Source: an uncultured Gammaproteobacteria bacterium (GTDB lineage Bacteria; Patescibacteriota; Patescibacteriia; UBA9570; XYC2-FULL-38-9). From it: 64,000 bases of DNA. Where the stretch lies: contig CAYFNF010000005.1 of NCBI GenBank assembly GCA_964344485.1, positions 23,455 through 87,454 on the forward strand, written 5' to 3'. This document shows positions 1 through 64,000 of the stretch, piece after piece. Below the pieces are notes generated by a model, which worked only from the letters and a program-made list of their open reading frames with translations, was not told the DNA's origin and did not search any database. Every line of letters begins with the position of its first letter. Within the stretch, counting starts at the first letter, position 1. A program made the translations under genes and the position numbers.

Positions 1-1
1 G

Positions 2-127
2 CAGACCAAAGAATGGGAAGGATACTTCCTGGTACCTACCTCAGCAACAGGGCTAAAACTACTCGCGAATGATCTATCATTCCTTCCAGAATCAGAGGTC
101 TATATTGACCTTGGTTTAGACGGATAA
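2..127 (+). CDS. 3-prime end of an unknown CDS truncated by the window start
   Basis: Open frame 2 from the window edge to TAA at 125-127. Host-like AT-rich codon usage. Followed by a terminator hairpin at 139-170. Confidence 0.3.
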   Translation, partial: QTKEWEGYFLVPTSATGLKLLANDLSFLPESEVYIDLGLDG

Positions 128-138
128 AATACTTATAA

Positions 139-170
139 AACGCGGCGTGATCAAGCGCGGCGTTTTTTAT
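139..170. terminator. Rho-independent terminator (A-tract / cgcggcg stem / T-tract)
   Basis: aaaaCGCGGCGtgatcaaGCGCGGCGtttttt. A 7-bp GC stem with one central mismatch, a T6 run downstream and an A4 run upstream, so it could act in both directions. Confidence 0.5.
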
Positions 171-224
171 TACGTTTTGTAGAACACGGGCACAATTGTA
201 GAACATAATCGTTTGTTTTTAGCA

Positions 225-253
225 TTGACAAACGGTATTTTTTAGTATATAAT
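225..253 (+). promoter_or_regulatory. Consensus sigma70-type promoter (TTGACA, 17 bp, TATAAT)
   Basis: TTGACA at 225-230, an exact 17-nt spacer, TATAAT at 248-253. It lies in AT-rich DNA about 170 nt upstream of the GC-rich islet A CDS. Confidence 0.55.
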
Positions 254-358
254 GATTAGTCATTTTGATAATGGGGAGAGAGTACCTATTAACAAAATGA
301 AATACTGAACAGAGGAGCATTCGCATCAATTCAGAACATTGAAATCTTTTCGGAACTT

Positions 359-390
359 CTCATTGCAGCGGTACACACAGCTGCAATGAG
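359..390 (+). promoter_or_regulatory. 11-bp perfect stem-loop in the 5-prime leader of the islet A gene
   Basis: ctcattgcagc (359-369), loop ggtacacaca, gctgcaatgag (380-390). No T-tract follows, so it is not a classical terminator. It sits exactly at the AT-rich/GC-rich junction, 18 nt before the GAGGAGG RBS (409-415). Confidence 0.5.
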
Positions 391-422
391 AAGCATCGAG
401 GAAAACCCGAGGAGGAATCACC

Positions 423-923
423 ATGCGATCCATCGCTGCTTTCGCAAGTTTCGGTATCATCGTGAGTGTCGCGGCATCCGGATGCGGCCCCTGGCCCTTC
501 GGGGAGGTCTGCGACCAGCGCAACCAGTTGCTGTTCGCGGGCATCCTGTCCGAGTCCAGCGGCCCGCAGTGCACGTCGCACGACTACGACGACGACGGGC
601 ACGACGCGGCGTACGACCAGGACGACCGGCTCGACCGGCACGACAACAACTGGTACGACCCGGCCGACGTGTACCCGGACGGCCCGGACGGCTCGCACAT
701 CGGCGACATCTCGTGGTGCATCGTCGAGGAGACGGGCCCGGTCGACGACTACGACGTCGTCTACGACTGGTCCTGCATCCGCGACTACTGGGCCGACCGG
801 CTCGACGAGCTCTGCGAGGCCTGGGAGGACGGCACGTTCGACCTGGAGGAGCACTCGATCGACTCGCTCGACGAGGCCCACTACCAGCGAGAGGCAGACG
901 CCTACGAGGAGTACTGCACCTAG
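423..923 (+). CDS. Islet A: small secreted acidic Cys-rich protein, putative lipoprotein (166 aa)
   Basis: GAGGAGG RBS 7 nt before the ATG. N-terminal hydrophobic signal with a lipobox-like VAASGC. Mature part is Asp/Glu-rich with 7 Cys. GC content far above host. The overlapping ORFs in other frames are Arg/Pro-rich frame shadows. Confidence 0.55.
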   Translation: MRSIAAFASFGIIVSVAASGCGPWPFGEVCDQRNQLLFAGILSESSGPQCTSHDYDDDGHDAAYDQDDRLDRHDNNWYDPADVYPDGPDGSHIGDISWCIVEETGPVDDYDVVYDWSCIRDYWADRLDELCEAWEDGTFDLEEHSIDSLDEAHYQREADAYEEYCT

Positions 924-1198
924 CTGGTTCGACCAGCACGTCCCCGCCGCCGCACCACCGCCACACGACGACACCGACTACCGCGCCGGGCGAACCCGGC
1001 ATCCCTAGGTGGGTCGACTGTAGCTTCCATGCACAGCAGTCGACACACCGCTTCCCCTGGCCTGGACTATTACGTCAAGGCAAGAGGAAGCATCATTAAT
1101 AGCTGCGCTTCTCGCACCACTCACTCGACTACAAAGAGCCGTCTTCGCGGCACACGTAGTCTCGTGAGCGCTGCTGCAGCGCTATATCAGTTAAACTT

Positions 1199-1285
1199 AA
1201 AAAGCGCGGAGGTGATATTGCCGCAGGACGGTTGGCCCAGCGAGAGCTGGGTTTTAGTCCGAGGTAATATCACGGAGCGCTTTTT
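1199..1285. other. Nested stem-loop element (long A5/T5-flanked hairpin with an internal GAGA tetraloop hairpin)
   Basis: aaaaagcgc(1199-1207)/gcgcttttt(1277-1285) outer stem. ggtgatatt/aatatcac inner stem. cccagc-GAGA-gctggg at 1236-1251. Lies between islet A and the 3-prime end of tRNA-Met. Confidence 0.4.
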
Positions 1286-1297
1286 AATTTATGATTG

Positions 1298-1371
1298 TGG
1301 CAGGGGTGAGAATTGAACTCACGACCCCAGGCTTATGAGTCCTGTGCTCTAACCAACTGAGCTACCCTGCC
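1298..1371 (-). tRNA. tRNA-Met (anticodon CAU; elongator type, or possibly tRNA-Ile2 with lysidine)
   Basis: Reverse complement: GGCAGGG TA GCTC AGTTGGTTA GAGC A CAGGA CTCATAA GCCTG GGGTC GTGAG TTCAATT CTCAC CCCTGCC A. 7-bp acceptor, GTGAG/CTCAC T-stem, CAT anticodon. G1:C72 argues against initiator. CCA is not encoded. Confidence 0.85.
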
Positions 1372-1424
1372 ATGGGACACGACACAGAGTATATAAAAAA
1401 AAGGATAACTTGTCTAGTCTGCGT

Positions 1425-2705
1425 TTATACTGCACGAAAATCCTCAGTTCGAACTACCTGTGCCAACACATTTGCAGAACAATGAACACTCCCGCGAGCT
1501 TGATGTGTTGCTAAGTCACGAACTGGAATTGGAGTATACCCAGCCTGAACGTACGTTTCGTATGCTCGTGCTGCTTTGCCAATTAAATGCTCCTGTGTAA
1601 TTTCGTCGATACCGTCCGCTCCTTCTTGTAGCTCATTTGGAAATACTGGAAACAGTATCTTCTTCTCTCCTGTATTTTTATCAATATACGGAATTGCATT
1701 CACAGAAGTACGCACCATCCATGCATCGTCGAATTCATCATTTTCAATGGTGAATACTCGATACCCTAGGTCCTCCAGCTGTTGCTTCATTTTTTCATGA
1801 AGTTGTACTAATGAGGAGGACTGAATCGCATCACCGTATTGATTTACCACAGCAGTGTTGTCTGCTAGGAGGATAAATGATTGATCGAGATGGGCAAAAA
1901 AATCAAATCCATACCTTGCTTCTCCCATAAACACCACTTCTGCTCCAGGAAACTGTGCCTGAATAAGCTCAAGCACCCGTTCTTGATTAATCTGTTGACC
2001 TCGCCGTTTATATTCATTAATAGTTCTGCTAATTGTATGATGCCCTACGAGTACTCGTAATCCTTTTTCTGTGCGATCAAATGTCATATCTCCGCCCTCG
2101 AATGCAAATGGTGCCTGCACAACGTTCATAGAACTCTCTAGCTGTTTTCCTACAGCAACTCTTTGAGCTGCGCGTTGGTCATCAGGAATACTGCTTATTG
2201 GAATTGCGTCCATGGAAATGAGAAATGCATCTTCACCATCAACAGTAATCGGCTCTCCATAATCTTGCGCCCACACCTCGAGCCTTTCTGTCTCAGCTGG
2301 TAGTATATGAAATGTTGCCTGGTTTTGTATTTGTAGCTCTTGCAAAGCAGACTTCATATGCTCCACCATGTCTTCACGTACTACAATCTCAAGATGTGTA
2401 TACTCAGGAATATTTCTTAAAAGATCCTGGTACACTCGACGCAAATGCCCACGTATAATATCAACTGGTCTATCTTTGGCTCCATGAATAGTTGTCGGGA
2501 CAGTAAGAAGAAGCTTTTCTAGATGCCGCTCATATTCCGGAGTTGCCATCACTTCATGTGTTGGCTCTTGCTCTGTTGCTGGCCTCGGATCTTCTGCAAC
2601 ATATTTCAAAGCAGCGCGAGCTGGTGTGGGGACTGCAGCAACTCCTGCTGCAGCTGCTAAACCTTGCAATACCTCCCTGCGTGTTCTACCTCTACCTCTT
2701 TTCAT
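1425..2705 (-). CDS. Agmatine deiminase / Porphyromonas-type peptidyl-arginine deiminase family protein with a twin-arginine signal
   Basis: N-terminal RRxxLQGLAAAAGVAAVPTPARAA Tat-like signal. FEGGDM motif and a C-terminal G-S-V-H-C-S nucleophile motif like AguA's GGNIHCITQQ. Confidence 0.7.
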   Translation of the reverse strand: MKRGRGRTRREVLQGLAAAAGVAAVPTPARAALKYVAEDPRPATEQEPTHEVMATPEYERHLEKLLLTVPTTIHGAKDRPVDIIRGHLRRVYQDLLRNIPEYTHLEIVVREDMVEHMKSALQELQIQNQATFHILPAETERLEVWAQDYGEPITVDGEDAFLISMDAIPISSIPDDQRAAQRVAVGKQLESSMNVVQAPFAFEGGDMTFDRTEKGLRVLVGHHTISRTINEYKRRGQQINQERVLELIQAQFPGAEVVFMGEARYGFDFFAHLDQSFILLADNTAVVNQYGDAIQSSSLVQLHEKMKQQLEDLGYRVFTIENDEFDDAWMVRTSVNAIPYIDKNTGEKKILFPVFPNELQEGADGIDEITQEHLIGKAARAYETYVQAGYTPIPVRDLATHQARGSVHCSANVLAQVVRTEDFRAV

Positions 2706-2714
2706 ATTATTGAA

Positions 2715-4499
2715 TTACTTCCACCCACTAATACGCGCCCCTCCTTCAAACCCTTCAGCAAAAACACGCTCATTGAATAGTACAGTTTTTGCTTTGGTAT
2801 ATCGATACACCTTCACCCACGCCTCACCGTCTCCAGCCTGACTCACTAGAATCTCATCTTTTCCATCTTCTTCCCAGTCCACCACACTCACATCTACAGG
2901 TCCGGTAAATCCTGAACCAAATGGAGTGATCTTCCTATCTTTTTTATACCCACTGAGCTCCATAACGCGCACGACTCCTTTTTTATCACCACCAGAACCA
3001 ATAATAATCTCGTCCTTCCCATCATCATCAACGTCTCCAGCAGCGACATTTACTCCACCGCGATAGCTTTTCTTAAACACACGCGAGACATCGCCGCGTT
3101 TCCCATCCTCACTCAACACCGTTACTTTTGATAGTCCATCACTTAGCCCAACAACAACTTCATCCACTCCATCTCCGTCAACATCCCCTGCTGCAACGTC
3201 CACGCCTTTCTTATGTGCTTTTTTAAATGGTTGCTTCTTCCATAACAAGGTTCCGTTGCGTTCATACGCTCGAACCTGCACAGTTTGCCCCGGACCCGAT
3301 CCAACGATAATCTCATCCACTCCATCTGCATCAATATCTCCGGTTGCAATACTCCCACCGTTCTTTCTCTTGGCAGGGAACGCCTTAAAATTATTTAACT
3401 TTGTTCCTTTGCGTGTTAACACATGTACCTTGGATTCATCGCCAGCTCCTTTTAGCGTTACAATATTATTCGCACCATTACCGGTCACATCACCAACTGC
3501 TACGTCACCTCCGCCTTCCCAGGTCTTTTTATAGACTCGAAATGCTTCATCTTCATCACCAGTTTGATAGTACGTCTTTACTGCTCCGTAACTGGGCGCT
3601 CCACTCATAACTGCTGCAACTCGGGTATAACTCGCGTTCCACTTCTTTTGTACATACGTAGTGTCTGTGGTGCTCCGCCCTTCTCCATCTTTAGCAGTGG
3701 CTCGCAAGTACAACTTCCCGTCATCAAACTCAGATAAATAGGATGAAAATAGATACGGATAGAATGACCCATCAGTTGCAGTAGTAATAGTCTCCCAGGT
3801 CTTTTTCCCATCATCACTCGCCTCAATCTTTAACGACTGTACACCACTGCCTAAATCACTCGCATAGACGTATGTTGCAAACCCATCACCGATCACATCC
3901 CCTTTCTCTACACTCCAGCTCACCTCTGGGTCCCATTTGTCTTCAATTAAATGATTAGGAATATAGACTTCTGGATCGTACCAATCATCTTGAGTATCTA
4001 AGTCAGTCACATGGCCATAATACACCCACTCTCCTGAGTAAGCACTTTTATGAATGCCAAAATGTAGATGCGGAGTCCAACCACCATTATCTGCTTGGCA
4101 GCCGAGCACGCCGATCTGATCACCAGCCTCAACTCGATCTCCTTCAGAGACCATCAACACCGACGGCCGCAGATGTCCGTATAATGAAACAATATTCTTA
4201 CTCGGGCGCTCATGTTCGATCAAAATTACTAATCCAAACTGAGACCGTTCAGCCACATCAACGACTACACCATCTGCTGTTGCATAGACCGGCCCGCCTG
4301 ATCCAAATTCAAATCCAGCATCTACACCCATATGGTAGTACCCGCTAGAAAACGTGTCTCCGTGTTCCGTAGTGACATTCCACGAGGACAGTGGATAGAT
4401 AAAATTATCTGCGACTGCAGCACTTACAGGAGAACCAGAGAAAACAAAACACCCAAGAGTGAACAAGAGTGTTATGGAAAAATTTCTAAAAAATATCAT
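2715..4499 (-). CDS. Secreted M23 (LytM-type) metallopeptidase fused to FG-GAP/VCBS-like repeats
   Basis: Signal peptide. HMGVDAG (HxxxD) and PHLHFGIH (HxH) M23 motifs. C-terminal repeated GDVDGDGxDEIIVG integrin-alpha-like repeats. Confidence 0.8.
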   Translation of the reverse strand: MIFFRNFSITLLFTLGCFVFSGSPVSAAVADNFIYPLSSWNVTTEHGDTFSSGYYHMGVDAGFEFGSGGPVYATADGVVVDVAERSQFGLVILIEHERPSKNIVSLYGHLRPSVLMVSEGDRVEAGDQIGVLGCQADNGGWTPHLHFGIHKSAYSGEWVYYGHVTDLDTQDDWYDPEVYIPNHLIEDKWDPEVSWSVEKGDVIGDGFATYVYASDLGSGVQSLKIEASDDGKKTWETITTATDGSFYPYLFSSYLSEFDDGKLYLRATAKDGEGRSTTDTTYVQKKWNASYTRVAAVMSGAPSYGAVKTYYQTGDEDEAFRVYKKTWEGGGDVAVGDVTGNGANNIVTLKGAGDESKVHVLTRKGTKLNNFKAFPAKRKNGGSIATGDIDADGVDEIIVGSGPGQTVQVRAYERNGTLLWKKQPFKKAHKKGVDVAAGDVDGDGVDEVVVGLSDGLSKVTVLSEDGKRGDVSRVFKKSYRGGVNVAAGDVDDDGKDEIIIGSGGDKKGVVRVMELSGYKKDRKITPFGSGFTGPVDVSVVDWEEDGKDEILVSQAGDGEAWVKVYRYTKAKTVLFNERVFAEGFEGGARISGWK

Positions 4500-5045
4500 C
4501 TATTGAGTAATGCTGCCCAGCAGTACATCAACAATCACGATTCCTTTTGGCGACAAGCTCGTGACTAGCTCATGGTGAATACGGCGTTCAATCTCTGCGC
4601 GCTTATTCGTAAAGAAATCATTTGCATTGTATTCAGCAGACACAGTACGAACACGCGAACGGATGGTTGGGCGGACAATCTTTTCTACATAATTATCACC
4701 GATGCTCTGCCATAACTGTGTTGCATTATCTGGATCGATGTGAAAAAGCACGGTCATCTCCATAATCACATTCTGTCCGTCTTTGGTTGCAGCGATTACC
4801 TCTTGATCTCCAAGATCGCTGGTAGCAATATCAAACCCTCGGCGCACCTGATATTCCTGTACTTGTGTATTGAATAATTTTGCTTTATGCCAGAACGGCA
4901 TCTTGAGATGCAGTCCAGGTCGCAACACCTTTAACAGTACTCCTTTTCCATGACTGTAAATACAGGCAACGTATCCTGGTGGCACAGAGACAAACATCCC
5001 GAATAAGATGTCCTCTATTGCTATTGAAATAATTAGCTTGTCCAT
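4500..5045 (-). CDS. SPFH/band-7 (prohibitin/HflK-like) domain protein, short form
   Basis: N-terminal TM segment then an SPFH-like core (VIAATKDGQNVIMEMTVLFHIDPDN). Its stop abuts the start of the M23 gene. Confidence 0.6.
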   Translation of the reverse strand: MDKLIISIAIEDILFGMFVSVPPGYVACIYSHGKGVLLKVLRPGLHLKMPFWHKAKLFNTQVQEYQVRRGFDIATSDLGDQEVIAATKDGQNVIMEMTVLFHIDPDNATQLWQSIGDNYVEKIVRPTIRSRVRTVSAEYNANDFFTNKRAEIERRIHHELVTSLSPKGIVIVDVLLGSITQ

Positions 5046-5776
5046 AAATCGTTGACGCTAGATTTTAATTTTTCATCTTGGATGAACTTCACAACAATCC
5101 ACTTAATTAAGCGAATCCATAAGGAGAAGACAACCGAAGTGGCAATAAACACTGCTTTTCCAGATGGCAAAATAATAGTTGCGAGGTACGTTCCGATCGG
5201 CAGGCCTATAAGCAGCGCTTTATCGATGGTAGAAGCTTCATGATAGTGTTTTACCTTCCGAATCGCCTGATGAAAGAATACCACAGCAGCAGCAAACAGT
5301 GAAGCATAGGTGTTTGGCACAATCATATTGAACCAGCCGAGAAAGTATGGGTCGATTACCCCTGGGTCTGGCATGAACCCATATAGTTCATTATGTCCAA
5401 TAGTCTGAAGCCCTGATGAAAAAATACTATAAAGTACTACTAAAATTACCAACTGGAACACCAAAGAGAGAAAATTCGACATGACTCCAATCTTGTTTCG
5501 CTGCAACAATGACTTTATAGCTTCTCGCTGCTTTTGAACGTTGTACTTATATCGAACCTTAATTTGGTCAATTAATGGCTGCAATCGTTCGAGTCGGTGC
5601 TCTGAGCGTGCGGAACGAATGGAGAACGGGAGTAGAACAACACGAATAGAAATAGTAAGAAAAATAACCGCTAGTCCCATGTCCTTGCCAGGTGAGACGG
5701 CGTAGAAAAAAATCAACAGATTGTATAACGGCTCATATAAACCGTCGTACCAGACAAACTGAATAAAGTTGATCAT
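5033..5776 (-). CDS. yidC: Membrane protein insertase YidC/Oxa1 (short type)
   Basis: GLAVIFLTISIRVVLLPFSIRS and RLQPLIDQIKVRYK motifs aligning to SpoIIIJ/YidC. I use the internal ATG at 5776 (MINFIQFVW) as the start, because the upstream 76 codons of the long ORF run through the yidC promoter and islet B in another frame. Confidence 0.8.
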   Translation of the reverse strand: MINFIQFVWYDGLYEPLYNLLIFFYAVSPGKDMGLAVIFLTISIRVVLLPFSIRSARSEHRLERLQPLIDQIKVRYKYNVQKQREAIKSLLQRNKIGVMSNFLSLVFQLVILVVLYSIFSSGLQTIGHNELYGFMPDPGVIDPYFLGWFNMIVPNTYASLFAAAVVFFHQAIRKVKHYHEASTIDKALLIGLPIGTYLATIILPSGKAVFIATSVVFSLWIRLIKWIVVKFIQDEKLKSSVNDLWTS

Positions 5777-5782
5777 GTCTAT

Positions 5783-5811
5783 AGTATAATTGAAATTATG
5801 GAAAAAGTCAA
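5783..5811 (-). promoter_or_regulatory. Putative yidC promoter (TTGACT, 17 bp, TATACT); transcript likely leaderless
   Basis: Minus-strand TTGACT (5806-5811), 17-nt spacer, TATACT (5783-5788), ATG 7 nt downstream. Confidence 0.4.
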
Positions 5812-5873
5812 CGCGTCCGCACAACCGTTTGCGGCAATATTTAACTATATCTGATAAAAAAGGGCCTTCGACT

Positions 5874-6398
5874 CTACTTCGTTCGTTGGTCTTCGTGTTG
5901 TGCCTCCGGGGGCCACGATCCGAATCGCCGAGCGATCGCTGCTTGTACTGGTTCGCTGACCTCTTCCATTGGCCAGTGGTAGTATTGAGCACGGTAGTGT
6001 GCACTGGGGCACTCCACTCGTATACTCAACCATCGTTCAGGATTGTCGCTAGCGCGAGCAACCTCTACCAGTGCCTCATCGGTTTCGACTGGCCAAAGCA
6101 CAAGCCTATCGAAGATCGCATTCTTGAGCGTGTACATGCTGGAGACCGTGCTGTTATTGAACCGCAAGCGGCGCAAGCAGATCTGCAAGCCGTACAGCAT
6201 GGAGCACAGGAGCGTGAGTGTTCCAGACCTGGTTGGCGGGTTCCACCGCTCACTTCGCAATACGCCAGCTGCTTCGCCGGCATGCGTTCCAAGCCTGTGC
6301 AGCACCTCCCTGTTCGGATTGTGGCTGACGAGCAGCCCCTCTCTTGAAGCGTGGTCGAAGGCTCTCTCACACCGCTGCAGCACCGTCATTCCGTTCAC
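5874..6398 (-). CDS. Islet B: hypothetical protein (174 aa, GC-rich)
   Basis: GGAGGTG RBS just upstream (plus 6402-6408). GTG start at 6398 or ATG at 6389. Globular-looking sequence (DRLVLWPVETDEALVEVARASDNPERWLSIRVECPSAHYRAQYYHWP). GC ~57% against ~40% host. The other-frame ORFs are shadows. Confidence 0.5.
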   Translation of the reverse strand: MNGMTVLQRCERAFDHASREGLLVSHNPNREVLHRLGTHAGEAAGVLRSERWNPPTRSGTLTLLCSMLYGLQICLRRLRFNNSTVSSMYTLKNAIFDRLVLWPVETDEALVEVARASDNPERWLSIRVECPSAHYRAQYYHWPMEEVSEPVQAAIARRFGSWPPEAQHEDQRTK

Positions 6399-6484
6399 TG
6401 CACCTCCGCGTTGAATCTACATGGTGTTATGAGAAAGCGATCCTACACTAATGAATCTCACGACTATTGTCAATACTCTACTGT

Positions 6485-6520
6485 AAAACAAAAACAAATC
6501 CCCCTCAGTGACGAGGGGGA
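6485..6520 (-). terminator. Rho-independent terminator of the giant surface-protein gene
   Basis: tccccctc-agtgac-gaggggga 8-bp stem (6499-6520), followed on the minus strand by a T-rich tract (plus 6483-6498 gtaaaacaaaaacaaa). Confidence 0.6.
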
Positions 6521-6538
6521 CTGTATGACGTGAACGAT

Positions 6539-9500
6539 CTACTCTTGAACGATGAATAAACCAGACTTGGCAAACGCAGTACTATTTGCTTTTGGCTTCT
6601 TTGTGCTACGCGCCCGTACTTTTACGCGAATGGTCTTTCCGACGTCTGCTGATTGAATAGTCAGTCGTTTTCGTTGCAACTTCTTCTTGGCCTTCATCTT
6701 AAAGGTATGCTTCTTCTTATACGCCTTCTTACCGAATTTGAATGGAATAGCTTTGTTACTCTTATCCACGACCTTGATAACTGCTCTCAGCTGTTTTCTT
6801 CGTGGGCGTTGAGTGAAGCGCATAGTGAATGACCCTGTCTCGTCCTCATTCACTACTTTATTAGTTACTCGAACCTTTCGAGGAATCAGCGGTTTAGTTC
6901 TTAGCGAAAGGAAATCTGTCCAATCACTTTGAATAGAACCAGAGACTGCTCGTACCCGCACTTTGTAAGCGGTATTCGCAGTACGCTTCAAGATCACCTT
7001 GTTTTTCTTTGAAGTAGAATAGGTTTTTTTCTTCTTCTTTCCCTTCCACAGCTGCACCTTGTATCCAGTCGCTCCGGTCACTGCGTCCCACTTCACTTTG
7101 AATGACTTTGCTTTTCGCAGTTTCTTCACTGAACGAAGATTCTCCGGTGTGCTGAGCTCTGCCTCAGTCGAAGCAGTGCTACGAGATGAAGTGGTAATCG
7201 CAAATGTACCAAATTTAGATACATTTGCAGTGACAGTGCTGGCATCTGAGTTTACCACTGCTCCGGTGACGTCCTTCCATGACGTTCCATCGTACACTGC
7301 AATAGTGATATCATCTGCCTCCACACCTGCGTCACTCAACTGAGATGCGGTATATGGAAGGGTAATTGCAACAGCGCTATTGAACTTCGTAACCTTTGAA
7401 TTATTACTGTCCAGCACTTCTGCACGGTATCCATACGACAGCACTTGATGAGAAGACGAGCTCGGAATTTCTGAAGTAGGGGTGACCACTCCAGTCATAG
7501 TGTCTTCGGAAGACTTGGTAGAGTACGCTGGTAGAACAAACTTGGCTCCATCAGAGAAGTTGAATACCTGCTGAGTAGAAGAACTAAACGATTTGCGTTG
7601 TGAAGCTGGTAATGTAGTGGTTGCGCTCGCTACATTGAATGAAATACCAGCTGCAGAGATCCCGGTGGCTGCACTACCACTAAAGCTAAAGTCCATCGTC
7701 TCAGTTGCTTCATCTACTGTGAGCGCCACGGTTCCAGAATCATGTGCGACTCCGTCATCGTCGTCATAGGTTGCGCGTAGTGTCCAATCTTCCCCCTGAA
7801 TTACTTGCAACGAGTATGCACCGCTAGCGTCGGTCTCTGTGCTCGTCTGTGCACCATCAGATGAAAATGCACCTACTAATGCACCTTCTATTGCGTTGCT
7901 GCTTGAATCAGTCACTGTGCCAGAAATAGTAGCGTCAGCTTCTCGAGCGACAAAGCTAAGGTCTAAAGAATCGCCGCTTGCAATAATCACAGTCTGAGAC
8001 TCGGGGTTCAAGTAACTCGACCCATCAGGAACATTGACTGTAACCGTATACGTGCCTGCGGGAAGGTCTTTGGTGAATGCGCCATTAGTGTCTGTATTCA
8101 CGGAAGCAGATACTGTCGTGGAAGACAACACTGCAGTTGCGCCATCAATTGCTGTGTCATCCGGCGCTGTTAGTGTTCCGCCGATAGTCGCATCTGCTGC
8201 AACAAGTTCGAAGTCAACAGTTGCAGAGTCACCGGATGCTAATACCACTGAGTTGTCAGTTGAAGGTATTGGATAGACATCATACCCCTCGGGTGTATAG
8301 AAATTCACCGTCCAGTTTCCAGGTGCTACATCTAACTGATAGGTACTGGACCACGCGTCTGTACATGCATATCCGTTCCCACCGTTGTCTGCACAGACTG
8401 TTGCATAGAATCCAGCGGCACTGGTAAATCCTGTTATCGTTCCAGTGATTGTTGCGTCATTCTCTGCTGCCCATATTCCCACATCAACGGTTTCTGTGGA
8501 TGCTACATCGATAGTAGCAGACACTGGCGCTTCTGGAGATGAGTCAGAGAACGTGCCAGAGTCCATAATTGTATAGTCATTGTTGTAGTAATCCAGGTAC
8601 GCTTGAAGTGTATACCCTCCTTCTGGAGATGCAGGAACATCTAGTTCAAAGTAGGAGTTCTCTACCCAGCCCCACATCGCGTTACTATAGAAGTCAGCGG
8701 TACGGCCTCCGGTACCAGTAGCAACAGTCACAAATCCGTTTACGCCTGGAATGATCTCCCCTGCCTGTGCGTGCCCTTCTGCATATCGGAAGTATCCTTT
8801 CAGCTGTGCGTCTGCGACTGCAAAGGTAAAGTTCACTCCTGATGTAGTTGTATTCTCTGTTGCTTCGATAACCTGCGTTCCTTCTAGAGAAACATAGGTA
8901 ATTCCTGTGCCGGTGCTACTAGAACTCGTACCATCCGATGTTGGGCCCTCAGCAACTACGGAATATGTTTCATATCCGTCATACTTGTCACCTTCATCAT
9001 ACCCATCTCCGCCTTCGTATCCATCGCCCCCATCATACTCATCTCCGCCTTCGTACCCGTCACCACCTTCTGAAGACGAGGAGCAGTTATCACCGCTCGT
9101 TCCTGAAGGATAGCTCTGTACATACCACGTGCCTGGAGTCACATTTGCTGTATAGGATCCGTCTTGATCAGTAGTAGCATCAAACCAGTCACCACCGTTC
9201 GTCTTATACCCCCACACCCATTGGCAACCAATTCCGGCTCCTTCAGAATCGCGGACGTAACCGGAAACCACTGCATTTCTATCCAACAGTGTCATATCCA
9301 CTTCTTTGGTTTCTTGCGAACCAATAGTTACCAGTACATCATTTGGCGCACCTTGCTCACAGCTCGTTTGATATGCAAATGCGCTGACACTGTACGTTCC
9401 TGCCGGAAGGCTGAGCTCCGCAACGCCGCTACTGACATCTGCCCATTGCCATACCGTGTCTGAATTCACGCTGACTCCAGCGCCAGAGCTGACTAGCCCG

Positions 9501-11179
9501 CCTCCACATGCAGAGGAATTATAGAGTGATACTTGCAACGTTGCATCCGCTGCCACAGCAACTACATCGCCGAGCGCAACTGTGCTACCGGTATTATCTG
9601 CAAATGATGCAGTATATGTCTGCGTAAAGAAGTACGTGGCTGGGTATTCATACGAGTCAAAGTAGATCGTATAAGAGCCGGCACCAACGTTTTGGCTCAT
9701 ACTTCCGTCCTCGCCTGTTGTTCCGTAAAAATAGTTCTTTCCATCATTAGTCCAGCCGTAGTAATACGCTTGTACTGGAGTATTTGCAGCTCCGGAGTAC
9801 CCTGAGCTACTCGATCCGGATGTATACGTAGTTGCAGTGATCGTGTTATTTGCTGATTCCAATACCAATGCTACATTCGAATTTGGCGCGGTAAACGCTT
9901 GAGGTTCTGGTGCGATGTATTGCGCTGACGCATCGCCATCATCCATGCCAACCCAGTCAACTTCTGCGGTATAATCACCAGCATCAACATTAAACAACGC
10001 TTGCCCATTAACCGTATATCCCCATTTCCAAACAGTATATGTGGAGTCATAGACATAGATATACGTCCAATCCGGTGCTGGGGTCGTACCGTCTGGTTTA
10101 TAGACATTTACAATCACGCTTGGTTCTACTAGCTCGATATTCGTCGGCAGTCCGCTTGTAGTTCCAAGATCTGCATCAAACGTAAATTCAATTTTATCTG
10201 GTGCTGTATAGGTTCCAGTGTGCTCTGTTCCTGTGATATCAAACTCTAAGTAATACGTCCCGCTCGTATCCAAGGAAAATGAGAACGTTCCGGTTTCACT
10301 AGTCTCAAACCATTCATATACGGACCAGGTATCATTATATACCCACCCCCATGCGCTACTTACTGCTGCTGCTTCTGGTGTCAATAATGTTGCAGACACG
10401 TTCGGTACGCGCATCTCGAATGCATCACCGCTTACTCCATCTCGATAGACTGTCTCACCTGCGGTAAACACAATTTCTTCAGCAGAAGGAGCCTGTAATT
10501 CAAGTTCTCCATAGTAGGAAAAAGAAACTTCGCAGGTTCCGCTAAGCTGCCCAGCAATAGTGAACTCACCGCTGGTGTCTGTTGTTGCATATGCATAGGT
10601 ATACTCCGCCCCTTCATAACAGTTTACATTCACATAGACATCTGCCACTCCTAACGTTGTACTTGGGTCAATTACTACTCCATCTAACGCAACAGTTCCA
10701 ACAACAAATGAGTTTGCGGTCATATTGACCCATTCATAGGTGATGTAATCTGTATAAGAGCCTGTCAACTGATATGACCCTTCTGTTTCGACATTCGTTA
10801 CATTAGCTACAGTGAACTCTGCTGCTACTCCTGCAGTGAGGGTTTCTGAGAGTTCAATAGTCATGTTCCCAATATCATCAACTGTCATATCACCATTCCC
10901 AGAGGTGAGTGTTGCAGCACTCAGATCAAAGTATTCCATGTCTCCGTTGTCCAACATCGCGGATGGCGTGTAGAAATAGAGATATGTTCCACTTGAGACA
11001 TCAGACTCCGGAGTAAAAGAGAACGTCCAGTCACTACTCCCTCCGGGAGTCGTACTGGTTGTCTCCATGGTCATGGTCAGGTCACTAGCTGCTGCTGATT
11101 GAAAAAGCGCTAGCACACCGACAAACGCAATAGCTGCAACCGCAGCCCACTGCTTAAATCGTAGAAATGTTTGAGTCAT
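6539..11179 (-). CDS. Giant secreted cell-surface protein (1546 aa), Thr/Ser/Gly/Tyr-rich beta-rich repeats, C-terminal Lys-rich FN3-like tail
   Basis: N-terminal signal peptide. Long acidic T/S/G/Y-rich low-complexity adhesin-like region. C-terminal ~250 aa strongly Lys-rich with an FN3-like segment (GATGYKVQLWKGKKKKKTYSTSKKNKVILKRTANTAYKVRVRAVSG). Confidence 0.85.
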   Translation of the reverse strand: MTQTFLRFKQWAAVAAIAFVGVLALFQSAAASDLTMTMETTSTTPGGSSDWTFSFTPESDVSSGTYLYFYTPSAMLDNGDMEYFDLSAATLTSGNGDMTVDDIGNMTIELSETLTAGVAAEFTVANVTNVETEGSYQLTGSYTDYITYEWVNMTANSFVVGTVALDGVVIDPSTTLGVADVYVNVNCYEGAEYTYAYATTDTSGEFTIAGQLSGTCEVSFSYYGELELQAPSAEEIVFTAGETVYRDGVSGDAFEMRVPNVSATLLTPEAAAVSSAWGWVYNDTWSVYEWFETSETGTFSFSLDTSGTYYLEFDITGTEHTGTYTAPDKIEFTFDADLGTTSGLPTNIELVEPSVIVNVYKPDGTTPAPDWTYIYVYDSTYTVWKWGYTVNGQALFNVDAGDYTAEVDWVGMDDGDASAQYIAPEPQAFTAPNSNVALVLESANNTITATTYTSGSSSSGYSGAANTPVQAYYYGWTNDGKNYFYGTTGEDGSMSQNVGAGSYTIYFDSYEYPATYFFTQTYTASFADNTGSTVALGDVVAVAADATLQVSLYNSSACGGGLVSSGAGVSVNSDTVWQWADVSSGVAELSLPAGTYSVSAFAYQTSCEQGAPNDVLVTIGSQETKEVDMTLLDRNAVVSGYVRDSEGAGIGCQWVWGYKTNGGDWFDATTDQDGSYTANVTPGTWYVQSYPSGTSGDNCSSSSEGGDGYEGGDEYDGGDGYEGGDGYDEGDKYDGYETYSVVAEGPTSDGTSSSSTGTGITYVSLEGTQVIEATENTTTSGVNFTFAVADAQLKGYFRYAEGHAQAGEIIPGVNGFVTVATGTGGRTADFYSNAMWGWVENSYFELDVPASPEGGYTLQAYLDYYNNDYTIMDSGTFSDSSPEAPVSATIDVASTETVDVGIWAAENDATITGTITGFTSAAGFYATVCADNGGNGYACTDAWSSTYQLDVAPGNWTVNFYTPEGYDVYPIPSTDNSVVLASGDSATVDFELVAADATIGGTLTAPDDTAIDGATAVLSSTTVSASVNTDTNGAFTKDLPAGTYTVTVNVPDGSSYLNPESQTVIIASGDSLDLSFVAREADATISGTVTDSSSNAIEGALVGAFSSDGAQTSTETDASGAYSLQVIQGEDWTLRATYDDDDGVAHDSGTVALTVDEATETMDFSFSGSAATGISAAGISFNVASATTTLPASQRKSFSSSTQQVFNFSDGAKFVLPAYSTKSSEDTMTGVVTPTSEIPSSSSHQVLSYGYRAEVLDSNNSKVTKFNSAVAITLPYTASQLSDAGVEADDITIAVYDGTSWKDVTGAVVNSDASTVTANVSKFGTFAITTSSRSTASTEAELSTPENLRSVKKLRKAKSFKVKWDAVTGATGYKVQLWKGKKKKKTYSTSKKNKVILKRTANTAYKVRVRAVSGSIQSDWTDFLSLRTKPLIPRKVRVTNKVVNEDETGSFTMRFTQRPRRKQLRAVIKVVDKSNKAIPFKFGKKAYKKKHTFKMKAKKKLQRKRLTIQSADVGKTIRVKVRARSTKKPKANSTAFAKSGLFIVQE

Positions 11180-11409
11180 ATGTTTGATTTTAATTTATTT
11201 GTATAAATAAACGCCGGTATGATACCGACGAAAATAGCTTTAACTCTCTTGAGGCTTCAAGTAGATAAAGTAATTATTGTAGTAATTGCTATACATGATG
11301 GCTTGGCTTACTGCATAGTTATATACAGTAAGTGCATAATGAATTATAGCATTTTTTACAAGGTAAAACAAGGTTGTCATATAACGTATGAAAGAGCGCC
11401 TTAATATTC

Positions 11410-11438
11410 TTGACAACTTGTCTCTGCGTGAGTATGAT
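11410..11438 (+). promoter_or_regulatory. Promoter of the DHH-family gene (TTGACA, 17 bp, TATGAT)
   Basis: TTGACA 11410-11415, 17-nt spacer, TATGAT 11433-11438, ATG at 11447. Confidence 0.5.
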
Positions 11439-11446
11439 GAATTGTC

Positions 11447-12586
11447 ATGGTTAAAGTAGCAAAAGAAGAACAAATCCTAGAACTCATTAACCAAAGCGCT
11501 TCCGTGCTTATTTGTTTGCCAGAACAACCAAGCACAGATGCAATCGCTTCGGGTCTTGGAGTGTTATCTACCATTGAAAAATTGCAGAAAAAAGGAAAGG
11601 TAGTGTCCTCAGGATTTCAACTACCCACCAATCACTCTTTCCTGCCGAAGAGCAACGAAATCTTTGATGACGTCTCGACGTTGCGTAAATTTATTATCTC
11701 GCTTGATACGTCCACTACCAGCGTGGAAGAGCTTTCCTATAATATTGAAGGAGACAAATTAAATATCTATATCGCTCCGAAAGACGGTTTCTTTTCTGAA
11801 GAGGACGTGCAGACGCAATCCGGAGAGTACGCATTTGATTTAGTTATTACTATTGATAGCCAAGATTTGGATTCACTTGGTCGGCTATATGAGATGAACG
11901 CCGAATTTTTTTATCGCACACCAATTGTAAATATTGACCATAGCCCAGCAAATGACCACTTTGGTCAGATCAATTTAGTGCATGTGACTGCTACCTCTAC
12001 ATCCGAAATTGTCTTTGAGCTAATAAAGGATTGGGGTGAGCAGATACTAGATGAATATATTGCAACAAACTTGCTGACTGGAATGATCTCAAAGACCAAG
12101 AGCTTTCAATCGGGCTCTATTACACCGCGTTCACTTGCAATTGCTTCTCACTTAATTTCGCAAGGAGCACGACGTGAAGATATCGTGAAGCACTTATACC
12201 AATCAAAGAAAGTCTCTACATTAAAACTCTGGGGACGAGCACTGACTAAACTGCAGGCAGATATTGACAACAAGATCGTCTGGTCCGTTCTTTCTCATCA
12301 AGATTTTACTGAAACTGAAGCAGAAGAAGATGATCTATCAGACGTCATTGATGAGCTGATTATTAACACTCCAGAAGCGAAAAACGTCTTCCTGCTCTAC
12401 CCAAAGGACAAGCAAACTATTCGCGGACTTATCAGCACAGCTCCATATATTAATGCATTGGATCTATTTCAAGATTTCTCTCCTGAAGGCTCTGAACATT
12501 ACGTGACGATATCTGTTACTGACAAAACCATACAAGAAATTGAACATATTATTCTAGACCATCTGCGCAAGGTCGCAGTAGCGTAG
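11447..12586 (+). CDS. DHH/DHHA1-family phosphoesterase, NrnA-like with degenerate catalytic motifs
   Basis: Collinear with NrnA (oligoribonuclease/pAp phosphatase), but motif I DPD is STD and DHH is DHS (NIDHSPAND). C-terminal DHHA1-like region present. Confidence 0.6.
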   Translation: MVKVAKEEQILELINQSASVLICLPEQPSTDAIASGLGVLSTIEKLQKKGKVVSSGFQLPTNHSFLPKSNEIFDDVSTLRKFIISLDTSTTSVEELSYNIEGDKLNIYIAPKDGFFSEEDVQTQSGEYAFDLVITIDSQDLDSLGRLYEMNAEFFYRTPIVNIDHSPANDHFGQINLVHVTATSTSEIVFELIKDWGEQILDEYIATNLLTGMISKTKSFQSGSITPRSLAIASHLISQGARREDIVKHLYQSKKVSTLKLWGRALTKLQADIDNKIVWSVLSHQDFTETEAEEDDLSDVIDELIINTPEAKNVFLLYPKDKQTIRGLISTAPYINALDLFQDFSPEGSEHYVTISVTDKTIQEIEHIILDHLRKVAVA

Positions 12587-12600
12587 TAATTCCACGACAG

Positions 12601-12628
12601 AGCGGCTTTTATTAACACCGCTTTTTTG
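12601..12628 (+). terminator. Rho-independent terminator after the DHH gene
   Basis: agcgg (12601-12605) / ccgct (12618-12622) stem followed by T6. Confidence 0.45.
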
Positions 12629-12642
12629 ATATACTCTGGTAT

Positions 12643-14415
12643 ATGGATGATAAAGGATTTAGATCAATAGAAGATCTCATCACAGATGAAGGTGCGAGCA
12701 GTGGCTCTGGCGCCAGTACCGCCCAGGACGATGATGAAGTCAAAGACCTAGAAGATATGTCCGCTGATGAGAAAGTGGACGAAAAGATGGAGGAACTGCG
12801 CCTGGAGACACTGGAGAATGAGGCCATGGCAAAAGCAGGGATGTATGACATGAAGTACATCAACTTGTTTGCATTTCCTATCGGCCCAGAGATAATCTCA
12901 CTTATACCTGAAGAAGAGGCCAAGGAACATAAGATTGTTTCTTTCTTTCGGTTAGAGAATATGATTCGAGTAGGAATTGTGGATCCAGATGACCCAGCAG
13001 TGAATGATATCATCGCGAACCTGCAAACCCGGCATGATGGTTCGAAAGTTGAGATGTATCTGATTTCGCAGCATAGTTTTGACCAAGCAGCCAAGCTCTA
13101 TAAAAATGTTGCGAAAGTAAAAACTATAGAAACAGGAGTTAAAATTACTAAAGAGAGCCTAGAGCAATACCAACAAGAACTAACATCACAAGAAATTTTT
13201 GAAAAAAAGCTCCAAGAAGTTGATATGACGCAAGCGTTTGCCATGATTATCTCCATGGCTATGAATGTTAGTACCTCTGATATCCACATTGAAGCTGAAG
13301 AAAAGAACTTAGTGATTCGTTTTCGTATTGATGGTGTGCTGACCGTATACGCGACCCTGCCGCCAAATATCACTAAACGCTTAGTGAATCGTATTAAAGC
13401 TGTAGCTGGATTAAAGATCAACATCTCAGAGATTCCGCAAGACGGACGTATTACCATTGAACTCGGTGAAGATGATAAGCTGGATATTCGTGTTTCAACG
13501 CTACCGTCAGCGTTTGGTGAAAGTGTGGTATTCCGTCTGTTAAAGTCCTCTTCAGTTGGGCTATCATTCGAGGATCTTGGTATGCGACCGCTAGCGTTTG
13601 AACGGCTGAAAGCAGAGATTGATAAACCGAACGGTATGATTATCACTACTGGTCCAACTGGTTCTGGTAAAACCACAACTTTGTATGCGATCCTTAATAA
13701 GCTGAATACTCCAGAGAACAAGATCATTACACTGGAGAACCCGATTGAGTATAAGCTAAGAGGAATTGTACAGAGTCAGATTGACCACTCAAAGAAATAC
13801 ACCTTTGCACTCGGGCTGCGTGCGATTCTGCGACAAGACCCGGATATTGTCATGGTTGGTGAGATCCGTGACCTGGAAACCGCGGAGACTGCGATTCATG
13901 CAGCACTGACCGGTCATTTGATGCTATCCACCATTCATACGAATGATGCAACTGGCGCAGTGCCCCGGTTCCTGGGAATGGGAGTGAATGCAACACTGCT
14001 CGCGCCTGCATTGAATGCAGTGATTGGACAACGGTTGGTGCGTCGCATCTGTGAAGAGTGCAAACAAGAGCACACTCCTCCAAAAGAACAACTGGATAGA
14101 ATGAAAGAATGGATAGATAATATCCCTGAGAACTCCGGTGAGGAAAAGCCTGACCTCTCTTCAGTAACGCTCTATAAAGGCGCCGGGTGTTCGACATGTA
14201 ATGATACTGGATATAAAGGCCGCGTCGGTATTTACGAAATATTTACTATGCAACCGAAGATAGAGGAGCAGATTCTCTCTGGGAAAGTCTCAGAGCACCA
14301 AATGAAAGTACTGCTTCGTGAAGGAGGAATGGTGACCATGGGTCAAGATGGAATGCTCAAAGCACTTGATGGAATGACCACTCTGGATGAGGTCTTCCGT
14401 GTTGCAAAAGAATAA
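12643..14415 (+). CDS. Type II/IV secretion ATPase (PilB/GspE family)
   Basis: Walker A GPTGSGKTTTLYA, Asp box and His box (GEIRD...), C-terminal tetracysteine CxxC...CxxC zinc motif. N-terminal GSPII_E-like domain. Confidence 0.85.
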   Translation: MDDKGFRSIEDLITDEGASSGSGASTAQDDDEVKDLEDMSADEKVDEKMEELRLETLENEAMAKAGMYDMKYINLFAFPIGPEIISLIPEEEAKEHKIVSFFRLENMIRVGIVDPDDPAVNDIIANLQTRHDGSKVEMYLISQHSFDQAAKLYKNVAKVKTIETGVKITKESLEQYQQELTSQEIFEKKLQEVDMTQAFAMIISMAMNVSTSDIHIEAEEKNLVIRFRIDGVLTVYATLPPNITKRLVNRIKAVAGLKINISEIPQDGRITIELGEDDKLDIRVSTLPSAFGESVVFRLLKSSSVGLSFEDLGMRPLAFERLKAEIDKPNGMIITTGPTGSGKTTTLYAILNKLNTPENKIITLENPIEYKLRGIVQSQIDHSKKYTFALGLRAILRQDPDIVMVGEIRDLETAETAIHAALTGHLMLSTIHTNDATGAVPRFLGMGVNATLLAPALNAVIGQRLVRRICEECKQEHTPPKEQLDRMKEWIDNIPENSGEEKPDLSSVTLYKGAGCSTCNDTGYKGRVGIYEIFTMQPKIEEQILSGKVSEHQMKVLLREGGMVTMGQDGMLKALDGMTTLDEVFRVAKE

Positions 14416-14420
14416 CTTAT

Positions 14421-14464
14421 ATAAAAAAACCCGCACTTGTCTACTTCATGCGGGTCTTTGATTT
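14421..14464. terminator. Bidirectional terminator between the PilB gene and valS
   Basis: A-run, cccgca (14430-14435) / tgcggg (14449-14454) stem, then tctttgattt. Confidence 0.55.
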
Positions 14465-14471
14465 AGGATTG

Positions 14472-17063
14472 TTACTCAAGCGCTTCAAGTGACTGCTGCA
14501 GAGCGTCGCGCTCAGCTTCGCGCTCCTTCTTGGACTCCTCTGTCTGCTGAATTACTTGCTCAGGTGCGTTCTCAGTAAACTTCTTGTTCTTCAGTTTTTT
14601 CTCTACTTGCGCGATATATTGTGAAATATGTTTTATCTCTTTTTCAATACGCTGCTTCTCTTTTTCTACATTAATAACCCCATCGAGTGGCAGAACGAGT
14701 TTCACTTCCCCGGTTACAACGGTCGCGCTATGAGTAAACTCTTTTTCTTTCACGAACTCTACACGTGCAAGATGCTGAATGAGTGCTGTATGTGATTCTT
14801 CCATTCCAGGATCTACTACCTCTAACTGCTTCCCTGGTTCAATGCGATACTCACGGCGGATATTTCGAATCGACGTGATCAACTCTTGTATTGTACTGAA
14901 CTGCTTCTCTATCTCTGGCTGAATCTTGCTAGTCTCTGCTGTTGGCCACTCTTGAACAATGAGCAAACTCTCTTTTCCCATCTGTTTCCACAGAACCTCT
15001 GTAACAAAAGGTATATACGGATGAGTAAGGATCACTACGCTCTCTAAGACTTGCCGCGCTACAGTATTATTCGGCTGGATCTTTGATGCTTCAATATACC
15101 AGTCTGCGAACTCATGCCATACGAAATCATACAGCCTCTCTGCTGCTTGGCTGAATTGATACTGTTCAAAATCATTAGTTACTTCCTGCGTTACTTGATT
15201 GACTCGAGATAAGATCCACTGATCTGCAAGCGTTAATTCTTGCGTATCGTCCGTTGGTTCCTGAGATAAGACATATCGAGAGATGTTCCAGAGTTTGTTG
15301 ACGAAATTTCTCGCGTCTTCCACTTTCTCTTCATAGAAACGTGCATCATTCCCTGGCGCAATGCCTTTGAGCAAACTCAAACGCAGTGCATCTGTTCCAT
15401 ACTTTTTACAAATTTCTATTGGATCAATACCGTTGCCTGCGGACTTGGAGAATTTTTTCCCTTCCTTATCGCGCAGAATACCGTGCACATATACATTATG
15501 GAATGGGATATCGTCCAATGCGTACGTTGACATCAAAATCATTCGTGCAAGCCAAAGAAAAATTATCTCATACCCCATCTGCATCCAGCTCGTTGAGTGA
15601 TAGGTTCGGAGATCATCACTCTGCTCTGGCCACCCTAGCGTGGAGAACGTCCACATTCCTGAAGAGAACCACGTATCTAAGGTATCTTCATCTTGCTGCC
15701 AGTCCTTTCCTGGAGATTCTGTGCCGACCTGTATGTCATCGCCGTTATACCATACTGGAATGCGGTGCCCCCACCAGATCTGCCGACTAATACACCAGTC
15801 GCGGAGATTATCGATCCAATGCAAGTACGTTTTATGGAATCGCTCTGGAATGATGATCACTTGCCTCTCTTTGTCTTGCTTATGACCAGTAGTCACTGCG
15901 TCACGCATTAACTCTTTTAAGGATTTTCCGCGACCAGGGATCTCTTTATTCACATCCACGAACCATTGGTCCATAGGTAACGCTTCAACTACGTCCCCAA
16001 ACCGATCAGAAGTACCGACCGAATGTGTAATCTCTTCATTGTTTGTAATTAATCCTTGCTTCTCTAACCATGCAACAAGCTTCTCTCGCGCTTCTATGGT
16101 GGTGAGTCCTTCATACTCCTTCCCCGCAGCAGATGTCATCAGCCCATCCTCCCCAATCACCTTTATTAATCCAATTTCTGGCTTCTTCTGGTACATCTCA
16201 AAATCCGCTTGGCTATGCGCTGGTGTCACGCCCACTGCACCAGTCCCGTACTCTGGGTCCACCGTATCGTCTGCGATGATAGTTATTGCAAGAGGGGTCT
16301 CAGCACCGATATCTACGGTATACTGCTTGCCGACATACTCTTTATACCGCTTATCATCAGGGTGTACTGCTACTGCAGTATCACCGAGCTTGGTCTCTGG
16401 ACGCGTAGTTGCAATCTCAATTGGGAAGTCTTTTGAGTATTTAAATGTATACACCGTAGTTTGCTGGTCCACATACACGAGTTCATCTTCTGAACACGTA
16501 GACTGTCCTTTAACTGACCAATTCACAACGCGATATCCGCGATAGATCAGTCCATCGTCGTACATGAGACGGAACATCTCATTCACAGCAGCTGAACGCT
16601 CTTCATCAAACGTGTACGCTAGGCGAGACCAGTCACAGCTGGTACCCATCTTGCGCACCTGTGACAGAATAGTACCTTTACACTCTTCTGCATAATCACG
16701 AATAATCTCTAATAACTTCTCGCGGCCGTAATGCTGCCGTGGGTTATCTATGCCCTTCTTTTTTTCATTGTCTTCTACACGAGCTTGAGTGGCCACTGCA
16801 GCGTGGTCTGTGCCTGGAACCAATAGAGCTTTCTTTCCTCGCATGCGCTGATACCGCAACTCTACATCCATTAGTGAATTTTCCAGTGCATGTCCCAAAT
16901 GCAACACTCCAGTCACATTTGGAGGAGGCATCATAATACAAAACGGCTCTTTTCGGTCACCTGGCAAGTTGTCTGGATTGAAAAATCCCGACTCTTCCCA
17001 GGTCGTATATATATCATCTTCGTATTTGTTTGCGTTATACGCTTTTTCCATAGTATTTGACAT
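14472..17063 (-). CDS. valS: Valine--tRNA ligase
   Basis: PPPNVTGVLHLGHA (HIGH), KFSKS (KMSKS), editing domain, C-terminal coiled coil typical of ValS. I put the start at the MSNTMEKAYN Met (17063) rather than the longer ORF start. Confidence 0.9.
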   Translation of the reverse strand: MSNTMEKAYNANKYEDDIYTTWEESGFFNPDNLPGDRKEPFCIMMPPPNVTGVLHLGHALENSLMDVELRYQRMRGKKALLVPGTDHAAVATQARVEDNEKKKGIDNPRQHYGREKLLEIIRDYAEECKGTILSQVRKMGTSCDWSRLAYTFDEERSAAVNEMFRLMYDDGLIYRGYRVVNWSVKGQSTCSEDELVYVDQQTTVYTFKYSKDFPIEIATTRPETKLGDTAVAVHPDDKRYKEYVGKQYTVDIGAETPLAITIIADDTVDPEYGTGAVGVTPAHSQADFEMYQKKPEIGLIKVIGEDGLMTSAAGKEYEGLTTIEAREKLVAWLEKQGLITNNEEITHSVGTSDRFGDVVEALPMDQWFVDVNKEIPGRGKSLKELMRDAVTTGHKQDKERQVIIIPERFHKTYLHWIDNLRDWCISRQIWWGHRIPVWYNGDDIQVGTESPGKDWQQDEDTLDTWFSSGMWTFSTLGWPEQSDDLRTYHSTSWMQMGYEIIFLWLARMILMSTYALDDIPFHNVYVHGILRDKEGKKFSKSAGNGIDPIEICKKYGTDALRLSLLKGIAPGNDARFYEEKVEDARNFVNKLWNISRYVLSQEPTDDTQELTLADQWILSRVNQVTQEVTNDFEQYQFSQAAERLYDFVWHEFADWYIEASKIQPNNTVARQVLESVVILTHPYIPFVTEVLWKQMGKESLLIVQEWPTAETSKIQPEIEKQFSTIQELITSIRNIRREYRIEPGKQLEVVDPGMEESHTALIQHLARVEFVKEKEFTHSATVVTGEVKLVLPLDGVINVEKEKQRIEKEIKHISQYIAQVEKKLKNKKFTENAPEQVIQQTEESKKEREAERDALQQSLEALE

Positions 17064-17127
17064 AAGTATGATTATTTCGTTAAGTATATGTACCTCATAT
17101 CCCAATGACGGGAACTGGAGGGTGAAA

Positions 17128-17697
17128 GTGAGTGACTTTGTCAGGCGCGTGACCACGGTCAAGGCGCCTCATGGTGAATACAGGTTCACGCTGCAGAGCA
17201 CGGTGCAGCGTCGCGTCGAAGACCTCGAGGGGGCCGAAGCGCAGGCTGCGGTTCGTCGCATGCTGGAAGCGCTCGGAGTCTCCGAGGAACACGCCAACCA
17301 GATGCGTACGAACGACCTGCGAAGTGCATGCGAGGTCAAGCCGTTCCAGATCGATCATCCGGCGCAAGACGCGTACATCAACATGTCGGATCCGGCTCGT
17401 GCATCGGAACGAGTGGCCGTACCTCCCTCAGGTGGCTGCGTGCGTGCAGGTAGCGGTGCTCAAGTCGACGTGCCGCCTGGTTGTTCCCGTGTGGGCGACC
17501 AAGTGGCACCGCAGATGCCACCGCCAGCGCTCGTAGCTCTCTCGCAGAGTGCTCGGCCTGCTACCGCAGAACCGCACCTCCCGCCGGATGCGCTCCGAGA
17601 CGGCCAAGCCGTACCCGTACTCGACCCACAGCCTGTGGGACGATGGGCGCGCTTCTGCGCCTGGTGGCACCGACAGCGTCGGTCATGGGGTTGGTAG
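17128..17697 (+). CDS. Islet C: hypothetical protein (GC-rich; C-terminal half low-complexity, possibly frameshifted)
   Basis: GGAGG at 17117-17121, 6 nt before GTG 17128. First ~100 aa look globular (EYRFTLQSTVQRRVEDLEGAEAQAAVRRMLEALGVSEEHANQMRTNDLRSACEV). The remainder is Pro/Ala-rich. Several overlapping shadow ORFs exist, so strand and frame are uncertain. Confidence 0.35.
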   Translation: MSDFVRRVTTVKAPHGEYRFTLQSTVQRRVEDLEGAEAQAAVRRMLEALGVSEEHANQMRTNDLRSACEVKPFQIDHPAQDAYINMSDPARASERVAVPPSGGCVRAGSGAQVDVPPGCSRVGDQVAPQMPPPALVALSQSARPATAEPHLPPDALRDGQAVPVLDPQPVGRWARFCAWWHRQRRSWGW

Positions 17698-17748
17698 CCC
17701 AAGCGTGAACGCGCTGCTCTGACCGAGTCGGAGGAAACCGGTCTTTTT

Positions 17749-18723
17749 TTATTTCGAAAGAACTTTCACGTAGTATCCTTGCGACATTCTCTCCAAGAAC
17801 TTCTGATTATCTTTTTGAATAGACTGGTCAATTATGGACAGCCGCTGTTTTTGCCCTTCATCTACAACATATGGATCCACTACTCGAATCTTCGGTTTCA
17901 CGTGATAATCATAATCTGATGCATCTTCTTCAATAGATAGATTCTCCATATCGCTTAGCAGCTTCTTAATCTCTTTGTTATCAGAGCGCTTCATCTTTTT
18001 ATGTACCGCCTTATCTGTTGTGAACAAGTCTTCAAATGACAGAATCCCTTCTTCAATCGCGAGCTTCATAGCAGAGGCAAGCAAGTAGTACAACGCAGAC
18101 TGCAACGGGTGCGCCCATAGCTTTTCATTGGCAATACGGTACGCTTTTGTGAACTGCTTGGCTGCTTCAGTCTTCGTGAATACAATATCTCCGTCTACAA
18201 CTGAGAGGGCTTCCAACAATTCCTGTGCTTGCTGAACAGTTATCTGCTTGTCTACTACACAATCACGAAAGAAGTAATCAATGCGATCTGCGCACAGATC
18301 AGGCAGCTCTCGCTCGGCTAGAGGAAATGCACTTTTATCCAGTAGCTCCCACACAGAATACCCATGATCCTTTAACATCTTCGGGACCTCTGAATCAAAG
18401 ATGATTTTCTCTTGAAACTTTTCGTGGAAGGTCTGAGTGGTATCTTCAAACACAATGTCTGATACATGGGAGAACGCGGTGTGTGGAACATCATGCAGCA
18501 ATCCAAAGATCTGCTCTTTGACCGGCGCTTGAAAACGCTTGAGTAAATAATAGACACCGACGCTATGTTCGAATCGAGACGTCGTTAAATGTGGAAATCG
18601 AAAGATCGATGCGCCATATTGGTTCACATCTTTCAAACGCTGGATGGGCTTGCTAGATATCAACGCTTGAATGACTGGCTCATCTACAGTAAATGCTCCG
18701 TAAATGTTGTCGGTGTACTCCAT
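17749..18723 (-). CDS. HD-domain phosphohydrolase
   Basis: RFEHSVGV ... LLHDVPHTAFSH metal-binding H..HD..H..D pattern. Confidence 0.75.
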   Translation of the reverse strand: MEYTDNIYGAFTVDEPVIQALISSKPIQRLKDVNQYGASIFRFPHLTTSRFEHSVGVYYLLKRFQAPVKEQIFGLLHDVPHTAFSHVSDIVFEDTTQTFHEKFQEKIIFDSEVPKMLKDHGYSVWELLDKSAFPLAERELPDLCADRIDYFFRDCVVDKQITVQQAQELLEALSVVDGDIVFTKTEAAKQFTKAYRIANEKLWAHPLQSALYYLLASAMKLAIEEGILSFEDLFTTDKAVHKKMKRSDNKEIKKLLSDMENLSIEEDASDYDYHVKPKIRVVDPYVVDEGQKQRLSIIDQSIQKDNQKFLERMSQGYYVKVLSK

Positions 18724-18726
18724 TTG

Positions 18727-19149
18727 TTATTCGAATGTTTGTTCTAGATTGAGGAGCGGTAATCCAGAATCTAAATCCATTTCACGCTCCATTGGATGAA
18801 GTTCCTTTAAGACTATCTCCATGGTTGGTGTACAGACAGCACGCAAACAATGCCCACCGTAGGACTTGTAGTCCGCTCCGGCAATAGTGACATGGATGTG
18901 TAACTTGTCTTGCGCAACGTTTCCTAAAATACTAGTGATCTCAAACTGACCATCAGTAAAATTTTTCTTTATGTACTCCTGCTTTTCTGGATCTAATACT
19001 CCAATATCGATATCGTTCGTTCCGCCAATACCACGGAAGGATGCACCGTGAATATCTTTTTCTTTACAGAATTTTGTGATGCAGTCGAATAGCTCTTCGC
19101 CTGCCATGAGTCGGATGATATATCCTTCTTCGTGTTGTTGATACTTCAT
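18727..19149 (-). CDS. PPC/DUF296-family protein
   Basis: 140 aa. Collinear with DUF296/PPC proteins (GEELFDCITKFCKEKDIHGASFRGIGG ... FEITSILGNV). Confidence 0.55.
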   Translation of the reverse strand: MKYQQHEEGYIIRLMAGEELFDCITKFCKEKDIHGASFRGIGGTNDIDIGVLDPEKQEYIKKNFTDGQFEITSILGNVAQDKLHIHVTIAGADYKSYGGHCLRAVCTPTMEIVLKELHPMEREMDLDSGLPLLNLEQTFE

Positions 19150-19164
19150 TGTTTTTCTAATTAA

Positions 19165-19193
19165 TTAATAATAAAAGCCCTGTTTTCCAGGGC
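19165..19193 (-). terminator. Terminator-like hairpin closing the ORF-free 19.2-19.66 kb region (minus-strand orientation)
   Basis: gccctg-ttttc-cagggc (19177-19193) with an A-run on plus (T-run on minus). It lies upstream of the DUF296 gene start, so it would end a minus-strand transcript coming from 19.2-19.66 kb. Confidence 0.45.
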
Positions 19194-19667
19194 CCAACAT
19201 GGGCGGTACCACCTGAATTCCTTATGCATACACAAGGCACTCAATTTACTGTTCACGCCAGTAGTACGTCACGGTTCGCCTGTATTATAGAGTAGTTTTC
19301 CCGTGAAGCTCCTGTTGCCGACACGTTCGCAACAGTCCAAACGCTTGTACTCAATTGTACGATAATAATACTGATTGCGCTCTCTTCTGTCAATAAATGA
19401 ATCGCATTGTAGTGTTCACTTATCCCTTTATGATACTAGTCTCGCTTCTTCCGCCCCGGCCTTACTTCACTAGCATCAAATTCATGTAACGCACGCTTCG
19501 CAGTGCTAATCAGTCTAAACGCTATCTACGCTATCCATGTATAGTGTAACGCCTTCACGCTCCAGTGCGCTACGAGTAGTATCACTCTCGGGCGTCGTTC
19601 ACAATACTATGACTGCTATCTTGACCACAGCATCAAATTTCAGTATCCTTTGGGAAGATAATTATTA

Positions 19668-20477
19668 ATGTTTTTCTATATGGAAGAGGAACATAAACAC
19701 GGATCAAGAACACCAAAGTCTGTGTTTGAATGCATGCCGTCAAAATTCGCCTTCTGGGCAGGGTTTGTGACAGCAGTTGCTGCAATCTCACTCATCGGCT
19801 TAATCACTATGATTTCGCTGACAGTGAAAGGTGTAGATATGAGCAGTATCGTCGTCGCAGAAAATTCGAATACTGCAACGAAGAACACAAACAGCGGAAC
19901 AGCAAAGAATACGAACTCTGGCTCCGGAGCGGCAGCTGCCACTGGCTCAGTTGACATGGACGCTCTCACACACGTCAAAGGCGAGGGAAACCTGATCTTT
20001 ATTGAGTATTCAGACCCAGAATGCCCATACTGTCAGCGACATCGAGACACGGTAGTCTCTTTGGAAGAGCAGTATAGTGGTAAAATGAAGTTTGCGTACA
20101 AACCGTTCCCGCTAGAGAGCCTTCATCCAACAGCGCCAATGCAGATGCAAGCAACCGAGTGTGCCGATGATCAAGGCAAGTACTGGGAGTTCCTAGATAA
20201 GGTATTTGAACTCGCTACCGGAAGTCCAGCGTTACAAAGCGAAGACATGACGCAGATTGCGAGCGATCTCGGCATGGACACTTCATCTTTTGAAGAGTGT
20301 CTAACTTCTGAAAAGTATAAAACTGTAGTAAATGACAGTATTGCAGAGGCACAGGGACTTGGCGGCTCTGGCACTCCGTTCTCTGTGCTAACTGATAGTA
20401 GTGGTAAAGTACTGGCTACATTCAAAGGAGCGCAACCGTTGGAAACAATCGCTGCATCAATCGATACGTACTTATAG
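19668..20477 (+). CDS. DsbA-family thiol:disulfide oxidoreductase, membrane-anchored
   Basis: N-terminal TM. Thioredoxin fold with CPYC active site (EYSDPECPYCQRH). Confidence 0.75.
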   Translation: MFFYMEEEHKHGSRTPKSVFECMPSKFAFWAGFVTAVAAISLIGLITMISLTVKGVDMSSIVVAENSNTATKNTNSGTAKNTNSGSGAAAATGSVDMDALTHVKGEGNLIFIEYSDPECPYCQRHRDTVVSLEEQYSGKMKFAYKPFPLESLHPTAPMQMQATECADDQGKYWEFLDKVFELATGSPALQSEDMTQIASDLGMDTSSFEECLTSEKYKTVVNDSIAEAQGLGGSGTPFSVLTDSSGKVLATFKGAQPLETIAASIDTYL

Positions 20478-20489
20478 CAATAACAAAAA

Positions 20490-20530
20490 ACAGCGTTTTC
20501 AATATAATTGAAGCGCTGTTTTTTATTCTG
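20490..20530. terminator. Bidirectional terminator between the dsbA-like gene and tsaD
   Basis: cagcgttttcaat-ata-attgaagcgctg imperfect 12-bp stem followed by ttttttattctg. Confidence 0.55.
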
Positions 20531-21542
20531 CAATTTTTAATCTTGGATCTACTTGAATATTCTTCCAGTCATCGTGCTCCCCTTTGAGTACGCGCGGCAC
20601 CGCAGCAATGGCTATCATCGCTCCATTGTCAGTAAACAATCCAGGTGGAGGAATGACCACTTGTGTAGATGGAAGTGAACGCGCTGCTGTTTGTTGTAAA
20701 CGTGTTTGTAGTTCTTTGTTTGCAGATACCCCTCCACCGAGAATAATGGTCTGCGCTCCAGTCTCTTCGGCTGCAGCAATGGTTTTGGAAACTAATACTT
20801 CAATCACGCTCTCCTGAAAACTCGCTGCAATATCTGCTGTCTCTTTTTTTGATAACGGTTCGTGGTCTCGTACATGATAGAGTACTGCGGTTTTCAATCC
20901 AGCAAACGAAAAATCATAATTATCGGCATCCATCATAGGACGAGGGAATGCATGCGCATACGGATCTCCCTGCTCTGCTGCTTTAAAGATCTCCGGCCCG
21001 CCAGGATACGGCAACCCTAACATCTTTGCGACTTTGTCAAACGCTTCGCCTGCCGCATCATCACGAGTGGTCCCAAGCAGTGTGTACTTCCCTGGCTCCT
21101 CGACAAGTACTAATAACGTATGACCTCCGCTTGCAAGTAATGCAACAGCAGGAAATTCAATATCCGGGTGGTCTACAAACGTTGAAGCAATGTGAGCCTC
21201 CATGTGATTCACTGCAATTAACGGTATGTCACGTGTTGCAGCGATCGTCTTTGCAGTCTCCACACCTGTGAGTAAACACGCAATCAGTCCTGGGCCACGT
21301 GTGACGGCTATTGCATCAATTCCATCAATAGGCACCTTCGCCTCTTCCATTGCGCGGCCGATTGCTGGCATGATCGCTGTAGCATGATGACGTGCTGCAA
21401 TCTCTGGCACTACTCCCCCGGTCTCAGTGTGGTCTTGGGTAATAATAATATTCGATAAAATAGTTACAGCACCGTTTTCATCGGCTTGTATTACTGCAAC
21501 TCCAGAATCGTCACATGATGTCTCTATGCCTAGTATATTCAT
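20523..21542 (-). CDS. tsaD: tRNA N6-adenosine threonylcarbamoyltransferase TsaD (Kae1/Qri7 family)
   Basis: MNILGIETSCDDSGVAVI N-terminus, HMEAHIAS metal motif, GGGVSANKELQ. Confidence 0.9.
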   Translation of the reverse strand: MNILGIETSCDDSGVAVIQADENGAVTILSNIIITQDHTETGGVVPEIAARHHATAIMPAIGRAMEEAKVPIDGIDAIAVTRGPGLIACLLTGVETAKTIAATRDIPLIAVNHMEAHIASTFVDHPDIEFPAVALLASGGHTLLVLVEEPGKYTLLGTTRDDAAGEAFDKVAKMLGLPYPGGPEIFKAAEQGDPYAHAFPRPMMDADNYDFSFAGLKTAVLYHVRDHEPLSKKETADIAASFQESVIEVLVSKTIAAAEETGAQTIILGGGVSANKELQTRLQQTAARSLPSTQVVIPPPGLFTDNGAMIAIAAVPRVLKGEHDDWKNIQVDPRLKIAE

Positions 21543-21568
21543 ACTATTACTTTACATCCTTAATGAGT

Positions 21569-23488
21569 TCATGCAACCCGTTGGCCTACATCTTGGTGCT
21601 CCACCTCACCAATTTCATGTATCGCTCCCTGACCGCCGCGAAAAAAAGTAAAGTCTGCTATATGATAATCTCTAGGCTGCAGGCGCCTCATTATAAACTC
21701 CGCAGTAAGCGCTCCTCGCTTCCGGATTGCAGGTATAGCGTCTTGGTATTTCTGAGTTGTATAACCCAAGCTTCCTTCTTGCGCTGAGCTAATGATTGTA
21801 GGTAGTGCAACATCCCTAAAACCCGCAACTCCGGGTAATTCTGCAACAGTCATATTCTTTCGTCTCTTTCTCCCTGTACCGTATATTGTTTCCATGCGAT
21901 TTCTCATACCGTCCTCAATCTGCTTCGCCAAAATATAGCTGTGACAAGCATCGGCTATGATGACAACATCTTTAACGGTTTGAGGATCGCGTGTTTCAAT
22001 AATACGGCTCATCAATGCTGATGCAATGTTTTCAATATAAAACCCTGGCGCTCCTTCTCGCGTTGATATTCTATTCTCTTCACCATGAGTATCTAAGTAC
22101 AATACCGTTCTGCCGCGACTATCTGCAACTGCTCCATAAATATCATTTTCAATCTCGTGTGCGTCTTCCTGTGAAGTATCAACTTCAACTCTATTGCGCT
22201 TAGATACATGACAAGCATCGGCAAGGGTGTGCATTGTTTCTGGCCGCATCTGTCGTGCGCCTTCTTCATAGTATGAAAGGTGAATAAAACAGTCTGTATT
22301 CTCATCCAAAATAGGATCCATATCAAAGAGAGCTTGTCGGTCTTGTAGTAGTTGATGCACCATCTCTGCTGTAGCAACATTTGAGAATGTATAACCTGCG
22401 TGATCTTTCTGATACTCCTCTTGGCGCTTGATGCAAGCCTTAATTACAGAGTAGACCTCAGCAAGCGTACAGTTTGATTGCTCAAATACAGTGCGCACTT
22501 CTGGCACGTCTATGACAGTGCGAAATGCTTGTTGTCGTTCTGCTGTAGCCCAACCCGGCCTTCTTTCAATAGTCGCCTCAATTGACGCACGATGCTTCTC
22601 GTCCTTCTCGAGAGCTGGATCTGTATGAATACGAAGACGAGGATCAATTTCATCATCGCTTATCTCCGCTCCAGTTGGAAGAAAGTCTTCCGCGCGTGTA
22701 AAAAAATGGGTCTGTGCGAACCGCCATATCCCAAGTCGTCGTTCCTGATACTCTTCAAATAAACCATTTTCTCGTAAATACTGATATGCAATGCCTTGTG
22801 AATCAGCACGTGCAAGATGTGAAAAAACCGCTTTCACTGCTGAGATACTCCATGTCTCTGCTGCATCTAATAGTGCATACACTTCCTCCCTTGAAAACGC
22901 TGCTTGAAATGCTGTGCGGACCTCTTCCACTTCTGCAAGTGTTCGGCGCATAGGACGACCATATTCAACGGTCATTCGGTCACTAAAATCCCTAAACGGT
23001 TTAATCAACTCTGCATAACGTTCAAATTCCTCATTCGCTGCGCTGGCTATTTCTGGACGAAGCACTGCACCAGCTGCTGCTACTGTACCAACTTCTAATA
23101 CTCGCCTACGACTCATTGTGCTCGAAGCTGCTGTTGATGTATCGTCAAAAGGAACTGCTGGCTCCTCAGTACTAGATGGTTGTCCTCGTACGATTCTAGC
23201 TAGTCGCCCAAATAACCCCCGCCTTGTTATTGTCGCATGTTCTGAAATGCCTTCTAATGCTTCCTGTTCAGTCGCTGAAACTGCGACACCTTGCTCGGCT
23301 GCTTGTCGCATTACTTCTTCGCCCTCTCGCCCAAGCTCTTCTAATTCAACAGTAGCTTGCTGCTCGAATTCATGCTCCGCTTGTGCAAGGTCTCTTTCCT
23401 CAATATGAGTTTGCTCGCCTTGTCCTACAATACTACCTTCGCTATCCGCTCCTGTATCAGCTTTTTTTGTACCTAATTCTTTCTCCAT
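21569..23488 (-). CDS. Hypothetical protein (639 aa) with acidic N-terminal ~125 aa and an internal twin-arginine-like motif
   Basis: Single long ORF. SRRRVLEVGTVAAAGAVLRPEIASAANEE at about residue 128 looks like a Tat signal. No recognisable catalytic motifs. Confidence 0.55.
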   Translation of the reverse strand: MEKELGTKKADTGADSEGSIVGQGEQTHIEERDLAQAEHEFEQQATVELEELGREGEEVMRQAAEQGVAVSATEQEALEGISEHATITRRGLFGRLARIVRGQPSSTEEPAVPFDDTSTAASSTMSRRRVLEVGTVAAAGAVLRPEIASAANEEFERYAELIKPFRDFSDRMTVEYGRPMRRTLAEVEEVRTAFQAAFSREEVYALLDAAETWSISAVKAVFSHLARADSQGIAYQYLRENGLFEEYQERRLGIWRFAQTHFFTRAEDFLPTGAEISDDEIDPRLRIHTDPALEKDEKHRASIEATIERRPGWATAERQQAFRTVIDVPEVRTVFEQSNCTLAEVYSVIKACIKRQEEYQKDHAGYTFSNVATAEMVHQLLQDRQALFDMDPILDENTDCFIHLSYYEEGARQMRPETMHTLADACHVSKRNRVEVDTSQEDAHEIENDIYGAVADSRGRTVLYLDTHGEENRISTREGAPGFYIENIASALMSRIIETRDPQTVKDVVIIADACHSYILAKQIEDGMRNRMETIYGTGRKRRKNMTVAELPGVAGFRDVALPTIISSAQEGSLGYTTQKYQDAIPAIRKRGALTAEFIMRRLQPRDYHIADFTFFRGGQGAIHEIGEVEHQDVGQRVA

Positions 23489-23581
23489 ATTTCCATACTA
23501 CTGCTGCTTGCTAATTTCGACAAGTCCTAAGGAAATCGCACAAAAATAGACAACAAAGACGGCGGTATTATATAATGAAAT

Positions 23582-25813
23582 GTGGCTAAAATAATAAGTA
23601 AAGAAATATATATGACAAAAACACGACTAATCATTTGGAGTGTCTGCGTACTTGGTATTGTGGGCATGGCAACTTCAGCAAATGCTGCAGAGTATGAATA
23701 CCAAGTAGTCTCTGCGGATGATATGATCCAGTACACCGCGGAGGGCGCTAGCAACGGAGCTGGTAACGCTATCGCAACCGGGGACGTAAATAATGATGGA
23801 TATGATGACACGTTAATCGGTGCGTATCTAGAGGGCACTACTGCAGGCGCTGCATATCTCTTTCTTGGCAGCCCAGACCGTCTAGAAGGAGAGATTCCAC
23901 TAGCAACCGCAGACGCAAAGTACTCTGGTGAGGCAGTGGGTGATCAAGCAGGAACATCTGTTGCACTAGATGATATAAACGGAGACAACTTTGATGATAT
24001 TATCATCGGAGCACCAGGAGAGGCAGGAGAGTTCGCAACATACGGAGTATATAAAGGAGCAGCGTATGTCGTATTTGGCTCTGCTTCGCCTGCGTCCGCT
24101 AGCCTTGCAGATGCTGACATTAAGTACGTTGCTGAAGAGCAAGATTCCGCTGGTTCAGCCGTAGGAACAGCTGACTTTAACGGTGACGGCACTGAAGATC
24201 TATTCATTGGAGCAGAACAAGTAGACATGGCATGTAATGTTGTAAACGTTGGCTCTGTCTACGTTCAATACGGAGGCGCTCTTCCATCTGGAATCGTTGA
24301 TCTTGGTACATTAATTGAAATTTCTGCAACCATTCAAGGAAGTAGCTTTGGAACAGATATTACTTCAGGTAACTGGAACGGTGATGAATATGAAGATCTA
24401 GTCATTACTGCACCAAGCTGGGGGACAGATGAATTAGATGAAACCGATCCATTAAATCCAGTAGCAGGAAATGACTACAAAGCAGACACGGATCAAGATG
24501 ATAAAGGTGCAGTTTATGTACTGTTCGGACAAGCTGAAGTTCTGAATTCTCAGCATATTGGAACGTTTGAACCGTGTGACAACCCTGCAGAGAATCCTGT
24601 ATACACGCAAAATGTAATAGCGTACCAAGGAGTTGGTGAGTCCAAGGATGATTTCTTCGGATCTGGTGTTGCAATGGGTGATGGAGACGGAGATGGATAT
24701 GAAGATTTAGCAGTTGGAGCATTCGGATACGACTACAACAGCGTTTCTAATACTGGTGCAGTATACGTTTTATGGGGAAGCGACGCGCCTCAAACTACCT
24801 ATGCGTCAGGCGTTGGAACAGGATCTGGAATCTTTGTCCGAGACACTGGTGGAGAACTTGGAGTTGATGTTGCTATGGGTGACATTAACGGTGACGGACG
24901 ATCTGACTTATTAATTGGAAATCCAGTAGATGACACTGCAGGGCTTGGCACTGGCGGTGCATGGATCCTTCTCGGACCAGAAGAACAGACCACTACTACG
25001 TATTCGCTCGATGAAGGAGCTCCACTTCACTATACTGGTGTCACATATGAAGACCAAGCCGGGTTGTTCGGAAATGAAGTAGCAGTTGGTGACTTCGACG
25101 GAGACGGGAAAGAGGACGTATGGGTTGGAGCGTATACATATGCAGATCCAGGAGTCCTCGCTGGTCGAGCGTACCTCCACTTCCCTGAGTTCGCAGATAG
25201 CCAATGGGAGATTGATGGAGATGGAACTGACAATGACGGTGACGGTAGAGTAGATGAGCGAAATACTGAAGATGAAAACGGCGATCCTCCAGACGCAGAT
25301 ATTCAAGGAATTGCTGGTCGAACAAATGGATATGTCACTGTAACATATGATACAGATGATGGAGATGTGGTCTATCGTGAACGCGTCTTCAATCAAGACA
25401 CCAATAAGAAGACCAAGGTGAAGCGCTGGAAGCAGACCAAGTGGGCGCTCATTCTGAATGCACGAAACGGAAAGAAGCTCTCGTTGTTTAACATGAAGAC
25501 GCTCAAGAAAAAGTCCACAAAAACATTGAACTCCAGAAAGAGCTCGAATCGCTTTAAGATAAACTCATTAAAGCTGCTTGATACTCGCGATGATGATGTG
25601 AAAGATGCAGTGGTGGTGTCGAAACGTGGTAAAAAGGTTCTGGTTTCTGTAGTTAATGTGAAGATAAAGAAGAAAAAGCTAGGCAAGAAAGTAAAGATTA
25701 AAGCAACAGGAAAGAACATCAAACCAAAGAACACACGCATGTGGGAAGGAATGCTAGAGCTTCGAGATGCTGATAAGCATACCATTTACGGATATAATGT
25801 GAACGCGTACTAA
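23582..25813 (+). CDS. Secreted FG-GAP (integrin-alpha beta-propeller) repeat protein with Lys-rich C-terminal tail
   Basis: Signal peptide. Repeated GDVNNDGYDD / DINGDNFDD / DFNGDGTEDL Ca-binding FG-GAP repeats. C-terminal ~140 aa Lys-rich (KIKKKKLGKKVKIKATGKNIKPK). Confidence 0.8.
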   Translation: MAKIISKEIYMTKTRLIIWSVCVLGIVGMATSANAAEYEYQVVSADDMIQYTAEGASNGAGNAIATGDVNNDGYDDTLIGAYLEGTTAGAAYLFLGSPDRLEGEIPLATADAKYSGEAVGDQAGTSVALDDINGDNFDDIIIGAPGEAGEFATYGVYKGAAYVVFGSASPASASLADADIKYVAEEQDSAGSAVGTADFNGDGTEDLFIGAEQVDMACNVVNVGSVYVQYGGALPSGIVDLGTLIEISATIQGSSFGTDITSGNWNGDEYEDLVITAPSWGTDELDETDPLNPVAGNDYKADTDQDDKGAVYVLFGQAEVLNSQHIGTFEPCDNPAENPVYTQNVIAYQGVGESKDDFFGSGVAMGDGDGDGYEDLAVGAFGYDYNSVSNTGAVYVLWGSDAPQTTYASGVGTGSGIFVRDTGGELGVDVAMGDINGDGRSDLLIGNPVDDTAGLGTGGAWILLGPEEQTTTTYSLDEGAPLHYTGVTYEDQAGLFGNEVAVGDFDGDGKEDVWVGAYTYADPGVLAGRAYLHFPEFADSQWEIDGDGTDNDGDGRVDERNTEDENGDPPDADIQGIAGRTNGYVTVTYDTDDGDVVYRERVFNQDTNKKTKVKRWKQTKWALILNARNGKKLSLFNMKTLKKKSTKTLNSRKSSNRFKINSLKLLDTRDDDVKDAVVVSKRGKKVLVSVVNVKIKKKKLGKKVKIKATGKNIKPKNTRMWEGMLELRDADKHTIYGYNVNAY

Positions 25814-25963
25814 CAGCGCTCACTTCAGAAAGCCCCTGCCAACGCGCAGGGGTTTTTTAATTTGCACAGACTCCACAGGATTGACAAATGCATCCTGTGC
25901 TGTATACTTGGACGATTTCCTCAAGAAGAGGTAAATCAGAGCCCCAAGTCCAGGAGGGACACT

Positions 25964-26420
25964 ATGGCTCGAATCTTGATGCTCGCCGCGCTCCTGCTCG
26001 TCACCGCCTGCAAAGACAAAGGTGACACCGACCGGGGCCTGCTGGCCATCAACCACATGGGCTACACGGTCAAGGTCTGGGTCTACCAGTCCTACGACTC
26101 CACCGGAGAGCAACAGCTGTGCGTGGACCAGGACCGAACAGCAGCTCACGAGCTCCTCAACGCTCCAGGACCAGGAAGAAGATGACCTGGAGTGGGATCC
26201 CGAGGACGAGGTCGACCTGTCCGCGAACTGCGACACGGAAGACACGTCCACAGTCTGCCCCGAGGAGTTCACCCCGTGCATCATCCTGCGTGTCACCGAC
26301 ACAGAGGGCAACTGGGACGTCAAGTCCGACCCAGCCATGTGGTACGACGGCATCATCTGCCTGATCACACCCGCAGACAGCGGCGACTCCGAGCAAGGCG
26401 ACGGCATCACCTGCGGCTGA
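25964..26420 (+). pseudogene. Islet D: lipoprotein gene split by a frameshift (N-terminal lipobox part 25964-26185, acidic Cys-rich C-terminal part to 26420)
   Basis: AGGAGG (25952-25957), 6 nt, ATG 25964. MARILMLAALLLVTAC lipobox. The frame ends at 26185, while the +1 frame continues with the protein-like LQDQEEDDLEWDPEDEVDLSANCDTEDTSTVCPEEF...ITCG to 26420. Both halves are GC-rich. Confidence 0.45.
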
Positions 26421-26480
26421 ACCAACGACTGGAACAGCTCGCACCCAGCGTGCATGAATCCGTCGGGCGCTAGAACGCAC

Positions 26481-26517
26481 GCGCCACGGACCAATGCTCT
26501 TTTTTTATTGCCGAAAC
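26481..26517 (+). repeat. 38-nt direct repeat, copy 1 (gcgccacggaccaatgctctttttttattgccgaaac)
   Basis: Near-identical to 31473-31510 (1 indel, 1 substitution). Both copies are on the plus strand. Confidence 0.7.
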
Positions 26518-26556
26518 ACCCTTCGTATCACGCTGAACGTTCCACCGATCTCCCGA

Positions 26557-27480
26557 CTAACTTTGGATTGCTGCTGTGAAGTCTTGTTTGCTTATATTTC
26601 CCCCGGATACAATACAAACAGCCGTATTGTATTTTTTCTCATCTTTATTGACAGCAGCATACGCTATTGCTCCTGCACCTTCAACGATCTCCCCTGTCTT
26701 CTCATATATCTCTTTCATGCTGCTCTTAATTTCTTCTTCTGTGAGTAATAAATAGTAATCCACATAGTGCTTAACCAGATCAAATGTAATAGTCTGTGGG
26801 TTTAAATTCACTGCTAGCTTCTCTGCCTGGGATGTGCGTACTTCTACTGGAGTGATTTTTTCATACTCTACAGCAGACACCATAGCGTGCATTGCTTGCG
26901 GTTGCACCCCAATAACTTGAATATCAGATTTCAATTTCTTAATAGCGATCGCGATACCTGCAATTAAACCGCCACCGCCAATTGGTACATACACCGCGCC
27001 TATGTCAGGTAGTTGCTCAAGCAACTCTAGCCCAATCGTTCCCTGTCCCGCAACCACCTGCTTATCATTGTACGGATGAATAAAGTGAATTCCTTCCTTT
27101 TTCGCGTACTCTTGCGCATATTGCTCGGTTTCAGCAAATGTATCAAGGCCATGCATAACAGTGTCAACAAGCTCTTTCATTTTTGCTTCACCTGCCTTTG
27201 GGGGATTCTTAATCATCATGCAAATGGTTTCAATTCCCAACTGTTTCCCAATATACCCAACTGCAAAACCGTGCGTCCCTAAAGCGGAAGTCATCACCAC
27301 CTTATCAGTCATGGCAGTCATGGCACTAGCTGCGCCTCTTATTTTAAACCCTTTCACAACCGGTTGCGTATTTTCCAACTTTAAAAACACCCCATCTGAT
27401 ATTTCATTTACTGCTGTCTTGTTAATATAGGGTTCAATCCTTTTTTTTGCTTGTTGTATGTCCGTATACTCGACTATCAT
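26557..27480 (-). CDS. PLP-dependent threonine dehydratase / serine racemase family enzyme (fold type II)
   Basis: KGFKIRGA PLP-lysine motif, glycine-rich GGGGLIAG loop, SGGN near the C-terminus. 307 aa (catabolic TdcB / EutB-like size). Confidence 0.8.
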   Translation of the reverse strand: MIVEYTDIQQAKKRIEPYINKTAVNEISDGVFLKLENTQPVVKGFKIRGAASAMTAMTDKVVMTSALGTHGFAVGYIGKQLGIETICMMIKNPPKAGEAKMKELVDTVMHGLDTFAETEQYAQEYAKKEGIHFIHPYNDKQVVAGQGTIGLELLEQLPDIGAVYVPIGGGGLIAGIAIAIKKLKSDIQVIGVQPQAMHAMVSAVEYEKITPVEVRTSQAEKLAVNLNPQTITFDLVKHYVDYYLLLTEEEIKSSMKEIYEKTGEIVEGAGAIAYAAVNKDEKKYNTAVCIVSGGNISKQDFTAAIQS

Positions 27481-28406
27481 ATTGATATCTTACTTATAAT
27501 ACTCGCGGCTAGTGCAGCGTCTGTTACTGGCAATCCATGATGCTTGAATACTATACGCATATTCTTCTCCACTGTATCATCTTTGTTTATCACCGATCCT
27601 ATCTCGCCTAATACCTCCACTGTATAATTCTCTTGTTTCGCAATATTCACTTCATCATACATAGGTAAATTCTTTTTCGCATCCAAAATGACAGCTGAAC
27701 TTCCAATTGTTTCTGCTGGAATCTCTTGGTCATTCTTCATAGCTCCCACACCAATAATTACAACATCATCTTTTACATCACCGTGCTTAAACACAGGGGT
27801 TTTTGACGTTGTTGCACAGACAATAACATCTGCTTTATGTACTGCTTGCTTGGAATCATCTGCTGCAATCACGGTGCCTTGCTCCACTTGTGATTCTATA
27901 TAAACAGCGGCTTCCTCACGGTGTTCTTTTGTGGGACTATAAAGAGTGATGTCTTGAATGCTTGGAAACAACTGTGCCAAGATAACACCGTGTGACCGTC
28001 CTTGCACTCCAGTTCCTAAGATTGCCAATCGTTCTGGTTCATTCGCGAGATGTTTTACTCCAACAGCTGAAGAAAGTGCTGTTCGAACTGACGCAAAATA
28101 CCTTCCTTCAATAATAGCTAAACAGACACCGGTTGTACTATTAAATACAAGTATATATGGATGCACACTAGGTAGATCGCGTTGCTTATTATTCCTAAAA
28201 TCACTTGCTTGTTTTGAAATAAAAAAATCTGTCCCAGTGATATACGAAGGAAATGAATAGAACATCCCATCATTTACTTCCATGGAAGTAGTTTCAGGAG
28301 TAACTGTATTACCCGCAGAAAAATCAGCGTAACTTTGTTCTATAAATGTATACGCTTCTTTAATGTCGACAATTTCCTCTACTTCTTTTTCTGTGATAAT
28401 TCTCAT
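27477..28406 (-). CDS. Ornithine cyclodeaminase / mu-crystallin family protein
   Basis: Rossmann LAILGTGVQGRSHG motif and OCD family architecture. ATGA overlap with the downstream PLP gene. Confidence 0.8.
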   Translation of the reverse strand: MRIITEKEVEEIVDIKEAYTFIEQSYADFSAGNTVTPETTSMEVNDGMFYSFPSYITGTDFFISKQASDFRNNKQRDLPSVHPYILVFNSTTGVCLAIIEGRYFASVRTALSSAVGVKHLANEPERLAILGTGVQGRSHGVILAQLFPSIQDITLYSPTKEHREEAAVYIESQVEQGTVIAADDSKQAVHKADVIVCATTSKTPVFKHGDVKDDVVIIGVGAMKNDQEIPAETIGSSAVILDAKKNLPMYDEVNIAKQENYTVEVLGEIGSVINKDDTVEKNMRIVFKHHGLPVTDAALAASIISKISI

Positions 28407-29542
28407 TACACTTTGTGCATACTAATATCTTGTATGATTCGCTGTAATTCCTTTAATGCGGTGTCTAGTTCTTCCTTAGTTGTAAAACGTGATAACGATA
28501 ATCTAATATTACCATGTATGTACTCCATAGGGCAGCGAATCGCTTTCATAACATGAGAAACATCCGTTGAGCTGGATGAGCATGCTGATCCCGTAGAGAC
28601 ATAGATTCCTTTCTTATCTAGTTCCTCTCGCACCTGCTCGCCCTCTATCATAAATAGCGATAAGTTAATGTTATTACATAAACGCTTCTCTCCTTCAGGG
28701 CCGTTCAATCGAACTTTATCATTCTGCAAGATTTTCTTAATAAATACATCACGCAATTCGGTAATCTGCTTAATTCCTAGAGTTGATGCATTGTTTACAG
28801 CTGCTGCGAAACCAACAATGCCGGCAATGTTTTCAGTTGAACTTCTCACTCCTGCTTCTTGTCCACCACCATGCAGCAACGGATCTAATTGAATTCCTTC
28901 TTTCATGTACAACGCACCTACTCCCTTTGGACCATGAATTTTGTGCGCATTGATAGTCATCATGTCGATCCCGTCCGAAGTCACATTGATAGGGACCTTA
29001 GTAAAGCTCTGACAAGCGTCTGTATGAAACAATACGTCCTTACTTTTACAGATCTTACTTATCTCTTGTAGATCTTGAATGGTTCCAATCTCATTATTCC
29101 CATGAATAATAGAGACAACCATAGTCTTGTCGGTAATTGCAGCTGACAATTCTCCACAGTCTATAAATCCTTGCTCGTCAACTTCCAAATAGGTTACTTT
29201 CGCTCCTTGCCCTTCTAACCATTCACACGTATGTAAGATACAATCATGCTCAATGGCGGTTGTTATAATATGATCCTTCTCCGGATAATGACGGAAAAAT
29301 AAGCCTTTCAAAGCGAGGTTGTTTGCCTCAGTGCCACTTCCTGTAAAGAAGAGCTCTGTGGCTTGCGCTCCAATGCTTGCAGCGATTGTAGACCTAGCTT
29401 GATCGATCGCTTTTTTTGCTGCTTGCCCCATCTTATGAACTGAGGAAGCGTTACCGTACTCATCTTCGAGATACCGGTCCATCTCCTCTTTCACTCGCGG
29501 ATCAACTATGGTTGTCGCTGCGTTGTCAAGATATATTCTCAT
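28406..29542 (-). CDS. Class-V aminotransferase / cysteine desulfurase-like (NifS/IscS/SufS family)
   Basis: SGHKIHGPKGVGALYMK PLP-lysine motif, GGGQE, C-terminal RLSLSRFTT. Confidence 0.85.
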   Translation of the reverse strand: MRIYLDNAATTIVDPRVKEEMDRYLEDEYGNASSVHKMGQAAKKAIDQARSTIAASIGAQATELFFTGSGTEANNLALKGLFFRHYPEKDHIITTAIEHDCILHTCEWLEGQGAKVTYLEVDEQGFIDCGELSAAITDKTMVVSIIHGNNEIGTIQDLQEISKICKSKDVLFHTDACQSFTKVPINVTSDGIDMMTINAHKIHGPKGVGALYMKEGIQLDPLLHGGGQEAGVRSSTENIAGIVGFAAAVNNASTLGIKQITELRDVFIKKILQNDKVRLNGPEGEKRLCNNINLSLFMIEGEQVREELDKKGIYVSTGSACSSSSTDVSHVMKAIRCPMEYIHGNIRLSLSRFTTKEELDTALKELQRIIQDISMHKV

Positions 29543-30282
29543 ACGGATTGCATATCAAAACTTGTTACCACCTGGTCTTTTAACATATAGACATTGATAA
29601 TGTTTAAATTATCATAGAAATACTTTGCGACCACCCGCCCTTTTTCTATTGCAAAATAGTTAGGAATATTTATTTCATTTTCAGAATCCACATAGTAAAA
29701 ATTTAAGCTTGAGGTGAATCCATCTTGCTTATGTTGATATGCATACGCGGACATAATTAATGGACATGCTGCAATACCGTACTTATCATTCGGATTCGGC
29801 CGCGACAATGTAATACGCCGGCCATCAACGGGATTGATAAACCAATAAGCATCACTTTTTAATTTAATATAATCAGCTTTGGCTTTTATTTTTTTTAGGA
29901 GTTCTTTTTTTCCGCGATTTCGCATGTGCTTCTCCCAATATATATTTAGCTCTTCATGCGGGATCTCATATAAATCCATCAAGTCTATATATTCAGGAGG
30001 GGGGACATGATTTTCTATTACCTCATCTGATTTTATATTGCATACTTTCTCCTTTGCATCACATACACCACCCATATTATTAATCAAAACACCTAGACCT
30101 ACCTTCTTTCCTTTTTTCTTTGCTAAAGAATACATCTTTAGCGCTGCCTCGAATGAATCTATTGTTCCTTGATTCATATTCGCGCTTCCGTCAGACATCA
30201 CCATATAGTGTCCGCCAGTAATTATCATATTGTCTGTTAGGCTCTTCTCAAATTGCTCTTGTTTAAACTTATTCATATTCAT
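29539..30282 (-). CDS. Hypothetical protein, first gene of the 4-gene operon
   Basis: 247 aa. No recognised motif beyond TGGHYMVMSDGS. Its stop overlaps the aminotransferase start by 4 nt. Confidence 0.55.
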   Translation of the reverse strand: MNMNKFKQEQFEKSLTDNMIITGGHYMVMSDGSANMNQGTIDSFEAALKMYSLAKKKGKKVGLGVLINNMGGVCDAKEKVCNIKSDEVIENHVPPPEYIDLMDLYEIPHEELNIYWEKHMRNRGKKELLKKIKAKADYIKLKSDAYWFINPVDGRRITLSRPNPNDKYGIAACPLIMSAYAYQHKQDGFTSSLNFYYVDSENEINIPNYFAIEKGRVVAKYFYDNLNIINVYMLKDQVVTSFDMQSV

Positions 30283-30407
30283 TTATTAATCCAATAATAT
30301 TATCAATTCGTAAAAAAAATGTCAAGTGGAATTACGTTTAGCAAAAAATAGTATTTATATTTTTGTATTTTGCTCTATACAGTTAAATAAAATGTGATAA
30401 TCTGCTA

Positions 30408-31469
30408 TTGATTTTGACAAATGCACTATTTCTTGCTATTATTATGACAATACCTCAAAAAATAAAAATAGAAATTAGCACAATGCTCGATCTTGACCGA
30501 TTAGATAGGCAAATACTCTCACTTCTAGACCAAAATGGTAGGTTTTCGGTTGCTGAAATAGCGCGTCATCTAAATGTATCGCGACAGCTAGTAAATGTTC
30601 GATTAAAAAAGCTAGAAGCGAATAACGCGATACTCGGTTATTATACCATCTTTGATAGTGGAAAGGTTGGTTACTATATATATCGAGCGTTAGTTCGTCT
30701 ACTAAATATCTCTCCTCAACAAAGAGAAGAGATCTTAGCATATCTACAACACCACCCACATATCATGTGGTTGGGTGAAATTGGTGGAAGCTGGGATATT
30801 ATGATGAATTTTATCTGCCGTGGTCATATAGACTTTAATGAGATAGCAGAAGAAATATCAGAGAAGTTTGGTGCGTTCATAAATAAGATGGAAATTCTTG
30901 TATATGTTGATATTCATGACTATTCTCGTTCGTACCTTGATCCAGAATATCCAGTACGGAAAGAGTTCTACCATCGTATGCAGGAAGACAAATCAATAGA
31001 GCTAGATGATTTAGATAGAAATATTATCGGAATGATTTCCACTAATGCGCGCATTGAGTACACGGCATTAGGCAATCAACTTCAGGTATCAAGAAATACC
31101 GTAAAAAAAAGGATTGATCAATTAATACAGAACAAAGTAATACTAGGTTTTCGCGCCTTTCCTAATATTGCGGAGATAGGATATCAATCTCATGTATTAT
31201 TGCTTGAAATAACAAAACTAGATCCTGAGAGAGAAACAGAACTATACTATTTCCTACAAATGATTCCGCAAGTAACATTTGTAGTGAAGCACTTAGAACG
31301 ATGGAAGGTAAGCGTGGAAATTGAGACAGTTTCAAATCGCGAATATCAAGAGATCCTGCAAAAAATTCGCTCCAACTTTAGTGACATCATCAGCGATTAC
31401 GATACCTTCCCACTTCTCAAAGACTTAGTAGTAAATTATTTTCCAAAAGGCATTTTGGAGCAGGGGTAA
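30408..31469 (+). CDS. Tandem Lrp/AsnC-family transcriptional regulator (two HTH_AsnC + RAM modules)
   Basis: LDRLDRQILSLLDQNGRFSVAEIARHLNVSRQLVNVRLKKLE and a second LDDLDRNIIGMISTNARIEYTALGNQLQVSRNTVKKRIDQL HTH. Divergent from the operon. Confidence 0.75.
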   Translation: MILTNALFLAIIMTIPQKIKIEISTMLDLDRLDRQILSLLDQNGRFSVAEIARHLNVSRQLVNVRLKKLEANNAILGYYTIFDSGKVGYYIYRALVRLLNISPQQREEILAYLQHHPHIMWLGEIGGSWDIMMNFICRGHIDFNEIAEEISEKFGAFINKMEILVYVDIHDYSRSYLDPEYPVRKEFYHRMQEDKSIELDDLDRNIIGMISTNARIEYTALGNQLQVSRNTVKKRIDQLIQNKVILGFRAFPNIAEIGYQSHVLLLEITKLDPERETELYYFLQMIPQVTFVVKHLERWKVSVEIETVSNREYQEILQKIRSNFSDIISDYDTFPLLKDLVVNYFPKGILEQG

Positions 31470-31472
31470 ACT

Positions 31473-31510
31473 GCGCCACGGACCAATGCTCTTTTTTTTA
31501 TTTCCGAAAA
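31473..31510 (+). repeat. 38-nt direct repeat, copy 2 (gcgccacggaccaatgctcttttttttatttccgaaaa)
   Basis: Begins 4 nt after the regulator stop codon. See copy 1 at 26481-26517. Confidence 0.7.
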
Positions 31511-31537
31511 AAAACCGTTGTTCCTGAAACAGGAAGC
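31505..31537 (-). terminator. Terminator of the islet E gene (ttcctg-aaa-caggaa then T9 on minus strand)
   Basis: Stem 31521-31535. The minus-strand continuation is caacggttttttttt. Confidence 0.5.
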
Positions 31538-31551
31538 GAACGGTGAGAACG

Positions 31552-31944
31552 CTACGGGGTGGTGTCCGGACGCAGGTCAGCGATACGCTGCTGCGTGGGC
31601 GGATGCATCTCGGTGAGCTCCATGAGGTGCTCCCACACCTCCAAGGTCATGGTCGTGCCGCCCATCAGACCAAGCACGAACTGCTCCTTGGTATTCATCC
31701 GGATGCGGATGTTCAGGTACCGGCCCTGGCGCCAGACCCGAGTGATCGATGCGTAGCTGTACTGCCCGAACATGACCTGATGCAGTACACGCATTTCGAG
31801 GTCGAACACGAAGATGCTGCCTGCATCAGCGTAGATCACGGTCCGTGCTTCTGCACGGAACAGCAGCCAGTCCACGGTGTGGAACGGCCGTACCACGATC
31901 TCGCGGATACCCCGTGCTCCCTTTAGGATGACGTCGTTTGCCAT
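31552..31944 (-). CDS. Islet E: hypothetical protein (130 aa, GC-rich)
   Basis: GGAGGAAG RBS (plus tcctcc 31952-31957), 7 nt before the ATG at 31944. Better amino-acid composition than the antisense 31543..31926 ORF. Confidence 0.5.
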   Translation of the reverse strand: MANDVILKGARGIREIVVRPFHTVDWLLFRAEARTVIYADAGSIFVFDLEMRVLHQVMFGQYSYASITRVWRQGRYLNIRIRMNTKEQFVLGLMGGTTMTLEVWEHLMELTEMHPPTQQRIADLRPDTTP

Positions 31945-31970
31945 TGGCTCTTCCTCCGGTGGTTGCGTAG

Positions 31971-32014
31971 ATAAGCAAAAGCGCCTCCCTGCAGGGAGAC
32001 GCGTTCTTGCTTAT
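31971..32014. promoter_or_regulatory. Long (~19-bp, interrupted) palindromic hairpin upstream of the islet E RBS / downstream of OCD-2
   Basis: ataagcaa-aa-gcgcctccctg|cagggagacgc-gtt-cttgcttat centred on CTGCAG. It could be the OCD-2 terminator or a leader structure analogous to the islet A hairpin. Confidence 0.4.
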
Positions 32015-32214
32015 ACACACGACACATCCACTACAGGGGCTCTGTAGAGGATGAAGATGAAACAAATTGTCTTGTTTGCTTCGTATGCATGCACCTAGTG
32101 TATAGTGCTCAGCATATTTGTCAAATGGGCGTGATTTTGATTCACAATTCGCCACGTTTGCCCCATTATTAAGGCGTAATTGCACTCGCTCGATTTGTTG
32201 TTTCTAACAACACC

Positions 32215-33264
32215 TTACAATACTCTATCCAACGGTGCATATGATGGCTCTTCTGTGTAACAGACAGTCCGCTGCTCTGATTTTAAAAGAGTGAAGAGAT
32301 TTTTTGGGTCGTTCACTAGCGGCAAGACATCAATATGCGTACCGATCCCTTTCTCGTGAAGCAATCGAAGTATTGAGAAGTCAGCTAACGCAAACCCAAC
32401 AGAATCAAAGAGTATTAATTCCTTCCCTTGTCGCCCCTGCTTCTCTCCCTGTACTACTTCCCATAACTCGGAGTACTCTGGCTCGTGCTCCAAGTTTTGA
32501 ATCTCGCCTTCGTGCTTTGTTTGTTCATAGAACTCCACTACGATGCGACTGTTTCTCACTACTTCAGGATCGATCTCGGTCTTGCCTTCACAGTCTCCGC
32601 CCATGGCGTTTATAAACAACCCTTCGTGCTGTTGAATCGCGCTATACGGAAACAGCTCCACGTGTGCTTTTTCACAAATGCAGGTAGTCAGTATGTCTAC
32701 TCCTTTCACTACTTCCTCTCCACTCGAACAAGCGATCAAGTGAACGTCTTTCTCTTTCATGTTCACAGCAAACTTTTTCATTGCTTGTGTATCACGGTCA
32801 TAGTAGCGAATCGTATGAACGTCAAAGAGCTCCAGCATGGCCGTAACCTGGAACTCTGACTGCGCTCCAGTACCAATCAGCCCGAGTACTTGTGCATTCT
32901 TCTTTGCTAAGTACTGTGCTGCGATAGCAGACGTCGCTGCAGTTCGGAACGCTGTCAGAATGGTCATGTCGCAAAACAGCAATGGAAAGCCGGTTTCTAC
33001 ATCCGCGAGCATACCGGTTGCGACAATTGATGACTTCCCAAGCTCAGGATTTCCTGGATGGCCGTTCACGTATTTATACGAATAGAACTGTTCGTCAGCG
33101 CACGGCATAAGCTCGCAGACACCGTGCTTGTAATGCGTGACGTGACGAGGGCTTTTTTTAAATTCCTGCCACCGTTTCAGATCCTGCTCGAGATAGCGGA
33201 TGGCGTCAGTGAGTAGTTTTTCAGTTGTGAGTTGCGCAATATCCTGCGCGGTAATTATTTTCAT
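32215..33264 (-). CDS. Ornithine cyclodeaminase / mu-crystallin family protein, second paralog
   Basis: VLGLIGTGAQSEFQVTAM Rossmann motif, OCD-family length (349 aa). Confidence 0.8.
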   Translation of the reverse strand: MKIITAQDIAQLTTEKLLTDAIRYLEQDLKRWQEFKKSPRHVTHYKHGVCELMPCADEQFYSYKYVNGHPGNPELGKSSIVATGMLADVETGFPLLFCDMTILTAFRTAATSAIAAQYLAKKNAQVLGLIGTGAQSEFQVTAMLELFDVHTIRYYDRDTQAMKKFAVNMKEKDVHLIACSSGEEVVKGVDILTTCICEKAHVELFPYSAIQQHEGLFINAMGGDCEGKTEIDPEVVRNSRIVVEFYEQTKHEGEIQNLEHEPEYSELWEVVQGEKQGRQGKELILFDSVGFALADFSILRLLHEKGIGTHIDVLPLVNDPKNLFTLLKSEQRTVCYTEEPSYAPLDRVL

Positions 33265-33292
33265 AGTTATAGATTTATTGATTAAAGCAAAA

Positions 33293-33312
33293 ACCCGCGG
33301 CGTGCGGGCTTT
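33293..33312. terminator. Hairpin cccgcgg-cgtg-cgggc flanked by A and T runs
   Basis: aaaaacccgcggcgtgcgggctttgaaaag. Confidence 0.45.
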
Positions 33313-33611
33313 GAAAAGATGATTATTATATAGTTAACAATTCATACCGCATCCGGGGGGAAATTCGAACACAGGGGGAACTGGCATGGTTCCGTATTCT
33401 GAATACTGTTTTGTGCGGTGTTTGTGATTCATAAGTGCACGTAGTATATACAACGTCATAACTACTGTCAATTATGTGCCTCTCATTGACAGAAACTCCT
33501 GTAATGATACATTCAAATTGAAGTAGCGGTCTTGTAGACTGCAGATAGAAAACGAGGGGGCGTCCCTCTATTTTTGTCTGCAGCACTCAACCGCTGCTAT
33601 CGGGATCATTC

Positions 33612-33989
33612 ATGCATCTGCTTCTACTCGTTCAGACCGCGTGGTACCACCGGAGCCAGGTGGTGCAAGATCGCATTCGCCGACAATTCGACCGCAACGT
33701 GCCAGGCGTCGTCCTGCCTCGGGCCGTGGTCGGAGGTGACGATCAGCTCGACGAAGCGCTCGCTCGCGCCGCGTTCATCACGCTGCTGACCAGCATGACA
33801 GGCGACGCCAGCAGCTTCCAGGTGGTCAGCTACACCCTCGAGCGGCGTGGCGACGACGAGCTGTGCTTCACGTTCGACCTCGAAGAGTCCGGCTGGACTT
33901 TCAAGCGGCCACAGCCTGGTGCGCATCACGTCTCCACCATTCGAGTGCGACTCGTGGACACCAGCACGCTCGCTGTGGTCGAGGCCTGA
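33612..33989 (+). CDS. Islet F: hypothetical protein (125 aa; strand ambiguous)
   Basis: GC-rich ORF. The antisense 33624..33929 ORF also has a GGTGGAG RBS, so the coding strand is unresolved. A plus-oriented hairpin plus T-run (33554-33575) precedes it. Confidence 0.3.
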   Translation: MHLLLLVQTAWYHRSQVVQDRIRRQFDRNVPGVVLPRAVVGGDDQLDEALARAAFITLLTSMTGDASSFQVVSYTLERRGDDELCFTFDLEESGWTFKRPQPGAHHVSTIRVRLVDTSTLAVVEA

Positions 33990-34135
33990 CCCAAGGCTAG
34001 CAGTCCGGGTTCAGACCCACACTGCTCCTTGCAGAGCCGCATCCCACGCGACGCCATTTCTGTACAATCGACGTCTCGGCCTCTCGCGTTCTTTTTTATT
34101 ACAAAGCCGCGCACTTGATGGCGCGGCGCTTGTTG

Positions 34136-34146
34136 GCACCCGCACG
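34136..34146 (+). repeat. Degenerate duplicate of the tRNA-Glu 3-prime segment (gcacccgcacg + gaatcg..cc.gg)
   Basis: 11/11 identical to 34299-34309. About 24 of 29 nt are similar over the T-arm / acceptor 3-prime half. It lies 163 bp from the intact tRNA, at the edge of islet F. Confidence 0.4.
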
Positions 34147-34299
34147 AAGAATCGGTTCCGGGGTTGGCGGTAGCGTGCCGCTGGCACCCTACCGATCGTT
34201 CAGCTGCGCTACGCTTGCTTCACTTCCAACCCTTCAATTTCCCGCCGCAGGATAATTAAAGAAAATCCGCCCCTCTTTGAGGGACGGATTATTCTTAAG

Positions 34300-34371
34300 C
34301 ACCCGCACGGGGAATCGAACCCCGGCTGCCAGGATGAAAACCTGGTGTCCTAACCACTAGACGATGCGGGC
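34300..34371 (-). tRNA. tRNA-Glu (anticodon UUC)
   Basis: Reverse complement: GCCCGCA TC GTCT AGTGGTTAG GACA C CAGG TTTTCAT CCTGG CAGC CGGGG TTCGATT CCCCG TGCGGGT G. Anticodon loop TT-TTC-AT, discriminator G, no CCA. Terminator-like hairpin at 34262-34292. Confidence 0.85.
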
Positions 34372-34494
34372 ATATCTATAAATAGACTTGAAATATCATA
34401 GATGAATGTAACTTGCTTGTCAAGATTACTATCTAATATAACATTCTATTATATAAAAACCCCACAGTCGTGGAGTTTTTTATTCGTATATTAA

Positions 34495-35670
34495 TTATGG
34501 AAGATCTACAAGAGCATGACTCGGTTTTGCCTCTCGCCCCTCTTCCCATGTAATATGAATTGCAATCCACTTATCTCTTTCCGGGCTTGGGCGCGGATGA
34601 TCAATTTTAAACTGAAACGACCAGCCCCATGTTTCATGCGCCCAATGTTTATGTCGATCTGGTCCACTTCCCTCTACAGGGCCATCCAACTTTCTATATT
34701 GCAAAGAAAGCGCTCCATTTGATTGTGCTACTGCTTCTAGCGGAGTTGCACCGTTTTTTAACGCAGCAATACAGTCTGCAATAAGCTGATTTTCCATTTC
34801 TTTCCTCTCTCTCCAACTCCGATCCTCCTCATCTTCTGGCTCATCCTCATCGTCAAATACATTTACTTGTCGTTGTAGCACTGTTTCTACTTGATCGAGC
34901 TGGGGAAGATCAGCGGGTCGGAAATGCCCATCGTTCGCATCTACTCCAAATAATCGACCTCCTCTGAGACGCACTTCTTTCCTTCTTGGCCCGCTTGGCG
35001 CTGCACTTAACAGCGGTCCTACTTCAGCAATATCTGCAACATCAATCACTGCCGGCTCTCGTCCTCTTTCTCGCATAATCGCTATAATCTCATCAACTGA
35101 TCCATATTCTTCGAATATCGCACGCATATGATCAGGCATCTCTCCGAGAAAATACTCAATGGTATCCCTCAAATCTCCATCGTCTTCGTATTGATATGCC
35201 CAATTGCCCCATTGAACGATATCATAAAGCATTTTTCTTGCTTCTCTGGGAACATGGCGGTTGTCAGCATTCATGTCACCGCTCTCTCTAAATTGTTCAA
35301 TTGAACCTTCTAAGCGAGCGACTGCTCGAGTCCCTTGATCTTCGCTTTCCATTTGACGTGCAAGTTCAGCTGCACGAGCCGCGACGCCTAATAACTCCAA
35401 TTTCTTTCTTTTCATTTCTTGCAACTGCCGCTCTATTTCCCGAACCTCACGCAGATCTGCGGCTGTGTCCGCACAAATAGTTGCTGCAGCTTCATGAGAG
35501 CTTGGGTCTAGCTGCTCGTTTGCACTTGCAGCAGTCATGGCTCTCTCGTGCTGCTGCCTCGCTTGATCCAGTGGCTCTTCGGTGCCAGGCGCGCCCTCCA
35601 ATAACTTGCGCAGATAACCTAAAGAGGGTGCTGGCTCACCCCCGCCCCTGTGTTGTGATGGGTCTGGCAT
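34495..35670 (-). CDS. Hypothetical protein (391 aa), acidic, coiled-coil segment
   Basis: Long ORF with moderate GC (~48-55%). No recognised motif. Contains a REVREIERQLQEMKRKKLELLGVAARAAELARQMESED coiled-coil-like stretch. Confidence 0.55.
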   Translation of the reverse strand: MPDPSQHRGGGEPAPSLGYLRKLLEGAPGTEEPLDQARQQHERAMTAASANEQLDPSSHEAAATICADTAADLREVREIERQLQEMKRKKLELLGVAARAAELARQMESEDQGTRAVARLEGSIEQFRESGDMNADNRHVPREARKMLYDIVQWGNWAYQYEDDGDLRDTIEYFLGEMPDHMRAIFEEYGSVDEIIAIMRERGREPAVIDVADIAEVGPLLSAAPSGPRRKEVRLRGGRLFGVDANDGHFRPADLPQLDQVETVLQRQVNVFDDEDEPEDEEDRSWRERKEMENQLIADCIAALKNGATPLEAVAQSNGALSLQYRKLDGPVEGSGPDRHKHWAHETWGWSFQFKIDHPRPSPERDKWIAIHITWEEGREAKPSHALVDLP

Positions 35671-35785
35671 AGTATAGTGCTTTAATGGTATCTTCCTTTA
35701 TTTTAGCTGATTTTAGTAGAAAAATCAAGCTACTACTACAAGCAACTCATACTTATCTCACGACAGAACTGCATGCTCACACGCT

Positions 35786-36433
35786 TTGGCGAACATTGAT
35801 TCTCCGATCCTCTCTTCACTTGCGTTAAACACAAATAAATCCTATAATTTCAATGATAAACATTCATATTCAAATATGTCATCCAAAGGCGATACATTTT
35901 CAAAAAAAATCAAGGAACTATCCGTTGAAGAGATTGAATATACTGAAGATTTCTTTAAAAAAGCATTCGGCGAGAACACAGCAAGCAACATGGAAGTGCT
36001 CGGCAAAACAGCATCAGAAGGCGCTCCGCGCAGCATCTCAGAGACATACGGAGAGAAAGATATCGACGAAAACTGGTTGGAGGACAACGAAGCGTTCGCA
36101 GGTCAACTCGCAGTAGATGTATTTCAAACCGAAGAAGATATCGTCATTACATCGACAGTTGCAGGTGTAAAAGCAGAGGATTTAGACCTGGATATGAACG
36201 GTGATATGATCACTATCCGTGGACGACGTCGCCATGCATTTGAAGATGTTCCGCAAGACGACTACTTCATTCGCGAGTGCTTCTGGGGTGGGTTTTCGCG
36301 CTCCGTCATCCTCCCAGTAGACATTCAACATGATAAAGTAGAAGCTTCCTTAGAAAACGGCATCCTGACAATCAAACTTCCGAAATCCAAACGTTCACGC
36401 AATTCTAAAATCGACATCGTCGAAGTACAGTAG
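35786..36433 (+). CDS. Small heat-shock protein (Hsp20 / alpha-crystallin domain)
   Basis: Alpha-crystallin domain with the C-terminal GILTIKLPK motif. The real start may be the internal Met at about 35876. Confidence 0.8.
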   Translation: MANIDSPILSSLALNTNKSYNFNDKHSYSNMSSKGDTFSKKIKELSVEEIEYTEDFFKKAFGENTASNMEVLGKTASEGAPRSISETYGEKDIDENWLEDNEAFAGQLAVDVFQTEEDIVITSTVAGVKAEDLDLDMNGDMITIRGRRRHAFEDVPQDDYFIRECFWGGFSRSVILPVDIQHDKVEASLENGILTIKLPKSKRSRNSKIDIVEVQ

Positions 36434-36491
36434 ATCCTTTTCCTATAACAACCTTATTCAGCACAGACGGTGATTTTTATTTATCATAACG

Positions 36492-36686
36492 ATGGCACAA
36501 CACGTAACAGTCAAAGTGAAAGAGATGCAAGATGATCATGTAGTATTAGAACTTCCAAATGGTACCCAATGTACGTGGCCTCTCACAGATAAAAACAAAT
36601 TTCCACACAGTGTTGGAGACGAACTGATACTGACACTCACGTCGTCAACAGATGTGATCAATGAACTGATATCTTCACATGAGTAA
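36492..36686 (+). CDS. Small hypothetical protein (64 aa) overlapping the VanW start
   Basis: Clean ORF with a plausible globular sequence. Its stop overlaps the start of the downstream gene by 8 nt. Confidence 0.4.
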   Translation: MAQHVTVKVKEMQDDHVVLELPNGTQCTWPLTDKNKFPHSVGDELILTLTSSTDVINELISSHE

Positions 36687-38781
36687 GAAAAAAAATAAAA
36701 AGAAACAGCCTGCAAAAAAGAAGTCATCTTCGAATTCTAATAACAGCCAGCCAAAGAAAAAGCAGCCGAATAAAAAAGATGTAGCGCCCAAAGCACAGCC
36801 GAAAAAGAAAGCAGCGTCCTCTCCAGGAAAACTCTCCAAGGCATGGCAGATAGTCGCGCTACCTCTCTCTGTTCTGGTATGTGGGTTTTTAGTGTTGGGT
36901 GCAGCAAGTCTGGGGTGGTACTACCAGTTCTTAGGTGACTATGAGCATAAGTTCTATCCAGGCGTCTCTATTGGAGAGTACGACCTTTCAGGCAAGACCT
37001 ACATGGAAGCGCTGGGCCAATTGGAAGATAGTGTCACTACTCTAGAGCAAGACGGAATTTCAGTACAGTACCAAGATGCGTCCTCATCGGAAGAGACGCC
37101 TCCAACGCTGCAGCTCACTCCGGTGATTGTTCCACTAGACGCTGCTGGAAATGAGCGAGAGATCTACTCTATTGATTATCAAGATAGCTTGGACGCAGCG
37201 TATGAAATTGGACGTCAAGGAAACCAGTTACTACAAGCCAAGCAACAGTTCTGGGCATGGAAGTACGGTCGCTCTATTCAGCTCACGTATACATTTGACA
37301 AAGAGCACATTCAGAAACTGATTTCGGATTATTTTAGTTCATATGAATCTAAAGCTACGAACGCGGATATCTCTATTACTGCTGCTGGCGAAATAGAGAT
37401 CGTGAATGAATCGCTCGGGCAAGAATTTGATTACGAATCCACGACCCAAAAAGTAGAGGATCACATTGTACGCTTTGACACCAGCACCATTACAATCAAG
37501 CTACAAACCGACTACCCAGACATCACTATCGATGACATTCGAGAAGATTTGGATACAATCGAAAATGCATTAACATACGCACCGATCACACTTACGTGGA
37601 ATCAAAAAGAATGGACCTACGACACGGTTGCCGTGGGTTCGTGGTTGTCGTTCGAAGCCGGATCACTTGCAGTTGATCCATCGCATCTTGCTGGCTCAAT
37701 TACTGATATTACGAATGAAGTGAATATCCAAGTACAAGAAGCACGGTGGGAGGTATTGAAGGATGAAGGTGGTGGATTGATCGGTTTACAACCGTTTCAA
37801 GAAGCTCAGATTGGAAGAGAAGTAGACACAGAAACAACAGCAGAAGCAGTAACAGAATTGGTCTTAGGGAAGTCCGACGCTACTGACTCTACAATTGAGT
37901 TGGTTGTGACTGAAGTGAATCCAACGTTCACACCAGAGAACGCAGATGAGTTAGGTATTACTTCTATTCTCGGCACTGGACATTCAAACATGAGTGGTAG
38001 CCCATATAACAGACGCCTGAACATCGGCAGGGGGGTTGAACTGCTAAACGGATTACTCATTGCACCAGATGAAGAGTTCTCACTATTAGACGCATTGAAG
38101 CCATTCACTGTAGAGAACGGATACTACTCTGAACTGGTTATTAAAGGTAATGAAACAGTGCCTGAAGTCGGGGGTGGATTATGTCAGATCGGCACCACTA
38201 CATTCCGAGCAGTCATGGGCGCTGGACTGGATGTGACCATGCGACAGAATCACTCGTATGTAGTGTCGTATTACGCTGATGACCGTAACGGACAACCAGG
38301 AACTGACGCAACCATCTATGACCCTGCACCAGATTTTAAATTTATCAATGATACACCAGGGTATATTCTGCTTCAAACTCGCATTGAAGGCAATCACCTC
38401 TACTTTGACTTCTGGGGAACAAATGATGGGCGTATTGCAGAATTCACTCCGCCAACCACATCCGGATGGATCTCTCCGCCTCCAACAAAGGAGATCCCAA
38501 CTGCTGACCTTGCTCCTGGACAACGGAACTGTACTGAGTCTGCACACGCTGGCACCACCGCACAGTTTACATACAAAGTAGAGAACGCTGACGGAACAGT
38601 GCATGAAGAGGACTTCGTCTCAATCTACAAGCCGTGGCAAGCAGTCTGCTTGGTGGGAATAGAAACCGAGACTTCGGACGACGCTACTTCTGAAGACAGC
38701 TCCACTGAAGAAGCTAGTGATACTACAGAAGAGAAGAAAGAAACAAACAAAAAAAAGAAGAAGAAAAAGAACAGCAATTAA
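36679..38781 (+). CDS. VanW-family protein with Lys-rich N-terminal region, TM anchor and Lys-rich C-terminus
   Basis: VanW signature GGGLCQIGTTTFRAVMGAGL. N-terminal KKKNKKKQPAKKK..., TM helix, C-terminal EEKKETNKKKKKKKNSN. Confidence 0.8.
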   Translation: MSKKKNKKKQPAKKKSSSNSNNSQPKKKQPNKKDVAPKAQPKKKAASSPGKLSKAWQIVALPLSVLVCGFLVLGAASLGWYYQFLGDYEHKFYPGVSIGEYDLSGKTYMEALGQLEDSVTTLEQDGISVQYQDASSSEETPPTLQLTPVIVPLDAAGNEREIYSIDYQDSLDAAYEIGRQGNQLLQAKQQFWAWKYGRSIQLTYTFDKEHIQKLISDYFSSYESKATNADISITAAGEIEIVNESLGQEFDYESTTQKVEDHIVRFDTSTITIKLQTDYPDITIDDIREDLDTIENALTYAPITLTWNQKEWTYDTVAVGSWLSFEAGSLAVDPSHLAGSITDITNEVNIQVQEARWEVLKDEGGGLIGLQPFQEAQIGREVDTETTAEAVTELVLGKSDATDSTIELVVTEVNPTFTPENADELGITSILGTGHSNMSGSPYNRRLNIGRGVELLNGLLIAPDEEFSLLDALKPFTVENGYYSELVIKGNETVPEVGGGLCQIGTTTFRAVMGAGLDVTMRQNHSYVVSYYADDRNGQPGTDATIYDPAPDFKFINDTPGYILLQTRIEGNHLYFDFWGTNDGRIAEFTPPTTSGWISPPPTKEIPTADLAPGQRNCTESAHAGTTAQFTYKVENADGTVHEEDFVSIYKPWQAVCLVGIETETSDDATSEDSSTEEASDTTEEKKETNKKKKKKKNSN

Positions 38782-38821
38782 GCTGCTCTTTTCTGTGCAC
38801 TGCTTTATTTAAGCAGTTTTT

Positions 38822-39562
38822 TTAATACAATTTTCCAGAAAGTACTCGGCGCATCTGTTTCTTTTTCACTTTCAATGCGTTGTCTTTAACAAACGCGAAG
38901 AACGACTTCTGGTCAACCTTCTTATCAAGTACTACAGGATACGGCGTGCTCGTTCCGATATATGGCAGGTAATACAGTTGCCCAGTTCCTTGTGCGCCGA
39001 ACACAATTGTTCCTTGTAGACGCTCTCGAACACGCTGTCCAACCTCATTTTGCTCAACACATTCATAGTACTGGTCACTTGTGCCACCGTAGAGCTCACT
39101 GTAATCTTCGCATGTATTCACCATACCCTGAAAATCATAATCAGAGAGTGGCGTGATCATAGTGGATCCATCTTGAGCTCGCTGGAGAATAGTGCGATAC
39201 GCTGAACCTTTCTTCAGCCGGATCTTAAAACCATTCGCAACATAATAGTACTTCTTGCCAGCCTTATAGAAACCGTTCGGGAGAAATGGGCGCAGTTTTT
39301 GCACACCATCTCCTTCGGCAACTTTGTACATTTGACCGTGTCGCTCAGCTCGAAAGATGACCTTTCCTTGGAGCTGTTCAATAAGAGGGTCGCAGTAGTC
39401 ATAAGAGCATGTTGCGTCTTTAATAGCTTGAAACTGCTCTTCGGATACGCCAATAGCGTCTGGTGGAAAGTCCACGCTGGTGCGGGTATCCACTGCTGCA
39501 TGTGTCACAACTGGCAGTAGAAGCACGAATGTAAATACTGCTGTAAGTGCTGCTTGTCTCAT
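38822..39562 (-). CDS. Secreted hypothetical protein (signal peptide)
   Basis: MRQAALTAVFTFVLLLPVVTHAAV signal. Several Cys, Tyr-rich. Confidence 0.6.
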   Translation of the reverse strand: MRQAALTAVFTFVLLLPVVTHAAVDTRTSVDFPPDAIGVSEEQFQAIKDATCSYDYCDPLIEQLQGKVIFRAERHGQMYKVAEGDGVQKLRPFLPNGFYKAGKKYYYVANGFKIRLKKGSAYRTILQRAQDGSTMITPLSDYDFQGMVNTCEDYSELYGGTSDQYYECVEQNEVGQRVRERLQGTIVFGAQGTGQLYYLPYIGTSTPYPVVLDKKVDQKSFFAFVKDNALKVKKKQMRRVLSGKLY

Positions 39563-40000
39563 ACGTTTTTTGTTATTAATTATTCCGCATGGAATTTAAA
39601 AATACCGTGCGTCGACAGTATATACGATATATAGAGCATTCTATTACAAAAACAAATGCCCCGCAATAATCAGCAGGCAAGAGAATGTATACACGGAAGA
39701 TTCGAGCCGTAGCCTGAATTTTCCGAGGTACACCTTCCCATGCTTGTCGTGCCTGCTGGTTACTATGGGGCATGACGTCAGCACCATTCTTATAAAAAGT
39801 AGCAAATTCACATCACAGAGTACTGCGATGAGAACATAGAAGAATATCATGGTTTTTCCGTTTTGTCAAGAGTAAATCATACACATGTTTTTCCCAGTTA
39901 AAAATGATATTTTTTAGCTAATATTAGGGTAAAAAAAACGGACGTGGTGAATGTCCGGGCTCATACTAGAGCCGTTGCCTACGTTCAGAGTCGAGGCGTA

Positions 40001-40942
40001 TCAGAGCCGACCTGCTGCACTCAGCACCGCGTGCAGGGTTCCGGTCGTGGAGACCGGGTTCTGCCACTGGACCCACCAGCAGTGTGCTTCGTCGATGCAG
40101 TGGTGATTGACGGTCGCGGACCGTTCTTGGCACATCATGCGCTCGTGCAGCCTCAGGGAGAAGATCGTGTCCTGAAGGCAGCTCACGATGTGTCGGGTAC
40201 CTGCCCAGCCTTCGCGACGCACTCGGGCGATCTCGGACTCTCCCCAGCCGTAGAAGAGCACCAGCTCCGGGAACAGGCGCGCTGAGTCGTTGGCCATGAG
40301 GCGCTCGTAGTCTTCGGCCAGGTCGCAGGGGCAGCCCGTTCCGGTGAACAGGTAGCGCACGGGCCAGCCCGTGTAGTGCATCCCTTCTCCGGAGGTCAGC
40401 GCGTTGAGAACACCCAGCAGCTCCGGGGTCGCACCCACCCACATCTTGGGCTGGGTCAGTGCGAACAGTGGGAAGTCCGGAACCGGAGCGATCTCGACCA
40501 GGTGCAGCGGGTTGATCACGGCGTGAAGCAGCAGCAGCTGCCGGCAGAGCAGCGCACCGAGCGAATGGCCGACCAGCGACACCTTTTGGTGCTCATCCAG
40601 AATGCCGTCCCAGTACAGCGACTCCATGATCGCGACCAGGTCCTGGATCTGCTCCTCCAGCGGTTGAGAGCCCAGGCCAGGCGGACGCCAGGCAGTCCCG
40701 ATCCCGTTGCGCTCCACCACCACGATGGTGTTGGGGAGCTCGTGGAGTTCAGTCCTGTTGATGGTCGTGCACCAGGTGGACCAGCCGCGTTGCTGGTAGC
40801 CGTGCACCAGCACCAGTGCCGGGCTCGTCTTGTCACCCAGGCGAGCATGCACCAGGCGCACACCCACCGAAGTGTTCAGCTCGTGCGTGTTGAAGCCCAT
40901 GCCTCCCATGGGCCTCGTGTCTCGACAGTGTTCCATCTTCAT
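40001..40942 (-). CDS. Islet G: alpha/beta-hydrolase (lipase/esterase, GHSxG nucleophile elbow)
   Basis: LVLVHGY oxyanion region and VSLVGHSLGALL nucleophile motif. GC-rich. Hairpin cggac-N9-gtccg plus T8 downstream (minus strand) at about 39950-39976. Confidence 0.75.
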   Translation of the reverse strand: MKMEHCRDTRPMGGMGFNTHELNTSVGVRLVHARLGDKTSPALVLVHGYQQRGWSTWCTTINRTELHELPNTIVVVERNGIGTAWRPPGLGSQPLEEQIQDLVAIMESLYWDGILDEHQKVSLVGHSLGALLCRQLLLLHAVINPLHLVEIAPVPDFPLFALTQPKMWVGATPELLGVLNALTSGEGMHYTGWPVRYLFTGTGCPCDLAEDYERLMANDSARLFPELVLFYGWGESEIARVRREGWAGTRHIVSCLQDTIFSLRLHERMMCQERSATVNHHCIDEAHCWWVQWQNPVSTTGTLHAVLSAAGRL

Positions 40943-41084
40943 GATCCTTGTTCAGCATCTTGCCGAACTGTTCGAGGCGCGGATATTTTATAGAAATGAA
41001 TATAAAAGTCAATAGGAAGCACTTGCTTTTTTGCCTATTTTTTCGTATAGTAATAGAGAAGTAAAGCAAAACAGCCCTATAGAC

Positions 41085-42110
41085 ATGAGTATTGAAACCG
41101 TCACAAACCCTCAACAAAAAGACGAGGACAAAACACTGGATTTAACGCTACGTCCGTCAACATTGGATGAATATGTTGGACAAGATGCAGTAAAGAAGAA
41201 CCTGCATATCTTAATGGAAGCTGCAAAACACCGGTCCGAACCTATTGAACATGTATTACTGCACGGTGGGCCGGGTCTAGGAAAGACCACGCTTGCTCAC
41301 ATTATTGCAAAAGAGATGGATTCGAATGTACGCGTAACCTCAGGGCCAGCAATTGAACGCGCTGGAGATCTTGCGGCAATCCTCACAAATATGGAAGAGG
41401 GTGGCATTCTGTTTATTGATGAGATCCATCGATTACATAAGGTGATTGAAGAAATTCTGTATCCAGCTATGGAAGATTACGTCTTAGATGTCGTAGTCGG
41501 TAAAGGCCCAGCTGCTCGAACCCTCCGCTTAGACCTCCCGAAATTCACTATTGTAGGAGCAACCACACGCATGAGCTTGATTGCAGCGCCGTTGCGAGAG
41601 CGGTTTGGCGCGCACTATAAGCTAGACTTCTATTCAGAGGATGAAATCCAACAGATTATTCAACGCTCAGCAAAAATCCTATCGATTAAGATCGATGATA
41701 AATCTTCTGAAGAAATTTCGAAGCGGTCCCGCCGAACTCCACGTATTGCAAACCGTATTCTAAAGCGTGTGCGAGACTACGCTCAAGTGCACAACAAGGG
41801 AACTGTAAATCATACTGTCACTCTAGAAGCGCTCGATCTGCTCGACGTTGATGAGATTGGTTTAGATATTGTAGATCGCAAATTATTACAAGCTATTATT
41901 GAAAAATTCAAAGGCGGACCAGTAGGCGTGCAAACGCTAGCAGCAATCACTGCTGAAGAAACTGATACGATCGAAGAAATACACGAACCGTTCTTGATGC
42001 AGATCGGCTTCCTTACACGCACTCCTCGTGGTAGAGTAATTACAGAAAGCGCATACAAACACTTAGGCGCTGAAGTTCCACATAATTGGCAAGAAAAACT
42101 ATCCATATAA
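41085..42110 (+). CDS. ruvB: Holliday junction branch-migration ATPase RuvB
   Basis: LRPSTLDEYVGQD, Walker A GPPGLGKTTLAHIIA, sensor and arginine-finger motifs. Start moved to the MSIETV Met at 41085. Confidence 0.9.
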   Translation: MSIETVTNPQQKDEDKTLDLTLRPSTLDEYVGQDAVKKNLHILMEAAKHRSEPIEHVLLHGGPGLGKTTLAHIIAKEMDSNVRVTSGPAIERAGDLAAILTNMEEGGILFIDEIHRLHKVIEEILYPAMEDYVLDVVVGKGPAARTLRLDLPKFTIVGATTRMSLIAAPLRERFGAHYKLDFYSEDEIQQIIQRSAKILSIKIDDKSSEEISKRSRRTPRIANRILKRVRDYAQVHNKGTVNHTVTLEALDLLDVDEIGLDIVDRKLLQAIIEKFKGGPVGVQTLAAITAEETDTIEEIHEPFLMQIGFLTRTPRGRVITESAYKHLGAEVPHNWQEKLSI

Positions 42111-42111
42111 T

Positions 42112-42393
42112 ATGGAAATTCCATTCTACATCTTACTCATTCTCTATCTAGTCGGTATTGCGATATTCCTTGTGTGGATGTTCTTCAACTTATGGCATCT
42201 GTTTAAATTCGGATTCTTTGACTTTACTGGAAAACTGAATGCGTTTATCTTTGTCGGATTCTCCATTGCAATCTTTGTTATCACCCTGCTGTTGTTGAAA
42301 GACACTCCATGGTTCGATGCATTTGATCCGATCACAAGCTTTTCAGGTGAATGGGTAGTAGAGCAAGATCCTACGTTTAACTCAGAGATATGA
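42112..42393 (+). CDS. Small membrane protein (93 aa, two TM)
   Basis: Hydrophobic. Start 1 nt after the ruvB stop, and its stop overlaps the next gene. Confidence 0.5.
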   Translation: MEIPFYILLILYLVGIAIFLVWMFFNLWHLFKFGFFDFTGKLNAFIFVGFSIAIFVITLLLLKDTPWFDAFDPITSFSGEWVVEQDPTFNSEI

Positions 42394-43436
42394 ACCAAGC
42401 GCGACCCCCACATCCACAAGCACCTGCTGCACCCACAGCTCAAGGCGCTCCTTCAACTCCAGATGATTTTGCCGCAAAGCATCCAAAGCAGGACTTGTCA
42501 GAGCATAAGCCGCTCACCTTCCCGACTCAACGTCCGAATGAGCGGGTTATTCTGTTACTGCGACGTCACTGGACTGTCTTGGCACGAGATATCTCACAGC
42601 TCATTATGTCTCTATTGCTCCCACCGATCGTCATTATCTTGTTAATGAACTTCACTCCGATCTCTCTAGCTCCGGGCACAGCAACCTACGTCTTAGTAGT
42701 GCAAGGTCTTAGCCTCTACTATCTCTTCTCGTTTCTTGCGTACTTCCATGATTTCGTGGATTATCATCTAGATATCTGGGTAGTAACAGACCAACGTATC
42801 GTCTCTATTGAACAAGAGGGGCTGTTCCATCGCACAGTATCAGAGTTGAATATTGTGAAAGTTCAGGATGTGACTTCAGAGATAAAAGGAAAAGTGCAGA
42901 CCTTCTTGGACTACGGACAAGTTCATATACAAACCGCTGGTGAGCAAGAACGATTCTTGTTCGAACAGGTACCACATCCATCAGAAGTAGCGAAAGTCAT
43001 TCTACAAGTGCATGACCGCACTATGAAGATTCAAGATCTACAGAAAATCAGAGAAGAAGAAGAGTACCGACAACAGATGGAGCTAGAAGGACAAGTTCCT
43101 GTTGAGCAATATGTTCAGCAGCGCCAAGTGCAACCGGGCCAACACCACCCCCAAGCACAGCGCACACAGTTTCAACCAACGCATCAGCCAACATCGCAAG
43201 CGCCTGCGCAAGTTCGTCGTGTTGCACACGCTCCACAACCCACACCGCAAGCGCCTGCTCCTCAAGCTCCGCATGCCCCTGCTCCAACCGCTCCATCACG
43301 ACAACCACAGGCCCCGAGACCATACACTCCAGCTGCTCCAGCACAGCCAGCTCCGTATCAACCACGTACCGCACCGAACACCCCTCCACCACAACAGTAT
43401 CCACCTTCATCTCCACCACCGCGACCTGAACTATGA
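42390..43436 (+). CDS. Membrane protein with bacterial PH (YdbT/bPH_2-like) domain and Pro/Gln-rich C-terminal tail
   Basis: TM pair followed by DIWVVTDQRIVSIEQEGLFHRTVSELNIVKVQDV ... YGQVHIQTAG (bPH_2 pattern). C-terminal 100 aa is a P/Q/A repeat. Confidence 0.65.
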   Translation: MNQARPPHPQAPAAPTAQGAPSTPDDFAAKHPKQDLSEHKPLTFPTQRPNERVILLLRRHWTVLARDISQLIMSLLLPPIVIILLMNFTPISLAPGTATYVLVVQGLSLYYLFSFLAYFHDFVDYHLDIWVVTDQRIVSIEQEGLFHRTVSELNIVKVQDVTSEIKGKVQTFLDYGQVHIQTAGEQERFLFEQVPHPSEVAKVILQVHDRTMKIQDLQKIREEEEYRQQMELEGQVPVEQYVQQRQVQPGQHHPQAQRTQFQPTHQPTSQAPAQVRRVAHAPQPTPQAPAPQAPHAPAPTAPSRQPQAPRPYTPAAPAQPAPYQPRTAPNTPPPQQYPPSSPPPRPEL

Positions 43437-44506
43437 AAACCGAAGACTTTTCATTTGATCTTCCACCCGAGCTTATTGCTCAGCGTCCAGTCGAAGGAAA
43501 ACGTGATCAATGTCGATTAATGGTATTGAGCCGAGAGAAGCAGGCCATTGCACATCGGCACTTTTTTGAATTACCACAACTGTTGAAATCAGGGGATGTC
43601 CTAGTAATGAATGACTCTAAGGTATTTCCTGCACGCTTGATTGGACAAAAAGCCACTACAAAAGGGAAAGTCGAGGTATTATTGCTGCAGCGACAGCAAG
43701 ATAAGAGCGAAGATATCGCTGAAGTGTGGGAAGCGTTGGTTTCAGGGAAGAAAGTTTCCGAAGGCTTACCGTTAGAGTTCTTTGTAGAAGATAGCACTGA
43801 CGAGCCGTTGTTAAAAGCACGAGTCATTGAGCGAGCGTCAGATGATACATGGTATATCGATTTCAACCTTGCAGATGAACAATTTCGTGAAGCGCTAGAT
43901 CAACTCGGCCATACCCCAATCCCACCGTATATTAAAAGAACCCCGCTCAATGAAAAAGAGCTTCGGTCCGAGTATCAAACTGTATATGCAAAAGCCGAAG
44001 GATCTGCTGCAGCACCGACTGCGGGACTACATTTTACAGAAGACCTTCTTAAGCAGTTAACAGACGCTGGAATACAGCAGACGACCATTACACTGCATGT
44101 AGGGCTCGGTACTTTTTCTCCTGTAAAAGTGGATGACATTAACAACCATACCATCCATTCTGAGTATGCAATCATTACCGAGCAGACTGCTGAGATGGTG
44201 AATCAAGCAAAGATGCAAGGAGGTCGTGTTATTGCAGTAGGAACTACTGCTGTACGCGCACTAGAGACGTTTACAACTGACGGACATCTAAAACCAGGGC
44301 AACAATGGACCAATCTCTTTATCACTCCTGGATACTCGTTTTCTTGTGTAGATGCTATGATCACTAACTTTCACTTACCGCGATCAACGCTGTTAATGAT
44401 GGTAGCAGCGTTTTCAGACATGGATTTAATGACCGCCGCGTATACAGAAGCAATTGAACGAGAGTATCGCTTTTACAGCTTTGGAGATGCCATGCTAATT
44501 GAATAG
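43433..44506 (+). CDS. queA: S-adenosylmethionine:tRNA ribosyltransferase-isomerase QueA
   Basis: MKTEDFSFDLPPELIAQRPV N-terminus, collinear with QueA through to ...YRFYSFGDAMLI. Confidence 0.9.
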   Translation: MKTEDFSFDLPPELIAQRPVEGKRDQCRLMVLSREKQAIAHRHFFELPQLLKSGDVLVMNDSKVFPARLIGQKATTKGKVEVLLLQRQQDKSEDIAEVWEALVSGKKVSEGLPLEFFVEDSTDEPLLKARVIERASDDTWYIDFNLADEQFREALDQLGHTPIPPYIKRTPLNEKELRSEYQTVYAKAEGSAAAPTAGLHFTEDLLKQLTDAGIQQTTITLHVGLGTFSPVKVDDINNHTIHSEYAIITEQTAEMVNQAKMQGGRVIAVGTTAVRALETFTTDGHLKPGQQWTNLFITPGYSFSCVDAMITNFHLPRSTLLMMVAAFSDMDLMTAAYTEAIEREYRFYSFGDAMLIE

Positions 44507-44646
44507 TACTAATCGTCCTTTTTGACAAACCGAACCACTATGGTAAGGTACTACGTCAGAAAAGGTTGACGACTGAGAAGACCGCGCACAGTACTGCGTT
44601 TTTTTCTCAGGCGTGAACGTCAGCGCCTGCCTCAAGAGGAGGAACG

Positions 44647-45201
44647 ATGAGACTCTTACTGCTCATCGCAAGCATGATGCTCGTGGGGTGCCCCAAGCAA
44701 GCGCCCCAAGGACCGCTCCCCGGGGAGCACATGCCACGCGTACACGCGGAACCCGGCCCCACAGCCGGCGACTGCACGTCCGTGGTCACCTTCGAGTGGA
44801 CCGGACACCCGGACTACGACACGCTCTACGTGCTCATCAAGCTCGAGGGGCAGTACTTCGGTGTCGGGGCTCGCCTCGAGGAGCCGGACGTGACGTACGC
44901 GGCGTGCGTGGACTACCCGCTCAAGTGGCTCGGTGTCATCCAGTTCTACACCAACCCCCTGCCACCGGGCGTGAACATGAACCCGGACCCGCAGTGGGAC
45001 ACCATCCCGTGGTCCTACTACGGCTGGGAGCCGGCCACGTTCAAGCTGCCCTCGACTACGGTCTGGAAGCGTGAGAGGGGCGCCAGCGGCCACACTTCGG
45101 CCATGGTCAAGACCGAGGTCCCGGTCGGGCTGGTCATCCGCTTCTACCCCGGAGCGGAGCAACTCTCAACACGGCCCGGAATCCTCTACATGGAATTCTA
45201 G
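44647..45201 (+). CDS. Islet H: lipoprotein (184 aa, GC-rich)
   Basis: GAGGAGGA RBS 5 nt before the ATG. MRLLLLIASMMLVGC lipobox. The alternative-frame ORFs are shadows. Confidence 0.55.
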   Translation: MRLLLLIASMMLVGCPKQAPQGPLPGEHMPRVHAEPGPTAGDCTSVVTFEWTGHPDYDTLYVLIKLEGQYFGVGARLEEPDVTYAACVDYPLKWLGVIQFYTNPLPPGVNMNPDPQWDTIPWSYYGWEPATFKLPSTTVWKRERGASGHTSAMVKTEVPVGLVIRFYPGAEQLSTRPGILYMEF

Positions 45202-45233
45202 GCTCCAGCGCGAGACATCAGCTTTTTTTTATT

Positions 45234-46268
45234 CTAGTATTTCTTTTTTATCTTTACTCCTTGATAGTAGTATCTGAGAATTCTCTTCCAGCTCCAGTCT
45301 TTCTCTTCAGCAAAGTATCGTGCCCCTTCAGCGCTCATACCCACTCCATGCCCACGCAACGATAATCCATCACATCCAGGGTCTTCCACTGATTGCGCCC
45401 AATCATACTCACCATTCCACACCTCTGACCAGGCTCGCGTTCTTCCATCAGACTGCGAGAAGTACGGTGCTATGATCGGACTCCCCTTATGGAAAATAAT
45501 CATGTTCTTGGTTTTTTTCTGTGCTTTCGCGATATTTGGTGCGCGAGATGTGAATGCAGCACCTTTGTACACTTGGTCATTCGCAGTCGCATTTAAAATA
45601 TACGGTTCGTCCGCGTGCTTTGTTGGGTGGGTGATATGAAAATACGCATACGTTCGAGCTGCAGTCATCAATGCTTTCAAATACGCCATGTCGTTATTGT
45701 TGGTTGCTTCGGCAATACCTCGAACATACTTCTCTATACCAAGCTCATTTACTAATATTGCTTTGCCTGAATTGTCAGAATAGACGAGCTCCACACTACC
45801 GAAGAATACATTATCATTCAGCTCTTGGTTCCACGCGGGTCGGTTCTCAAAGTTCTCTACAGTAATCTTCTTCTTATACTTCACGGGCGTTGCTCGCAAA
45901 GGGCGTTTCGCTGTTTTCTTTTTGCCGTTATACGTAGTGATGTACTTTCCATTCTTATACTTGATAGTCGCCTGCTCGCCTTTTGAAACAGTAAAGAAGA
46001 CTTTGCCGTTGTCATTTTCAATAACAAACTTCCCGTTTGCTGTGAATGTGGTTGGGGATAGAGCATCTCCGAGAAGCACTCGCATCACCGGGTTCTTTGG
46101 ACGATGAACAGAAGGATGCGCATCATCTGAGCGCGTCATGGTAGATGCAGTAGCTGGAACGCTGAATGCAATGAAGGCGTATAAACAAAAAACGCCCAGA
46201 ATAATCCTGTAGCGCAATGATCTGCGAGTGAAAAAAAGCGTATGCTGCTCCTCTTGTGTAATCCTCAT
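45234..46268 (-). CDS. SpoIID/LytB-domain protein
   Basis: Signal/TM N-terminus. SpoIID-like core (YLKALMTAARTYAYFHI ... YFSQSDGRTRAWSEVW). Confidence 0.7.
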   Translation of the reverse strand: MRITQEEQHTLFFTRRSLRYRIILGVFCLYAFIAFSVPATASTMTRSDDAHPSVHRPKNPVMRVLLGDALSPTTFTANGKFVIENDNGKVFFTVSKGEQATIKYKNGKYITTYNGKKKTAKRPLRATPVKYKKKITVENFENRPAWNQELNDNVFFGSVELVYSDNSGKAILVNELGIEKYVRGIAEATNNNDMAYLKALMTAARTYAYFHITHPTKHADEPYILNATANDQVYKGAAFTSRAPNIAKAQKKTKNMIIFHKGSPIIAPYFSQSDGRTRAWSEVWNGEYDWAQSVEDPGCDGLSLRGHGVGMSAEGARYFAEEKDWSWKRILRYYYQGVKIKKKY

Positions 46269-46346
46269 GCTATTTGAATGTATTTACTTAATTTTAGCAA
46301 AAAAAGAGCGGTTTGGCAACCGCAATATCATTTGCTTTTCTACTCT

Positions 46347-46709
46347 TTATTCAGTGCTATTTCCCCAAGTCGTTATATCGTGAAAATCACTAAGCTTGTC
46401 ATAGGTCCTCAAATCCGGAGGAAGGTTATCAGCTAACGGCGTCTCGCTTTCACCTTGATCTCCAAGGTGCGGTCCATCACTAGAAGATCCGCCACCTGCA
46501 TTGCCAGAACCGCCAGCTCGCCACCCCAGTGCACCAGCACCGATTGAGATCCCAATAGCAATAATGGTTGCAGTACACTCGTTAAACACTACATTCGAAT
46601 GTGATTCTGAACATGCGTCCCAAATCTTTGACCCATAATTCATATACAACGACGGGCACGCTTGTACTACACTCATATAGATCTCCTGTATTGCTGATAG
46701 ATCAATCAT
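46347..46709 (-). CDS. Hypothetical protein (120 aa)
   Basis: ORF immediately downstream of the polytopic membrane protein and overlapping it. Gly-rich centre. Confidence 0.4.
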   Translation of the reverse strand: MIDLSAIQEIYMSVVQACPSLYMNYGSKIWDACSESHSNVVFNECTATIIAIGISIGAGALGWRAGGSGNAGGGSSSDGPHLGDQGESETPLADNLPPDLRTYDKLSDFHDITTWGNSTE

Positions 46710-47730
46710 TGGTTTGCTGATTAGGTTGCTTACTCTTACTTGTGCAACACTGCTGCAACGCAGCTTGGTTTACCGCTCGGATATAGCGGTTCACATTTCC
46801 TAGAACTGTGATAGACTCCCATTTCTTTTCTTTTACTCCCTGCAAAAAGAATCTTAAGCCGCTGTGAACATTCTTTTTAATATGCGGATACTGCTTTGCG
46901 AGTTTCATGTGCAGGATGAGGTCTAGTGTCACTGCAGCGATAATCATGAGCAAGCAGATATACGGCGTGATCTGTCCGCCACCGAGAATCGCCCATCGAT
47001 CTGATCCGTTTGCAAAAAATCCATTTACGAATGCATGCTCTAGCGTCACCCATGCAAAGACCACTGCAGGAACCAGCCACCACACTGCGTGCATTGCCGT
47101 CTTCTTTTTCTTTATCAGTAACCCAGCACCGATTGCCATACCAACCATTGCAGTTGCTGCTGCATGTCCCACATATCCGAATTCATCTCCATCAACATAT
47201 ATGCCGAGCGCGTCTGGGAAAAAGTACCAATCTCCGATGTGCGGACCGTAGGTAAACGGGAACCGAACGCCTTGCCAAAACACTTTTTCCATCATACTAA
47301 ACGCTGCGCCTGATAGAGTCGACAACCACAGCCAGTCAGAGAGGTTCAAGCACATTGCGTGCCGCTTGTACAATATATATGCTGCGAGAATGACTGGCAC
47401 TATCTTTAACACCTCTTCGACTGGGCCGATAACAAAGCCGCTCATAAATGCGTTGTCCATAGGAATTTGAACAATGCGCAACAAAGTAAAGAGTAAGGCA
47501 GTGCCACCAACGGCAATCGCTATACTAGAGACATACACTAACGCTCCGCGAGATGCAGCAGTACTTCTGGTGAGCAGTGTGACAACAAATACCTCAACAA
47601 CAAAGAGTGCTTCTACCCAAAAAAAATGACGGCCGTAATACCACGTGATCAGTAACACAAACAATACGATGCCGCAAATAATAAACCGTGTGACCGGTTT
47701 CAATGATTCGATTGTGGCGGTGTTCTTCAT
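46702..47730 (-). CDS. Polytopic membrane protein, possible PrsW-family intramembrane protease
   Basis: About 8 TM. PVEEVLKIVPV (EExxK-like) and GHAAATAM motifs resemble PrsW. Assignment is tentative. Confidence 0.45.
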   Translation of the reverse strand: MKNTATIESLKPVTRFIICGIVLFVLLITWYYGRHFFWVEALFVVEVFVVTLLTRSTAASRGALVYVSSIAIAVGGTALLFTLLRIVQIPMDNAFMSGFVIGPVEEVLKIVPVILAAYILYKRHAMCLNLSDWLWLSTLSGAAFSMMEKVFWQGVRFPFTYGPHIGDWYFFPDALGIYVDGDEFGYVGHAAATAMVGMAIGAGLLIKKKKTAMHAVWWLVPAVVFAWVTLEHAFVNGFFANGSDRWAILGGGQITPYICLLMIIAAVTLDLILHMKLAKQYPHIKKNVHSGLRFFLQGVKEKKWESITVLGNVNRYIRAVNQAALQQCCTSKSKQPNQQTND

Positions 47731-47828
47731 TCTGTCTCTATCATTCTATCATAATCTAGACGGTTTTTCAATTCAGAGATCGATTGACTTAATCACTGAC
47801 AAATGGTACGATCACTCCGATTTTCCCT

Positions 47829-49349
47829 ATGTCTTTAAGCAGAAAAATCGCAAAAAATACCGCAATTCAAGTGGGCGGAAAACTCATTGGAACCGTCCTC
47901 TCTTTAATTGCAGCTGGAATGATCTTTCGGCATCTTGGTACGTACGGTACAGGTCAGTACACGCTGATCTTATCGTTCTTGCAGGTCTTCGGCATTCTCA
48001 TGGATTTTGGACTGTATATTACTTTAGTGAAGAAAATAGCAGTACTGAACGAGCAATCCATGCGCATAGCAAATAATATCTTCACTTTGCGCGTGGTCTC
48101 TGGCATCTTCTTCCTTGGACTCGCGCCGGTTATAGCATGGATCATCGGATTCTATAATGGAAGCTACTCTACTGAAGTGTTGCATGGGGTTATTCTTACT
48201 ACGCTGTTCTTTTTCTTCATCTCTCTCAATCAATTGCTATCAGCGATATTTCAGAAATTCCTTAGAACTGACTGGATTGCGCTTGCTGAATTTATCGGTA
48301 AATCAGTACTGCTCATCGCGACATTGATCGTCGTGTTCATGAATGCAGGGTTGATCTGGGTGATGCTTACGCTCGTGGTTTCCAGTGGAGCAAACTTCTT
48401 AACGAACTTCATTGCGTCACGTAGATATGTCAAGCTCCGTCTTGCGCTGAACTGGGATGTTTGTAGAAGCATTATTGTAGAGACCTGGCCAATTGCGATC
48501 TCTATTGGATTCACATTACTCTACTTCAAAGGTGATGTGGTGATTCTGTCTTTCTTTGAAGGGGAAAGTATGATTGGTTTTTACGGAGCGCCGTATAAAA
48601 TACTCGAGGTCTTGGTGACATTCCCTGCCATGTTTACAGGGCTGGTTCTTCCGGTAATTACTGCAGCATGGCAAAAAGGTGATGTACAGCGCTTCCAAAA
48701 AATACTACAGAAATCATTTGATGCATTGATACTGATCGCTGTTCCAATGATCGCGGGGACGCTTATCCTGGCGCCGAGTATTATTCAGCTAATCGCTGGA
48801 TCTGACTTTACTGCTTCTGAGCCGATTTTACGTATATTGATTATCGCGACTGCTGCTATCTACATTGGAACACTGTTTGGATATCTGATTGTATCGTTGA
48901 ATAAACAGAAGGCGATGTTGTATGGCTATGGCTTTGTAGCGATCACTGCGTTAGTGCTCTACTTCTTTGCGATCCCTCGGTTCTCTATATTTGGAGCTGC
49001 TTGGGTAACGGTCTACTCAGAAGTTGCGGTGCTATTTATTGCCATGTGGATCGTTCTGCGCACCTCCAAAATACTTCTTCGATTGAGTATTCTCATTAAA
49101 TCAGTAGTCGCAGCTGCGCTCATGGCAGCAGTACTCTATGGACTGACGCTTGTATTCACGCAAACAGCGGCTATTAACAATATATTTGCCACGCTTCATG
49201 AAAAGAGCGACGCGCTGGATGCAGCAGTTGAACTACTTATTATGGTTCCTGTTGGTGCTGTGTTCTATGCCGGACTACTCTTTGCAATGAAAGCTGTAAA
49301 GAAAGATGATGTGCTTGAATTAATCCGCTTACGACAAGGCAATGAGTAA
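47829..49349 (+). CDS. Polysaccharide flippase (Wzx / MOP superfamily)
   Basis: 506 aa, about 14 TM, N-terminal KIAKNTAIQVGGKLIGTVLSL typical of Wzx-like exporters. Confidence 0.8.
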   Translation: MSLSRKIAKNTAIQVGGKLIGTVLSLIAAGMIFRHLGTYGTGQYTLILSFLQVFGILMDFGLYITLVKKIAVLNEQSMRIANNIFTLRVVSGIFFLGLAPVIAWIIGFYNGSYSTEVLHGVILTTLFFFFISLNQLLSAIFQKFLRTDWIALAEFIGKSVLLIATLIVVFMNAGLIWVMLTLVVSSGANFLTNFIASRRYVKLRLALNWDVCRSIIVETWPIAISIGFTLLYFKGDVVILSFFEGESMIGFYGAPYKILEVLVTFPAMFTGLVLPVITAAWQKGDVQRFQKILQKSFDALILIAVPMIAGTLILAPSIIQLIAGSDFTASEPILRILIIATAAIYIGTLFGYLIVSLNKQKAMLYGYGFVAITALVLYFFAIPRFSIFGAAWVTVYSEVAVLFIAMWIVLRTSKILLRLSILIKSVVAAALMAAVLYGLTLVFTQTAAINNIFATLHEKSDALDAAVELLIMVPVGAVFYAGLLFAMKAVKKDDVLELIRLRQGNE

Positions 49350-50412
49350 CTCTGTACGTATTGGAGTTGATATGGCAGCAACTGCTGGCCAGAAAAGTGG
49401 CTTGGGTTTTTATGTACAGAACATGGTGGAGTCGATCAAGAAACAGTCAGGGGAGCATGAAATAATTGAGATCTCCACTATCCAAAAGAATCTTCGAACT
49501 CCACAGCGCATCCTTTGGGACAGTATTGGTCTACCAGCTACTGCCATGAAAAAGGGTATTGATCTGCTGTATATCCCCGCGTTCTCTGCTCCTCGTTTCC
49601 GTAAACCGATTGTCATGACCGCGCATGATATCTTCGGCATCATTCACCCAGATCACTTTGCCGGCCCTGCAAAGTACTATTGGTCACATATCTTACCGAA
49701 ATCTATGAAACGCGCTGATCATTTAATCTGTATTTCAGACTATACCAAGCAGAGTATACTCAGTAATCTCGATATCTCGGAGTCACGCATGACCGTTATT
49801 CACCCTGCAGCGTCAGATGTCTTCCATGTTATGGATGATATGGATAAAGTAAAAAAGAATATAGATGAGCTCGGAGTGCGCACACCATTTATTCTCAGTG
49901 TCGGCACACTTGAGCCGCGTAAAAACTTTAGTAAACTCATTGAGGCGTTTGTTTTCGCCCAGCGACAGGATGTGAAGTTAGTGCTGGTTGGTAAAAAAGG
50001 GTGGAACTATGAAAATATCTATGACACCATTCGCAAATACCAGTTGCAGGAGTCTATTCTTATACTCGATTACGTGAATCAAGAGCAGTTGGTCTCGCTG
50101 TATAACGCCTGCTTATTTTTCGTCATGCCGTCGATATTCGAAGGGTTTGGGCTACCAGCACTAGAAGCTATGAAGTGCGGAGCGCCGGTTGCTGTGGCAC
50201 AAAACTCGTCTCTTCCTGAAGTTGTGGGTACTGCTGGTGTGCTATTTGACCCGCACGATGTTGACTCTATTCGCGAGCGACTCGACCTCTTGCTTACCGA
50301 CTCGGAATTCCGATCCGAATTACAAGAAAAGTCATTAAAACAAGCAAAGAAATTCTCTTGGGATACGTCAGCTGCTGCTGCATTAAAAATATTTCATTCA
50401 GTGTTGTCATAA
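49342..50412 (+). CDS. Glycosyltransferase family 4
   Basis: EGFGLPALEAMKCGAPV (EX7E motif), GT-B fold. Confidence 0.85.
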   Translation: MSNSVRIGVDMAATAGQKSGLGFYVQNMVESIKKQSGEHEIIEISTIQKNLRTPQRILWDSIGLPATAMKKGIDLLYIPAFSAPRFRKPIVMTAHDIFGIIHPDHFAGPAKYYWSHILPKSMKRADHLICISDYTKQSILSNLDISESRMTVIHPAASDVFHVMDDMDKVKKNIDELGVRTPFILSVGTLEPRKNFSKLIEAFVFAQRQDVKLVLVGKKGWNYENIYDTIRKYQLQESILILDYVNQEQLVSLYNACLFFVMPSIFEGFGLPALEAMKCGAPVAVAQNSSLPEVVGTAGVLFDPHDVDSIRERLDLLLTDSEFRSELQEKSLKQAKKFSWDTSAAAALKIFHSVLS

Positions 50413-50417
50413 CACCC

Positions 50418-51857
50418 ATGGCCGTACTCTCTCATCCAACAATCAAGAAAGCTCTGTCGTTCTGTCGCGTACACACACTACTCACTCTCATTGCACTGGG
50501 AGGCTTAATTGTCTTACTGGGATTTGCGAGCAATCGTTTCTCTTGGGTAATGCTCTTTGGAGTGATCGGAGCGATAGGCCTTGCGTTTATTGTATTAAAA
50601 AATCCATGGCATGGAATTTTATTATTAGCATTTTTTATCCCGTTTGAGCGTTTAGGATCATACGACATTGCTGGTGCGACTGTACGCCCATCACAGGTCA
50701 CTGCGTTGTTAACGCTCATCTCATTCATCATGTTCTATTTAGGTCGGAAGAAATTTCCTGTACCGCGATTCCCGATCATATGGCCTCTAGCGATATTTGC
50801 TGTGGTGGGATTCATCGGTCTATTGAATGCACCACAATTAGAACGCTCGGTTATGGTGTTGGCGTTTCAACTGTTTACGTTCTCAATCGCATTTTTATTA
50901 CCATTGGCAATTGTAAAAAAGGAACAATTAAAGCAGTTGTTTCCGTTCTTCTTTGTGTCTATGTTGTTGGTCACGTTGTTTGGCTTATTTCAATTCGCTG
51001 GAGATCTTATCGGACTGCCTCCGGAAATCACCGGATTACGGGAGCTCTATACCAAAGACGTGCTCGGATTCCCGCGCATTCAATCCACTGCACTGGAACC
51101 GCTCTATTTTGCAAACTACCTGCTCATTCCTCTAGGAATTCTGTTCTCCATGTTCTTTGCACGCGACCGTTCACTTCACCCGTTGTTTACTATTGGACTT
51201 ATTGGATTGGGTGTGGTTAACCTGCTTCTGACTGTTGCTCGAGGAGGATACATCGCATTTGCCGTCTGTATACTTGTTTTAGTGATCGCATACGTTACAA
51301 AACTCTTCACATGGAGAAATATCTTCTACGCGTTAACATCTCTTGTTATTGTCGGGATCGTGCTTTCGCAAGTGGTGAGTTTTGATGAAGCGTATACGCA
51401 GTTCGTTGGACATGTGGGAAATATATTTGAAGGCGCTTCCTATAACGAGCGTGTAGAGATGTTTGAAAAATCTATAGATGCATGGCGAGAGCATCCGATC
51501 GTTGGTATCGGCTCGGGTAGTTTTGGCCCTTACGAAAGCCATCACCCCTATATGATCCCAGACCACGGATGGCGCATTGTCAATAATGAGTATCTGGAAC
51601 TGCTGGCAGAGAATGGTGTCATTGGTTTTGGTGCCATGGTCAGTGTCTTCCTGATTGTAGTTGTTCGTTCTATTAAAGCGCTCATAAAAACAAAAGACCT
51701 CTACCTGCGTACGATTCTACTCGGTTTGTTTGCTGCGTTCATCGGAATACTCGTACAGTACAATACGTTCTCGATTCTCTATATTGTTCATATCTGGTTT
51801 GCTATTGGACTGTTGATTGCTATCCAAAACATGATTCTTCATCCTAAAAAACAATGA
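50418..51857 (+). CDS. O-antigen ligase / polymerase-like membrane protein (Wzy_C domain)
   Basis: Polytopic, with a large periplasmic loop (GIGSGSFGPYESHHPYMIPDHGWRIVNNEYLELLAENG), as in the WaaL/Wzy family. Start set at the internal Met after the GT4 stop. Confidence 0.7.
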   Translation: MAVLSHPTIKKALSFCRVHTLLTLIALGGLIVLLGFASNRFSWVMLFGVIGAIGLAFIVLKNPWHGILLLAFFIPFERLGSYDIAGATVRPSQVTALLTLISFIMFYLGRKKFPVPRFPIIWPLAIFAVVGFIGLLNAPQLERSVMVLAFQLFTFSIAFLLPLAIVKKEQLKQLFPFFFVSMLLVTLFGLFQFAGDLIGLPPEITGLRELYTKDVLGFPRIQSTALEPLYFANYLLIPLGILFSMFFARDRSLHPLFTIGLIGLGVVNLLLTVARGGYIAFAVCILVLVIAYVTKLFTWRNIFYALTSLVIVGIVLSQVVSFDEAYTQFVGHVGNIFEGASYNERVEMFEKSIDAWREHPIVGIGSGSFGPYESHHPYMIPDHGWRIVNNEYLELLAENGVIGFGAMVSVFLIVVVRSIKALIKTKDLYLRTILLGLFAAFIGILVQYNTFSILYIVHIWFAIGLLIAIQNMILHPKKQ

Positions 51858-53167
51858 GCCTGATCATCTCACTTATTGCAGCTGTTGTCCTTGCAGTGAT
51901 TGCATGGCGAGATCGGACCTGGGGTATTGCGCTAGTGCTGTTTGCTCTGCCAACATACTTGGTGCGTTTTTCTGTACTTGGCATCCCTGTAACAATGCTT
52001 GAGTTGCTGATACTCACTCTATTTGTTGTATACATTGCCTCTCGCGCTACTCGCTCGGAAACAAAGAAGCGTCTTCGCGCTACACGTTCCCTCGCGAGCA
52101 CCGCTGCGGCAACCTACAATCGATACAGATTCGAAATATGGGGAGCTCTAGTGCTGGTTGTTGCGGGAATCATCAGTTTGATTATCACTCCTGACCTCCG
52201 AGCAGGCGCAGGAGTCTTTAAAGCGTATATATTAGAACCGATACTGCTGTTCATCGTCATTCTTGGATCTATTTCAACTACAAAACAAGTGCGACAGCTC
52301 TTTTGGGCGTTAGGATTATCTGCAGTAGTGATTTCGCTGATCGTTGCAGTCCAATATTTCACTGGATGGGGCATCCCAGAACCTTGGCATGACTTCCCGG
52401 GTCGGCGAGCTGTTGGTCTGTACGGTTTTCCGAATGCAGTAGGGCTGTATATTGCACCGATCCTTACTGCGTTCATCGGATTGCTACTACATGTACGGTT
52501 CTTCACGCGAAAAAACGTACTTTGGATCTTAATGATCATTCTGTTGATGGGTTTTTCCCTGATCGCATCGCAAGTTGAAGGTGCTATCATTGCTGCGGCT
52601 GCTGGAGTAGGTGTGATGTTACTGTTCACCCGCTGGAGATGGTGGGCAATTGGAGCAGCAGTGCTTGGTGGGGTTATTGCCTTTGCATATGAACCGAGCA
52701 GAGAGCTACTACTGTTCCAAGATGTCTCCGGAGATGTGCGTCTAGCACTTTGGCATGGCACGTGGAGCTTGCTTTCAGACCGCCCATGGTTCGGAGCAGG
52801 GCTTGGAGCCTTCCCGATTGTGTATGACATCTATCGACTGCCTTCACACGTTGAACTGCTACAGTACCCACATAATCTATTCTTAAACTTCTGGGTAGAG
52901 CTCGGCATTCTGGGCTTGCTCTGGATTGTAGGTACGTGCGTGCTGTTTATCACCACTGCAATCAAAACAATCTCGCGTTCGCACGGTTACTCTATCGTGC
53001 TACTAGGAATTCTGACCTGTCTTCTGGTCTACGGTATAGTGGATGTTCCGTATTTCAAGAACGACCTCTCGGTACTGTTCTGGTTCTGGCTTGCATTGCT
53101 CTCTCTCTTCGCGCACAAAAAAATCACCTCTCCTTCGGACACTTCAAAGCTTGCTACGAAAAAATAG
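51854..53167 (+). CDS. O-antigen ligase-like membrane protein, second paralog
   Basis: Polytopic, with a Wzy_C-like loop (WHGTWSLLSDRPWFGAGLGAFP ... YPHNLFLNFWVELG). Confidence 0.7.
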   Translation: MSLIISLIAAVVLAVIAWRDRTWGIALVLFALPTYLVRFSVLGIPVTMLELLILTLFVVYIASRATRSETKKRLRATRSLASTAAATYNRYRFEIWGALVLVVAGIISLIITPDLRAGAGVFKAYILEPILLFIVILGSISTTKQVRQLFWALGLSAVVISLIVAVQYFTGWGIPEPWHDFPGRRAVGLYGFPNAVGLYIAPILTAFIGLLLHVRFFTRKNVLWILMIILLMGFSLIASQVEGAIIAAAAGVGVMLLFTRWRWWAIGAAVLGGVIAFAYEPSRELLLFQDVSGDVRLALWHGTWSLLSDRPWFGAGLGAFPIVYDIYRLPSHVELLQYPHNLFLNFWVELGILGLLWIVGTCVLFITTAIKTISRSHGYSIVLLGILTCLLVYGIVDVPYFKNDLSVLFWFWLALLSLFAHKKITSPSDTSKLATKK

Positions 53168-53251
53168 GCTGTACACAAAATGTACTCAATAGGGGTCGAC
53201 AAACGGCCGTTTTTAGGATATAATTACTAAACCAAAACAAAAACAAAATGT

Positions 53252-55165
53252 GTGCTCATGCGTAAGAGAAGCCTTGATAAAGATCTACTATTTGCGCTGT
53301 TAACTTTGATAGTAACCGCAGCGTTCTGTGGTGTTGCAACTGTTGAGACGCAAGCAACGAGCACTGAAATTGCCTCAAAAACTATTACTATTGATTCATT
53401 CCGATCCGATTCTCCATCGGGTTTTTCTATACAATCAAATGTCGCACAGGACGTCTTCTCAATCCCGGACGGACAGCAAAGCGCTTCGTTTGAATCAGAT
53501 CTGTATTCACCAGATTTTGAGCTCAACTCCATCGGTGTGACATGGAACGGCGTGATGCAACAGGAGCAAGATGTGGAGATGAAGGTACATATCAACACGC
53601 CTGATAGCACTATGACACGAGTACTACCTCACCTCAGTGATGATATTAAAGAGCCGTTGCCAGCAAACACGCATGCAACAAATCCAATTATCGTAACAGA
53701 TGTCTCTTCTTTTTCACTAGAAGTGAACTTGCATCGGTCTGCAGATGGCTCCAGCCCTACAATCGAGTCTCTAGAGTTAGTATATTTTGATACCACTCAA
53801 GATGTGCAACTTCGACAAACTACAAATCGATCCATAACCGGCGGCTCCTCTTCACAATTGGATATTGTCACACGAACACAATGGGGAGCAGATGAAAGCT
53901 TACGCTTTAATTCAAAAGGTAACGCAATTTGGCCAGCTGAGTATGTTGACCCAGAGATCTTTATTCTGCATCATACTGCGGGCACAGACGGAGGGGATGA
54001 CCCAGCAGCAACAATCCGTTCAATTTACTATTGGCATGCAGTAGTGCTCGGATGGGGAGATATTGGATATAACTATCTCATAGATCCGACAGGAACTATT
54101 TACAAAGGAAGAAAAGGGAAAGATGGAGTGATTGGTGGACATACGTTCAATGAATCTGAGAGCATAGACCTCAACGTGGGTAGTGTAGGTATCGCATTTC
54201 TTGGCTGCTTTGAAGAGGCTGACGGTGCCTGCTATTCGCAGTACGATGTCACTCCCGAGATGAAATCAGCACTCACATCGCTCGTGGGTACGAAAGCTGC
54301 TGAATTCGATTTTGATCCAAAGGAATCTACTACATTTCAAGGTTTCTCCACGAAGCGACTAGCCGGACATAAAGATGTAGATTCGACGTTCTGTCCCGGG
54401 AGCTCACTCTATTCGAATATGGGAAAGCTCCGGAAAAAAGCGCAAAAGAAATATCGAAAGATCACTGCACATCCGTGGGAAGGATCCATGAAGTCGCTAG
54501 AGATATCTGGAGAGCGTTCTGACAGCTTAGAAGTGGGTCAGACGTACTCCGTGACAGTATCGTATGAGAACACTGGGCAGTATACATGGCGACAAGGCAA
54601 GACGCGCCTTAAGGTATATAACGGGACGGGCAAGAAGAGAACACCGTTGCGTCACTCTTCATGGAAAGACGTCTTTGGAAAGATTCCGCTGGATCAAGAG
54701 ACAGTTGCGCCGGGTGAAACCGGAACATTTACTTTTTCTATTTCCAATTCAAACAGTGCTGGAACAAAGAATATTGTCACCAAGCTATTCCATGGAAAGA
54801 GTAAAGTACGCTCGTCTAATGCAACGCATGAATTAACATTCAACCAACCATTTGCTGGATCGCTTGTCGACCATACCATCCCAGTTGCTATGTATCATAA
54901 TGATTCTCTAGAAGTAACTGTTACATTTGAGAATACTGGTGAGACTACCTGGAATGAAGCAGTGAAACTACGCGTGAATGGCAAAAAGAAAGGAGCTGTG
55001 CCACAGCCAATAACGTCTGGTGATACAGTATCGTTTACCTTTGATATCCAAACGCCTAGTGAAGATGCCGAGCAACCGTACGTGCACTACTTTGTTGTTC
55101 AATTAAAAAAACACGGGGGCCGCATTCCCGGGACCCGCCGTGTTTTTGCTATGGAAATTCACTAA
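53252..55165 (+). CDS. N-acetylmuramoyl-L-alanine amidase (Amidase_2/PGRP domain) with large N- and C-terminal extra domains
   Basis: ILHHTAG...GWGDIGYNYLIDPTGTIYKGR...AGHKDVDSTFCPG Zn-amidase motifs in the middle. Signal peptide. C-terminal repeated beta-sandwich-like modules. Confidence 0.75.
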   Translation: MLMRKRSLDKDLLFALLTLIVTAAFCGVATVETQATSTEIASKTITIDSFRSDSPSGFSIQSNVAQDVFSIPDGQQSASFESDLYSPDFELNSIGVTWNGVMQQEQDVEMKVHINTPDSTMTRVLPHLSDDIKEPLPANTHATNPIIVTDVSSFSLEVNLHRSADGSSPTIESLELVYFDTTQDVQLRQTTNRSITGGSSSQLDIVTRTQWGADESLRFNSKGNAIWPAEYVDPEIFILHHTAGTDGGDDPAATIRSIYYWHAVVLGWGDIGYNYLIDPTGTIYKGRKGKDGVIGGHTFNESESIDLNVGSVGIAFLGCFEEADGACYSQYDVTPEMKSALTSLVGTKAAEFDFDPKESTTFQGFSTKRLAGHKDVDSTFCPGSSLYSNMGKLRKKAQKKYRKITAHPWEGSMKSLEISGERSDSLEVGQTYSVTVSYENTGQYTWRQGKTRLKVYNGTGKKRTPLRHSSWKDVFGKIPLDQETVAPGETGTFTFSISNSNSAGTKNIVTKLFHGKSKVRSSNATHELTFNQPFAGSLVDHTIPVAMYHNDSLEVTVTFENTGETTWNEAVKLRVNGKKKGAVPQPITSGDTVSFTFDIQTPSEDAEQPYVHYFVVQLKKHGGRIPGTRRVFAMEIH

Positions 55166-55181
55166 GGAGCCTACTCGCGTC

Positions 55182-56993
55182 TTATTCTGTATCATTTAAA
55201 GACCCTTCGAAATCGTGAAATTCTAGTGGTACATTTGTGTATGCATCTGGGATAGGCAGCTTTCCATCACCATTAGGGTTATACCCATTTGCTGTCTCCT
55301 CTCCGTCTAGATATCCATCGCCATCGGTGTCTTCATTCAGAGGGTCTGTTTCATAAATCTGCTCATAATAGTCATCAAGCTCATCACCATCGGTGTCTTT
55401 TTTGTTTGGATCACTGCCAAATGCATCTTCTTCTAGATCAGTAAGGCCATCGCCATCGGTGTCTTTTTTAAAATCATCAACAAGGTCTTGCGGATCTGGC
55501 GAGATAGTATTGTCGATAGTCTTTGACATATCTGCAGCTATCGATGCAAGCACCTCTTCTAAGCTAGTATACTCAGTTGGGAGGTCGGTGCTCACTGCCT
55601 TATTGTGATCCCACAATTCTACAGTCAACGTGCTAGAGATCACGGTCGCACTGTCGTCCTCTTGTTTCTTAATTAACAGTTTATACGGTTGAAAGTCTTT
55701 TTTACCAACCCAGATCTCTCCGGTGAGAGTGTCGGTTTTCTTGGCAAAGTCAATCATATCAAAGACTTCGAGTGTTGGAGCAATACCAGTACGTTGTACT
55801 TGATCTAAAAATGCAAAGTACTTCTCTTGATCAATAGTGATATAGTAATGGCTGGTATTCGTTCCTTGAACTTTCTCTGAATTTATCTTATCTCCAAGAA
55901 CCACGAACGGATGTTGACGGAACGCTTCTTGAATAATAGTAATATCCTCTTGCTCGATTTCACCTTCTTCATCTTTAGAATCAATACCTGGAAGAGTGCT
56001 TGGTGGTAGTGTTGGGACCTCTAAGTCTTGGTCAAACCGTATCCATTGGCCCTCTAACATACCGAGGTCTGTACCCATGAACTCTGCATTATCAGGAAGT
56101 TCGCCAAGCTTTACGTATATTTCCCCGTTTTGATACTTCACTTCTGCATCTAAGGTAAATGGGTCCCCTTCAGTAAGAAGCTGCACGGTCGCTTGCATGT
56201 ATCCAGCACTTTGATCTGGGTCTAGAATAGTAGTAGCTCCTTGCGCTTGCAGTAGCAACCCATTTACTTCCTGTCCACCGAGTAATTCACCAAAGTCACC
56301 GCCGGATTGTGGTTTAAGCTGCTGTCGAATCTCAACAGAATACGATGCAGACTTCAGTGAAGCAGCGTTCTCAAACATCGAATTCGCAACTCGTTCTGGG
56401 GACTGGTAGTAATGATAGTAGGCATATACTGCTGACCCTGCGATTGCCACAAGTAATGCAATAATCACAACAAGTCCAATGATTTTAGTCTTTGTGCTTA
56501 ACCCTTCTTTAATTACTGGCTGCTGCGTTCCCCCTGATAGTGCTTTGCTTTTCGCTGGTTTCGCACTAGCTGCGCCGGGATCCATAGCAGGCTCTGCCAT
56601 CGGACCGAGCTGACCTGCCGGTGCCTGCGGCTGTTCAGCAGCTCCTGGCTGCGCACCGATATCAAAGATGTCTTCAGGCTCTCCAATGACTGGCTTTTGT
56701 GCGGGCGCTTGTGTCGCGGCAGCTCCTGGCTGCGCACCGTCAGCAGGCATCTGTACACCAAGGTCTTCTCCAAACGATGCTGGAGCTTGTGCATCATCAG
56801 CAGGAAGAGGGGGCAAGCCTGGAGTTGCTGGTGTCCCAGCGTCAGGTCCTGCTGCGATTCCAGCTTCTGCAAATGCCTCTTCGATGTCAGCTGCTTCCCA
56901 GCCGTTGCTCAGCAGTGCTTGGCGGATCTCCTCCGGATTCTTACCTTGCTGCTGTTGATTATTAATAAAGTTCTTTACTTCTAGACTAGTCAT
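55182..56993 (-). CDS. Membrane-anchored protein with Ala/Pro/Gln-rich linker and C-terminal thrombospondin-type-3 Ca-binding repeats
   Basis: Cytoplasmic N-terminal 40 aa, low-complexity APQ region, one TM, extracellular domain, then DTDGDGLTDLEED / DTDGDELDDY / DTDGDGYLDGEE repeats. Confidence 0.65.
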   Translation of the reverse strand: MTSLEVKNFINNQQQQGKNPEEIRQALLSNGWEAADIEEAFAEAGIAAGPDAGTPATPGLPPLPADDAQAPASFGEDLGVQMPADGAQPGAAATQAPAQKPVIGEPEDIFDIGAQPGAAEQPQAPAGQLGPMAEPAMDPGAASAKPAKSKALSGGTQQPVIKEGLSTKTKIIGLVVIIALLVAIAGSAVYAYYHYYQSPERVANSMFENAASLKSASYSVEIRQQLKPQSGGDFGELLGGQEVNGLLLQAQGATTILDPDQSAGYMQATVQLLTEGDPFTLDAEVKYQNGEIYVKLGELPDNAEFMGTDLGMLEGQWIRFDQDLEVPTLPPSTLPGIDSKDEEGEIEQEDITIIQEAFRQHPFVVLGDKINSEKVQGTNTSHYYITIDQEKYFAFLDQVQRTGIAPTLEVFDMIDFAKKTDTLTGEIWVGKKDFQPYKLLIKKQEDDSATVISSTLTVELWDHNKAVSTDLPTEYTSLEEVLASIAADMSKTIDNTISPDPQDLVDDFKKDTDGDGLTDLEEDAFGSDPNKKDTDGDELDDYYEQIYETDPLNEDTDGDGYLDGEETANGYNPNGDGKLPIPDAYTNVPLEFHDFEGSLNDTE

Positions 56994-57116
56994 AGATCTT
57001 ATTTACTATTGTTATATGGTATAGAATACCATGTTTTATATGTAAAAAAAAGCTACATAACCACAGGTGCGTTCATGTCTTTTTATGGCCATAAAAAAAG
57101 CCTCCTCAAGATCACG

Positions 57117-57803
57117 CTACGATGCAGGGGTCTCGGGCAGGAGCTGGGTGAGCGCCTTGATGCCGGCGTGCGTGATGACGATGCCCTCCTTCTGGCTGAT
57201 CAGCCAGTCTTTGCGCGTCCAGTCCGCGAACACTCGGATCACGGTCTCTTCGCGCGAGCAGACCATGGTCGCGTAGTCCCTGCGTGCCAGGCGCAGTGCC
57301 ACGAACTGACCACGAGCATCGTTGGGAACTGCGAACCGTGCGCCCATGTCCAGGAGCAGACGCGCCAGGCGGATCTCGACTGCGTCGCGGATCGTCAGGT
57401 CCGCTTGTCGTCGAGCGTGGTCCACCTTGTTGGCGAGCGACTCCATGATCAGTCGGCAGACCAGCGGGTCCTCTTCCATGAGCTGGCGTAGCGCCTCTCG
57501 TTCGACCTGGAGTGCCTTGATCTGGTCCAGGGCCGTGAGCGTGATCGGACTGGGGTTGCCCGTGACCACTTCGACCTCTCCGACCAGGTCGTGCCGACCG
57601 ATCAGACCCATGGTGAACGTGGTGCCGTCACCGAGCAGGTGTTCGATCTTGGCTGCTCCACAGCACAGGAAGAGTACAGGTGAACTGGGATCGCCGCGAT
57701 GCCAAATGATCCGATCTCGCGGGAAGCGAACGACCGTGGCGAACGGCCCCAGTAGCTGTTGGGTGGTTGTCGGTGGAGTGGATGCAGGTGGCAAGATTGC
57801 CAT
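57117..57803 (-). CDS. Islet I: Crp/Fnr-family transcriptional regulator
   Basis: cNMP-binding beta-barrel (ILFLCCGAAKIEHLLGDGTTFTMGLIGRHDLVGE) and C-terminal HTH (RRDYATMVCSREETVIRVFADWTRKDWL). AAGGAGA RBS 6 nt before the ATG. GC-rich. Confidence 0.75.
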   Translation of the reverse strand: MAILPPASTPPTTTQQLLGPFATVVRFPRDRIIWHRGDPSSPVLFLCCGAAKIEHLLGDGTTFTMGLIGRHDLVGEVEVVTGNPSPITLTALDQIKALQVEREALRQLMEEDPLVCRLIMESLANKVDHARRQADLTIRDAVEIRLARLLLDMGARFAVPNDARGQFVALRLARRDYATMVCSREETVIRVFADWTRKDWLISQKEGIVITHAGIKALTQLLPETPAS

Positions 57804-57832
57804 CGCAAATCTCCTTGCTTAGGTGCAGCCGT

Positions 57833-57861
57833 ACCTTACGGGATTCTATTTTTTTCGTCAA
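57833..57861 (-). promoter_or_regulatory. Possible promoter of the islet I gene (TTGACG, 17 bp, TAAGGT)
   Basis: Minus-strand TTGACG (plus 57856-57861), 17-nt spacer, weak -10 TAAGGT (plus 57833-57838). Confidence 0.3.
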
Positions 57862-57864
57862 ATA

Positions 57865-57890
57865 TAAAACGCCCAAATGGGCGTCTTTGT
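57865..57890. terminator. Bidirectional terminator hairpin acgccc-aaat-gggcgt between tRNA-Ala and the islet I gene
   Basis: tataaaACGCCCaaatGGGCGTctttgt. Confidence 0.5.
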
Positions 57891-57963
57891 GGACCCGAGC
57901 GGAGTCGAACCGCTGACCTCCTGCGTGCAAAGCAGGCGCTCTAGCCAGCTGAGCTACGGGCCC
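57890..57963 (-). tRNA. tRNA-Ala (anticodon UGC)
   Basis: Reverse complement: GGGCCCG TA GCTC AGCTGGCTA GAGC G CCTGC TTTGCAC GCAGG AGGTC AGCGG TTCGACT CCGCT CGGGTCC A. G3:U70 Ala identity pair present. CCA not encoded. Confidence 0.9.
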
Positions 57964-57999
57964 GTGAAAAAACGCTATGACAGCGCTCGAAGTACTATA

Positions 58000-58227
58000 C
58001 TAGTGAACGAAAATAAAGTCAAGAATGCTAGTCATAATGCCGCTCATAATAAACAGCGCACAAAGAATAAACGCAACTCCGATCAGTTTATAAAACGTCC
58101 AGGAGCCACCAGGTCCGAGCTTTTGTTCTGCCCATGCATTACGACCAAACGACTTCATAAACCAGTCGGTTTTGATGATAAGGACCACTCCCGCGGCAAT
58201 AATGAGTAAGCTGATGATATATTTCAT
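58000..58227 (-). CDS. Small membrane protein (75 aa, two TM)
   Basis: Hydrophobic ORF with host-like composition. Confidence 0.45.
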   Translation of the reverse strand: MKYIISLLIIAAGVVLIIKTDWFMKSFGRNAWAEQKLGPGGSWTFYKLIGVAFILCALFIMSGIMTSILDFIFVH

Positions 58228-58265
58228 GTGAGTATAATATCGTATTTTTTAATGCCTGGATAGGG

Positions 58266-59723
58266 CTAGGAGCACCTATTTAAATATCGCTTCAAGTTAT
58301 GGTGTCCGTGATAATCCAAAATCTGCAACACTTTCTTTGCCTCTTGTTTTTTTGTAATCTTGTCGTATTTCATCTTTCCGTCTTGTTTATAGATAATCAG
58401 TTCGTTCCCTTCAGGCAGCAAACAGTGGTGTACACCTCCAACACCCGAGATCATCTCCTGATACGCTCCGATCCCAAAGACTCCTATATACAATTCTTCT
58501 TTCTCTCCAACATCCGGCAGGTAGATGATATTATCCTTTTCATGTTTATAGTACGTATCATCAGGGTCGCAGGTAATACCACCTAACTTCACTTTGTGAT
58601 ACTCCCGATTCCATCCATTCAACGGCAGAATGAGAAACTGTTGCCCCAGTGCCCATGAATCTGGCAAAAAATTCATCAAACTCCCTTGAATCAAATACCA
58701 AAATGTATTCTTCTCTTTGGCTTTTTTCTTAATTGCAATCTTGAAGCAAAAGAATGAGTGGTCGTTGACCGTGTATCTGCCGTTCTCACCGATGATATGC
58801 GGCGGTGTGATACTGTTCTTCTTTGAAAGTTGGAGTAACGCCTTTACTAATTTGTCTGCGTACGCCCCGTAGTCGAATGAAAAACTCATGTCGTACTGTA
58901 CTGGCAATCCTCCGCCGATATCCAAATACTCAAGCGTCTGGTACTTCTGTTTCAAAGGGCAGTAGTAGTTCTCAAAGATCTTTCGTACTAAGTGAATGTA
59001 GTTTGAGAGGCTTGTTATGGTTCCACCAAAATGAAAGTGGAAGATAGTAAATGTGAGGTTATCTGAATCTTGTATTCTCTGTGCGCACTTCTTCATTCGA
59101 GGGAACGGGATTCCAAAACGGCTTTCTACACTTGTGCCTAAACGATCTCCTTGTTTGAACTCATAGAGTAAATTGTCATCGATGTTCAAGCGCATGCCCA
59201 CTTGAAATTCGACACCCGAATCTAGAAACAGATCGACCTCTTCTTCGCTTTCTAATATCGGAATGATGCGCAACCCTTTTTTGCGCATCTTAATTACTTT
59301 TTCAAAATACCGATCGTATTTGAACCCATTGCAAATAATCGGAGTGTCTTTCGTGATGATGCCTTCTTGATATAAGTACTCAACAATATCCAAATCATAA
59401 CTTGAGGTGGTCTCTAGTGCATCACTATCATCGAGCGCAGTGGTGATAACCTCGCTGTAGTAATTCGCTTTTTGCGCGTATGCGTAGAGATAGTTCCCGG
59501 GGTACTGATGCTTCGTAATGGCAGTCTTGAAATGTGCTTGCAGCTCGCGAATTCTCTGGCTAATCATCTCTGTATACGCAACTTCCAGCGGATCCCCGTA
59601 CTTCTTCACTAAAGAAAGTAAGTTGATATTCTTGTAATACAAGCGATCACCTTTGACTCGCAGGTGATCATTGATTTGATCTGATGACTGGTATTTCTTT
59701 TTGAAAAATGTTTTATATTTCAT
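58266..59723 (-). CDS. speA: Biosynthetic arginine decarboxylase (SpeA-type, fold-III PLP decarboxylase), short form
   Basis: Collinear with E. coli SpeA blocks: YLYAYAQKANYY (YFLVYPIKVNQH), IICNGFKYDRYF (VIVCNGYKDREY), FHFHFGGT (LHFHLGSQ), LDIGGGLPVQYD (FDVGGGLGVDYE). Confidence 0.8.
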   Translation of the reverse strand: MKYKTFFKKKYQSSDQINDHLRVKGDRLYYKNINLLSLVKKYGDPLEVAYTEMISQRIRELQAHFKTAITKHQYPGNYLYAYAQKANYYSEVITTALDDSDALETTSSYDLDIVEYLYQEGIITKDTPIICNGFKYDRYFEKVIKMRKKGLRIIPILESEEEVDLFLDSGVEFQVGMRLNIDDNLLYEFKQGDRLGTSVESRFGIPFPRMKKCAQRIQDSDNLTFTIFHFHFGGTITSLSNYIHLVRKIFENYYCPLKQKYQTLEYLDIGGGLPVQYDMSFSFDYGAYADKLVKALLQLSKKNSITPPHIIGENGRYTVNDHSFFCFKIAIKKKAKEKNTFWYLIQGSLMNFLPDSWALGQQFLILPLNGWNREYHKVKLGGITCDPDDTYYKHEKDNIIYLPDVGEKEELYIGVFGIGAYQEMISGVGGVHHCLLPEGNELIIYKQDGKMKYDKITKKQEAKKVLQILDYHGHHNLKRYLNRCS

Positions 59724-59803
59724 ACACTGCGTTACTTTGCCTATTCATAGTATATACCAAATTCAAACAAAAAACAGGCTCTGGCCTGCTTCTATACGCA
59801 TAC

Positions 59804-60193
59804 TTAATACTGATCTGTCAGACGTGAAAGGTAGAAAAACACCCCAAATGCTACCAGGAATAAGATGCCAGTTATAATGAATATGATAAGAGCTTCAATA
59901 GGAACCTTTCTTGTGACCCCGGGTTTCTTTTTATTCTTATACCATAACAATCCAACAATCACAGCCATAATCGCAGTGAGCAGCCCAAAAAAAGCAGCTA
60001 TCCACGCTGTTGTTGTAGCAACAAGGGTCTCTGGCTGCCGAGTACCGTAATATCCTGTAATCGAAACCTGAGTGTTGACCTGAGCACGTGCTTTCACGGT
60101 AGTGAGGAATATAAATACCGGGGTAGCGATGCGCAATACGATTCTATACAATTGGTCGAAGAATTTACTCTTCATCTTGTTCTCTTTGCTCAA
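59804..60193 (-). CDS. Membrane protein (129 aa, 3 TM), hypothetical
   Basis: Downstream of, and overlapping (29 nt), the radical-SAM gene. Confidence 0.5.
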   Translation of the reverse strand: MSKENKMKSKFFDQLYRIVLRIATPVFIFLTTVKARAQVNTQVSITGYYGTRQPETLVATTTAWIAAFFGLLTAIMAVIVGLLWYKNKKKPGVTRKVPIEALIIFIITGILFLVAFGVFFYLSRLTDQY

Positions 60194-61271
60194 TTAAATC
60201 CAGGTTACAGTAGCGTAGTTCTTTTTTATCGTAATCCCATAAATGATAACTATTTCCTTCACAGAAGTTCCACCACTCACAGTCTGTACATGCACCGCAT
60301 TTCTTCCATTCCCGGTCTCGGAATTGCTTAAACTCATTATTCCATATATCGCTAAATCTGTCATCTCTGACGTTTCCTTGACGTGTATGCTCGCGCGGTA
60401 GAATAGGACATGCACCGATATCTCCGTTATATAAAATAGAACCAATGCTAACGCCGGCCCAGCAGAAGTACATTTCATCGCGTACCTCGCCTTCATACTC
60501 AGTACCTAAAAAACCCTCATCGCAAAAGGAGATCTCTTTGATTGGATCATTATCCTGCTTCCTTTTCTCTACGATGTAGTCCAGAAGCTTGCGATACTGC
60601 TCTTTTGAAAGCAGCAGCTGATCGTTATCTTTTGCACGACCAGTCGCGGTAATAGTAAATAGACGCCACGCGTCCAGTTTCAGCTCTCTGCAAAACTCAT
60701 ATATTTCATCAAGTTGCTCGAAATTCTTCTGATTCACGCATGTAATGACCTCGATTGTATTGAAGTCGCCAGACTCAGTAAGCAACTTGATGCCACGTAC
60801 CGCTCGTTCGAATACATCTTTCTGATTGCGCAGCCAGTTATGTGTCTGCTCTAAACCGTCTAAGCTGATAGAGATAGATTCACAATTTGCTTGTTTCAGT
60901 TTTTCAACTATCTCTGGAGTGATGAGTGTTCCATTAGAGACCATGCCCCAGCGGAACCCAAGCTCGCTCACGAATGTCATGACCTCAAACAGATCGCTCC
61001 GTGTGAGTGGCTCACCGCCAGTAACGTTTATGCAAATAGATGAAGCGTCAAAATCTTCGGCCATGGTCTTGAATGCGTGCTTTATCTCTTCAGTAGTAAG
61101 CTCGTCGCTTCTATTCTCCTCAGGCCCGCAGGAGCTGCCACAGTGCTGACAAAACAAGTTGCACTTGAGCGTGCACTCCCAAAAAAAATAGACCAGAGGG
61201 TGTTCTTTCTTTTTCTTTTCACAAAACTTCTGCCATAGTAGAAGTTTTCCAGTTTTTACATACTTACGCAT
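60165..61271 (-). CDS. Radical SAM enzyme with C-terminal SPASM/twitch Cys cluster (peptide or cofactor maturase type)
   Basis: CNLFCQHC (Cx3Cx2C) at the N-terminus. C-terminal CGACTDCEWWNFCEGN plus further Cys (Cx2Cx2Cx5C). Confidence 0.8.
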   Translation of the reverse strand: MRKYVKTGKLLLWQKFCEKKKKEHPLVYFFWECTLKCNLFCQHCGSSCGPEENRSDELTTEEIKHAFKTMAEDFDASSICINVTGGEPLTRSDLFEVMTFVSELGFRWGMVSNGTLITPEIVEKLKQANCESISISLDGLEQTHNWLRNQKDVFERAVRGIKLLTESGDFNTIEVITCVNQKNFEQLDEIYEFCRELKLDAWRLFTITATGRAKDNDQLLLSKEQYRKLLDYIVEKRKQDNDPIKEISFCDEGFLGTEYEGEVRDEMYFCWAGVSIGSILYNGDIGACPILPREHTRQGNVRDDRFSDIWNNEFKQFRDREWKKCGACTDCEWWNFCEGNSYHLWDYDKKELRYCNLDLIEQREQDEE

Positions 61272-61284
61272 CCGTCCGTGGATA

Positions 61285-61608
61285 CTATTTTTGCATGGTC
61301 GGCAGGGCGTCCGATGATATCACTTGCATTCCCCAATGCGCATAGGCATATACTGCTCCGCAGAATAGCAACAGAATAACCAAAACAATGGCCACAATCA
61401 ATTTTGCTGTCTTCTTTAGTAATTTAATTGCGAGGATAATGCCGATGACAACTGCAACTGCAATAATCGCGCTCACCCACTTTACTGCTAATGCAAATGT
61501 CTCCTCGGGGTATTGTGTTTGTGCAGCAACCGCCAAAGGAAGTAATGATAATACAAAAAACGAACTATACAGTGATAGTTGAATTTTTTTCATACGATTG
61601 TTTGTCAT
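61285..61608 (-). CDS. Small membrane protein (107 aa), hypothetical; immediately upstream of the rSAM gene
   Basis: N-terminal signal-like segment plus two more TM. 13-nt gap to the rSAM start. Confidence 0.5.
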   Translation of the reverse strand: MTNNRMKKIQLSLYSSFFVLSLLPLAVAAQTQYPEETFALAVKWVSAIIAVAVVIGIILAIKLLKKTAKLIVAIVLVILLLFCGAVYAYAHWGMQVISSDALPTMQK

Positions 61609-61621
61609 ATGGATTTGTTAG

Positions 61622-61695
61622 TGTGGGCGCTATAGGACTCGAACCTATGACCCCTTCGGTGTAAACGAAGTGCTCTAGCCAGCTGAGCTAAGCGC
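61622..61695 (-). tRNA. tRNA-Val (anticodon UAC)
   Basis: Reverse complement: GGGCGCT TA GCTC AGCTGGCTA GAGC A CTTCG TTTACAC CGAAG GGGTC ATAGG TTCGAGT CCTAT AGCGCCC A. Confidence 0.9.
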
Positions 61696-61718
61696 CCATG
61701 AATGTTATAAGGTGCGAA

Positions 61719-61801
61719 TGTGCCGAAGGGGGGACTCGAACCCCCACGCTCATAAGAGCCATGGCCCTCAACCATGCGTGTATACCAATTCCACCACCTC
61801 G
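61719..61801 (-). tRNA. tRNA-Leu (anticodon GAG), long variable arm
   Basis: Reverse complement: GCCGAGG TGGTGGAATTGGTATACACG CATGG TTGAGGG CCATG GCTCTTATGAGCGT GGGGG TTCGAGT CCCCC TTCGGC A. Confidence 0.85.
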
Positions 61802-61829
61802 GCGTAGGGGGGCGTTGCCCCAAAACAGA

Positions 61830-62441
61830 TTATTTAACTAACGTCTCTTTCAAACGTTTTGTGTAGTCTCGTAAAAAGTACAGTTTTGATCGGCGGACCT
61901 TAGCAATCTTCACTACTTCAATCTTTTCAATCAATGGTGATGCTAATGGGAAGATCTTCTCAACCAACACTCCGAATGAATTCTTCTGCACTGTAACGGT
62001 CTTAGTCTCTGGGGTTTTACCGCGCATTGCAATAATGATGCCTTGGTAGACCTGTACACGTTCTTTTTCGCCTTCTTGAATCTTCTGATGAATACGAATG
62101 GTCATGCCTGGTCTGAGGTCAGGAATAGAGATCTCTTCAGCTGCTAACGCTTCTTCTTCTGCTTGTTTTTTTGCTAACTCCTGTTGTTCAGCGATCTTTT
62201 TCTCTTCTTCAGTAGGCTCTGCGTTTACTTCTTCAGCAGTCTCTGCTTGTGCCTCACCCTCAGATGCTGCGTCTTGTGGAGCATCAGTTGTAGAGCTAGA
62301 AGCCCCTGCTTCTGGAGCTTTTTCCGCTGTCTCAGCTTCTGCTGCAGGTGCTTTTTCTTCGCTAACCTTAGCAGTTTCCTCAGGTTTTTTTGGCTCCTCT
62401 GAAGCTTGGTCTTGTTCAGGTTTTTTCTGCTCGTCTGCCAT
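61830..62441 (-). CDS. rplS: 50S ribosomal protein L19 with ~95-aa acidic Ala/Glu/Lys-rich N-terminal extension
   Basis: C-terminal 110 aa collinear with L19 (MTIRIHQKIQEGEKERVQVYQGIIIAMRG ... KIAKVRRSKLYFLRD). N-terminal part is low-complexity. Confidence 0.8.
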   Translation of the reverse strand: MADEQKKPEQDQASEEPKKPEETAKVSEEKAPAAEAETAEKAPEAGASSSTTDAPQDAASEGEAQAETAEEVNAEPTEEEKKIAEQQELAKKQAEEEALAAEEISIPDLRPGMTIRIHQKIQEGEKERVQVYQGIIIAMRGKTPETKTVTVQKNSFGVLVEKIFPLASPLIEKIEVVKIAKVRRSKLYFLRDYTKRLKETLVK

Positions 62442-62541
62442 ATGTTCTGTTATATTAACTATTGAATCTTAAATAAATAGCTACTTGATTATTTCAAGAG
62501 CTACAACAGTATACTGAAGGTCAATATATAAGTCAAGCGAT

Positions 62542-63453
62542 CTATTGAAAGGTTGCTATGTCTTCTGGAATCGTTGCTTCAAACCCTATTCGCTCACCGG
62601 AAACCGGCTGTTCAAGCTCTAATTTATACGCATGCAAGAGTAAACGAGGGAATTCTTTCTTTGATTTATAGTGATTAGAGTAATACAACGCATCTCCTAC
62701 CACCGGATGGTCTATCGCAGCCAAGTGCGCACGGATCTGGTGTGTTCGTCCGGTCTTAATTGAAACTGCAAGAGATGAGTACCGTTCTCGGAAGGTCCGC
62801 AGCACTTCATACTCAGTCCAAGCGTCCTTGCCTTCCTCATGCTCTGGTCGTGCCGCCATCTTCCCTTGCTTGGTCTTAGATCGTGCAATAGTAAACTTAA
62901 TTACTCCAGCTTCCTCAGATGGAATGCCAAATACAATCGCGCGGTACTCTTTCTTTACGGTCCGGTCGGCAAATTGCTTTTTCAAATGCTCGAACGCCTG
63001 CTGTGTCTTGGCAACAACCATAACACCAGAGACGTTACGGTCCAACCGATGTACAATGCCTGGCCGCTGCGGATCCTCTCCCACTTCCTGAATACTGGGA
63101 CAATGCTCTTTCAAGAAATCAACGAGCGTCCATTCATTATGCTTCTGTGCTGGGTGCACTAAAATACCAATGGGCTTATTCAGTACTATAATCTCTTCAT
63201 CCTCATGCAATACTGGTATGTCCTGCTTCATTGAATCGTCACGCTTTTCAGGCTCTTCCTGAATGTTCACTGCAACCACATCTTGATGGTCCAAAAAATG
63301 ATGCTTCGAGACCTCTTTTTCATTCACAGTCACCAAGCCATTCGTAATCCATTTCTGAATGCGTGTTCGTGAGCGTTCAGGAAAGCGCTGTACTAAAAAC
63401 TTATCGAGTCGCTGGCCCGCGTCTGTACTGTCAACAACAAACGTTGTGTTCAT
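62542..63453 (-). CDS. RluA-family 23S rRNA pseudouridine synthase (RluD-like, with N-terminal S4 domain)
   Basis: S4-like RLDKFL, catalytic HRLDRNVSGVMVVAKT motif. Confidence 0.85.
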   Translation of the reverse strand: MNTTFVVDSTDAGQRLDKFLVQRFPERSRTRIQKWITNGLVTVNEKEVSKHHFLDHQDVVAVNIQEEPEKRDDSMKQDIPVLHEDEEIIVLNKPIGILVHPAQKHNEWTLVDFLKEHCPSIQEVGEDPQRPGIVHRLDRNVSGVMVVAKTQQAFEHLKKQFADRTVKKEYRAIVFGIPSEEAGVIKFTIARSKTKQGKMAARPEHEEGKDAWTEYEVLRTFRERYSSLAVSIKTGRTHQIRAHLAAIDHPVVGDALYYSNHYKSKKEFPRLLLHAYKLELEQPVSGERIGFEATIPEDIATFQ

Positions 63454-64000
63454 TATTTCTTTTTCTTCTTATGACTACTCTTCTTTTTGTTCGCTTTCTC
63501 GTGTTCAGCATCTAACACTACCGTCTTCTTCAAGATCTCCAAAGCTTCTTCTGCTGAGTCGACGATGTGAAAAATATCCAAATCATCTTTATTGATAGTC
63601 TTGTAGGACACCATCTTATCTTCGATGAAGTTGTTTAATGACTCCCAGTAGTCACGTCCGACTAATATAACCGGAACTGGCTGCATCTTGTGGGTTTGGA
63701 TCAAAGTCAACACTTCAAACACCTCGTCCATGGTGCCGAAACCACCTGGAAACGCAACGAATGCCTGTGACGGGGAAGTAAGCATAACTTTTCTGGTGAA
63801 AAAGAAATGGAACGCCATACCGTGACGGACGTACTTGTTAATGCGCTGTTCAAATGGGAGTTGAATATTCAAGCCAATAGACTCTCCGCCGCCGAGATAC
63901 GCACCTTTATTTGCTGCTTCCATAATACCAGGGCCGCCGCCGGTGATAATGGAGAAGCCGTTCTGTGCCATGAGTCGCGCGAGCTTGGTCGCTTCTTTAT
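63453..64000 (-). CDS. LOG-family (cytokinin riboside 5-prime-monophosphate phosphoribohydrolase-like) protein, 5-prime end beyond the window
   Basis: TGGGPGIMEAANKGA and GGFGTMDE motifs. The N-terminal part must extend past position 64000. Confidence 0.7.
   Translation of the reverse strand, partial: KEATKLARLMAQNGFSIITGGGPGIMEAANKGAYLGGGESIGLNIQLPFEQRINKYVRHGMAFHFFFTRKVMLTSPSQAFVAFPGGFGTMDEVFEVLTLIQTHKMQPVPVILVGRDYWESLNNFIEDKMVSYKTINKDDLDIFHIVDSAEEALEILKKTVVLDAEHEKANKKKSSHKKKKK

Follow-up and report, generated by a model that had tools for sequence, protein, structure and literature searches.

A conserved tRNA-Met-linked lipoprotein locus in Patescibacteria with a GC-saturated, possibly imported mature-domain cassette

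The segment at 225-1296 of the window (as we call the whole 64-kb stretch of DNA analysed here; coordinates are on the forward strand unless stated) reads as a single transcription unit, in an uncultured ultra-small bacterium, for an acidic, cysteine-rich lipoprotein, at a locus conserved within a Patescibacteria (CPR) clade. The best reading of its unusual composition, in which we have modest confidence, is that the mature-domain cassette of the lipoprotein was replaced by recombination at this tRNA-Met-linked locus; the promoter, upstream boxes, leader and signal peptide would be resident DNA, and approximately 483-1066 would most likely have been imported from a GC-richer relative via homologous recombination. 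An earlier proposal, that an alien islet had been dropped beside a tRNA gene, survives for the mature-protein part and ~140 bp beyond it, which do look foreign, but not for the transcription unit as a whole, which is orthologous in relatives.

The only 12/12 match to TTGACA-17-TATAAT in the 64-kb window, where 0.03 would be expected, lies at 225-253 (TTGACA at 225-230, a 17-nt spacer and TATAAT at 248-253), and so the perfect consensus promoter described in the first-pass annotation is both present and unique. In six orthologous loci TTGACA-17-TATNNT and the predicted first transcribed bases (GTC) are all kept, and with a -35 element, a -10 element, spacing within 16-18 nt and this conservation among orthologues the site can be classed as a putative sigma-70-type promoter; the accompanying idea of strong expression is also borne out to the extent that the promoter is real and probably strong. 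Upstream of it are two direct TTGTAGAACA boxes (177-205), with GTAGAACA at 179-186 and 198-205 and no further exact copies in the window. TGTTCYRC/GTAGAACA boxes are found in the related loci L001, L002, L083 and L086 at equal spacing from the -35 element (-23/-27 and -43/-46), and the conserved boxes, as a candidate regulator-binding site, probably bind a regulator. Further upstream, 2-127 is the 3' end of a resident DUF4352-like lipoprotein gene (GC3 0.36), whose frame-2 translation (...WEGYFLVP...NDLSFLPESEVYIDLGLDG*) has 64-79% identity with the C-termini of the 191-192-aa genes that lie upstream of the lipoprotein homologues in L001, L002 and L089. It is followed by a terminator hairpin at 134-169 (inverted repeat 134-147/156-169, then a T-run) which has an aligned counterpart in L001 and L002.

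Promoter geometry and the conserved GTC place the predicted start of a 5' leader of ~163 nt at 259 (259-422), so that in the proposed mechanism a consensus sigma-70 promoter behind two GTAGAACA boxes would give a structured leader running into a strong ribosome-binding site. The leader folds with a minimum free energy of -54 kcal/mol (z = -6.5; none of 200 shuffles folded equally well), and the leaders of L001 and L002 are likewise strongly paired (z = -8.5 and -6.7). A 5'-terminal hairpin at 260-300 (arms 260-275/285-300, 88% complementary) is present in every fold. The 11-bp stem-loop previously noted at 359-390 has exact 11-nt arms (359-369/380-390) but belongs to a longer helix at 356-393, in which 14 perfect pairs (356-369/380-393) are followed by one mismatch and 2 more pairs, capped by an ACAC loop. 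The reported Shine-Dalgarno (SD) sequence GAGGAGG (409-415), as read from the sequence, and the ATG at 423, 7 nt after it, are both in place.

Several roles had been suggested for the 14-bp hairpin. Its arm sequence does not recur elsewhere in the window, nor does it occur in 86 related loci or in viral contigs, and hence it does not behave as a repeat or as the terminus of a mobile element (a MITE or IS end); it does not lie at the sharp composition boundary and so is not an obvious recombination scar, and at ~97-135 nt downstream of the predicted transcription start it is poorly positioned to be an operator. That it might be a dedicated translation-gating sensor hiding the ribosome-binding site, whether as an RNA thermometer, a riboswitch or a protein-binding switch, we consider improbable. 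Two partners are available to UUUUCGG (347-353), namely UCGAGGA (396-402) and the SD region (407-415): in one minimum-free-energy fold UCUUUUCGG (345-353) pairs with the SD stretch CCGAGGAGG (407-415), the UCGAGGA decoy would make the two pairings mutually exclusive, and the 5' end GGUCUUU(U)C of L001, L002, L083 and L086 is paired with sequence around the SD or the start codon. However, the probability in silico that the SD is unpaired (0.40 at 37°C) is no different from that with shuffled upstream sequence (0.44 +/- 0.15) and shifts merely from 0.34 at 10°C to 0.54 at 55°C, which leaves the thermometer-like role without in silico support, and folding the leader without the hairpin reduces SD accessibility to 0.07 rather than increasing it. 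Our first reading of the leader as an SD-masking switch lost its support when a slightly longer construct and shuffled controls were used. The apical sequence of the hairpin also differs between orthologues, and an Rfam search of window 100-1400, L001 and L002 gave nothing relevant at E <= 1, gathering scores being reached by tRNAs only. The hairpin is better described as a lineage-specific version of the strongly paired leader common to all the orthologues, rather than an element end, and it probably acts in mRNA stability or translation.

The open reading frame at 423-923 agrees with its original description as a 166-aa, Asp-rich signal/lipobox protein with seven cysteines. Codons 1-20 (423-482), of intermediate composition, encode the signal peptide (MRS-IAAFASFGIIVSVA-ASG-C21, that is MRS-hydrophobic-AASG/C), with the lipobox Cys21 codon at 483-485, and the positively charged n-region, hydrophobic core and lipobox are those expected of a bacterial lipoprotein, predicted to be a substrate of Lgt and LspA. 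The protein has Cys at 21, 30, 50, 99, 118, 131 and 165, and with 28 Asp, 13 Glu and 0 Lys it has a pI of ~4.05 and a net charge of ~-35. Homology searches found P0001 (E = 6e-44), P0002 (E = 3e-43) and 11 further members, giving a family of 14 sequences, all of which have the lipobox Cys with a hydrophobic stretch before it; conservation of the six other Cys is complete or at least 90%, in keeping with the secreted, acidic, Cys-rich lipoprotein first proposed. Lipidation at Cys21 would leave a 146-residue cell-surface domain, extremely acidic and free of lysine, probably held by three disulfides. The Asp cluster HDYDDD...YDxDDR (DxDGxxDG in P0001 and P0002) suggests that this is probably a divalent-cation-binding or adhesive surface protein.

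None of the 14 members was matched by Pfam or NCBIfam profiles (TSP3_bac, MopE, DUF4352 and others; E <= 0.1-1), and a profile search of the PDB found nothing. An AlphaFold2 model built from 14 sequences reached a pLDDT of 78 (compared to a useless 42 from three sequences), and Foldseek gave no neighbour of this predicted fold in the PDB or BFVD. No family member was found in viral contigs, scans of genome and metagenome contigs with the PAD-like neighbour and the family alignment gave no relatives, and neither the 166-aa protein nor its neighbour had an exact match in the contig index. The 166-aa gene is apparently uncalled in the public assembly, in which the neighbouring proteins are present.

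The palindromes reported between the gene and the 3' end of the tRNA-Met are also present. A hairpin at 1008-1049 (13-nt arms 1008-1020/1037-1049, 92% complementary) is probably the counterpart of a conserved 3' hairpin in the orthologous loci, to judge from its loop (...CCATGCAC...), which is similar to those of L083 and L086; in the relatives this hairpin has an 11-bp basal stem with compensatory changes. At 1107-1180 there is a Wzy_C-like (O-antigen-ligase-like) fragment, with ~78% identity over 75 nt to 52037-52110 in a Wzy_C gene of the window (tblastx E = 1.6e-5). A long nested hairpin at 1194-1290, assigned to neither strand (arms 1194-1207/1277-1290 and 1212-1222/1263-1273, with A- and T-runs on its flanks), occurs once in the window and is likely to be a bidirectional terminator common to the lipoprotein mRNA and the convergent tRNA-Met; transcription would thus end at hairpins that the two genes have in common. 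The entire 3' flank folds with z = -7.7. The tRNA-Met (CAU) itself, found by ARAGORN and Rfam (69.9 bits), is at 1297-1371 on the reverse strand, with a promoter-like site TAGACA-17-TATACT (10/12 match) at 1388-1416 on the same strand.

The orthologous unit, comprising the conserved promoter, upstream GTAGAACA boxes, structured leader and Cys-rich acidic lipoprotein, mostly with a convergent tRNA-Met, was found in at least nine other Patescibacteria contigs. The tRNA-Met linkage pointed out by the first-pass annotation recurs in the same convergent arrangement in L001, L002, L083, L084, L085, L088 and L089. L001 and L002 can be aligned through the upstream DUF4352-like gene, terminator, promoter, leader, gene and tRNA-Met, and L083, L085 and L089 extend the synteny downstream through M23/FG-GAP, Band_7, YidC, DHH, PilB and ValRS genes. 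The ValRS of the window has 69-71% identity to those of Kerfeldbacteria and other Patescibacteria MAGs. The host markers are nearest to L089 (Band_7 85%, DUF4352 C-terminus 79%, and the start of the leader), whereas the lipoprotein is 34% identical to that of L089 compared to 58-59% for those of the GC-rich L001 and L002, an incongruence measured over short markers of 39, 180 and 567 aligned residues.

The compositional islet is genuine. GC content rises in steps, from 0.35 (259-355) to 0.50-0.55 (356-482, taking in the hairpin, SD region and signal peptide) and then to 0.68-0.69 (483-1066), with maximum-likelihood change points at 461 (support 351-473) and 1066 (support 992-1082). The switch had been placed exactly at the hairpin, and the first GC step is indeed there, but the sharp break is at the junction of signal peptide and mature protein: GC3 is 11/20 (0.55) in the signal-peptide codons and 144/146 (0.99) in the mature codons (Fisher p = 4e-8), compared to 0.37 and 0.41 when host genes are divided in the equivalent way. 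Selection against stable mRNA structure around the start codon could account in part for the lower GC3 of the first codons. The GC-saturated tract that we propose to be imported (483-1066) consists of the mature codons and ~140 nt of 3' non-coding DNA (924-1066, GC 0.69). For the gene as a whole GC3 is 0.93, against 0.28-0.54 (about 0.42) in 44 host genes, with no intermediate values; all 59 NNY codons end in C, all 18 NNR codons in G and all nine Ile codons are ATC (86/86 two-fold and Ile codons ending in G or C), and K/(K+R) is 0 in the protein compared to 0.57 in host proteins. Codon selection for high expression was considered and rejected, since the gene for ribosomal protein L19 has a GC3 of 0.35, and hence expression-linked codon choice does not explain the GC bias.

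Deviant composition and codon usage together with an incongruent phylogeny, albeit from short markers, are the marks of horizontal acquisition, and they suggest that this is how the tract was gained. Patescibacteria have been reported to be competent, to retain homologous recombination and to exchange genes mainly within the phylum (PMC12455944). In the proposed replacement, recombination would have been anchored in conserved sequence, such as the WPxGEVCDQRNQ block (which contains a 27-nt exact run in common with L001) on one side, and the 3' hairpin or tRNA on the other. A donor of the lipoprotein allele was not found, the nearest known homologue being the 58-59% identical one. On this view the genome would have taken in many GC-rich single genes, the lipoprotein cassette among them: the 64 kb contain about 11 GC-rich segments and at least seven other GC-rich single-gene islets, a density ~4 times that of 80 related loci. 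These scattered, unrelated islets include a Crp regulator, a hydrolase and ORFans; that at 17054-17748 is a demonstrable insertion, splitting two genes which abut in L003 and L009. A tblastn search of plasmids with the Crp-like islet protein gave matches all below 31% identity and indicated no donor, and no homologue of the lipoprotein of islet 44575-45231 was found among 5.8 billion proteins.

The replacement reading has to be weighed against vertical inheritance, under which a locus-specific process, such as a GC-biased gene conversion hot spot beside the tRNA-Met or selection acting on the transcripts or codons of these secreted proteins, keeps the gene GC-rich over the long term with no recent import; we regard this as rather unlikely. 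The GC3 of the lipoprotein gene is above that of its neighbours in 10/10 loci (0.66-0.93 vs 0.36-0.76), and so a single recent import into the window genome is insufficient, and either repeated replacement in every lineage or a locus-specific process is required. Every family member prefers Arg over Lys (K/(K+R) 0-0.23 vs 0.33-0.68), indicating that coding here has long been GC-rich; at the L089 locus two MopE-like genes likewise have a GC3 of 0.83-0.84, and in several lineages (L083, L084 and L085) signal-peptide GC3 is well below that of the mature domain. However, the L19 gene combines high expression with no preference for G/C-ending codons, the non-coding 3' DNA is as GC-rich as the gene, unrelated GC-rich islets (one an insertion) occur across the window, the lipoprotein tree is at odds with the host markers, and for GC3 to reach 0.99 in a genome of 46% GC the drive would have to be extremely strong.

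It is very improbable that the islet is the remnant of a small integrase-borne island inserted site-specifically at the tRNA-Met 3' end. The gene does abut a tRNA gene, in L084 and L089 the tRNA-Met 3' end is directly duplicated over 24-31 nt, with the copy lying 120-140 nt away from the intact gene, and a different islet of the window contains the tRNA-Glu 3' end as a 17/19 copy; but there is no tRNA-Met fragment in 200-1296 and no integrase nearby (the neighbours being PAD, M23/FG-GAP, Band_7 and YidC), the GC-rich tract begins within the gene and stops ~230 bp short of the tRNA, and the promoter, leader and gene order have orthologous counterparts in other genomes; a tRNA-targeting integrative island was rejected as a candidate. 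Hardly credible, in our judgement, is an assembly chimera of co-occurring AT-rich and GC-rich relatives. The contig is from a metagenome-type assembly, the GC-rich relatives L001 and L002 have the same locus with a nearly identical tRNA-Met, and three islets touch tRNA genes, yet this would call for more than 14 precise switches in 64 kb, the reading frame is uninterrupted through the junction at 483, the borders have no long run in common with known relatives (the longest, 27 nt, is inside the tract), and the islets are individually complete genes, each equipped with a promoter and a terminator and set between intact host genes.

Replacement of the cassette therefore remains our preferred reading for this genome. 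A more general proposal, which we offer as doubtful, is that the tRNA-Met-linked locus is a dedicated cassette-exchange site in this Patescibacteria clade, or a GC-biased conversion hot spot, either of which would explain both the GC excess in ten lineages and the break at the lipobox. As an exchange site, a fixed module of regulator boxes, consensus promoter, structured leader and signal peptide would stay in place, and acidic, Cys-rich mature-domain cassettes from a GC-rich gene pool would repeatedly be recombined in behind it, giving surface variation at the population level.

Patescibacteria are believed to live in attachment to other microbes, and little is known of their surface proteins or of how they exchange genes. 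The locus adds a family of surface lipoproteins that is uncharacterised and probably abundant, and whose confidently modelled fold resembles no known structure; its module of promoter, regulator boxes and leader could be used in the study of CPR gene expression. Foreign-composition DNA starting inside a gene is a clean natural case in which cassette replacement or GC-biased conversion is testable by population metagenomics; should this prove to be an ordinary horizontally acquired accessory gene, the genome would still show unusually many single-gene imports.

The Asp-rich cluster in a secreted, Cys-rich protein is reminiscent of Asp-rich calcium-binding repeats such as the bacterial TSP3 repeat (PF18884) and the MopE-type metal-binding motif (PF11617); MopE-like genes adjoin the L089 locus, and the window also encodes a TSP3-repeat protein, but this family differs in its lack of matches to Pfam or NCBIfam models and of Foldseek neighbours in the PDB and BFVD. 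The E. coli ompA leader is known for its 5'-UTR stabiliser hairpin, and ROSE and fourU elements are SD-masking RNA thermometers; the leader described here resembles these in having a hairpin at its extreme 5' end, a long stable helix and a U-rich stretch that can pair with the SD, but has no sequence or covariance-model similarity to them (Rfam being negative) and its SD masking is not significant and barely temperature-dependent in silico.

Compositionally deviant single genes and small islands have been described in streamlined CPR genomes, with competence and homologous recombination as the proposed route (PMC12455944); here, in contrast, the deviant tract starts within a coding sequence whose promoter, leader and signal peptide are resident, GC enrichment of the locus extends to every sampled lineage, and islets are at the ~4-fold density given above. 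The unit is like tRNA-linked genomic islands in adjoining a tRNA 3' end, with tRNA-Met 3'-end duplications at two orthologous loci, and unlike them in having no integrase or flanking tRNA repeat, in being less than 1 kb and in its conserved gene order and promoter. In the variable surface lipoproteins of Mycoplasma (Vsa/Vlp) and the pilin system of Neisseria (pilE/pilS) a fixed 5' expression site is combined with exchangeable mature-domain cassettes. The locus differs from these in that neither silent cassettes nor invertase sites were found in the 64-kb window, and any exchange would be between genomes and not within one; it resembles them in its conserved promoter and signal peptide, its diverged mature domain (34-59% identity), a junction near the lipobox, and a conserved mature-domain start which could anchor recombination.

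Islet A, the GC-rich unit carrying a lipoprotein gene (423-923, forward strand), is a conserved tRNA-Met-linked locus encoding a surface lipoprotein that belongs to a small new family, with a compositionally foreign mature-domain tract. Members of the family are encoded at nine further loci besides the window, on contigs from related Patescibacteria (L001, L002 and L083 to L089). The alignment of the window with L001 and L002 covers the C-terminus of the upstream DUF4352-like gene together with that gene's terminator, then promoter, leader, lipoprotein gene and convergent tRNA-Met, and in L083, L085 and L089 the synteny reaches further, to M23/FG-GAP, Band_7, YidC, DHH, PilB and ValRS genes. 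Of the 10 loci, 8 have the convergent tRNA-Met 3′ of the lipoprotein gene. Judged by these alignments, the locus is orthologous across relatives and not a random insert.

The palindromes noted in the 3′ flank by the first-pass annotation form a chain of hairpins (z = -7.7) running to the 3′ end of tRNA-Met (1297-1371, reverse strand), which bounds the flank. A two-tier hairpin after the lipoprotein gene is conserved (L001 3898-3945, L002 1744-1790, L083 6460-6500, L084 862-907 and L086 920-959), with compensatory changes in its 11-bp basal stem, such as GGCCGCCCGAG/CTCGGGCGGCC compared to GGCCGCTCGAG/CTCGAGCGGCC and GGTCGCCCAAG/CTTGGGCGACC. In L084 (at about 978-1001 and 1140-1165) and L089 (at about 7505-7535 and 7642-7716) the tRNA-Met 3′ end is directly duplicated (24-31 nt, enclosing 120-140 bp), which resembles the trace left by site-specific insertion in those relatives and suggests that such insertions do occur at tRNA-Met. 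Islet A has no tRNA-Met 3′-end duplication. Part of its 3′ flank (1107-1180) is about 78% identical to 52037-52110 within a Wzy_C (O-antigen-ligase-like) gene (51854-53167) and may be a gene-fragment remnant.

The consensus promoter reported previously (TTGACA at 225-230, a 17-nt spacer and TATAAT at 248-253) is present in full and is indeed rare, being the sole perfect consensus in 64 kb, where 0.03 would be expected. Its layout (TTGACA, a T-rich 17-nt spacer often containing TG, TATNNT, then 5 nt and GTC) is common to six loci, and in five (the window, L001, L002, L083 and L086) TGTTCYRC/GTAGAACA boxes precede the -35 hexamer at constant spacing (-23/-27 and -43/-46), seen in the window as two TTGTAGAACA repeats (177-205) and arranged as a palindrome in L002. 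The boxes are likely to be a regulator-binding site. This retention of layout and boxes gives good comparative support to the view that 225-253 is a real promoter under regulation, and the functional ideas put forward for the promoter hold.

The SD sequence (GAGGAGG, 409-415) and ATG (423) were confirmed. The 11-nt arms of the leader hairpin (359-369/380-390) match exactly as described, but the helix is longer than was claimed, with 14 perfect pairs (356-369/380-393), 1 mismatch, 2 further pairs and an ACAC loop. From the predicted transcript start near 259 the leader folds far beyond shuffled sequences (z = -6.5), beginning with a 5′-terminal hairpin (260-300). The L001 and L002 leaders form long rods (z = -8.5 and -6.7 respectively); their central sequence is unrelated to that of the window, yet both are strongly folded. 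In predicted folds, the 5′ end GGUCUUU(U)C, conserved in L001, L002, L083 and L086, is paired there with the SD or with the region of the start codon, and UCUUUUCGG (345-353) is able to pair with the SD in the window leader, although in a slightly longer folding construct it prefers a decoy, UCGAGGA (396-402).

The functions previously suggested for the hairpin are, as a whole, not supported. For an RNA thermometer role, the unpaired probability of the SD in the longer construct (0.40) shows no difference from that of shuffled controls (0.44 +/- 0.15) and is nearly insensitive to temperature in silico, and deleting the hairpin in silico lowers it to 0.07. No Rfam family matches. It is not a repeat or element end, as its sequence was found nowhere else in the window, 86 loci or viral contigs, and a role as an operator was not supported. 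We conclude from these comparisons that the hairpin is specific to this lineage, within a leader whose heavy pairing is conserved, and that mRNA stabilisation or modulation of translation would be its most plausible role.

The open reading frame from 423 to 923 is a real gene, and the proposal that it encodes a secreted, acidic, Cys-rich lipoprotein stands: the product has a lipobox (AASG|C21), 7 Cys, 28 Asp, 13 Glu and no Lys, with a pI of about 4.05 and a net charge of about -35. Only two homologues were found in 5.8 billion clustered proteins, and searching 1.84 billion representatives with a profile gave a list of 12, one already among those two, for a family of 14 (135-210 aa). Across these 14 sequences the lipobox Cys is invariant, each of the six other Cys is kept in all members or in at least 90% of them, and the pattern is WPxGEVC[DN]Q..F.G....C..HD[YF]D[DE]D...A.YD.DDR ... 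C ... W.C..YW..L..LC.AW..G ... YC. An AlphaFold2 model from the 14 sequences (pLDDT 78, pTM 0.73) predicts a small alpha/beta domain containing helices (residues 35-43, 116-135 and 151-165) plus a beta hairpin (100-114). Foldseek with this model found no neighbour in the PDB or BFVD, a profile search of PDB sequences found nothing, and no member matched Pfam or NCBIfam. The lipobox, six conserved Cys, Asp clusters and gene neighbourhood (M23/FG-GAP genes, MopE-like Cu-binding genes in L089 and, in the window, a gene for a TSP3-repeat protein) lead us to infer a surface-anchored, disulfide-stabilised protein that may be cation-binding or adhesive.

The host is a member of the Patescibacteria (CPR) with a 45.9% GC genome, its ValRS being 69-71% identical to those of a Candidatus Kerfeldbacteria MAG and other CPR MAGs. 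Host genes (n = 44) have a GC3 (GC at third codon positions) of 0.28-0.54 and islet genes 0.76-0.93, with none between. Islet A has C in the third position of 59/59 NNY codons, G in that of 18/18 NNR codons, and ATC for 9/9 Ile codons. GC content does rise at the hairpin (356), but the switch, previously placed exactly there, is stepwise: 0.35 in the 5′ part of the leader (259-355), 0.50-0.55 through the hairpin, SD region and signal peptide (356-482), 0.68-0.69 in the mature-domain codons and 3′ non-coding DNA (483-1066) and 0.48-0.52 in the remaining flank (1067-1296), with maximum-likelihood change points at 461 (support 351-473) and 1066 (support 992-1082). The GC3 break lies at the signal-peptide/mature junction (11/20 compared to 144/146, p = 4e-8), whereas the first 20 codons of host genes differ from the rest by only 0.04.

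Codon selection for expression does not explain this pattern, because the non-coding DNA at 924-1066 equals the coding part in GC content and the ribosomal protein L19 gene has a GC3 of only 0.35. The preference for Arg over Lys in this and other islet proteins indicates, from composition, a long history in GC-rich DNA. Nor can a single recent import account for the enrichment, as lipoprotein GC3 exceeds that of neighbouring genes in all ten loci: 0.93 against about 0.42 in the window, 0.93 against 0.74 in L001, 0.90 against 0.76 in L002, 0.82 against 0.56 in L083, 0.66 against 0.42 in L085, 0.80 against 0.48 in L086, 0.81 against 0.36 in L087 and 0.90 against 0.50-0.63 in L089 (neighbour values being listed for these 8), with 0.88 in L084 and 0.82 in L088. 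The locus has either been repeatedly replaced from a GC-rich pool or is under a locus-specific GC drive.

For the window, host markers place it nearest L089 (Band_7 85% identity, DUF4352 C-terminus 79%) and the two leaders start alike (GTCATT...GGAGAGAG), but the lipoprotein is 34% identical to that of L089 and 58-59% to its counterparts in the GC-rich L001 and L002 genomes, its gene sharing with L001 a 27-nt exact run (504-530) in a conserved block just past the lipobox. GC-rich segments are denser here (about 11, compared to 2.6 per 64 kb across 80 related loci), and the islet at 17054-17748 has been inserted between an HD-domain gene (17749-18723, reverse strand) and the ValRS gene, two genes that lie directly next to each other in L003 and L009, the nearest relatives. 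Many Patescibacteria keep competence and homologous-recombination genes (earlier work cited in PMC12455944). Together with the composition break, these points favour replacement of a mature-domain cassette through recombination from a GC-richer relative, in which the promoter, leader and signal peptide would be resident DNA left in place ahead of the cassette.

Isolated GC3-rich genes also occur in other Patescibacteria loci, namely L003 (620-1414, 0.89 compared to 0.56), L049 (3564-4532, 0.68 compared to 0.37) and L061 (682-1176, 0.78 compared to 0.26), so islets are not unique to the window genome, only denser there. One NCBI contig (122,270 bp) records three window proteins, one of them encoded in another GC-rich islet, and so the islets belong to the public assembly and are not peculiar to the window. 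The islet at 17054-17748 holds an ORF of about 190 aa (forward strand) that has a TTGACA promoter of its own and a terminator with a T-run. That at 25928-26530 holds a GC-rich lipoprotein-like gene (MARILMLAALLLVTAC...), apparently frameshifted (25964-26185, then another frame to 26420), and that at 33575-34260, also GC-rich, a 125-aa ORF adjoining tRNA-Glu, with a 17/19 copy of the tRNA 3′ end (34136-34154) 145 bp from the intact tRNA, which may represent an att-like duplication or the remains of a donor tRNA. Four more single-gene GC-rich islets have their own promoter-like sites and a GC3 of 0.76-0.87 against the host 0.28-0.54: 39927-40966 (alpha/beta hydrolase gene, reverse strand), 44575-45231 (an ORFan lipoprotein, no homologue in 5.8 billion proteins), 57086-57843 (a Crp/Fnr regulator adjoining tRNA-Ala) and 31510-32011 (a 130-aa ORF). 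In L089, a repeat about 25 nt long (GTTCCCGTGCTAGAAGTCCGAGTTC, also present as its complement) recurs in several copies around the GC-rich lipoprotein and MopE-like genes (4800-7640), and the leader carries a triple tandem repeat, GGGGAAAGAAAAGCGCGGT.

The locus would gain in interest if recurrent cassette exchange or biased conversion there proved true. The themes that it shares with known systems are horizontally transferred islets, tRNA-linked hot spots and variable surface lipoproteins.

Follow-up and report, generated by a model that had tools for sequence, protein, structure and literature searches.

The question raised by this locus is how nine short GC-rich segments, most of them with a strong Shine-Dalgarno (SD) sequence, came to lie in a low-GC genome whose own genes lack one. 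The window, as the whole analysed stretch of 64 kb is called here, belongs to a Kerfeldbacteria-like member of the Patescibacteria. Islet borders were called with a two-state GC segmentation of this window, which recovered exactly the nine islets of the initial annotation (GC 0.587-0.661, n = 9, vs. 0.443 in the host; lengths 0.47-1.0 kb). They are listed here with the segmented extent in brackets, together with a direct repeat at D and E.

355-1295, plus strand: islet A, GC 0.661 (461-1182)
5855-6475, minus strand: islet B, GC 0.587 (5902-6410)
17100-17745, plus strand: islet C, GC 0.654 (17144-17741)
25881-26506, plus strand: islet D (25941-26492)
26481-26506, plus strand: 26-nt direct repeat GCGCCACGGACCAATGCTCTTTTTTT, copy 1, right end of islet D
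31473-31498, plus strand: 26-nt direct repeat GCGCCACGGACCAATGCTCTTTTTTT, copy 2, immediately left of islet E
31499-32124, minus strand: islet E, GC 0.603 (31536-32003)
33590-34260, plus strand: islet F, GC 0.637 (33637-34214)
39931-41012, minus strand: islet G, GC 0.642, GC3 0.82, single frame (39939-40924)
44607-45230, plus strand: islet H, GC 0.660, GC3 0.87 (44610-45179)
57090-57861, minus strand: islet I, GC 0.636 (57115-57792)

The host background has a mean GC of 0.443 (sd 0.037, 400-bp windows), from which the islets are separated by steps of z = 3.9-5.9 (n = 9). Their combined length of 5661 bp is 8.8% of the window. The GC-rich stretches at 43118-43426 and 56518-56936 were not retained as islets: both are Pro/Ala/Gln-rich low-complexity parts of host proteins. 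GC3 is 0.8-1.0 in the islets vs. ~0.4 in the host, and the favored codons (CTG/CTC, GGC, CCG and ACC) are of the high-GC type. One dinucleotide signature is common to all islets and distinct from that of the host: the halves of the islet pool differ by 44, whereas each half differs from the host by ~140. Since A and F contain GC-rich DNA that has no codon periodicity, this composition belongs to the inserted DNA and not to codon choice alone.

The translation signals also set the islets apart. Upstream of A, B, C, D, E, H and I, the anti-SD duplex energy amounts to -8.5 to -12.0 kcal/mol; the starts of F (-4.1 kcal/mol) and G (-5.2 kcal/mol) are weak, and the strong SD initially claimed for each islet is thus present at seven of the nine. 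Since 3.5% of the islet-internal 22-mers reach -8.5, the probability of this outcome is ~2e-9, the start of C, picked with the SD in view, being biased for that islet alone. Host genes (n = 34) have a mean energy of -1.3 (median -0.7) and not one strong SD, as had been described. Promoter-like sites close to the consensus precede D, E, F and G and rank among the 16 best in 20 kb, and comparable ones lie upstream of B, H and I; most islets are thus preceded by a putative sigma-70-like promoter in AT-rich DNA. As this DNA is host-like, the islet borders approximate the borders of the transcript, an arrangement not predicted by random fragment capture. In a typical unit, a sigma-70-like promoter and a leader bearing a strong SD precede a single ORF, which is followed by a hairpin and/or a T-run.

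In islet A, a leader with a 14-bp hairpin (355-392) and the SD GAGGAGG (-11.8) precedes a gene (423-923) in a single frame with a GC3 of ~1.0. The product is a predicted 166-aa acidic, Cys/Trp-rich lipoprotein (lipobox ASGC). Downstream follow ~370 nt of GC-rich DNA without codon periodicity, a hairpin between an A-run and a T-run (about 1200-1287) and, adjoining the islet, the 3' end of tRNA-Met (1297-1371, minus strand). Protein A and two homologues (46% and 52% identity), which share conserved Cys and acidic motifs, form a small family. The near-pristine GC3 would imply that the DNA entered very recently, yet no similar sequence has been sampled. Islet H starts directly after the queA terminator (44584-44606) and extends to the stop of a SpoIID-like gene (45234); it contains a leader hairpin, the SD GAGGAGGA (-12.0), the gene of a predicted orphan 184-aa lipoprotein (44647-45201, lipobox LVGC) and a T8 run. 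The promoter-like site of islet I (TTGACG-17-TAAGGT, about 57861-57833) lies beside the 3' end of tRNA-Ala (57889-57963, minus strand). The SD AAGGAGA (-8.5), the gene (57117-57803) and a T-run complete this unit, the product of which is a 228-aa Crp/Fnr-family regulator (Pfam cNMP_binding, 2.3e-15; HTH_Crp_2, 3.6e-9).

Islet D has a promoter-like site with 11 of 12 matches (TTGACA-16-TATACT, 25881-25908). Its SD is AGGAGG, and the lipoprotein (lipobox VTAC) starts at 25964. Near 26120-26140 the reading frame breaks: the initial one runs into a stop at 26185, and the GC3 phase shifts to a second frame ending at 26420, in which the acidic C-terminal part continues. This gene is probably a pseudogene. 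The two copies of the 26-nt repeat are exact, when none would be expected by chance even with up to three mismatches allowed, and bracket a 5-kb lower-GC accessory operon. Islet E displays a promoter-like site (32124-32097), a leader hairpin (32002-31981) and the SD GGAGGAAG (-9.5). Its gene (31552-31944, 130 aa, orphan) occupies a single clean frame with a GC3 of 0.80, and a hairpin followed by a T-run (about 31545-31508) reads as a putative terminator.

Islet B, with a host gene of 1546 aa on one side and the yidC promoter on the other, comprises a TTGACA-type promoter-like site in AT-rich DNA, the SD GGAGGTG (-10.8), an ORF of 174 aa (5874-6398) and a short hairpin with a T-run at the islet end. 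Its GC3 phase is also non-uniform, less clearly than in C and F. No homologues of protein B were found, nor any match in Pfam, NCBIfam, PHROG or PADLOC. Islet C is flanked by the valS start at about 17052 (minus strand) and by an HD-domain gene whose stop is at 17749; it has the SD GGAGGG (-9.8) and an ORF at 17128-17697. In a six-frame reading, this ORF is protein-like in its first half alone, with a codon-phase switch near 17190-17370; the second half is in the codon phase of a minus-strand frame (17670-17428), hence islet C is probably composite or decayed. The ORF of islet F (33612-33989, 125 aa) has no strong SD at its start, and the frame of its first third is doubtful, with a switch near 33720. 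Downstream lie ~270 nt of GC-rich, non-periodic DNA (220-370 nt is the range for A and F), and the islet adjoins the 3' end of tRNA-Glu (34299-34371, minus strand). Because of these GC3 phase switches, the long ORFs of C and F and, less clearly, B are doubtful and may in part be shadow ORFs. Decay is in progress in at least one islet, as marked by the frameshift in D and the codon-phase switches in C and F. The description of one small gene per islet consequently needs correction for D, for C and F (less for B) and for the long non-periodic tails of A and F.

Islet G separates the ruvB promoter from the promoter of a conserved RNA-like element. Its promoter-like site (TTGACT-16-TAAAAT, 41012-40985) is followed by the gene (40001-40942) of an alpha/beta hydrolase (Abhydrolase_6, 3e-8) with a GHSLG motif and a predicted Ser-Asp-His triad, and by a hairpin and T8 run as putative terminator (39931-39960). 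S125, D256 and H285 are invariant in 14 family members. Protein G has 35 matches in 1.84 billion representatives. Four GC-rich relatives (31-38% identity), read as DNA, proved to be single-gene islets of 61-65% GC in contigs of 31-46% GC. The members P0006, P0007 and P0012 are GC-rich islets in low-GC contigs of other datasets, with the promoter/SD/terminator layout of the window islets but different neighborhoods, and a high-GC contig surrounded the gene in none of the six contexts examined. Other family members are at native GC (0.44) or at intermediate GC (0.49-0.50), and the GC-rich ones are scattered across its tree. In L084, a G homologue of 49-50% GC occupies the same site beside the same RNA-like element; it is only 30% identical, and a single ancient insertion does not account for this. 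As judged from their sequence, the islets carry genuine genes: three predicted lipoproteins (A, D and H), a Crp/Fnr regulator (I) and a hydrolase with an intact catalytic triad (G). Motifs and Pfam here bear out the first assignments.

The synteny comparison proposed earlier revealed empty sites for G and H in the nearest genome (L001, RuvB 73% identical). There, the 3' ends of queA and the spoIID-like gene overlap by 4 nt, leaving no room for H, and the RNA-like element lies ~200 bp from ruvB, so G is absent. Such islets were not found at the relatives' loci. Empty sites, high-GC codons, the shared dinucleotide signature and foreign translation signals all support the horizontal acquisition of foreign DNA, one of the origins initially envisaged. 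The islets are real DNA, foreign in composition and translation.

An artefact, through chimeric assembly, faulty binning or artificial construction, deserves hardly any credence. Extremely sharp changes in composition, and a source genome and relatives that are all assembled from metagenomes, would suit such an origin; however, an independent ENA MEGAHIT contig (L081) matches the window at 43005-45171 (99.95%, 1 mismatch in 2167 nt) and thereby extends over the queA-to-H junction, the left border of H, which speaks against a chimera or construct. Moreover, the islets lie inside the contig between intact host genes with no shared repeat able to mislead the assembler, and the same architecture recurs in JGI, Logan and ENA contigs of other samples. 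The position of A, F and I at minus-strand tRNA 3' ends (tRNA-Met, tRNA-Glu and tRNA-Ala) was confirmed, but classical tRNA-targeted integration is not supported: no integrase, att repeat or target-site duplication was found at the islets, and no tRNA 3' end is duplicated at these three. An undescribed dedicated cassette system, with a site-specific recombinase or retroelement encoded elsewhere, would insert promoter-plus-gene modules at preferred intergenic sites. The uniform modular anatomy, the three tRNA neighbors (an islet in L082 is also beside tRNA-Met), the occupation of the same site by two G-family genes in different genomes and the exact repeat at the D/E borders agree with it. Such a system is nevertheless very improbable: the islet borders share no consistent direct or inverted repeat, end motif or attC-like hairpin family, which disfavors the mini-cassette mechanism put forward at first; the 26-nt repeat flanks a 5-kb lower-GC block instead of an islet; and the partly annotated host genes of the 64-kb window include no evident recombinase, integrase or reverse transcriptase.

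The high-GC donor itself was not found, and none of the islet proteins is closely related to a protein of a high-GC genome. Protein I matched itself alone among 5.8 billion proteins, a collection in which nothing above about 35-40% identity was found for I, H and E; no homologue was found for H, and E forms a singleton cluster in a collection of 15 billion proteins. The initial annotation regarded a high-GC host bacterium as a conceivable donor, which is not demonstrable here. A direct and recent capture, by competence or pilus uptake, of genome fragments from a high-GC bacterium carrying this epibiont seems unlikely, even if the single dinucleotide signature, the high-GC-type codons with GC3 up to ~1.0, the SD-led genes and the GC-rich non-coding tails are as expected. 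Saccharibacteria in cultivation live on Actinobacteria and show natural competence (PMC10633639), and the best weak tblastn matches of protein I to plasmids are actinobacterial; these are, however, only 24-30% identical and may reflect shared composition. An abundant host should be sampled, yet nothing exceeds ~40% identity for I, H and E; the nearest relatives of G are islets of other low-GC contigs and not genes of high-GC genomes, and neat single-gene units with AT-rich, host-like promoters are no arbitrary fragments. Long-standing residence in a flexible pool, with high GC maintained in situ by mRNA/protein selection or by GC-biased conversion as alleles at fixed loci are frequently replaced, is improbable. 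It would account for the G homologues of 31-38% identity all being GC-rich islets in low-GC contigs, their dispersal over the tree, the very divergent occupant of the same site in L084, the conserved triad and a GC-rich span approximating the transcribed unit. On the other hand, non-periodic DNA and the frameshifted D stay high in GC without coding constraint, the nearest genome lacks G and H at the respective sites, and the G members at GC 0.44 and 0.49-0.50 are what amelioration would yield. To our knowledge, no process in bacteria keeps the GC3 of single genes near 1.0 when the genome is at 44% GC.

The islets are therefore probably horizontally acquired, moron-like single-gene units from an unsampled high-GC, SD-using gene pool. 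Their source would be one kind of pool of about 65-70% GC, absent from the sequenced high-GC genomes, and the same pool may seed equivalent islets in other low-GC, SD-less, CPR-like genomes. Up to now, the sole GC-rich relatives located for the islet cargo are islets of the same kind in other low-GC genomes, and these point to no donor; same-lineage homologues at similar GC had been named as evidence against foreign origin, and homologues do occur in similar low-GC genomes, but as islets there too. In Patescibacteria, up to 13% of the genome length is attributed to HGT, and 83% of the single-gene transfers are between Patescibacteria (PMC12455944). Entry would occur by DNA uptake, natural competence having been shown for Saccharibacteria (PMC10633639), and subsequent illegitimate or flank-homology recombination; an integrase or transposase is discounted purely because the hallmarks of mobility are absent. 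Islets that land behind, or later gain, a host-type promoter would be expressed and kept, mostly for surface or regulatory accessory functions, and others would erode. In organization, they resemble the 'morons' of phages, each being a small self-contained unit inserted in intergenic chromosomal DNA.

All nine GC-rich islets (A to I, in window order) listed by the initial annotation were recovered by a sliding GC profile and a two-state GC segmentation of the 64-kb window; the GC content is not uniform. The segmentation places them as follows:

461-1182, islet A
5902-6410, islet B
17144-17741, islet C
25941-26492, islet D
31536-32003, islet E
33637-34214, islet F
39939-40924, islet G
44610-45179, islet H
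57115-57792, islet I

The islets have a GC content of 0.587-0.661, corresponding to z = 3.9-5.9 against a host baseline of 400-bp windows (mean GC 0.443, sd 0.037). Together they sum to 5661 bp, or 8.8% of the window. The feature is real and statistically overwhelming. GC at the third codon position (GC3) ranges from 0.66 to about 1.0, with A the highest, and the codon preferences are of the high-GC type. In dinucleotide relative abundance, two halves of the islet pool are at a distance of 44 from each other and of 137-146 from the host; random 600-bp host pieces differ from it by 94 +/- 31. The islets deviate in base composition, in codon usage and in their oligonucleotide signature, as horizontally acquired islets do, and the composition speaks for one kind of source. 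The islets are not copies of one element, since an all-against-all comparison revealed no similarity among them.

Two other GC-rich patches (43118-43426 and 56518-56936) do not count as islets: they are Pro/Ala/Gln-rich low-complexity regions of host proteins, encoding tails or linkers within host genes. The first is the C-terminal tail of the 42390-43436 protein and has no counterpart in the orthologue of L001, the nearest genome. A DGR-like process of adenine depletion was also discarded, the AT skew of the islets showing no loss of A on the coding strand.

In five islets, the GC3 phase indicates a single clean frame:

423-923, plus strand, gene A, one frame with a GC3 of about 1.0
31552-31944, minus strand, gene E, one clean frame
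40001-40942, minus strand, gene G, one clean frame
44647-45201, plus strand, gene H, one clean frame
57117-57803, minus strand, gene I, one clean frame

D is not intact: its lipoprotein frame starts at 25964 and stops at 26185, with a phase shift near 26120-26140 to a frame ending at 26420. In C and F, the GC3 phase changes, and the second half of C fits a minus-strand frame better. B has a weaker GC and a mixed GC3 phase. On the 3' side of the gene, A and F contain 220-370 nt of GC-rich DNA without codon periodicity.

Convincing lipoprotein signal peptides are present at the start of A, D and H. I is a Crp/Fnr regulator, with an N-terminal cNMP-binding domain (PF00027, 2.3e-15, residues 25-112) and a C-terminal Crp-type helix-turn-helix (PF13545, 3.6e-9, residues 145-211), both matches exceeding the gathering scores. 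G is an alpha/beta hydrolase by sequence (PF12697, 3.4e-8, above the cut-off): it carries the nucleophile-elbow motif GHSLG and a Ser-Asp-His triad (S125, D256, H285) invariant across 14 family members. For none of the islet products did PHROG or PADLOC defence-system models give a meaningful match. Nor do the islets represent known structured RNAs, as an Rfam scan of the window found only five tRNAs and no match in any islet. AlphaFold2 models of E (single sequence) and A (three-sequence alignment) reached a pLDDT of about 41 and were set aside. The proteins A, B, C, D, G and H are rich in Trp (2.3-3.6%) and Cys (2-5%) compared with host proteins (1.2% and 0.85%), and several Trp/Cys residues are among the conserved positions of the A and G families. 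A halophile donor, considered because A and D are very acidic, was rejected: the remaining islet proteins do not share this acidity, and host proteins are moderately acidic as well.

The anti-Shine-Dalgarno duplex energy upstream of A, B, C, D, E, H and I lies between -8.5 and -12.0 kcal/mol, compared with a mean of -1.3 kcal/mol for 34 host genes. Strong Shine-Dalgarno sites (SDs) in seven of the nine islets, the start of C being chosen with the SD in view, are not a by-product of the GC content, because only 3.5% of islet-internal 22-mers reach -8.5 (P about 2e-9). F and G have no strong SD at their first ATG. Host genes have no SDs. Several of them carry a -10-like hexamer directly before the ATG, as at the starts of yidC (5772-5830) and ruvB (41040-41087), where TATAGA stands in 'TATAGAC ATG'; this suggests leaderless or very short-leader mRNAs as the normal initiation mode.

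Promoters and terminators were called as consensus matches only. AT-rich DNA upstream of D contains TTGACA-16-TATACT, with 11/12 matches to the sigma-70-like consensus, and that upstream of E, F and G sites with 10/12 matches each; similar sites were read by eye for B, H and I. Most islets end in T-runs on the 3' side, and clear hairpins are visible in E and G. The GC-rich span would therefore correspond approximately to the transcribed unit, with its promoter in host-like DNA.

The host genes around the islets have housekeeping and cell-envelope functions (RuvB, QueA, SpoIID-like, arginine decarboxylase-like, YidC and M23 peptidases). Among 185,579 species representatives, the nearest is L001, a Candidatus Kerfeldbacteria MAG with a RuvB 73% identical, and a metagenome scan with RuvB found no closer relative. 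The gene order between 35.8 and 46.3 kb is conserved in L001, and the check for empty sites proposed earlier turned out positive for G and H, which are absent at the orthologous sites. In L001, queA shares the last 4 nt of its 3' end with that of the spoIID-like gene; in the window, the two genes are 727 bp apart and enclose islet H. Similarly, the distance in L001 between ruvB and a conserved RNA-like element of 119 nt is about 200 bp, while in the window the 1.1-kb G unit is located between the promoter of this element and that of ruvB. No comparable islets were found in the other relatives' loci examined.

The RNA-like element (window 39654-39772, minus strand; L001 9708-9822; 1414-1532 in L084, a Logan contig with a G-family gene) is 87-89% identical in L001 and L084 and has a promoter-like site of its own (TTGACA-17-TATTCT). 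Its predicted fold is a long rod-like hairpin of 45 pairs, 3 of them with compensatory changes. Even at E = 1 it matched nothing in Rfam, and it is a candidate small RNA, not described before, on the other strand than ruvB and upstream of that gene. Elsewhere in the host DNA, the gene of a secreted M23-peptidase protein with repeated Gly/Asp-rich, FG-GAP-like units (2715-4499, minus strand) contains three diverged 150-nt repeats (2998, 3148 and 3301), and the GC skew is very strongly negative in 2600-3600, falling to -0.54.

The exact proteins I, E and QueA are found on an NCBI record, a 122,270-bp contig. An independent ENA contig, k127_42363 (ERZ930068, run ERR2281803; 2167 bp), corresponds to window 43005-45171 with one mismatch and crosses queA into islet H. 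The suspicion of an assembly or construction chimera is countered by this contig: it reproduces the queA-H junction, the one junction compared out of 18, and the islets are hence not an artefact of one assembly. The contig ends within islet H, about 60 nt short of the right border, which may be chance in a low-coverage assembly or strain variation at the junction.

A, F and I adjoin the 3' ends of tRNA-Met, tRNA-Glu and tRNA-Ala (the window holds five tRNAs). The proposal of a tRNA integration hotspot holds for this position, but not for the mechanism: no integrase-like ORF was found in or beside any islet, and no 9-mer is shared between the tRNA and the distal border of A, F or I that could be a tRNA-derived att repeat. 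The hallmarks of a tRNA-targeted integrative island are thus lacking. Those of a transposon or insertion sequence are lacking too, as there are no border repeats, no similarity between islets and no transposase domain. Integrase and reverse-transcriptase domains are likewise absent in and beside the islets, and their borders display no consistent repeats of at least 8 nt, target-site duplications, inverted repeats or common end motif. T-runs flanking H were considered as a target duplication and dismissed, the pattern failing at the other islets.

An exact 26-nt direct repeat, GCGCCACGGACCAATGCTCTTTTTTT, occurs at 26481-26506 and 31473-31498, with similarity running about 12 nt further. Its copies bracket a 5-kb block of GC 0.30-0.42 encoding a PALP enzyme, an ornithine cyclodeaminase-like protein, a class V aminotransferase, one protein without assignment and an AsnC-type regulator. 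Because the repeat brackets this lower-GC block, D and E were probably once one convergent two-gene islet, split later by the block, which looks like a second, separate insertion.

Protein searches for the donor clade suggested by the initial annotation found no donor lineage for the islet proteins, and no closest homologues outside the recipient lineage. Against 5.8 billion proteins, I matched only itself in a word-indexed search and H matched nothing; E forms a singleton cluster in a clustering of 15 billion proteins. By these comparisons, all three are orphans. Against plasmids (tblastn), I gave matches of 24-30% identity, mostly in Actinobacteria, and G gave none. A has two homologues among the 5.8 billion proteins, 46% and 52% identical; both keep its Cys and acidic motifs, and A therefore belongs to a real family. 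An exhaustive HMMER search of 1.84 billion representatives with G returned 35 matches, the best non-self ones being 38%, 36% and 31% identical. IMG/VR scans with I, the G family and H, and a metagenome scan with the G-family alignment, revealed no relatives. The literature on GC-rich islets in CPR (candidate phyla radiation) genomes and on the study accession PRJEB17505 yielded nothing specific.

Genomic contexts of G relatives (protein; contig; GC of gene and flanks; surroundings)
P0006; L082, JGI; gene 0.65, flanks 0.45-0.50; adjoins tRNA-Met
P0007; L083, Logan; gene 0.61, flanks 0.39-0.49; near SD-less HIT, HisRS and signal peptidase genes
P0012; L167/L168, ENA and Logan; gene 0.62-0.66, flanks 0.31-0.41; lipobox, near RluA-like and CorC genes
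P0008; L084; gene 0.49-0.50, flanks 0.43-0.46; directly upstream of a 119-nt RNA-like element 89% identical to that of the window
P0013; L085/L086; gene 0.44, flanks 0.33-0.35; four-gene SD-bearing block amid SD-less genes

All GC-rich members of the G family examined (4/4) are islets in low-GC contigs, and none of the six G-family contexts is a high-GC contig. AT-rich DNA in each of L082, L083 and L167 holds a promoter-like site of the TTGAC(A/T) type. A GGAG-type SD is present in L082 and L083; a T-run closes the islet of L082, and a terminator hairpin those of L083 and L167. By the prediction of a composition proxy, which was calibrated on the six G-family members whose DNA is known, the GC-rich members would be spread over the family tree. 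P0042, a protein with 90% identity or more to the islet hydrolase of L082, was also found on a 57,532-bp Logan contig. In L085, the block at 1298-5185 (GC 0.43-0.45) encodes a G-family hydrolase, a histidine phosphatase, a Usp protein and a cation efflux protein, with a strong SD on all four genes, between SD-less genes of GC 0.33-0.35. It is a milder, multi-gene form of the SD and GC contrast of the window.

The horizontal origin of the islets is well supported, because of their composition and common signature, their SDs, the GC-rich non-coding tails, two empty sites and decaying copies. Their source is not among the high-GC bacteria sampled so far, and the cargo seems to belong to families restricted to CPR-like genomes. 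In the simplest reading, the islets would come from a pool of high-GC genes that use SDs, and this pool may be that of relatives or partners of high GC which have not been sampled. Genes would enter singly by DNA uptake, followed by illegitimate or flank-homology recombination; Saccharibacteria are naturally competent (PMC10633639). This reading leaves three observations unexplained: the GC3 of the islets is pristine although no close homologue is among the sampled sequences; their promoters resemble host DNA and are rich in AT; and the G site of L084 is occupied by a homologue of 30% identity and intermediate GC.

Other explanations fit parts of these data. Direct capture of the islets from the bacterial host of the epibiont may have occurred, but we regard it as rather unlikely. 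If the high GC of the islet genes were instead maintained in situ, the distribution of the G family would be explained, but GC-rich DNA that does not code, the frameshift in D and the empty sites all contradict this reading, which is quite improbable. A dedicated mechanism of cassette insertion, as the undescribed mini-cassettes of the initial annotation implied, finds no support in the sequence and is very improbable. An assembly chimera or artefact, excluded at the one junction compared and implausible for the rest, is scarcely conceivable.

A more far-reaching idea, which we hold doubtful, is that a hidden high-GC, SD-using reservoir continuously supplies ready-to-express modules to several low-GC, SD-less lineages of Patescibacteria. 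This reservoir could be the bacterial hosts of the epibionts, or an unsampled extrachromosomal element travelling along. In a bolder version, the modules would keep foreign codons and SDs because they are built for the high-GC partner, in the manner of T-DNA. If such a reservoir exists, the islets would be a specific, recurrent gene channel between host and symbiont or element and symbiont instead of sporadic transfer, and could be used to identify the hosts of CPR lineages. Much of what is still to be learned about Patescibacteria concerns their hosts and gene flow. About 9% of the 64-kb stretch consists of unameliorated, SD-led high-GC modules sharply unlike the recipient, and such relatives of the cargo as have been found are all islets of this kind, located in other low-GC genomes. 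Should their source be identified, the islets would be compositional fingerprints of a partner organism; if no source exists, the persistence of GC-rich genes in AT-rich genomes would need a new explanation. The islets also offer a natural test of SD-dependent foreign gene expression in an SD-independent cell.

By analogy, the anatomy of an islet is that of a moron-like autonomous module. Phage morons, described by Hendrix and colleagues, are single genes of deviant composition between conserved genes, with their own promoter and terminator; the cargo has an accessory function and is often a lipoprotein or surface protein. The islets are also single genes of deviant composition with accessory cargo, and their promoter- and terminator-like signals predict autonomous transcription units. 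However, they are located in a bacterial chromosome among valS, yidC, ruvB, queA, the SpoIID-like gene and tRNAs, not in a phage or prophage; they have no PHROG matches or IMG/VR relatives; and their contrast of about 20 GC points is far above that usual for morons.

Integron cassettes are promoterless, end each in an attC site and stand in tandem arrays beside an integrase. They resemble the islets as one-gene units, usually with their own ribosome-binding site, but the islets have no attC, no tandem array and no integrase, share no family of 3' inverted repeats, and lie scattered across 57 kb, some on either strand. The replacement-type flexible genomic islands of Rodriguez-Valera and colleagues are, as a rule, glycosylation clusters of several genes and of lower GC. 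The G site is reminiscent of them, as two genomes carry versions of the same family, 30% identical, in the same position beside a conserved flank. This is seen at the G site only and for one flank only, and the GC of the islets is higher, not lower.

Acquired islands of atypical composition reportedly follow the amelioration model of Lawrence and Ochman. Like genomic islands, the islets have atypical GC, codon usage and dinucleotides, are absent from a relative, lie near tRNAs and are in part decaying. Unlike them, they contain one gene each, have no mobility genes or att repeats and occur at a very high density (9 in 64 kb); moreover, no donor or close homologue was found in high-GC genomes, and homologous cargo recurs as islets in low-GC ones. 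A survey of Patescibacteria attributes up to 13% of the genome length to horizontal transfer (PMC12455944). The phylum is the same and the fraction similar (8.8% here). In that survey, single-gene transfers occur mostly between Patescibacteria, which fits the finding of islet homologues only in CPR-like contigs. In contrast with the islets, the transfers it covers require a donor among MAGs and are mostly old, with an average divergence of 23.7%, and the portion consulted describes no GC-rich, SD-led single-gene modules in SD-less genomes. Relative to known horizontally transferred islets and morons, what is unusual here is the missing donor, together with the density of the islets, their single-gene modularity and their SD contrast with the recipient.

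Follow-up and report, generated by a model that had tools for sequence, protein, structure and literature searches.

The window, that is the whole stretch of 64,000 nt of DNA that was analysed, carries two copies of a short direct repeat and between them a block of 4,956 bp (26517-31472), comprised of four overlapping minus-strand genes and a divergent regulator. The four genes overlap by 1-4 nt, and the block extends beyond its outermost stop codons by 40 nt on the left and 3 nt on the right. From left to right, they encode a Ser/Thr-dehydratase-like PLP enzyme of the PALP family (26557-27480; PF00291, 1.4e-56), an ornithine cyclodeaminase (OCD)/mu-crystallin family protein with no subfamily assigned (27477-28406; PF02423, 1.8e-40), a NifS/IscS-like class-V PLP enzyme of the cysteine desulfurase family (Aminotran_5; 28406-29542; PF00266, 1.7e-82) and a protein of 245/247 aa (29539-30282) that belongs to no Pfam or NCBIfam family. 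NCBIfam dehydratase models match the PALP gene, and other NCBIfam models the OCD-family gene, in all cases below their cut-offs. The NifS-like product scores 462 bits with TIGR03402, below the cut-off of 531, and 308 with the IscS subfamily model PRK02948, above the cut-off of 304. The fold predicted for the 245/247-aa protein (model pLDDT 89.9) is similar to that of the catalytic domain in class I aminoacyl-tRNA synthetases, e.g. CysRS, ArgRS, and MshC (Foldseek E 2.7e-07 to 1e-04, TM ~0.5), and its gene always adjoins the NifS-like gene in relatives. The regulator, on the plus strand (30408-31469, the start codon being a prediction), is a tandem, two-module AsnC/Lrp type, with PF13404 in two stretches (two AsnC-type HTH) and NCBIfam AsnC/Lrp matches. 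Promoter-like sites are present on both strands of the spacer that separates it from the operon (30283-30407). The gene coordinates confirm the preliminary description, according to which the repeats bracket exactly the four coupled genes and the divergent tandem Lrp/AsnC regulator. In composition the block is an outlier. Its GC content per gene is 0.35-0.42 (host, 0.452 +/- 0.02), and its RSCU values correlate with those of host genes at 0.67, where 200 random sets of five host genes give 0.87 +/- 0.05 (minimum 0.67); codon usage is shifted yet not extreme.

Directly outside the repeats lie GC-rich segments, at 25940-26492 (~60% GC) on the left and 31529-32003 (~58%) on the right against a background of ~45%, as previously described. 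The left segment contains gene D (25964-26420, plus strand), a small GC-rich lipoprotein-like gene (MARILMLAALLLVTAC...; GC3 ~0.8) with a promoter-like site, TTGACA-16-TATACT, at 25881-25908. The coding frame of gene D changes at about 26080-26130, and it is therefore either a pseudogene or affected by a sequencing error; a search with the concatenation of all D-region reading frames gave no matches. The right segment contains gene E (31552-31944, minus strand; 130 aa, GC3 0.80), a member of a small unannotated family with 15 relatives at 29-50% identity. Gene E and its leader are conserved in another genome with similar background GC. The promoter-like and ribosome-binding sequences of the GC-rich genes sit in the surrounding host-like DNA. 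The GC-rich segments are not copies of one repeat-carrying element, there being no sequence similarity between them. Those next to tRNAs are not classical att-flanked islands either, as duplicated tRNA 3' ends are absent from the entire window.

The repeat itself reads GCGCCACGGACCAATGCTC-T7/8-ATT(G/T)CCGAAA and occurs on the plus strand at 26481-26516 (36 nt, the T7 version, ATTGCCGAAA) and 31473-31509 (37 nt, the T8 version, ATTTCCGAAA), the right copy beginning 3 nt past the stop codon of the regulator. These positions agree with those given earlier, apart from end coordinates that had each been one non-matching base too long. Local alignment yields 35 identities, and the two differences previously counted are one T7/T8 indel and one G/T mismatch, both confined to the 3' side of an exact 26-mer, GCGCCACGGACCAATGCTCTTTTTTT, at 26481-26506 and 31473-31498. 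The similarity has sharp ends on both sides (z = 23 against shuffles), with none found between the surroundings past the repeat ends. Only two copies of the 26-mer exist in the 64-kb window with up to 3 mismatches allowed, and still only two when the repeat halves are searched separately. A chance origin is rejected, since no match is expected and none occurred in 100 shuffled sequences; the direct repeats, in the same orientation, are real, as had been claimed. Searches with 20-22-mers of the repeat gave 0 matches in 185,579 species genomes, JGI metagenomes, and IMG/VR.

Folded alone, the two copies give -2.9 and -2.2 kcal/mol; shuffles do as well, there is no dyad, and the repeat is rejected as a self-contained hairpin. 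It is also rejected as a known RNA by Rfam searches of the whole window at the gathering threshold and of both junctions at E <= 1. The left copy in its context gives a different result. At 26452-26506 on the plus strand, a predicted 14-bp interrupted hairpin (-19.9 kcal/mol; stems of 4 + 5 + 5 bp, GCAU/AUGC, UCCGU/ACGGA, and GGCGC/GCGCC) is followed by UC and T7, which judging from the fold is the intrinsic-terminator-like element of gene D. The 5' arm is unique D sequence, while the 3' arm, the first 17 nt of the left copy, and the T-tract are inside the repeat. Among 2000 upstream flanks after shuffling, 47 fold equally well, as do 119 of the 1532 GC-rich 31-mers of natural sequence, and the hairpin argument is only moderately significant (p about 0.02-0.08). 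For the right copy in context, the best fold (-15.0 kcal/mol) is no better than those of shuffles, whose mean is -13.7. Hence it is the left copy in context that fits the pattern of GC-rich hairpin and U-tract, and neither the right copy nor the repeat alone does; a simple terminator scan calls neither copy. The preliminary description had held that the repeat is not a terminator, which is right for the repeat alone and needs amending for the left copy, as this copy supplies the 3' arm and T7 of the gene D hairpin. On the other side, gene E has an intrinsic terminator on the minus strand (31507-31544; hairpin at 31514-31544, then T8; -13.2 kcal/mol). On the plus strand this T8 is an A8 (31507-31514) whose first 3 bases are the last 3 of the right copy; at the left copy the A-run is cut to AAA. 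The same hairpin/T7/A8 architecture lies between convergent genes in a genome region carrying an E homologue (L025).

Additional information about the module can be garnered from other genomes, in which the same five genes are found in unrelated contexts: adjoining restriction-modification genes (L006/L007) or sitting between two tRNA genes (L005/L010). In a further case (L009), the module proteins are 64-68% identical to those of the window and TsaD 29%, which points to horizontal transfer. The core pair, the 245/247-aa protein and the NifS-like enzyme, is present in MAGs labelled Chlamydiales, Verrucomicrobia, Peribacteria, Patescibacteria, Bdellovibrionota, and uncultured bacterium. The module of L006/L007 lies between direct repeats of another sequence that form no hairpin (27/33 nt; 0/500 shuffles, z = 7.4), the one convincing case among the relatives. 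In L005 the repeats around the module are weak (p about 0.012) and resemble a pair of similar terminators, those of L009 lack significance, and a BLAST-based scan around the core pair at other loci gave nothing significant. Beside the module in relatives no sequence similar to the 36/37-mer was found, and the module had no match on known plasmids or phages. The earlier proposal to compare the block with related genomes was borne out as far as the module recurs in other contexts; a search via the flanking lineage-specific gene found no syntenic relative.

We lean towards reading the repeats as a junction of ~37 nt that was duplicated when the 4,956-bp module inserted into the terminator spacer between the convergent genes D and E. 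The left and the right copy each fit the flank outside the block only, which argues for insertion with junction duplication, i.e. an att-like or target-duplication scar. Before insertion, the order would have been the D stop codon, 60 nt with the 5' arm and loop, the later duplicated stretch (3' arm, T7-8, ATTKCCG, AAA), AAAAA, the E hairpin, and the E stop codon, an ordinary back-to-back terminator pair in a spacer of about 139 nt. After insertion, the ~37-nt stretch would precede the block, still joined to its native left flank, and would follow it as well, there joined to its native right flank. Three mechanisms may be considered, in decreasing order. The first would be Campbell-type integration, a site-specific event in which a recombinase encoded elsewhere inserts a circular form, with an att-like identity segment; the restriction of the differences to the 3' side of the 26-nt exact stretch fits this. 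The second would be a long staggered break filled in during illegitimate insertion, and the third RecA-type recombination at a pre-existing short homology. If the 26-nt identical stretches recombined, the block would be precisely deleted and the D-E spacer restored. The predicted empty site is window 26400-26480 joined to 31473-31600, and the predicted circular junction is ...CAGGGGTAAACT followed by one repeat copy and CACCCTTCGTATCACG...; neither form was found in public genome, metagenome, and viral contigs. Machinery for mobility was also sought. Domains of an integrase, transposase, or other recombinase are absent from the block and from the window ORFs scanned, no IntI-like gene was found, and no tRNA lies at either junction. 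Terminal inverted repeats are missing from the block ends, where the best inverted match, of 7 nt, is as long as the mean of shuffles. The former suggestion of an att-like scar of a mobilised cassette is in this way partly supported: outer-flank fit, composition, and recurrence of the module argue for a junction-duplicating insertion, and neither the block nor the window ORFs scanned have a recombinase.

Alternatively, the 36/37-mer could belong to a family of dispersed intergenic repeats (REP-, MITE-, or terminator-like), the position of its two copies at the operon ends being coincidental and implying no insertion of the block. Such families do exist in related uncultured genomes, e.g. a 38-60-nt terminator-like element present three times around neighbouring genes (L016) and several repeated hairpin elements (L021). 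Both copies are between convergent genes, the usual site of such elements, and tctttttttatttcgaaag at 17742-17760, where another GC-rich segment has its right border, is like the AT-rich half of the repeat bar one indel. This origin is nevertheless unlikely given the limit of two copies in 64 kb, even with 3 mismatches or halves searched apart, and the lack of any match in the public genome, metagenome, and viral collections. Unlike members of such families, the 36/37-mer is no self-contained palindrome or hairpin, and its borders coincide with those of a compositionally distinct block.

The repeat could also be a functional cis element maintained by selection or gene conversion, either a shared plus-strand terminator or an operon-insulating protein-binding site. 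Each copy is located just 3' of a plus-strand stop codon and has a T7/T8 run, and some upstream sequence pairs with the 5' half of the repeat in each. Against this, the fold of the right copy is no better than random, neither copy has an Rfam family, and nothing similar accompanies the module in relatives. Moreover, selection for termination would not hold 19 non-palindromic GC-rich bases identical while their pairing partner differs wholly, and we regard a cis element as improbable. A slightly smaller chance still is given to the module being a recombinase-less cassette that crosses distant phyla and duplicates about 33-37 nt of its target, either by an undescribed insertion pathway or with the help of a long-stagger integrase that acts in trans. 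Such a cassette would explain why two independent insertions, that of the window and that of L006/L007, have repeats similar in length, different in sequence, and without a hairpin.

False joins, at a shared short sequence, of a GC-rich organism and an AT-richer one are very improbable. In their favour, the source is a genome assembled from a metagenome, there is an abrupt change in composition where the repeats lie, and independent contigs (short ENA contigs from exact look-ups of window proteins) cover the right junction and block interior, not the left junction. Against them, a single-run megahit contig of 1,711 nt (L008; k127, far exceeding the repeat) carries an identical right copy and is 100% identical across regulator, right repeat, and gene E, and both the host-like location of the promoter-like and ribosome-binding sequences of the GC-rich genes and the conservation of gene E with its leader in a genome of similar background GC stand against a join. 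As L008 reproduces the right junction, this junction is not an artefact of MAG assembly.

Returning to insertion into the D-E spacer as the preferred reading, the block shows the flanking direct repeats, atypical composition, and patchy cargo distribution of integrase-type islands, and is without their tRNA or conserved target and, in the block and the window ORFs scanned, without their recombinase. CIMEs are elements that retain attL and attR and have lost their integration and transfer genes (PMC5704250). Like CIMEs and other integrase-less islets, the block consists of cargo only and itself lacks genes for integration or transfer, with direct repeats tens of bases long, atypical composition, and horizontally spread cargo. 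Unlike CIMEs, it has no visible partner ICE/IME or integrase of matching specificity in the window, its target would be an intergenic terminator spacer instead of the 3' end of a tRNA or conserved gene, and it is only 5 kb long and trimmed to 3-40 nt from the stop codons. The repeats share with transposon target-site duplications that they would be target-derived, each copy being continuous with its outer flank only, and that the L006/L007 repeat is of other sequence and similar length (33 nt). The block is not a transposon or insertion sequence, however, in having neither a transposase domain nor terminal inverted repeats, and the repeat, at 36-37 nt, exceeds the usual 2-15 bp of such duplications. 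Casposons do produce long target-site duplications.

With 26 nt of perfect identity in direct orientation and 5 kb apart, the repeats resemble substrates of RecA-dependent short-homology deletion; the minimal length for RecA recombination in E. coli is about 23-27 bp. This likeness concerns what the repeats could do at present, not their origin, and no deleted allele was found. Back-to-back intrinsic terminators between convergent genes offer a further parallel, in that a hairpin and T-run directly followed by an A-run make up both the reconstructed D-E spacer and the L025 spacer past the E homologue. Unlike the usual pairs, the D-E spacer is split by 5 kb and partly present twice.

The block is most likely an ordinary kind of small genomic islet and not a new kind of mobile element. 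The value of the case is mainly in annotation and in flagging the module as horizontally mobile, and it answers no open question. If the insertion is real, it would be a clean, datable case of a complete regulated metabolic operon entering the genome of an uncultured bacterium, its target a terminator spacer, its ends cut almost to the stop codons, and its scar still permitting precise loss of the block. The junction sequences are concrete enough for raw reads to be checked for excised or empty forms.

Other site types were also compared. Integron cassettes consist of a single promoterless ORF and an attC site with imperfect inverted repeats, with an integron integrase nearby. The block, with five genes, its own promoter-like sites and regulator, a repeat lacking a dyad, and no IntI-like gene, is rejected as such a cassette. 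A dif-like site is 28 bp long and has two partly palindromic recombinase-binding arms and a 6-8 bp centre. Within the left repeat copy there is a weak dyad, CGGnnCAAT-N11-ATTGCCG, which the G-to-T change breaks in the right copy.

The repeat that brackets the five-gene block (26517-31472, 4,956 bp) is present in two copies on the positive strand, 4,992 nt apart from start to start. Both copies carry the exact sequence GCGCCACGGACCAATGCTCTTTTTTT (26481-26506 and 31473-31498); downstream of it stands ATTGCCGAAA in the left copy and, with one T more, ATTTCCGAAA in the right. Aligned with 80-nt flanks, the borders of the repeat are sharp, 26481-26516 versus 31473-31509. The preliminary description had placed two direct repeats around an amino-acid-metabolism operon and its Lrp regulator; both copies were located in the window sequence as described, and ORF and domain assignment agrees with the genes it named between them. 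These are, on the negative strand and with overlaps of 1-4 nt among the four, a PLP-dependent Ser/Thr-dehydratase-like enzyme (26557-27480), an OCD/mu-crystallin family protein (27477-28406), a NifS/IscS-like class-V enzyme (28406-29542) and a 245/247-aa protein without family (29539-30282), and, divergently on the positive strand, a regulator with two AsnC-type modules (30408-31469). The ends of the block are tight, with 40 nt from the dehydratase stop codon to the end of the left copy and 3 nt from the regulator stop codon to the start of the right copy. The right junction is reproduced by an independent assembly, and independent confirmation is limited to that junction.

Directly outside the copies lie two convergent genes in GC-rich segments, gene D (small lipoprotein-like, 25964-26420 within segment 25940-26492, positive strand) and gene E (a 130-aa protein with GC3 of 0.80, segment 31529-32003, negative strand). 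At the left copy, repeat nucleotides 1-17 pair with unique upstream sequence (26452-26470) in a 14-bp interrupted hairpin, with UC and T7 immediately behind it; this element, with a predicted folding energy of -19.9 kcal/mol, resembles a terminator of gene D. Among 2000 shuffled upstream flanks, 47 paired with the repeat equally well, as did 119 of 1532 natural GC-rich 31-mers of the window, a suggestive but not a decisive result. Upstream of the right copy the regulator gene ends, and the best fold here (-15.0) is average. The final AAA of the right copy extends into an A8 run, the T-tract of the gene E terminator hairpin (31514-31544, negative strand, -13.2 kcal/mol), whereas the A run of the left copy ends at AAA. 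Since the hairpin fits on the left only and the A8 run on the right only, each copy runs on without a break into its outer flank and is alien to the inner one, as would be expected from insertion of a segment with duplication of the junction. If the D and E flanks are joined through a single repeat copy, the reconstructed spacer measures 139 nt and holds two terminators back to back (T8-ATTTCCG-A8); the spacer after the gene E homologue of another genome (L025) has the same hairpin, T7 and A8 layout.

The block is a compositional outlier, its genes having a GC content of 0.35-0.42 versus 0.452 +/- 0.02 for the host and an RSCU correlation to host genes of 0.67 versus 0.87 +/- 0.05 when five host genes are drawn at random. 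The full module recurs, with 53-72% protein identity, in L006/L007 (33% GC), adjoining restriction-modification genes, and in L005/L010 (49% GC), between tRNA-Arg and tRNA-His. A reduced module in L009 encodes proteins 64-68% identical to those of the window, yet the TsaD of L009 is only 29% identical. The pair of unknown protein and NifS-like enzyme occurs in metagenome-assembled genomes labelled Chlamydiales, Verrucomicrobia, Peribacteria, Patescibacteria, Bdellovibrionota and uncultured bacterium. Such a distribution is that of a horizontally transferred module.

On balance we lean towards the repeat being an insertion scar, in which the block would have been inserted and the junction duplicated. 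The repeats are confirmed as observed, and the att-like, mobilised-cassette reading of the preliminary description is partly supported: the bracketing repeats, the fit to the outer flanks, the outlier composition and the spread of the module speak for it, and the lack of a recombinase, transposase or terminal inverted repeats in the block speaks against it. The mechanism is inferred because of that lack and because the window ORFs scanned likewise gave no recombinase or transposase. Public sequence searches found no empty site, circular junction or close relative, and in the JGI metagenomes a flanking gene specific to the lineage was without relatives.

Among known kinds of element, small integrase-less genomic islets with att-like direct repeats at their ends come closest. 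The block differs from integrase-mediated islands (no integrase, no tRNA target), from transposons (no terminal inverted repeats, no transposase, too long a duplication) and from integron cassettes (no attC site, several genes, its own regulator); the repeat would act like an attL/attR pair or a target duplication and fits no named family. Most likely, a circular form would have integrated site-specifically through a recombinase encoded elsewhere, in the manner of a CIME as defined previously (PMC5704250). The two differences between the copies are confined to the 3' side of the 26-nt exact stretch, which fits a crossover inside the identity segment and, equally well, later homopolymer mutation. 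Illegitimate insertion with fill-in of a long staggered break would be less likely, followed by recombination on short homology already present. The 26-nt identity is close to the minimum for RecA-type recombination, so that, whatever the origin of the repeat, rare precise loss of the block is plausible.

Repeated intergenic terminator elements flank genes in L016, and so in some related genomes, and the repeat could in principle belong to such a dispersed intergenic family; this is improbable, as the 64-kb window holds only two copies, with no third at up to 3 mismatches, nor in separate searches with the GC-rich half and the AT-rich half. Shuffled sequence gave no matches, and no exact match was found in 185,579 species genomes, JGI metagenomes or IMG/VR. 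The right border of GC-rich segment C (17742-17760) reads tctttttttatttcgaaag and resembles the AT-rich half of the repeat except for one indel, which could be a chance similarity between terminator tails.

Other module loci were compared for flanking repeats. In L006/L007 the module is also bracketed by a direct repeat, unlike that of the window in sequence, non-hairpin, with 27 of 33 nt matching (equalled by 0 of 500 shuffles, z = 7.4), and a partial third copy lies one gene farther out. Three related short sequences (L007 70-87, 2288-2320 and 7547-7586, the same in L006) stand between a restriction enzyme gene, a HATPase_c_3 gene and the five-gene module. This series may reflect stepwise accretion of cassettes at one site. 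The flanking repeats of L005 resemble two similar terminators (p about 0.012), and the flanking repeat of L009 is not significant. That a recombinase-less cassette mechanism with long duplications is common to independent insertions of the module is very doubtful.

The window is otherwise core bacterial chromosome of ~45% GC, with ValRS, YidC, L19, RuvB, QueA, TsaD, PilB-like, VanW and SpoIID domains and five tRNAs. It also has some eleven segments (0.4-1 kb, 57-63% GC, GC3 ~0.8) that are unrelated to one another: besides those of D and E, 460-1065, 5861-6410, 17143-17741, 33636-34290, 39938-40924, 44678-45179 and 57123-57880, and also 43092-43449 and 56490-56961. Each is apparently one single gene, several opening with lipoprotein signal peptides, one being an alpha/beta hydrolase and one a Crp/Fnr regulator; inspection of D, of E and of two further segment starts placed promoter-like sites or ribosome-binding sequence in the AT-richer DNA outside. 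The relatives L005 and L025/L026 have the same pattern, and the segments look more like a trait of the whole lineage than like the result of recent transfer. Three are situated downstream of tRNA 3' ends, namely those of tRNA-Met (1297-1371), tRNA-Glu (34299-34371) and tRNA-Ala (57889-57963), at ~10-40 nt for two and, for tRNA-Met, at ~45-230 nt, varying with the segment border drawn. They were rejected as classical att-flanked islands because no duplicated tRNA 3' end was found.

The reading frame of gene D switches at ~26080-26130, as judged by a phase change in third-position GC, so that the gene is a frameshifted pseudogene or else the assembly is in error here. Gene E belongs to a small family (~15 relatives), and a homologue in another genome (~44% background GC) is likewise GC-elevated with a conserved leader. 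The gene E leader (~180 nt, 31945-32124, negative strand) carries a promoter close to consensus, TTGACA-16-TACACT, together with a terminator-like hairpin (32002-31981, GCGTCTCCCTGCAGGGAGGCGC followed by TTTTG). Aligned with L025 4767-5000, it is kept at the DNA level before a 40%-identical homologue; it matched no Rfam family and is a candidate for an attenuator or riboswitch-like leader not described before.

Just beyond the block, a second OCD-family gene (32215-33264, negative strand) encodes a true ornithine cyclodeaminase (NF005762, 392 bits versus a cut-off of 350), and the OCD protein of the block falls in another, unassigned subfamily. The 245-aa protein (homologues P0001-P0068) is always translationally coupled to a NifS-like gene and is distributed over CPR, Chlamydiae and other phyla. 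Its fold, predicted with confidence (pLDDT 89.9), resembles the class I aminoacyl-tRNA synthetase catalytic domain (CysRS, ArgRS, MshC; TM ~0.5), and a GGH motif and three cysteines are all invariant; the protein may act on its own as a cysteine-activating or ligating enzyme.
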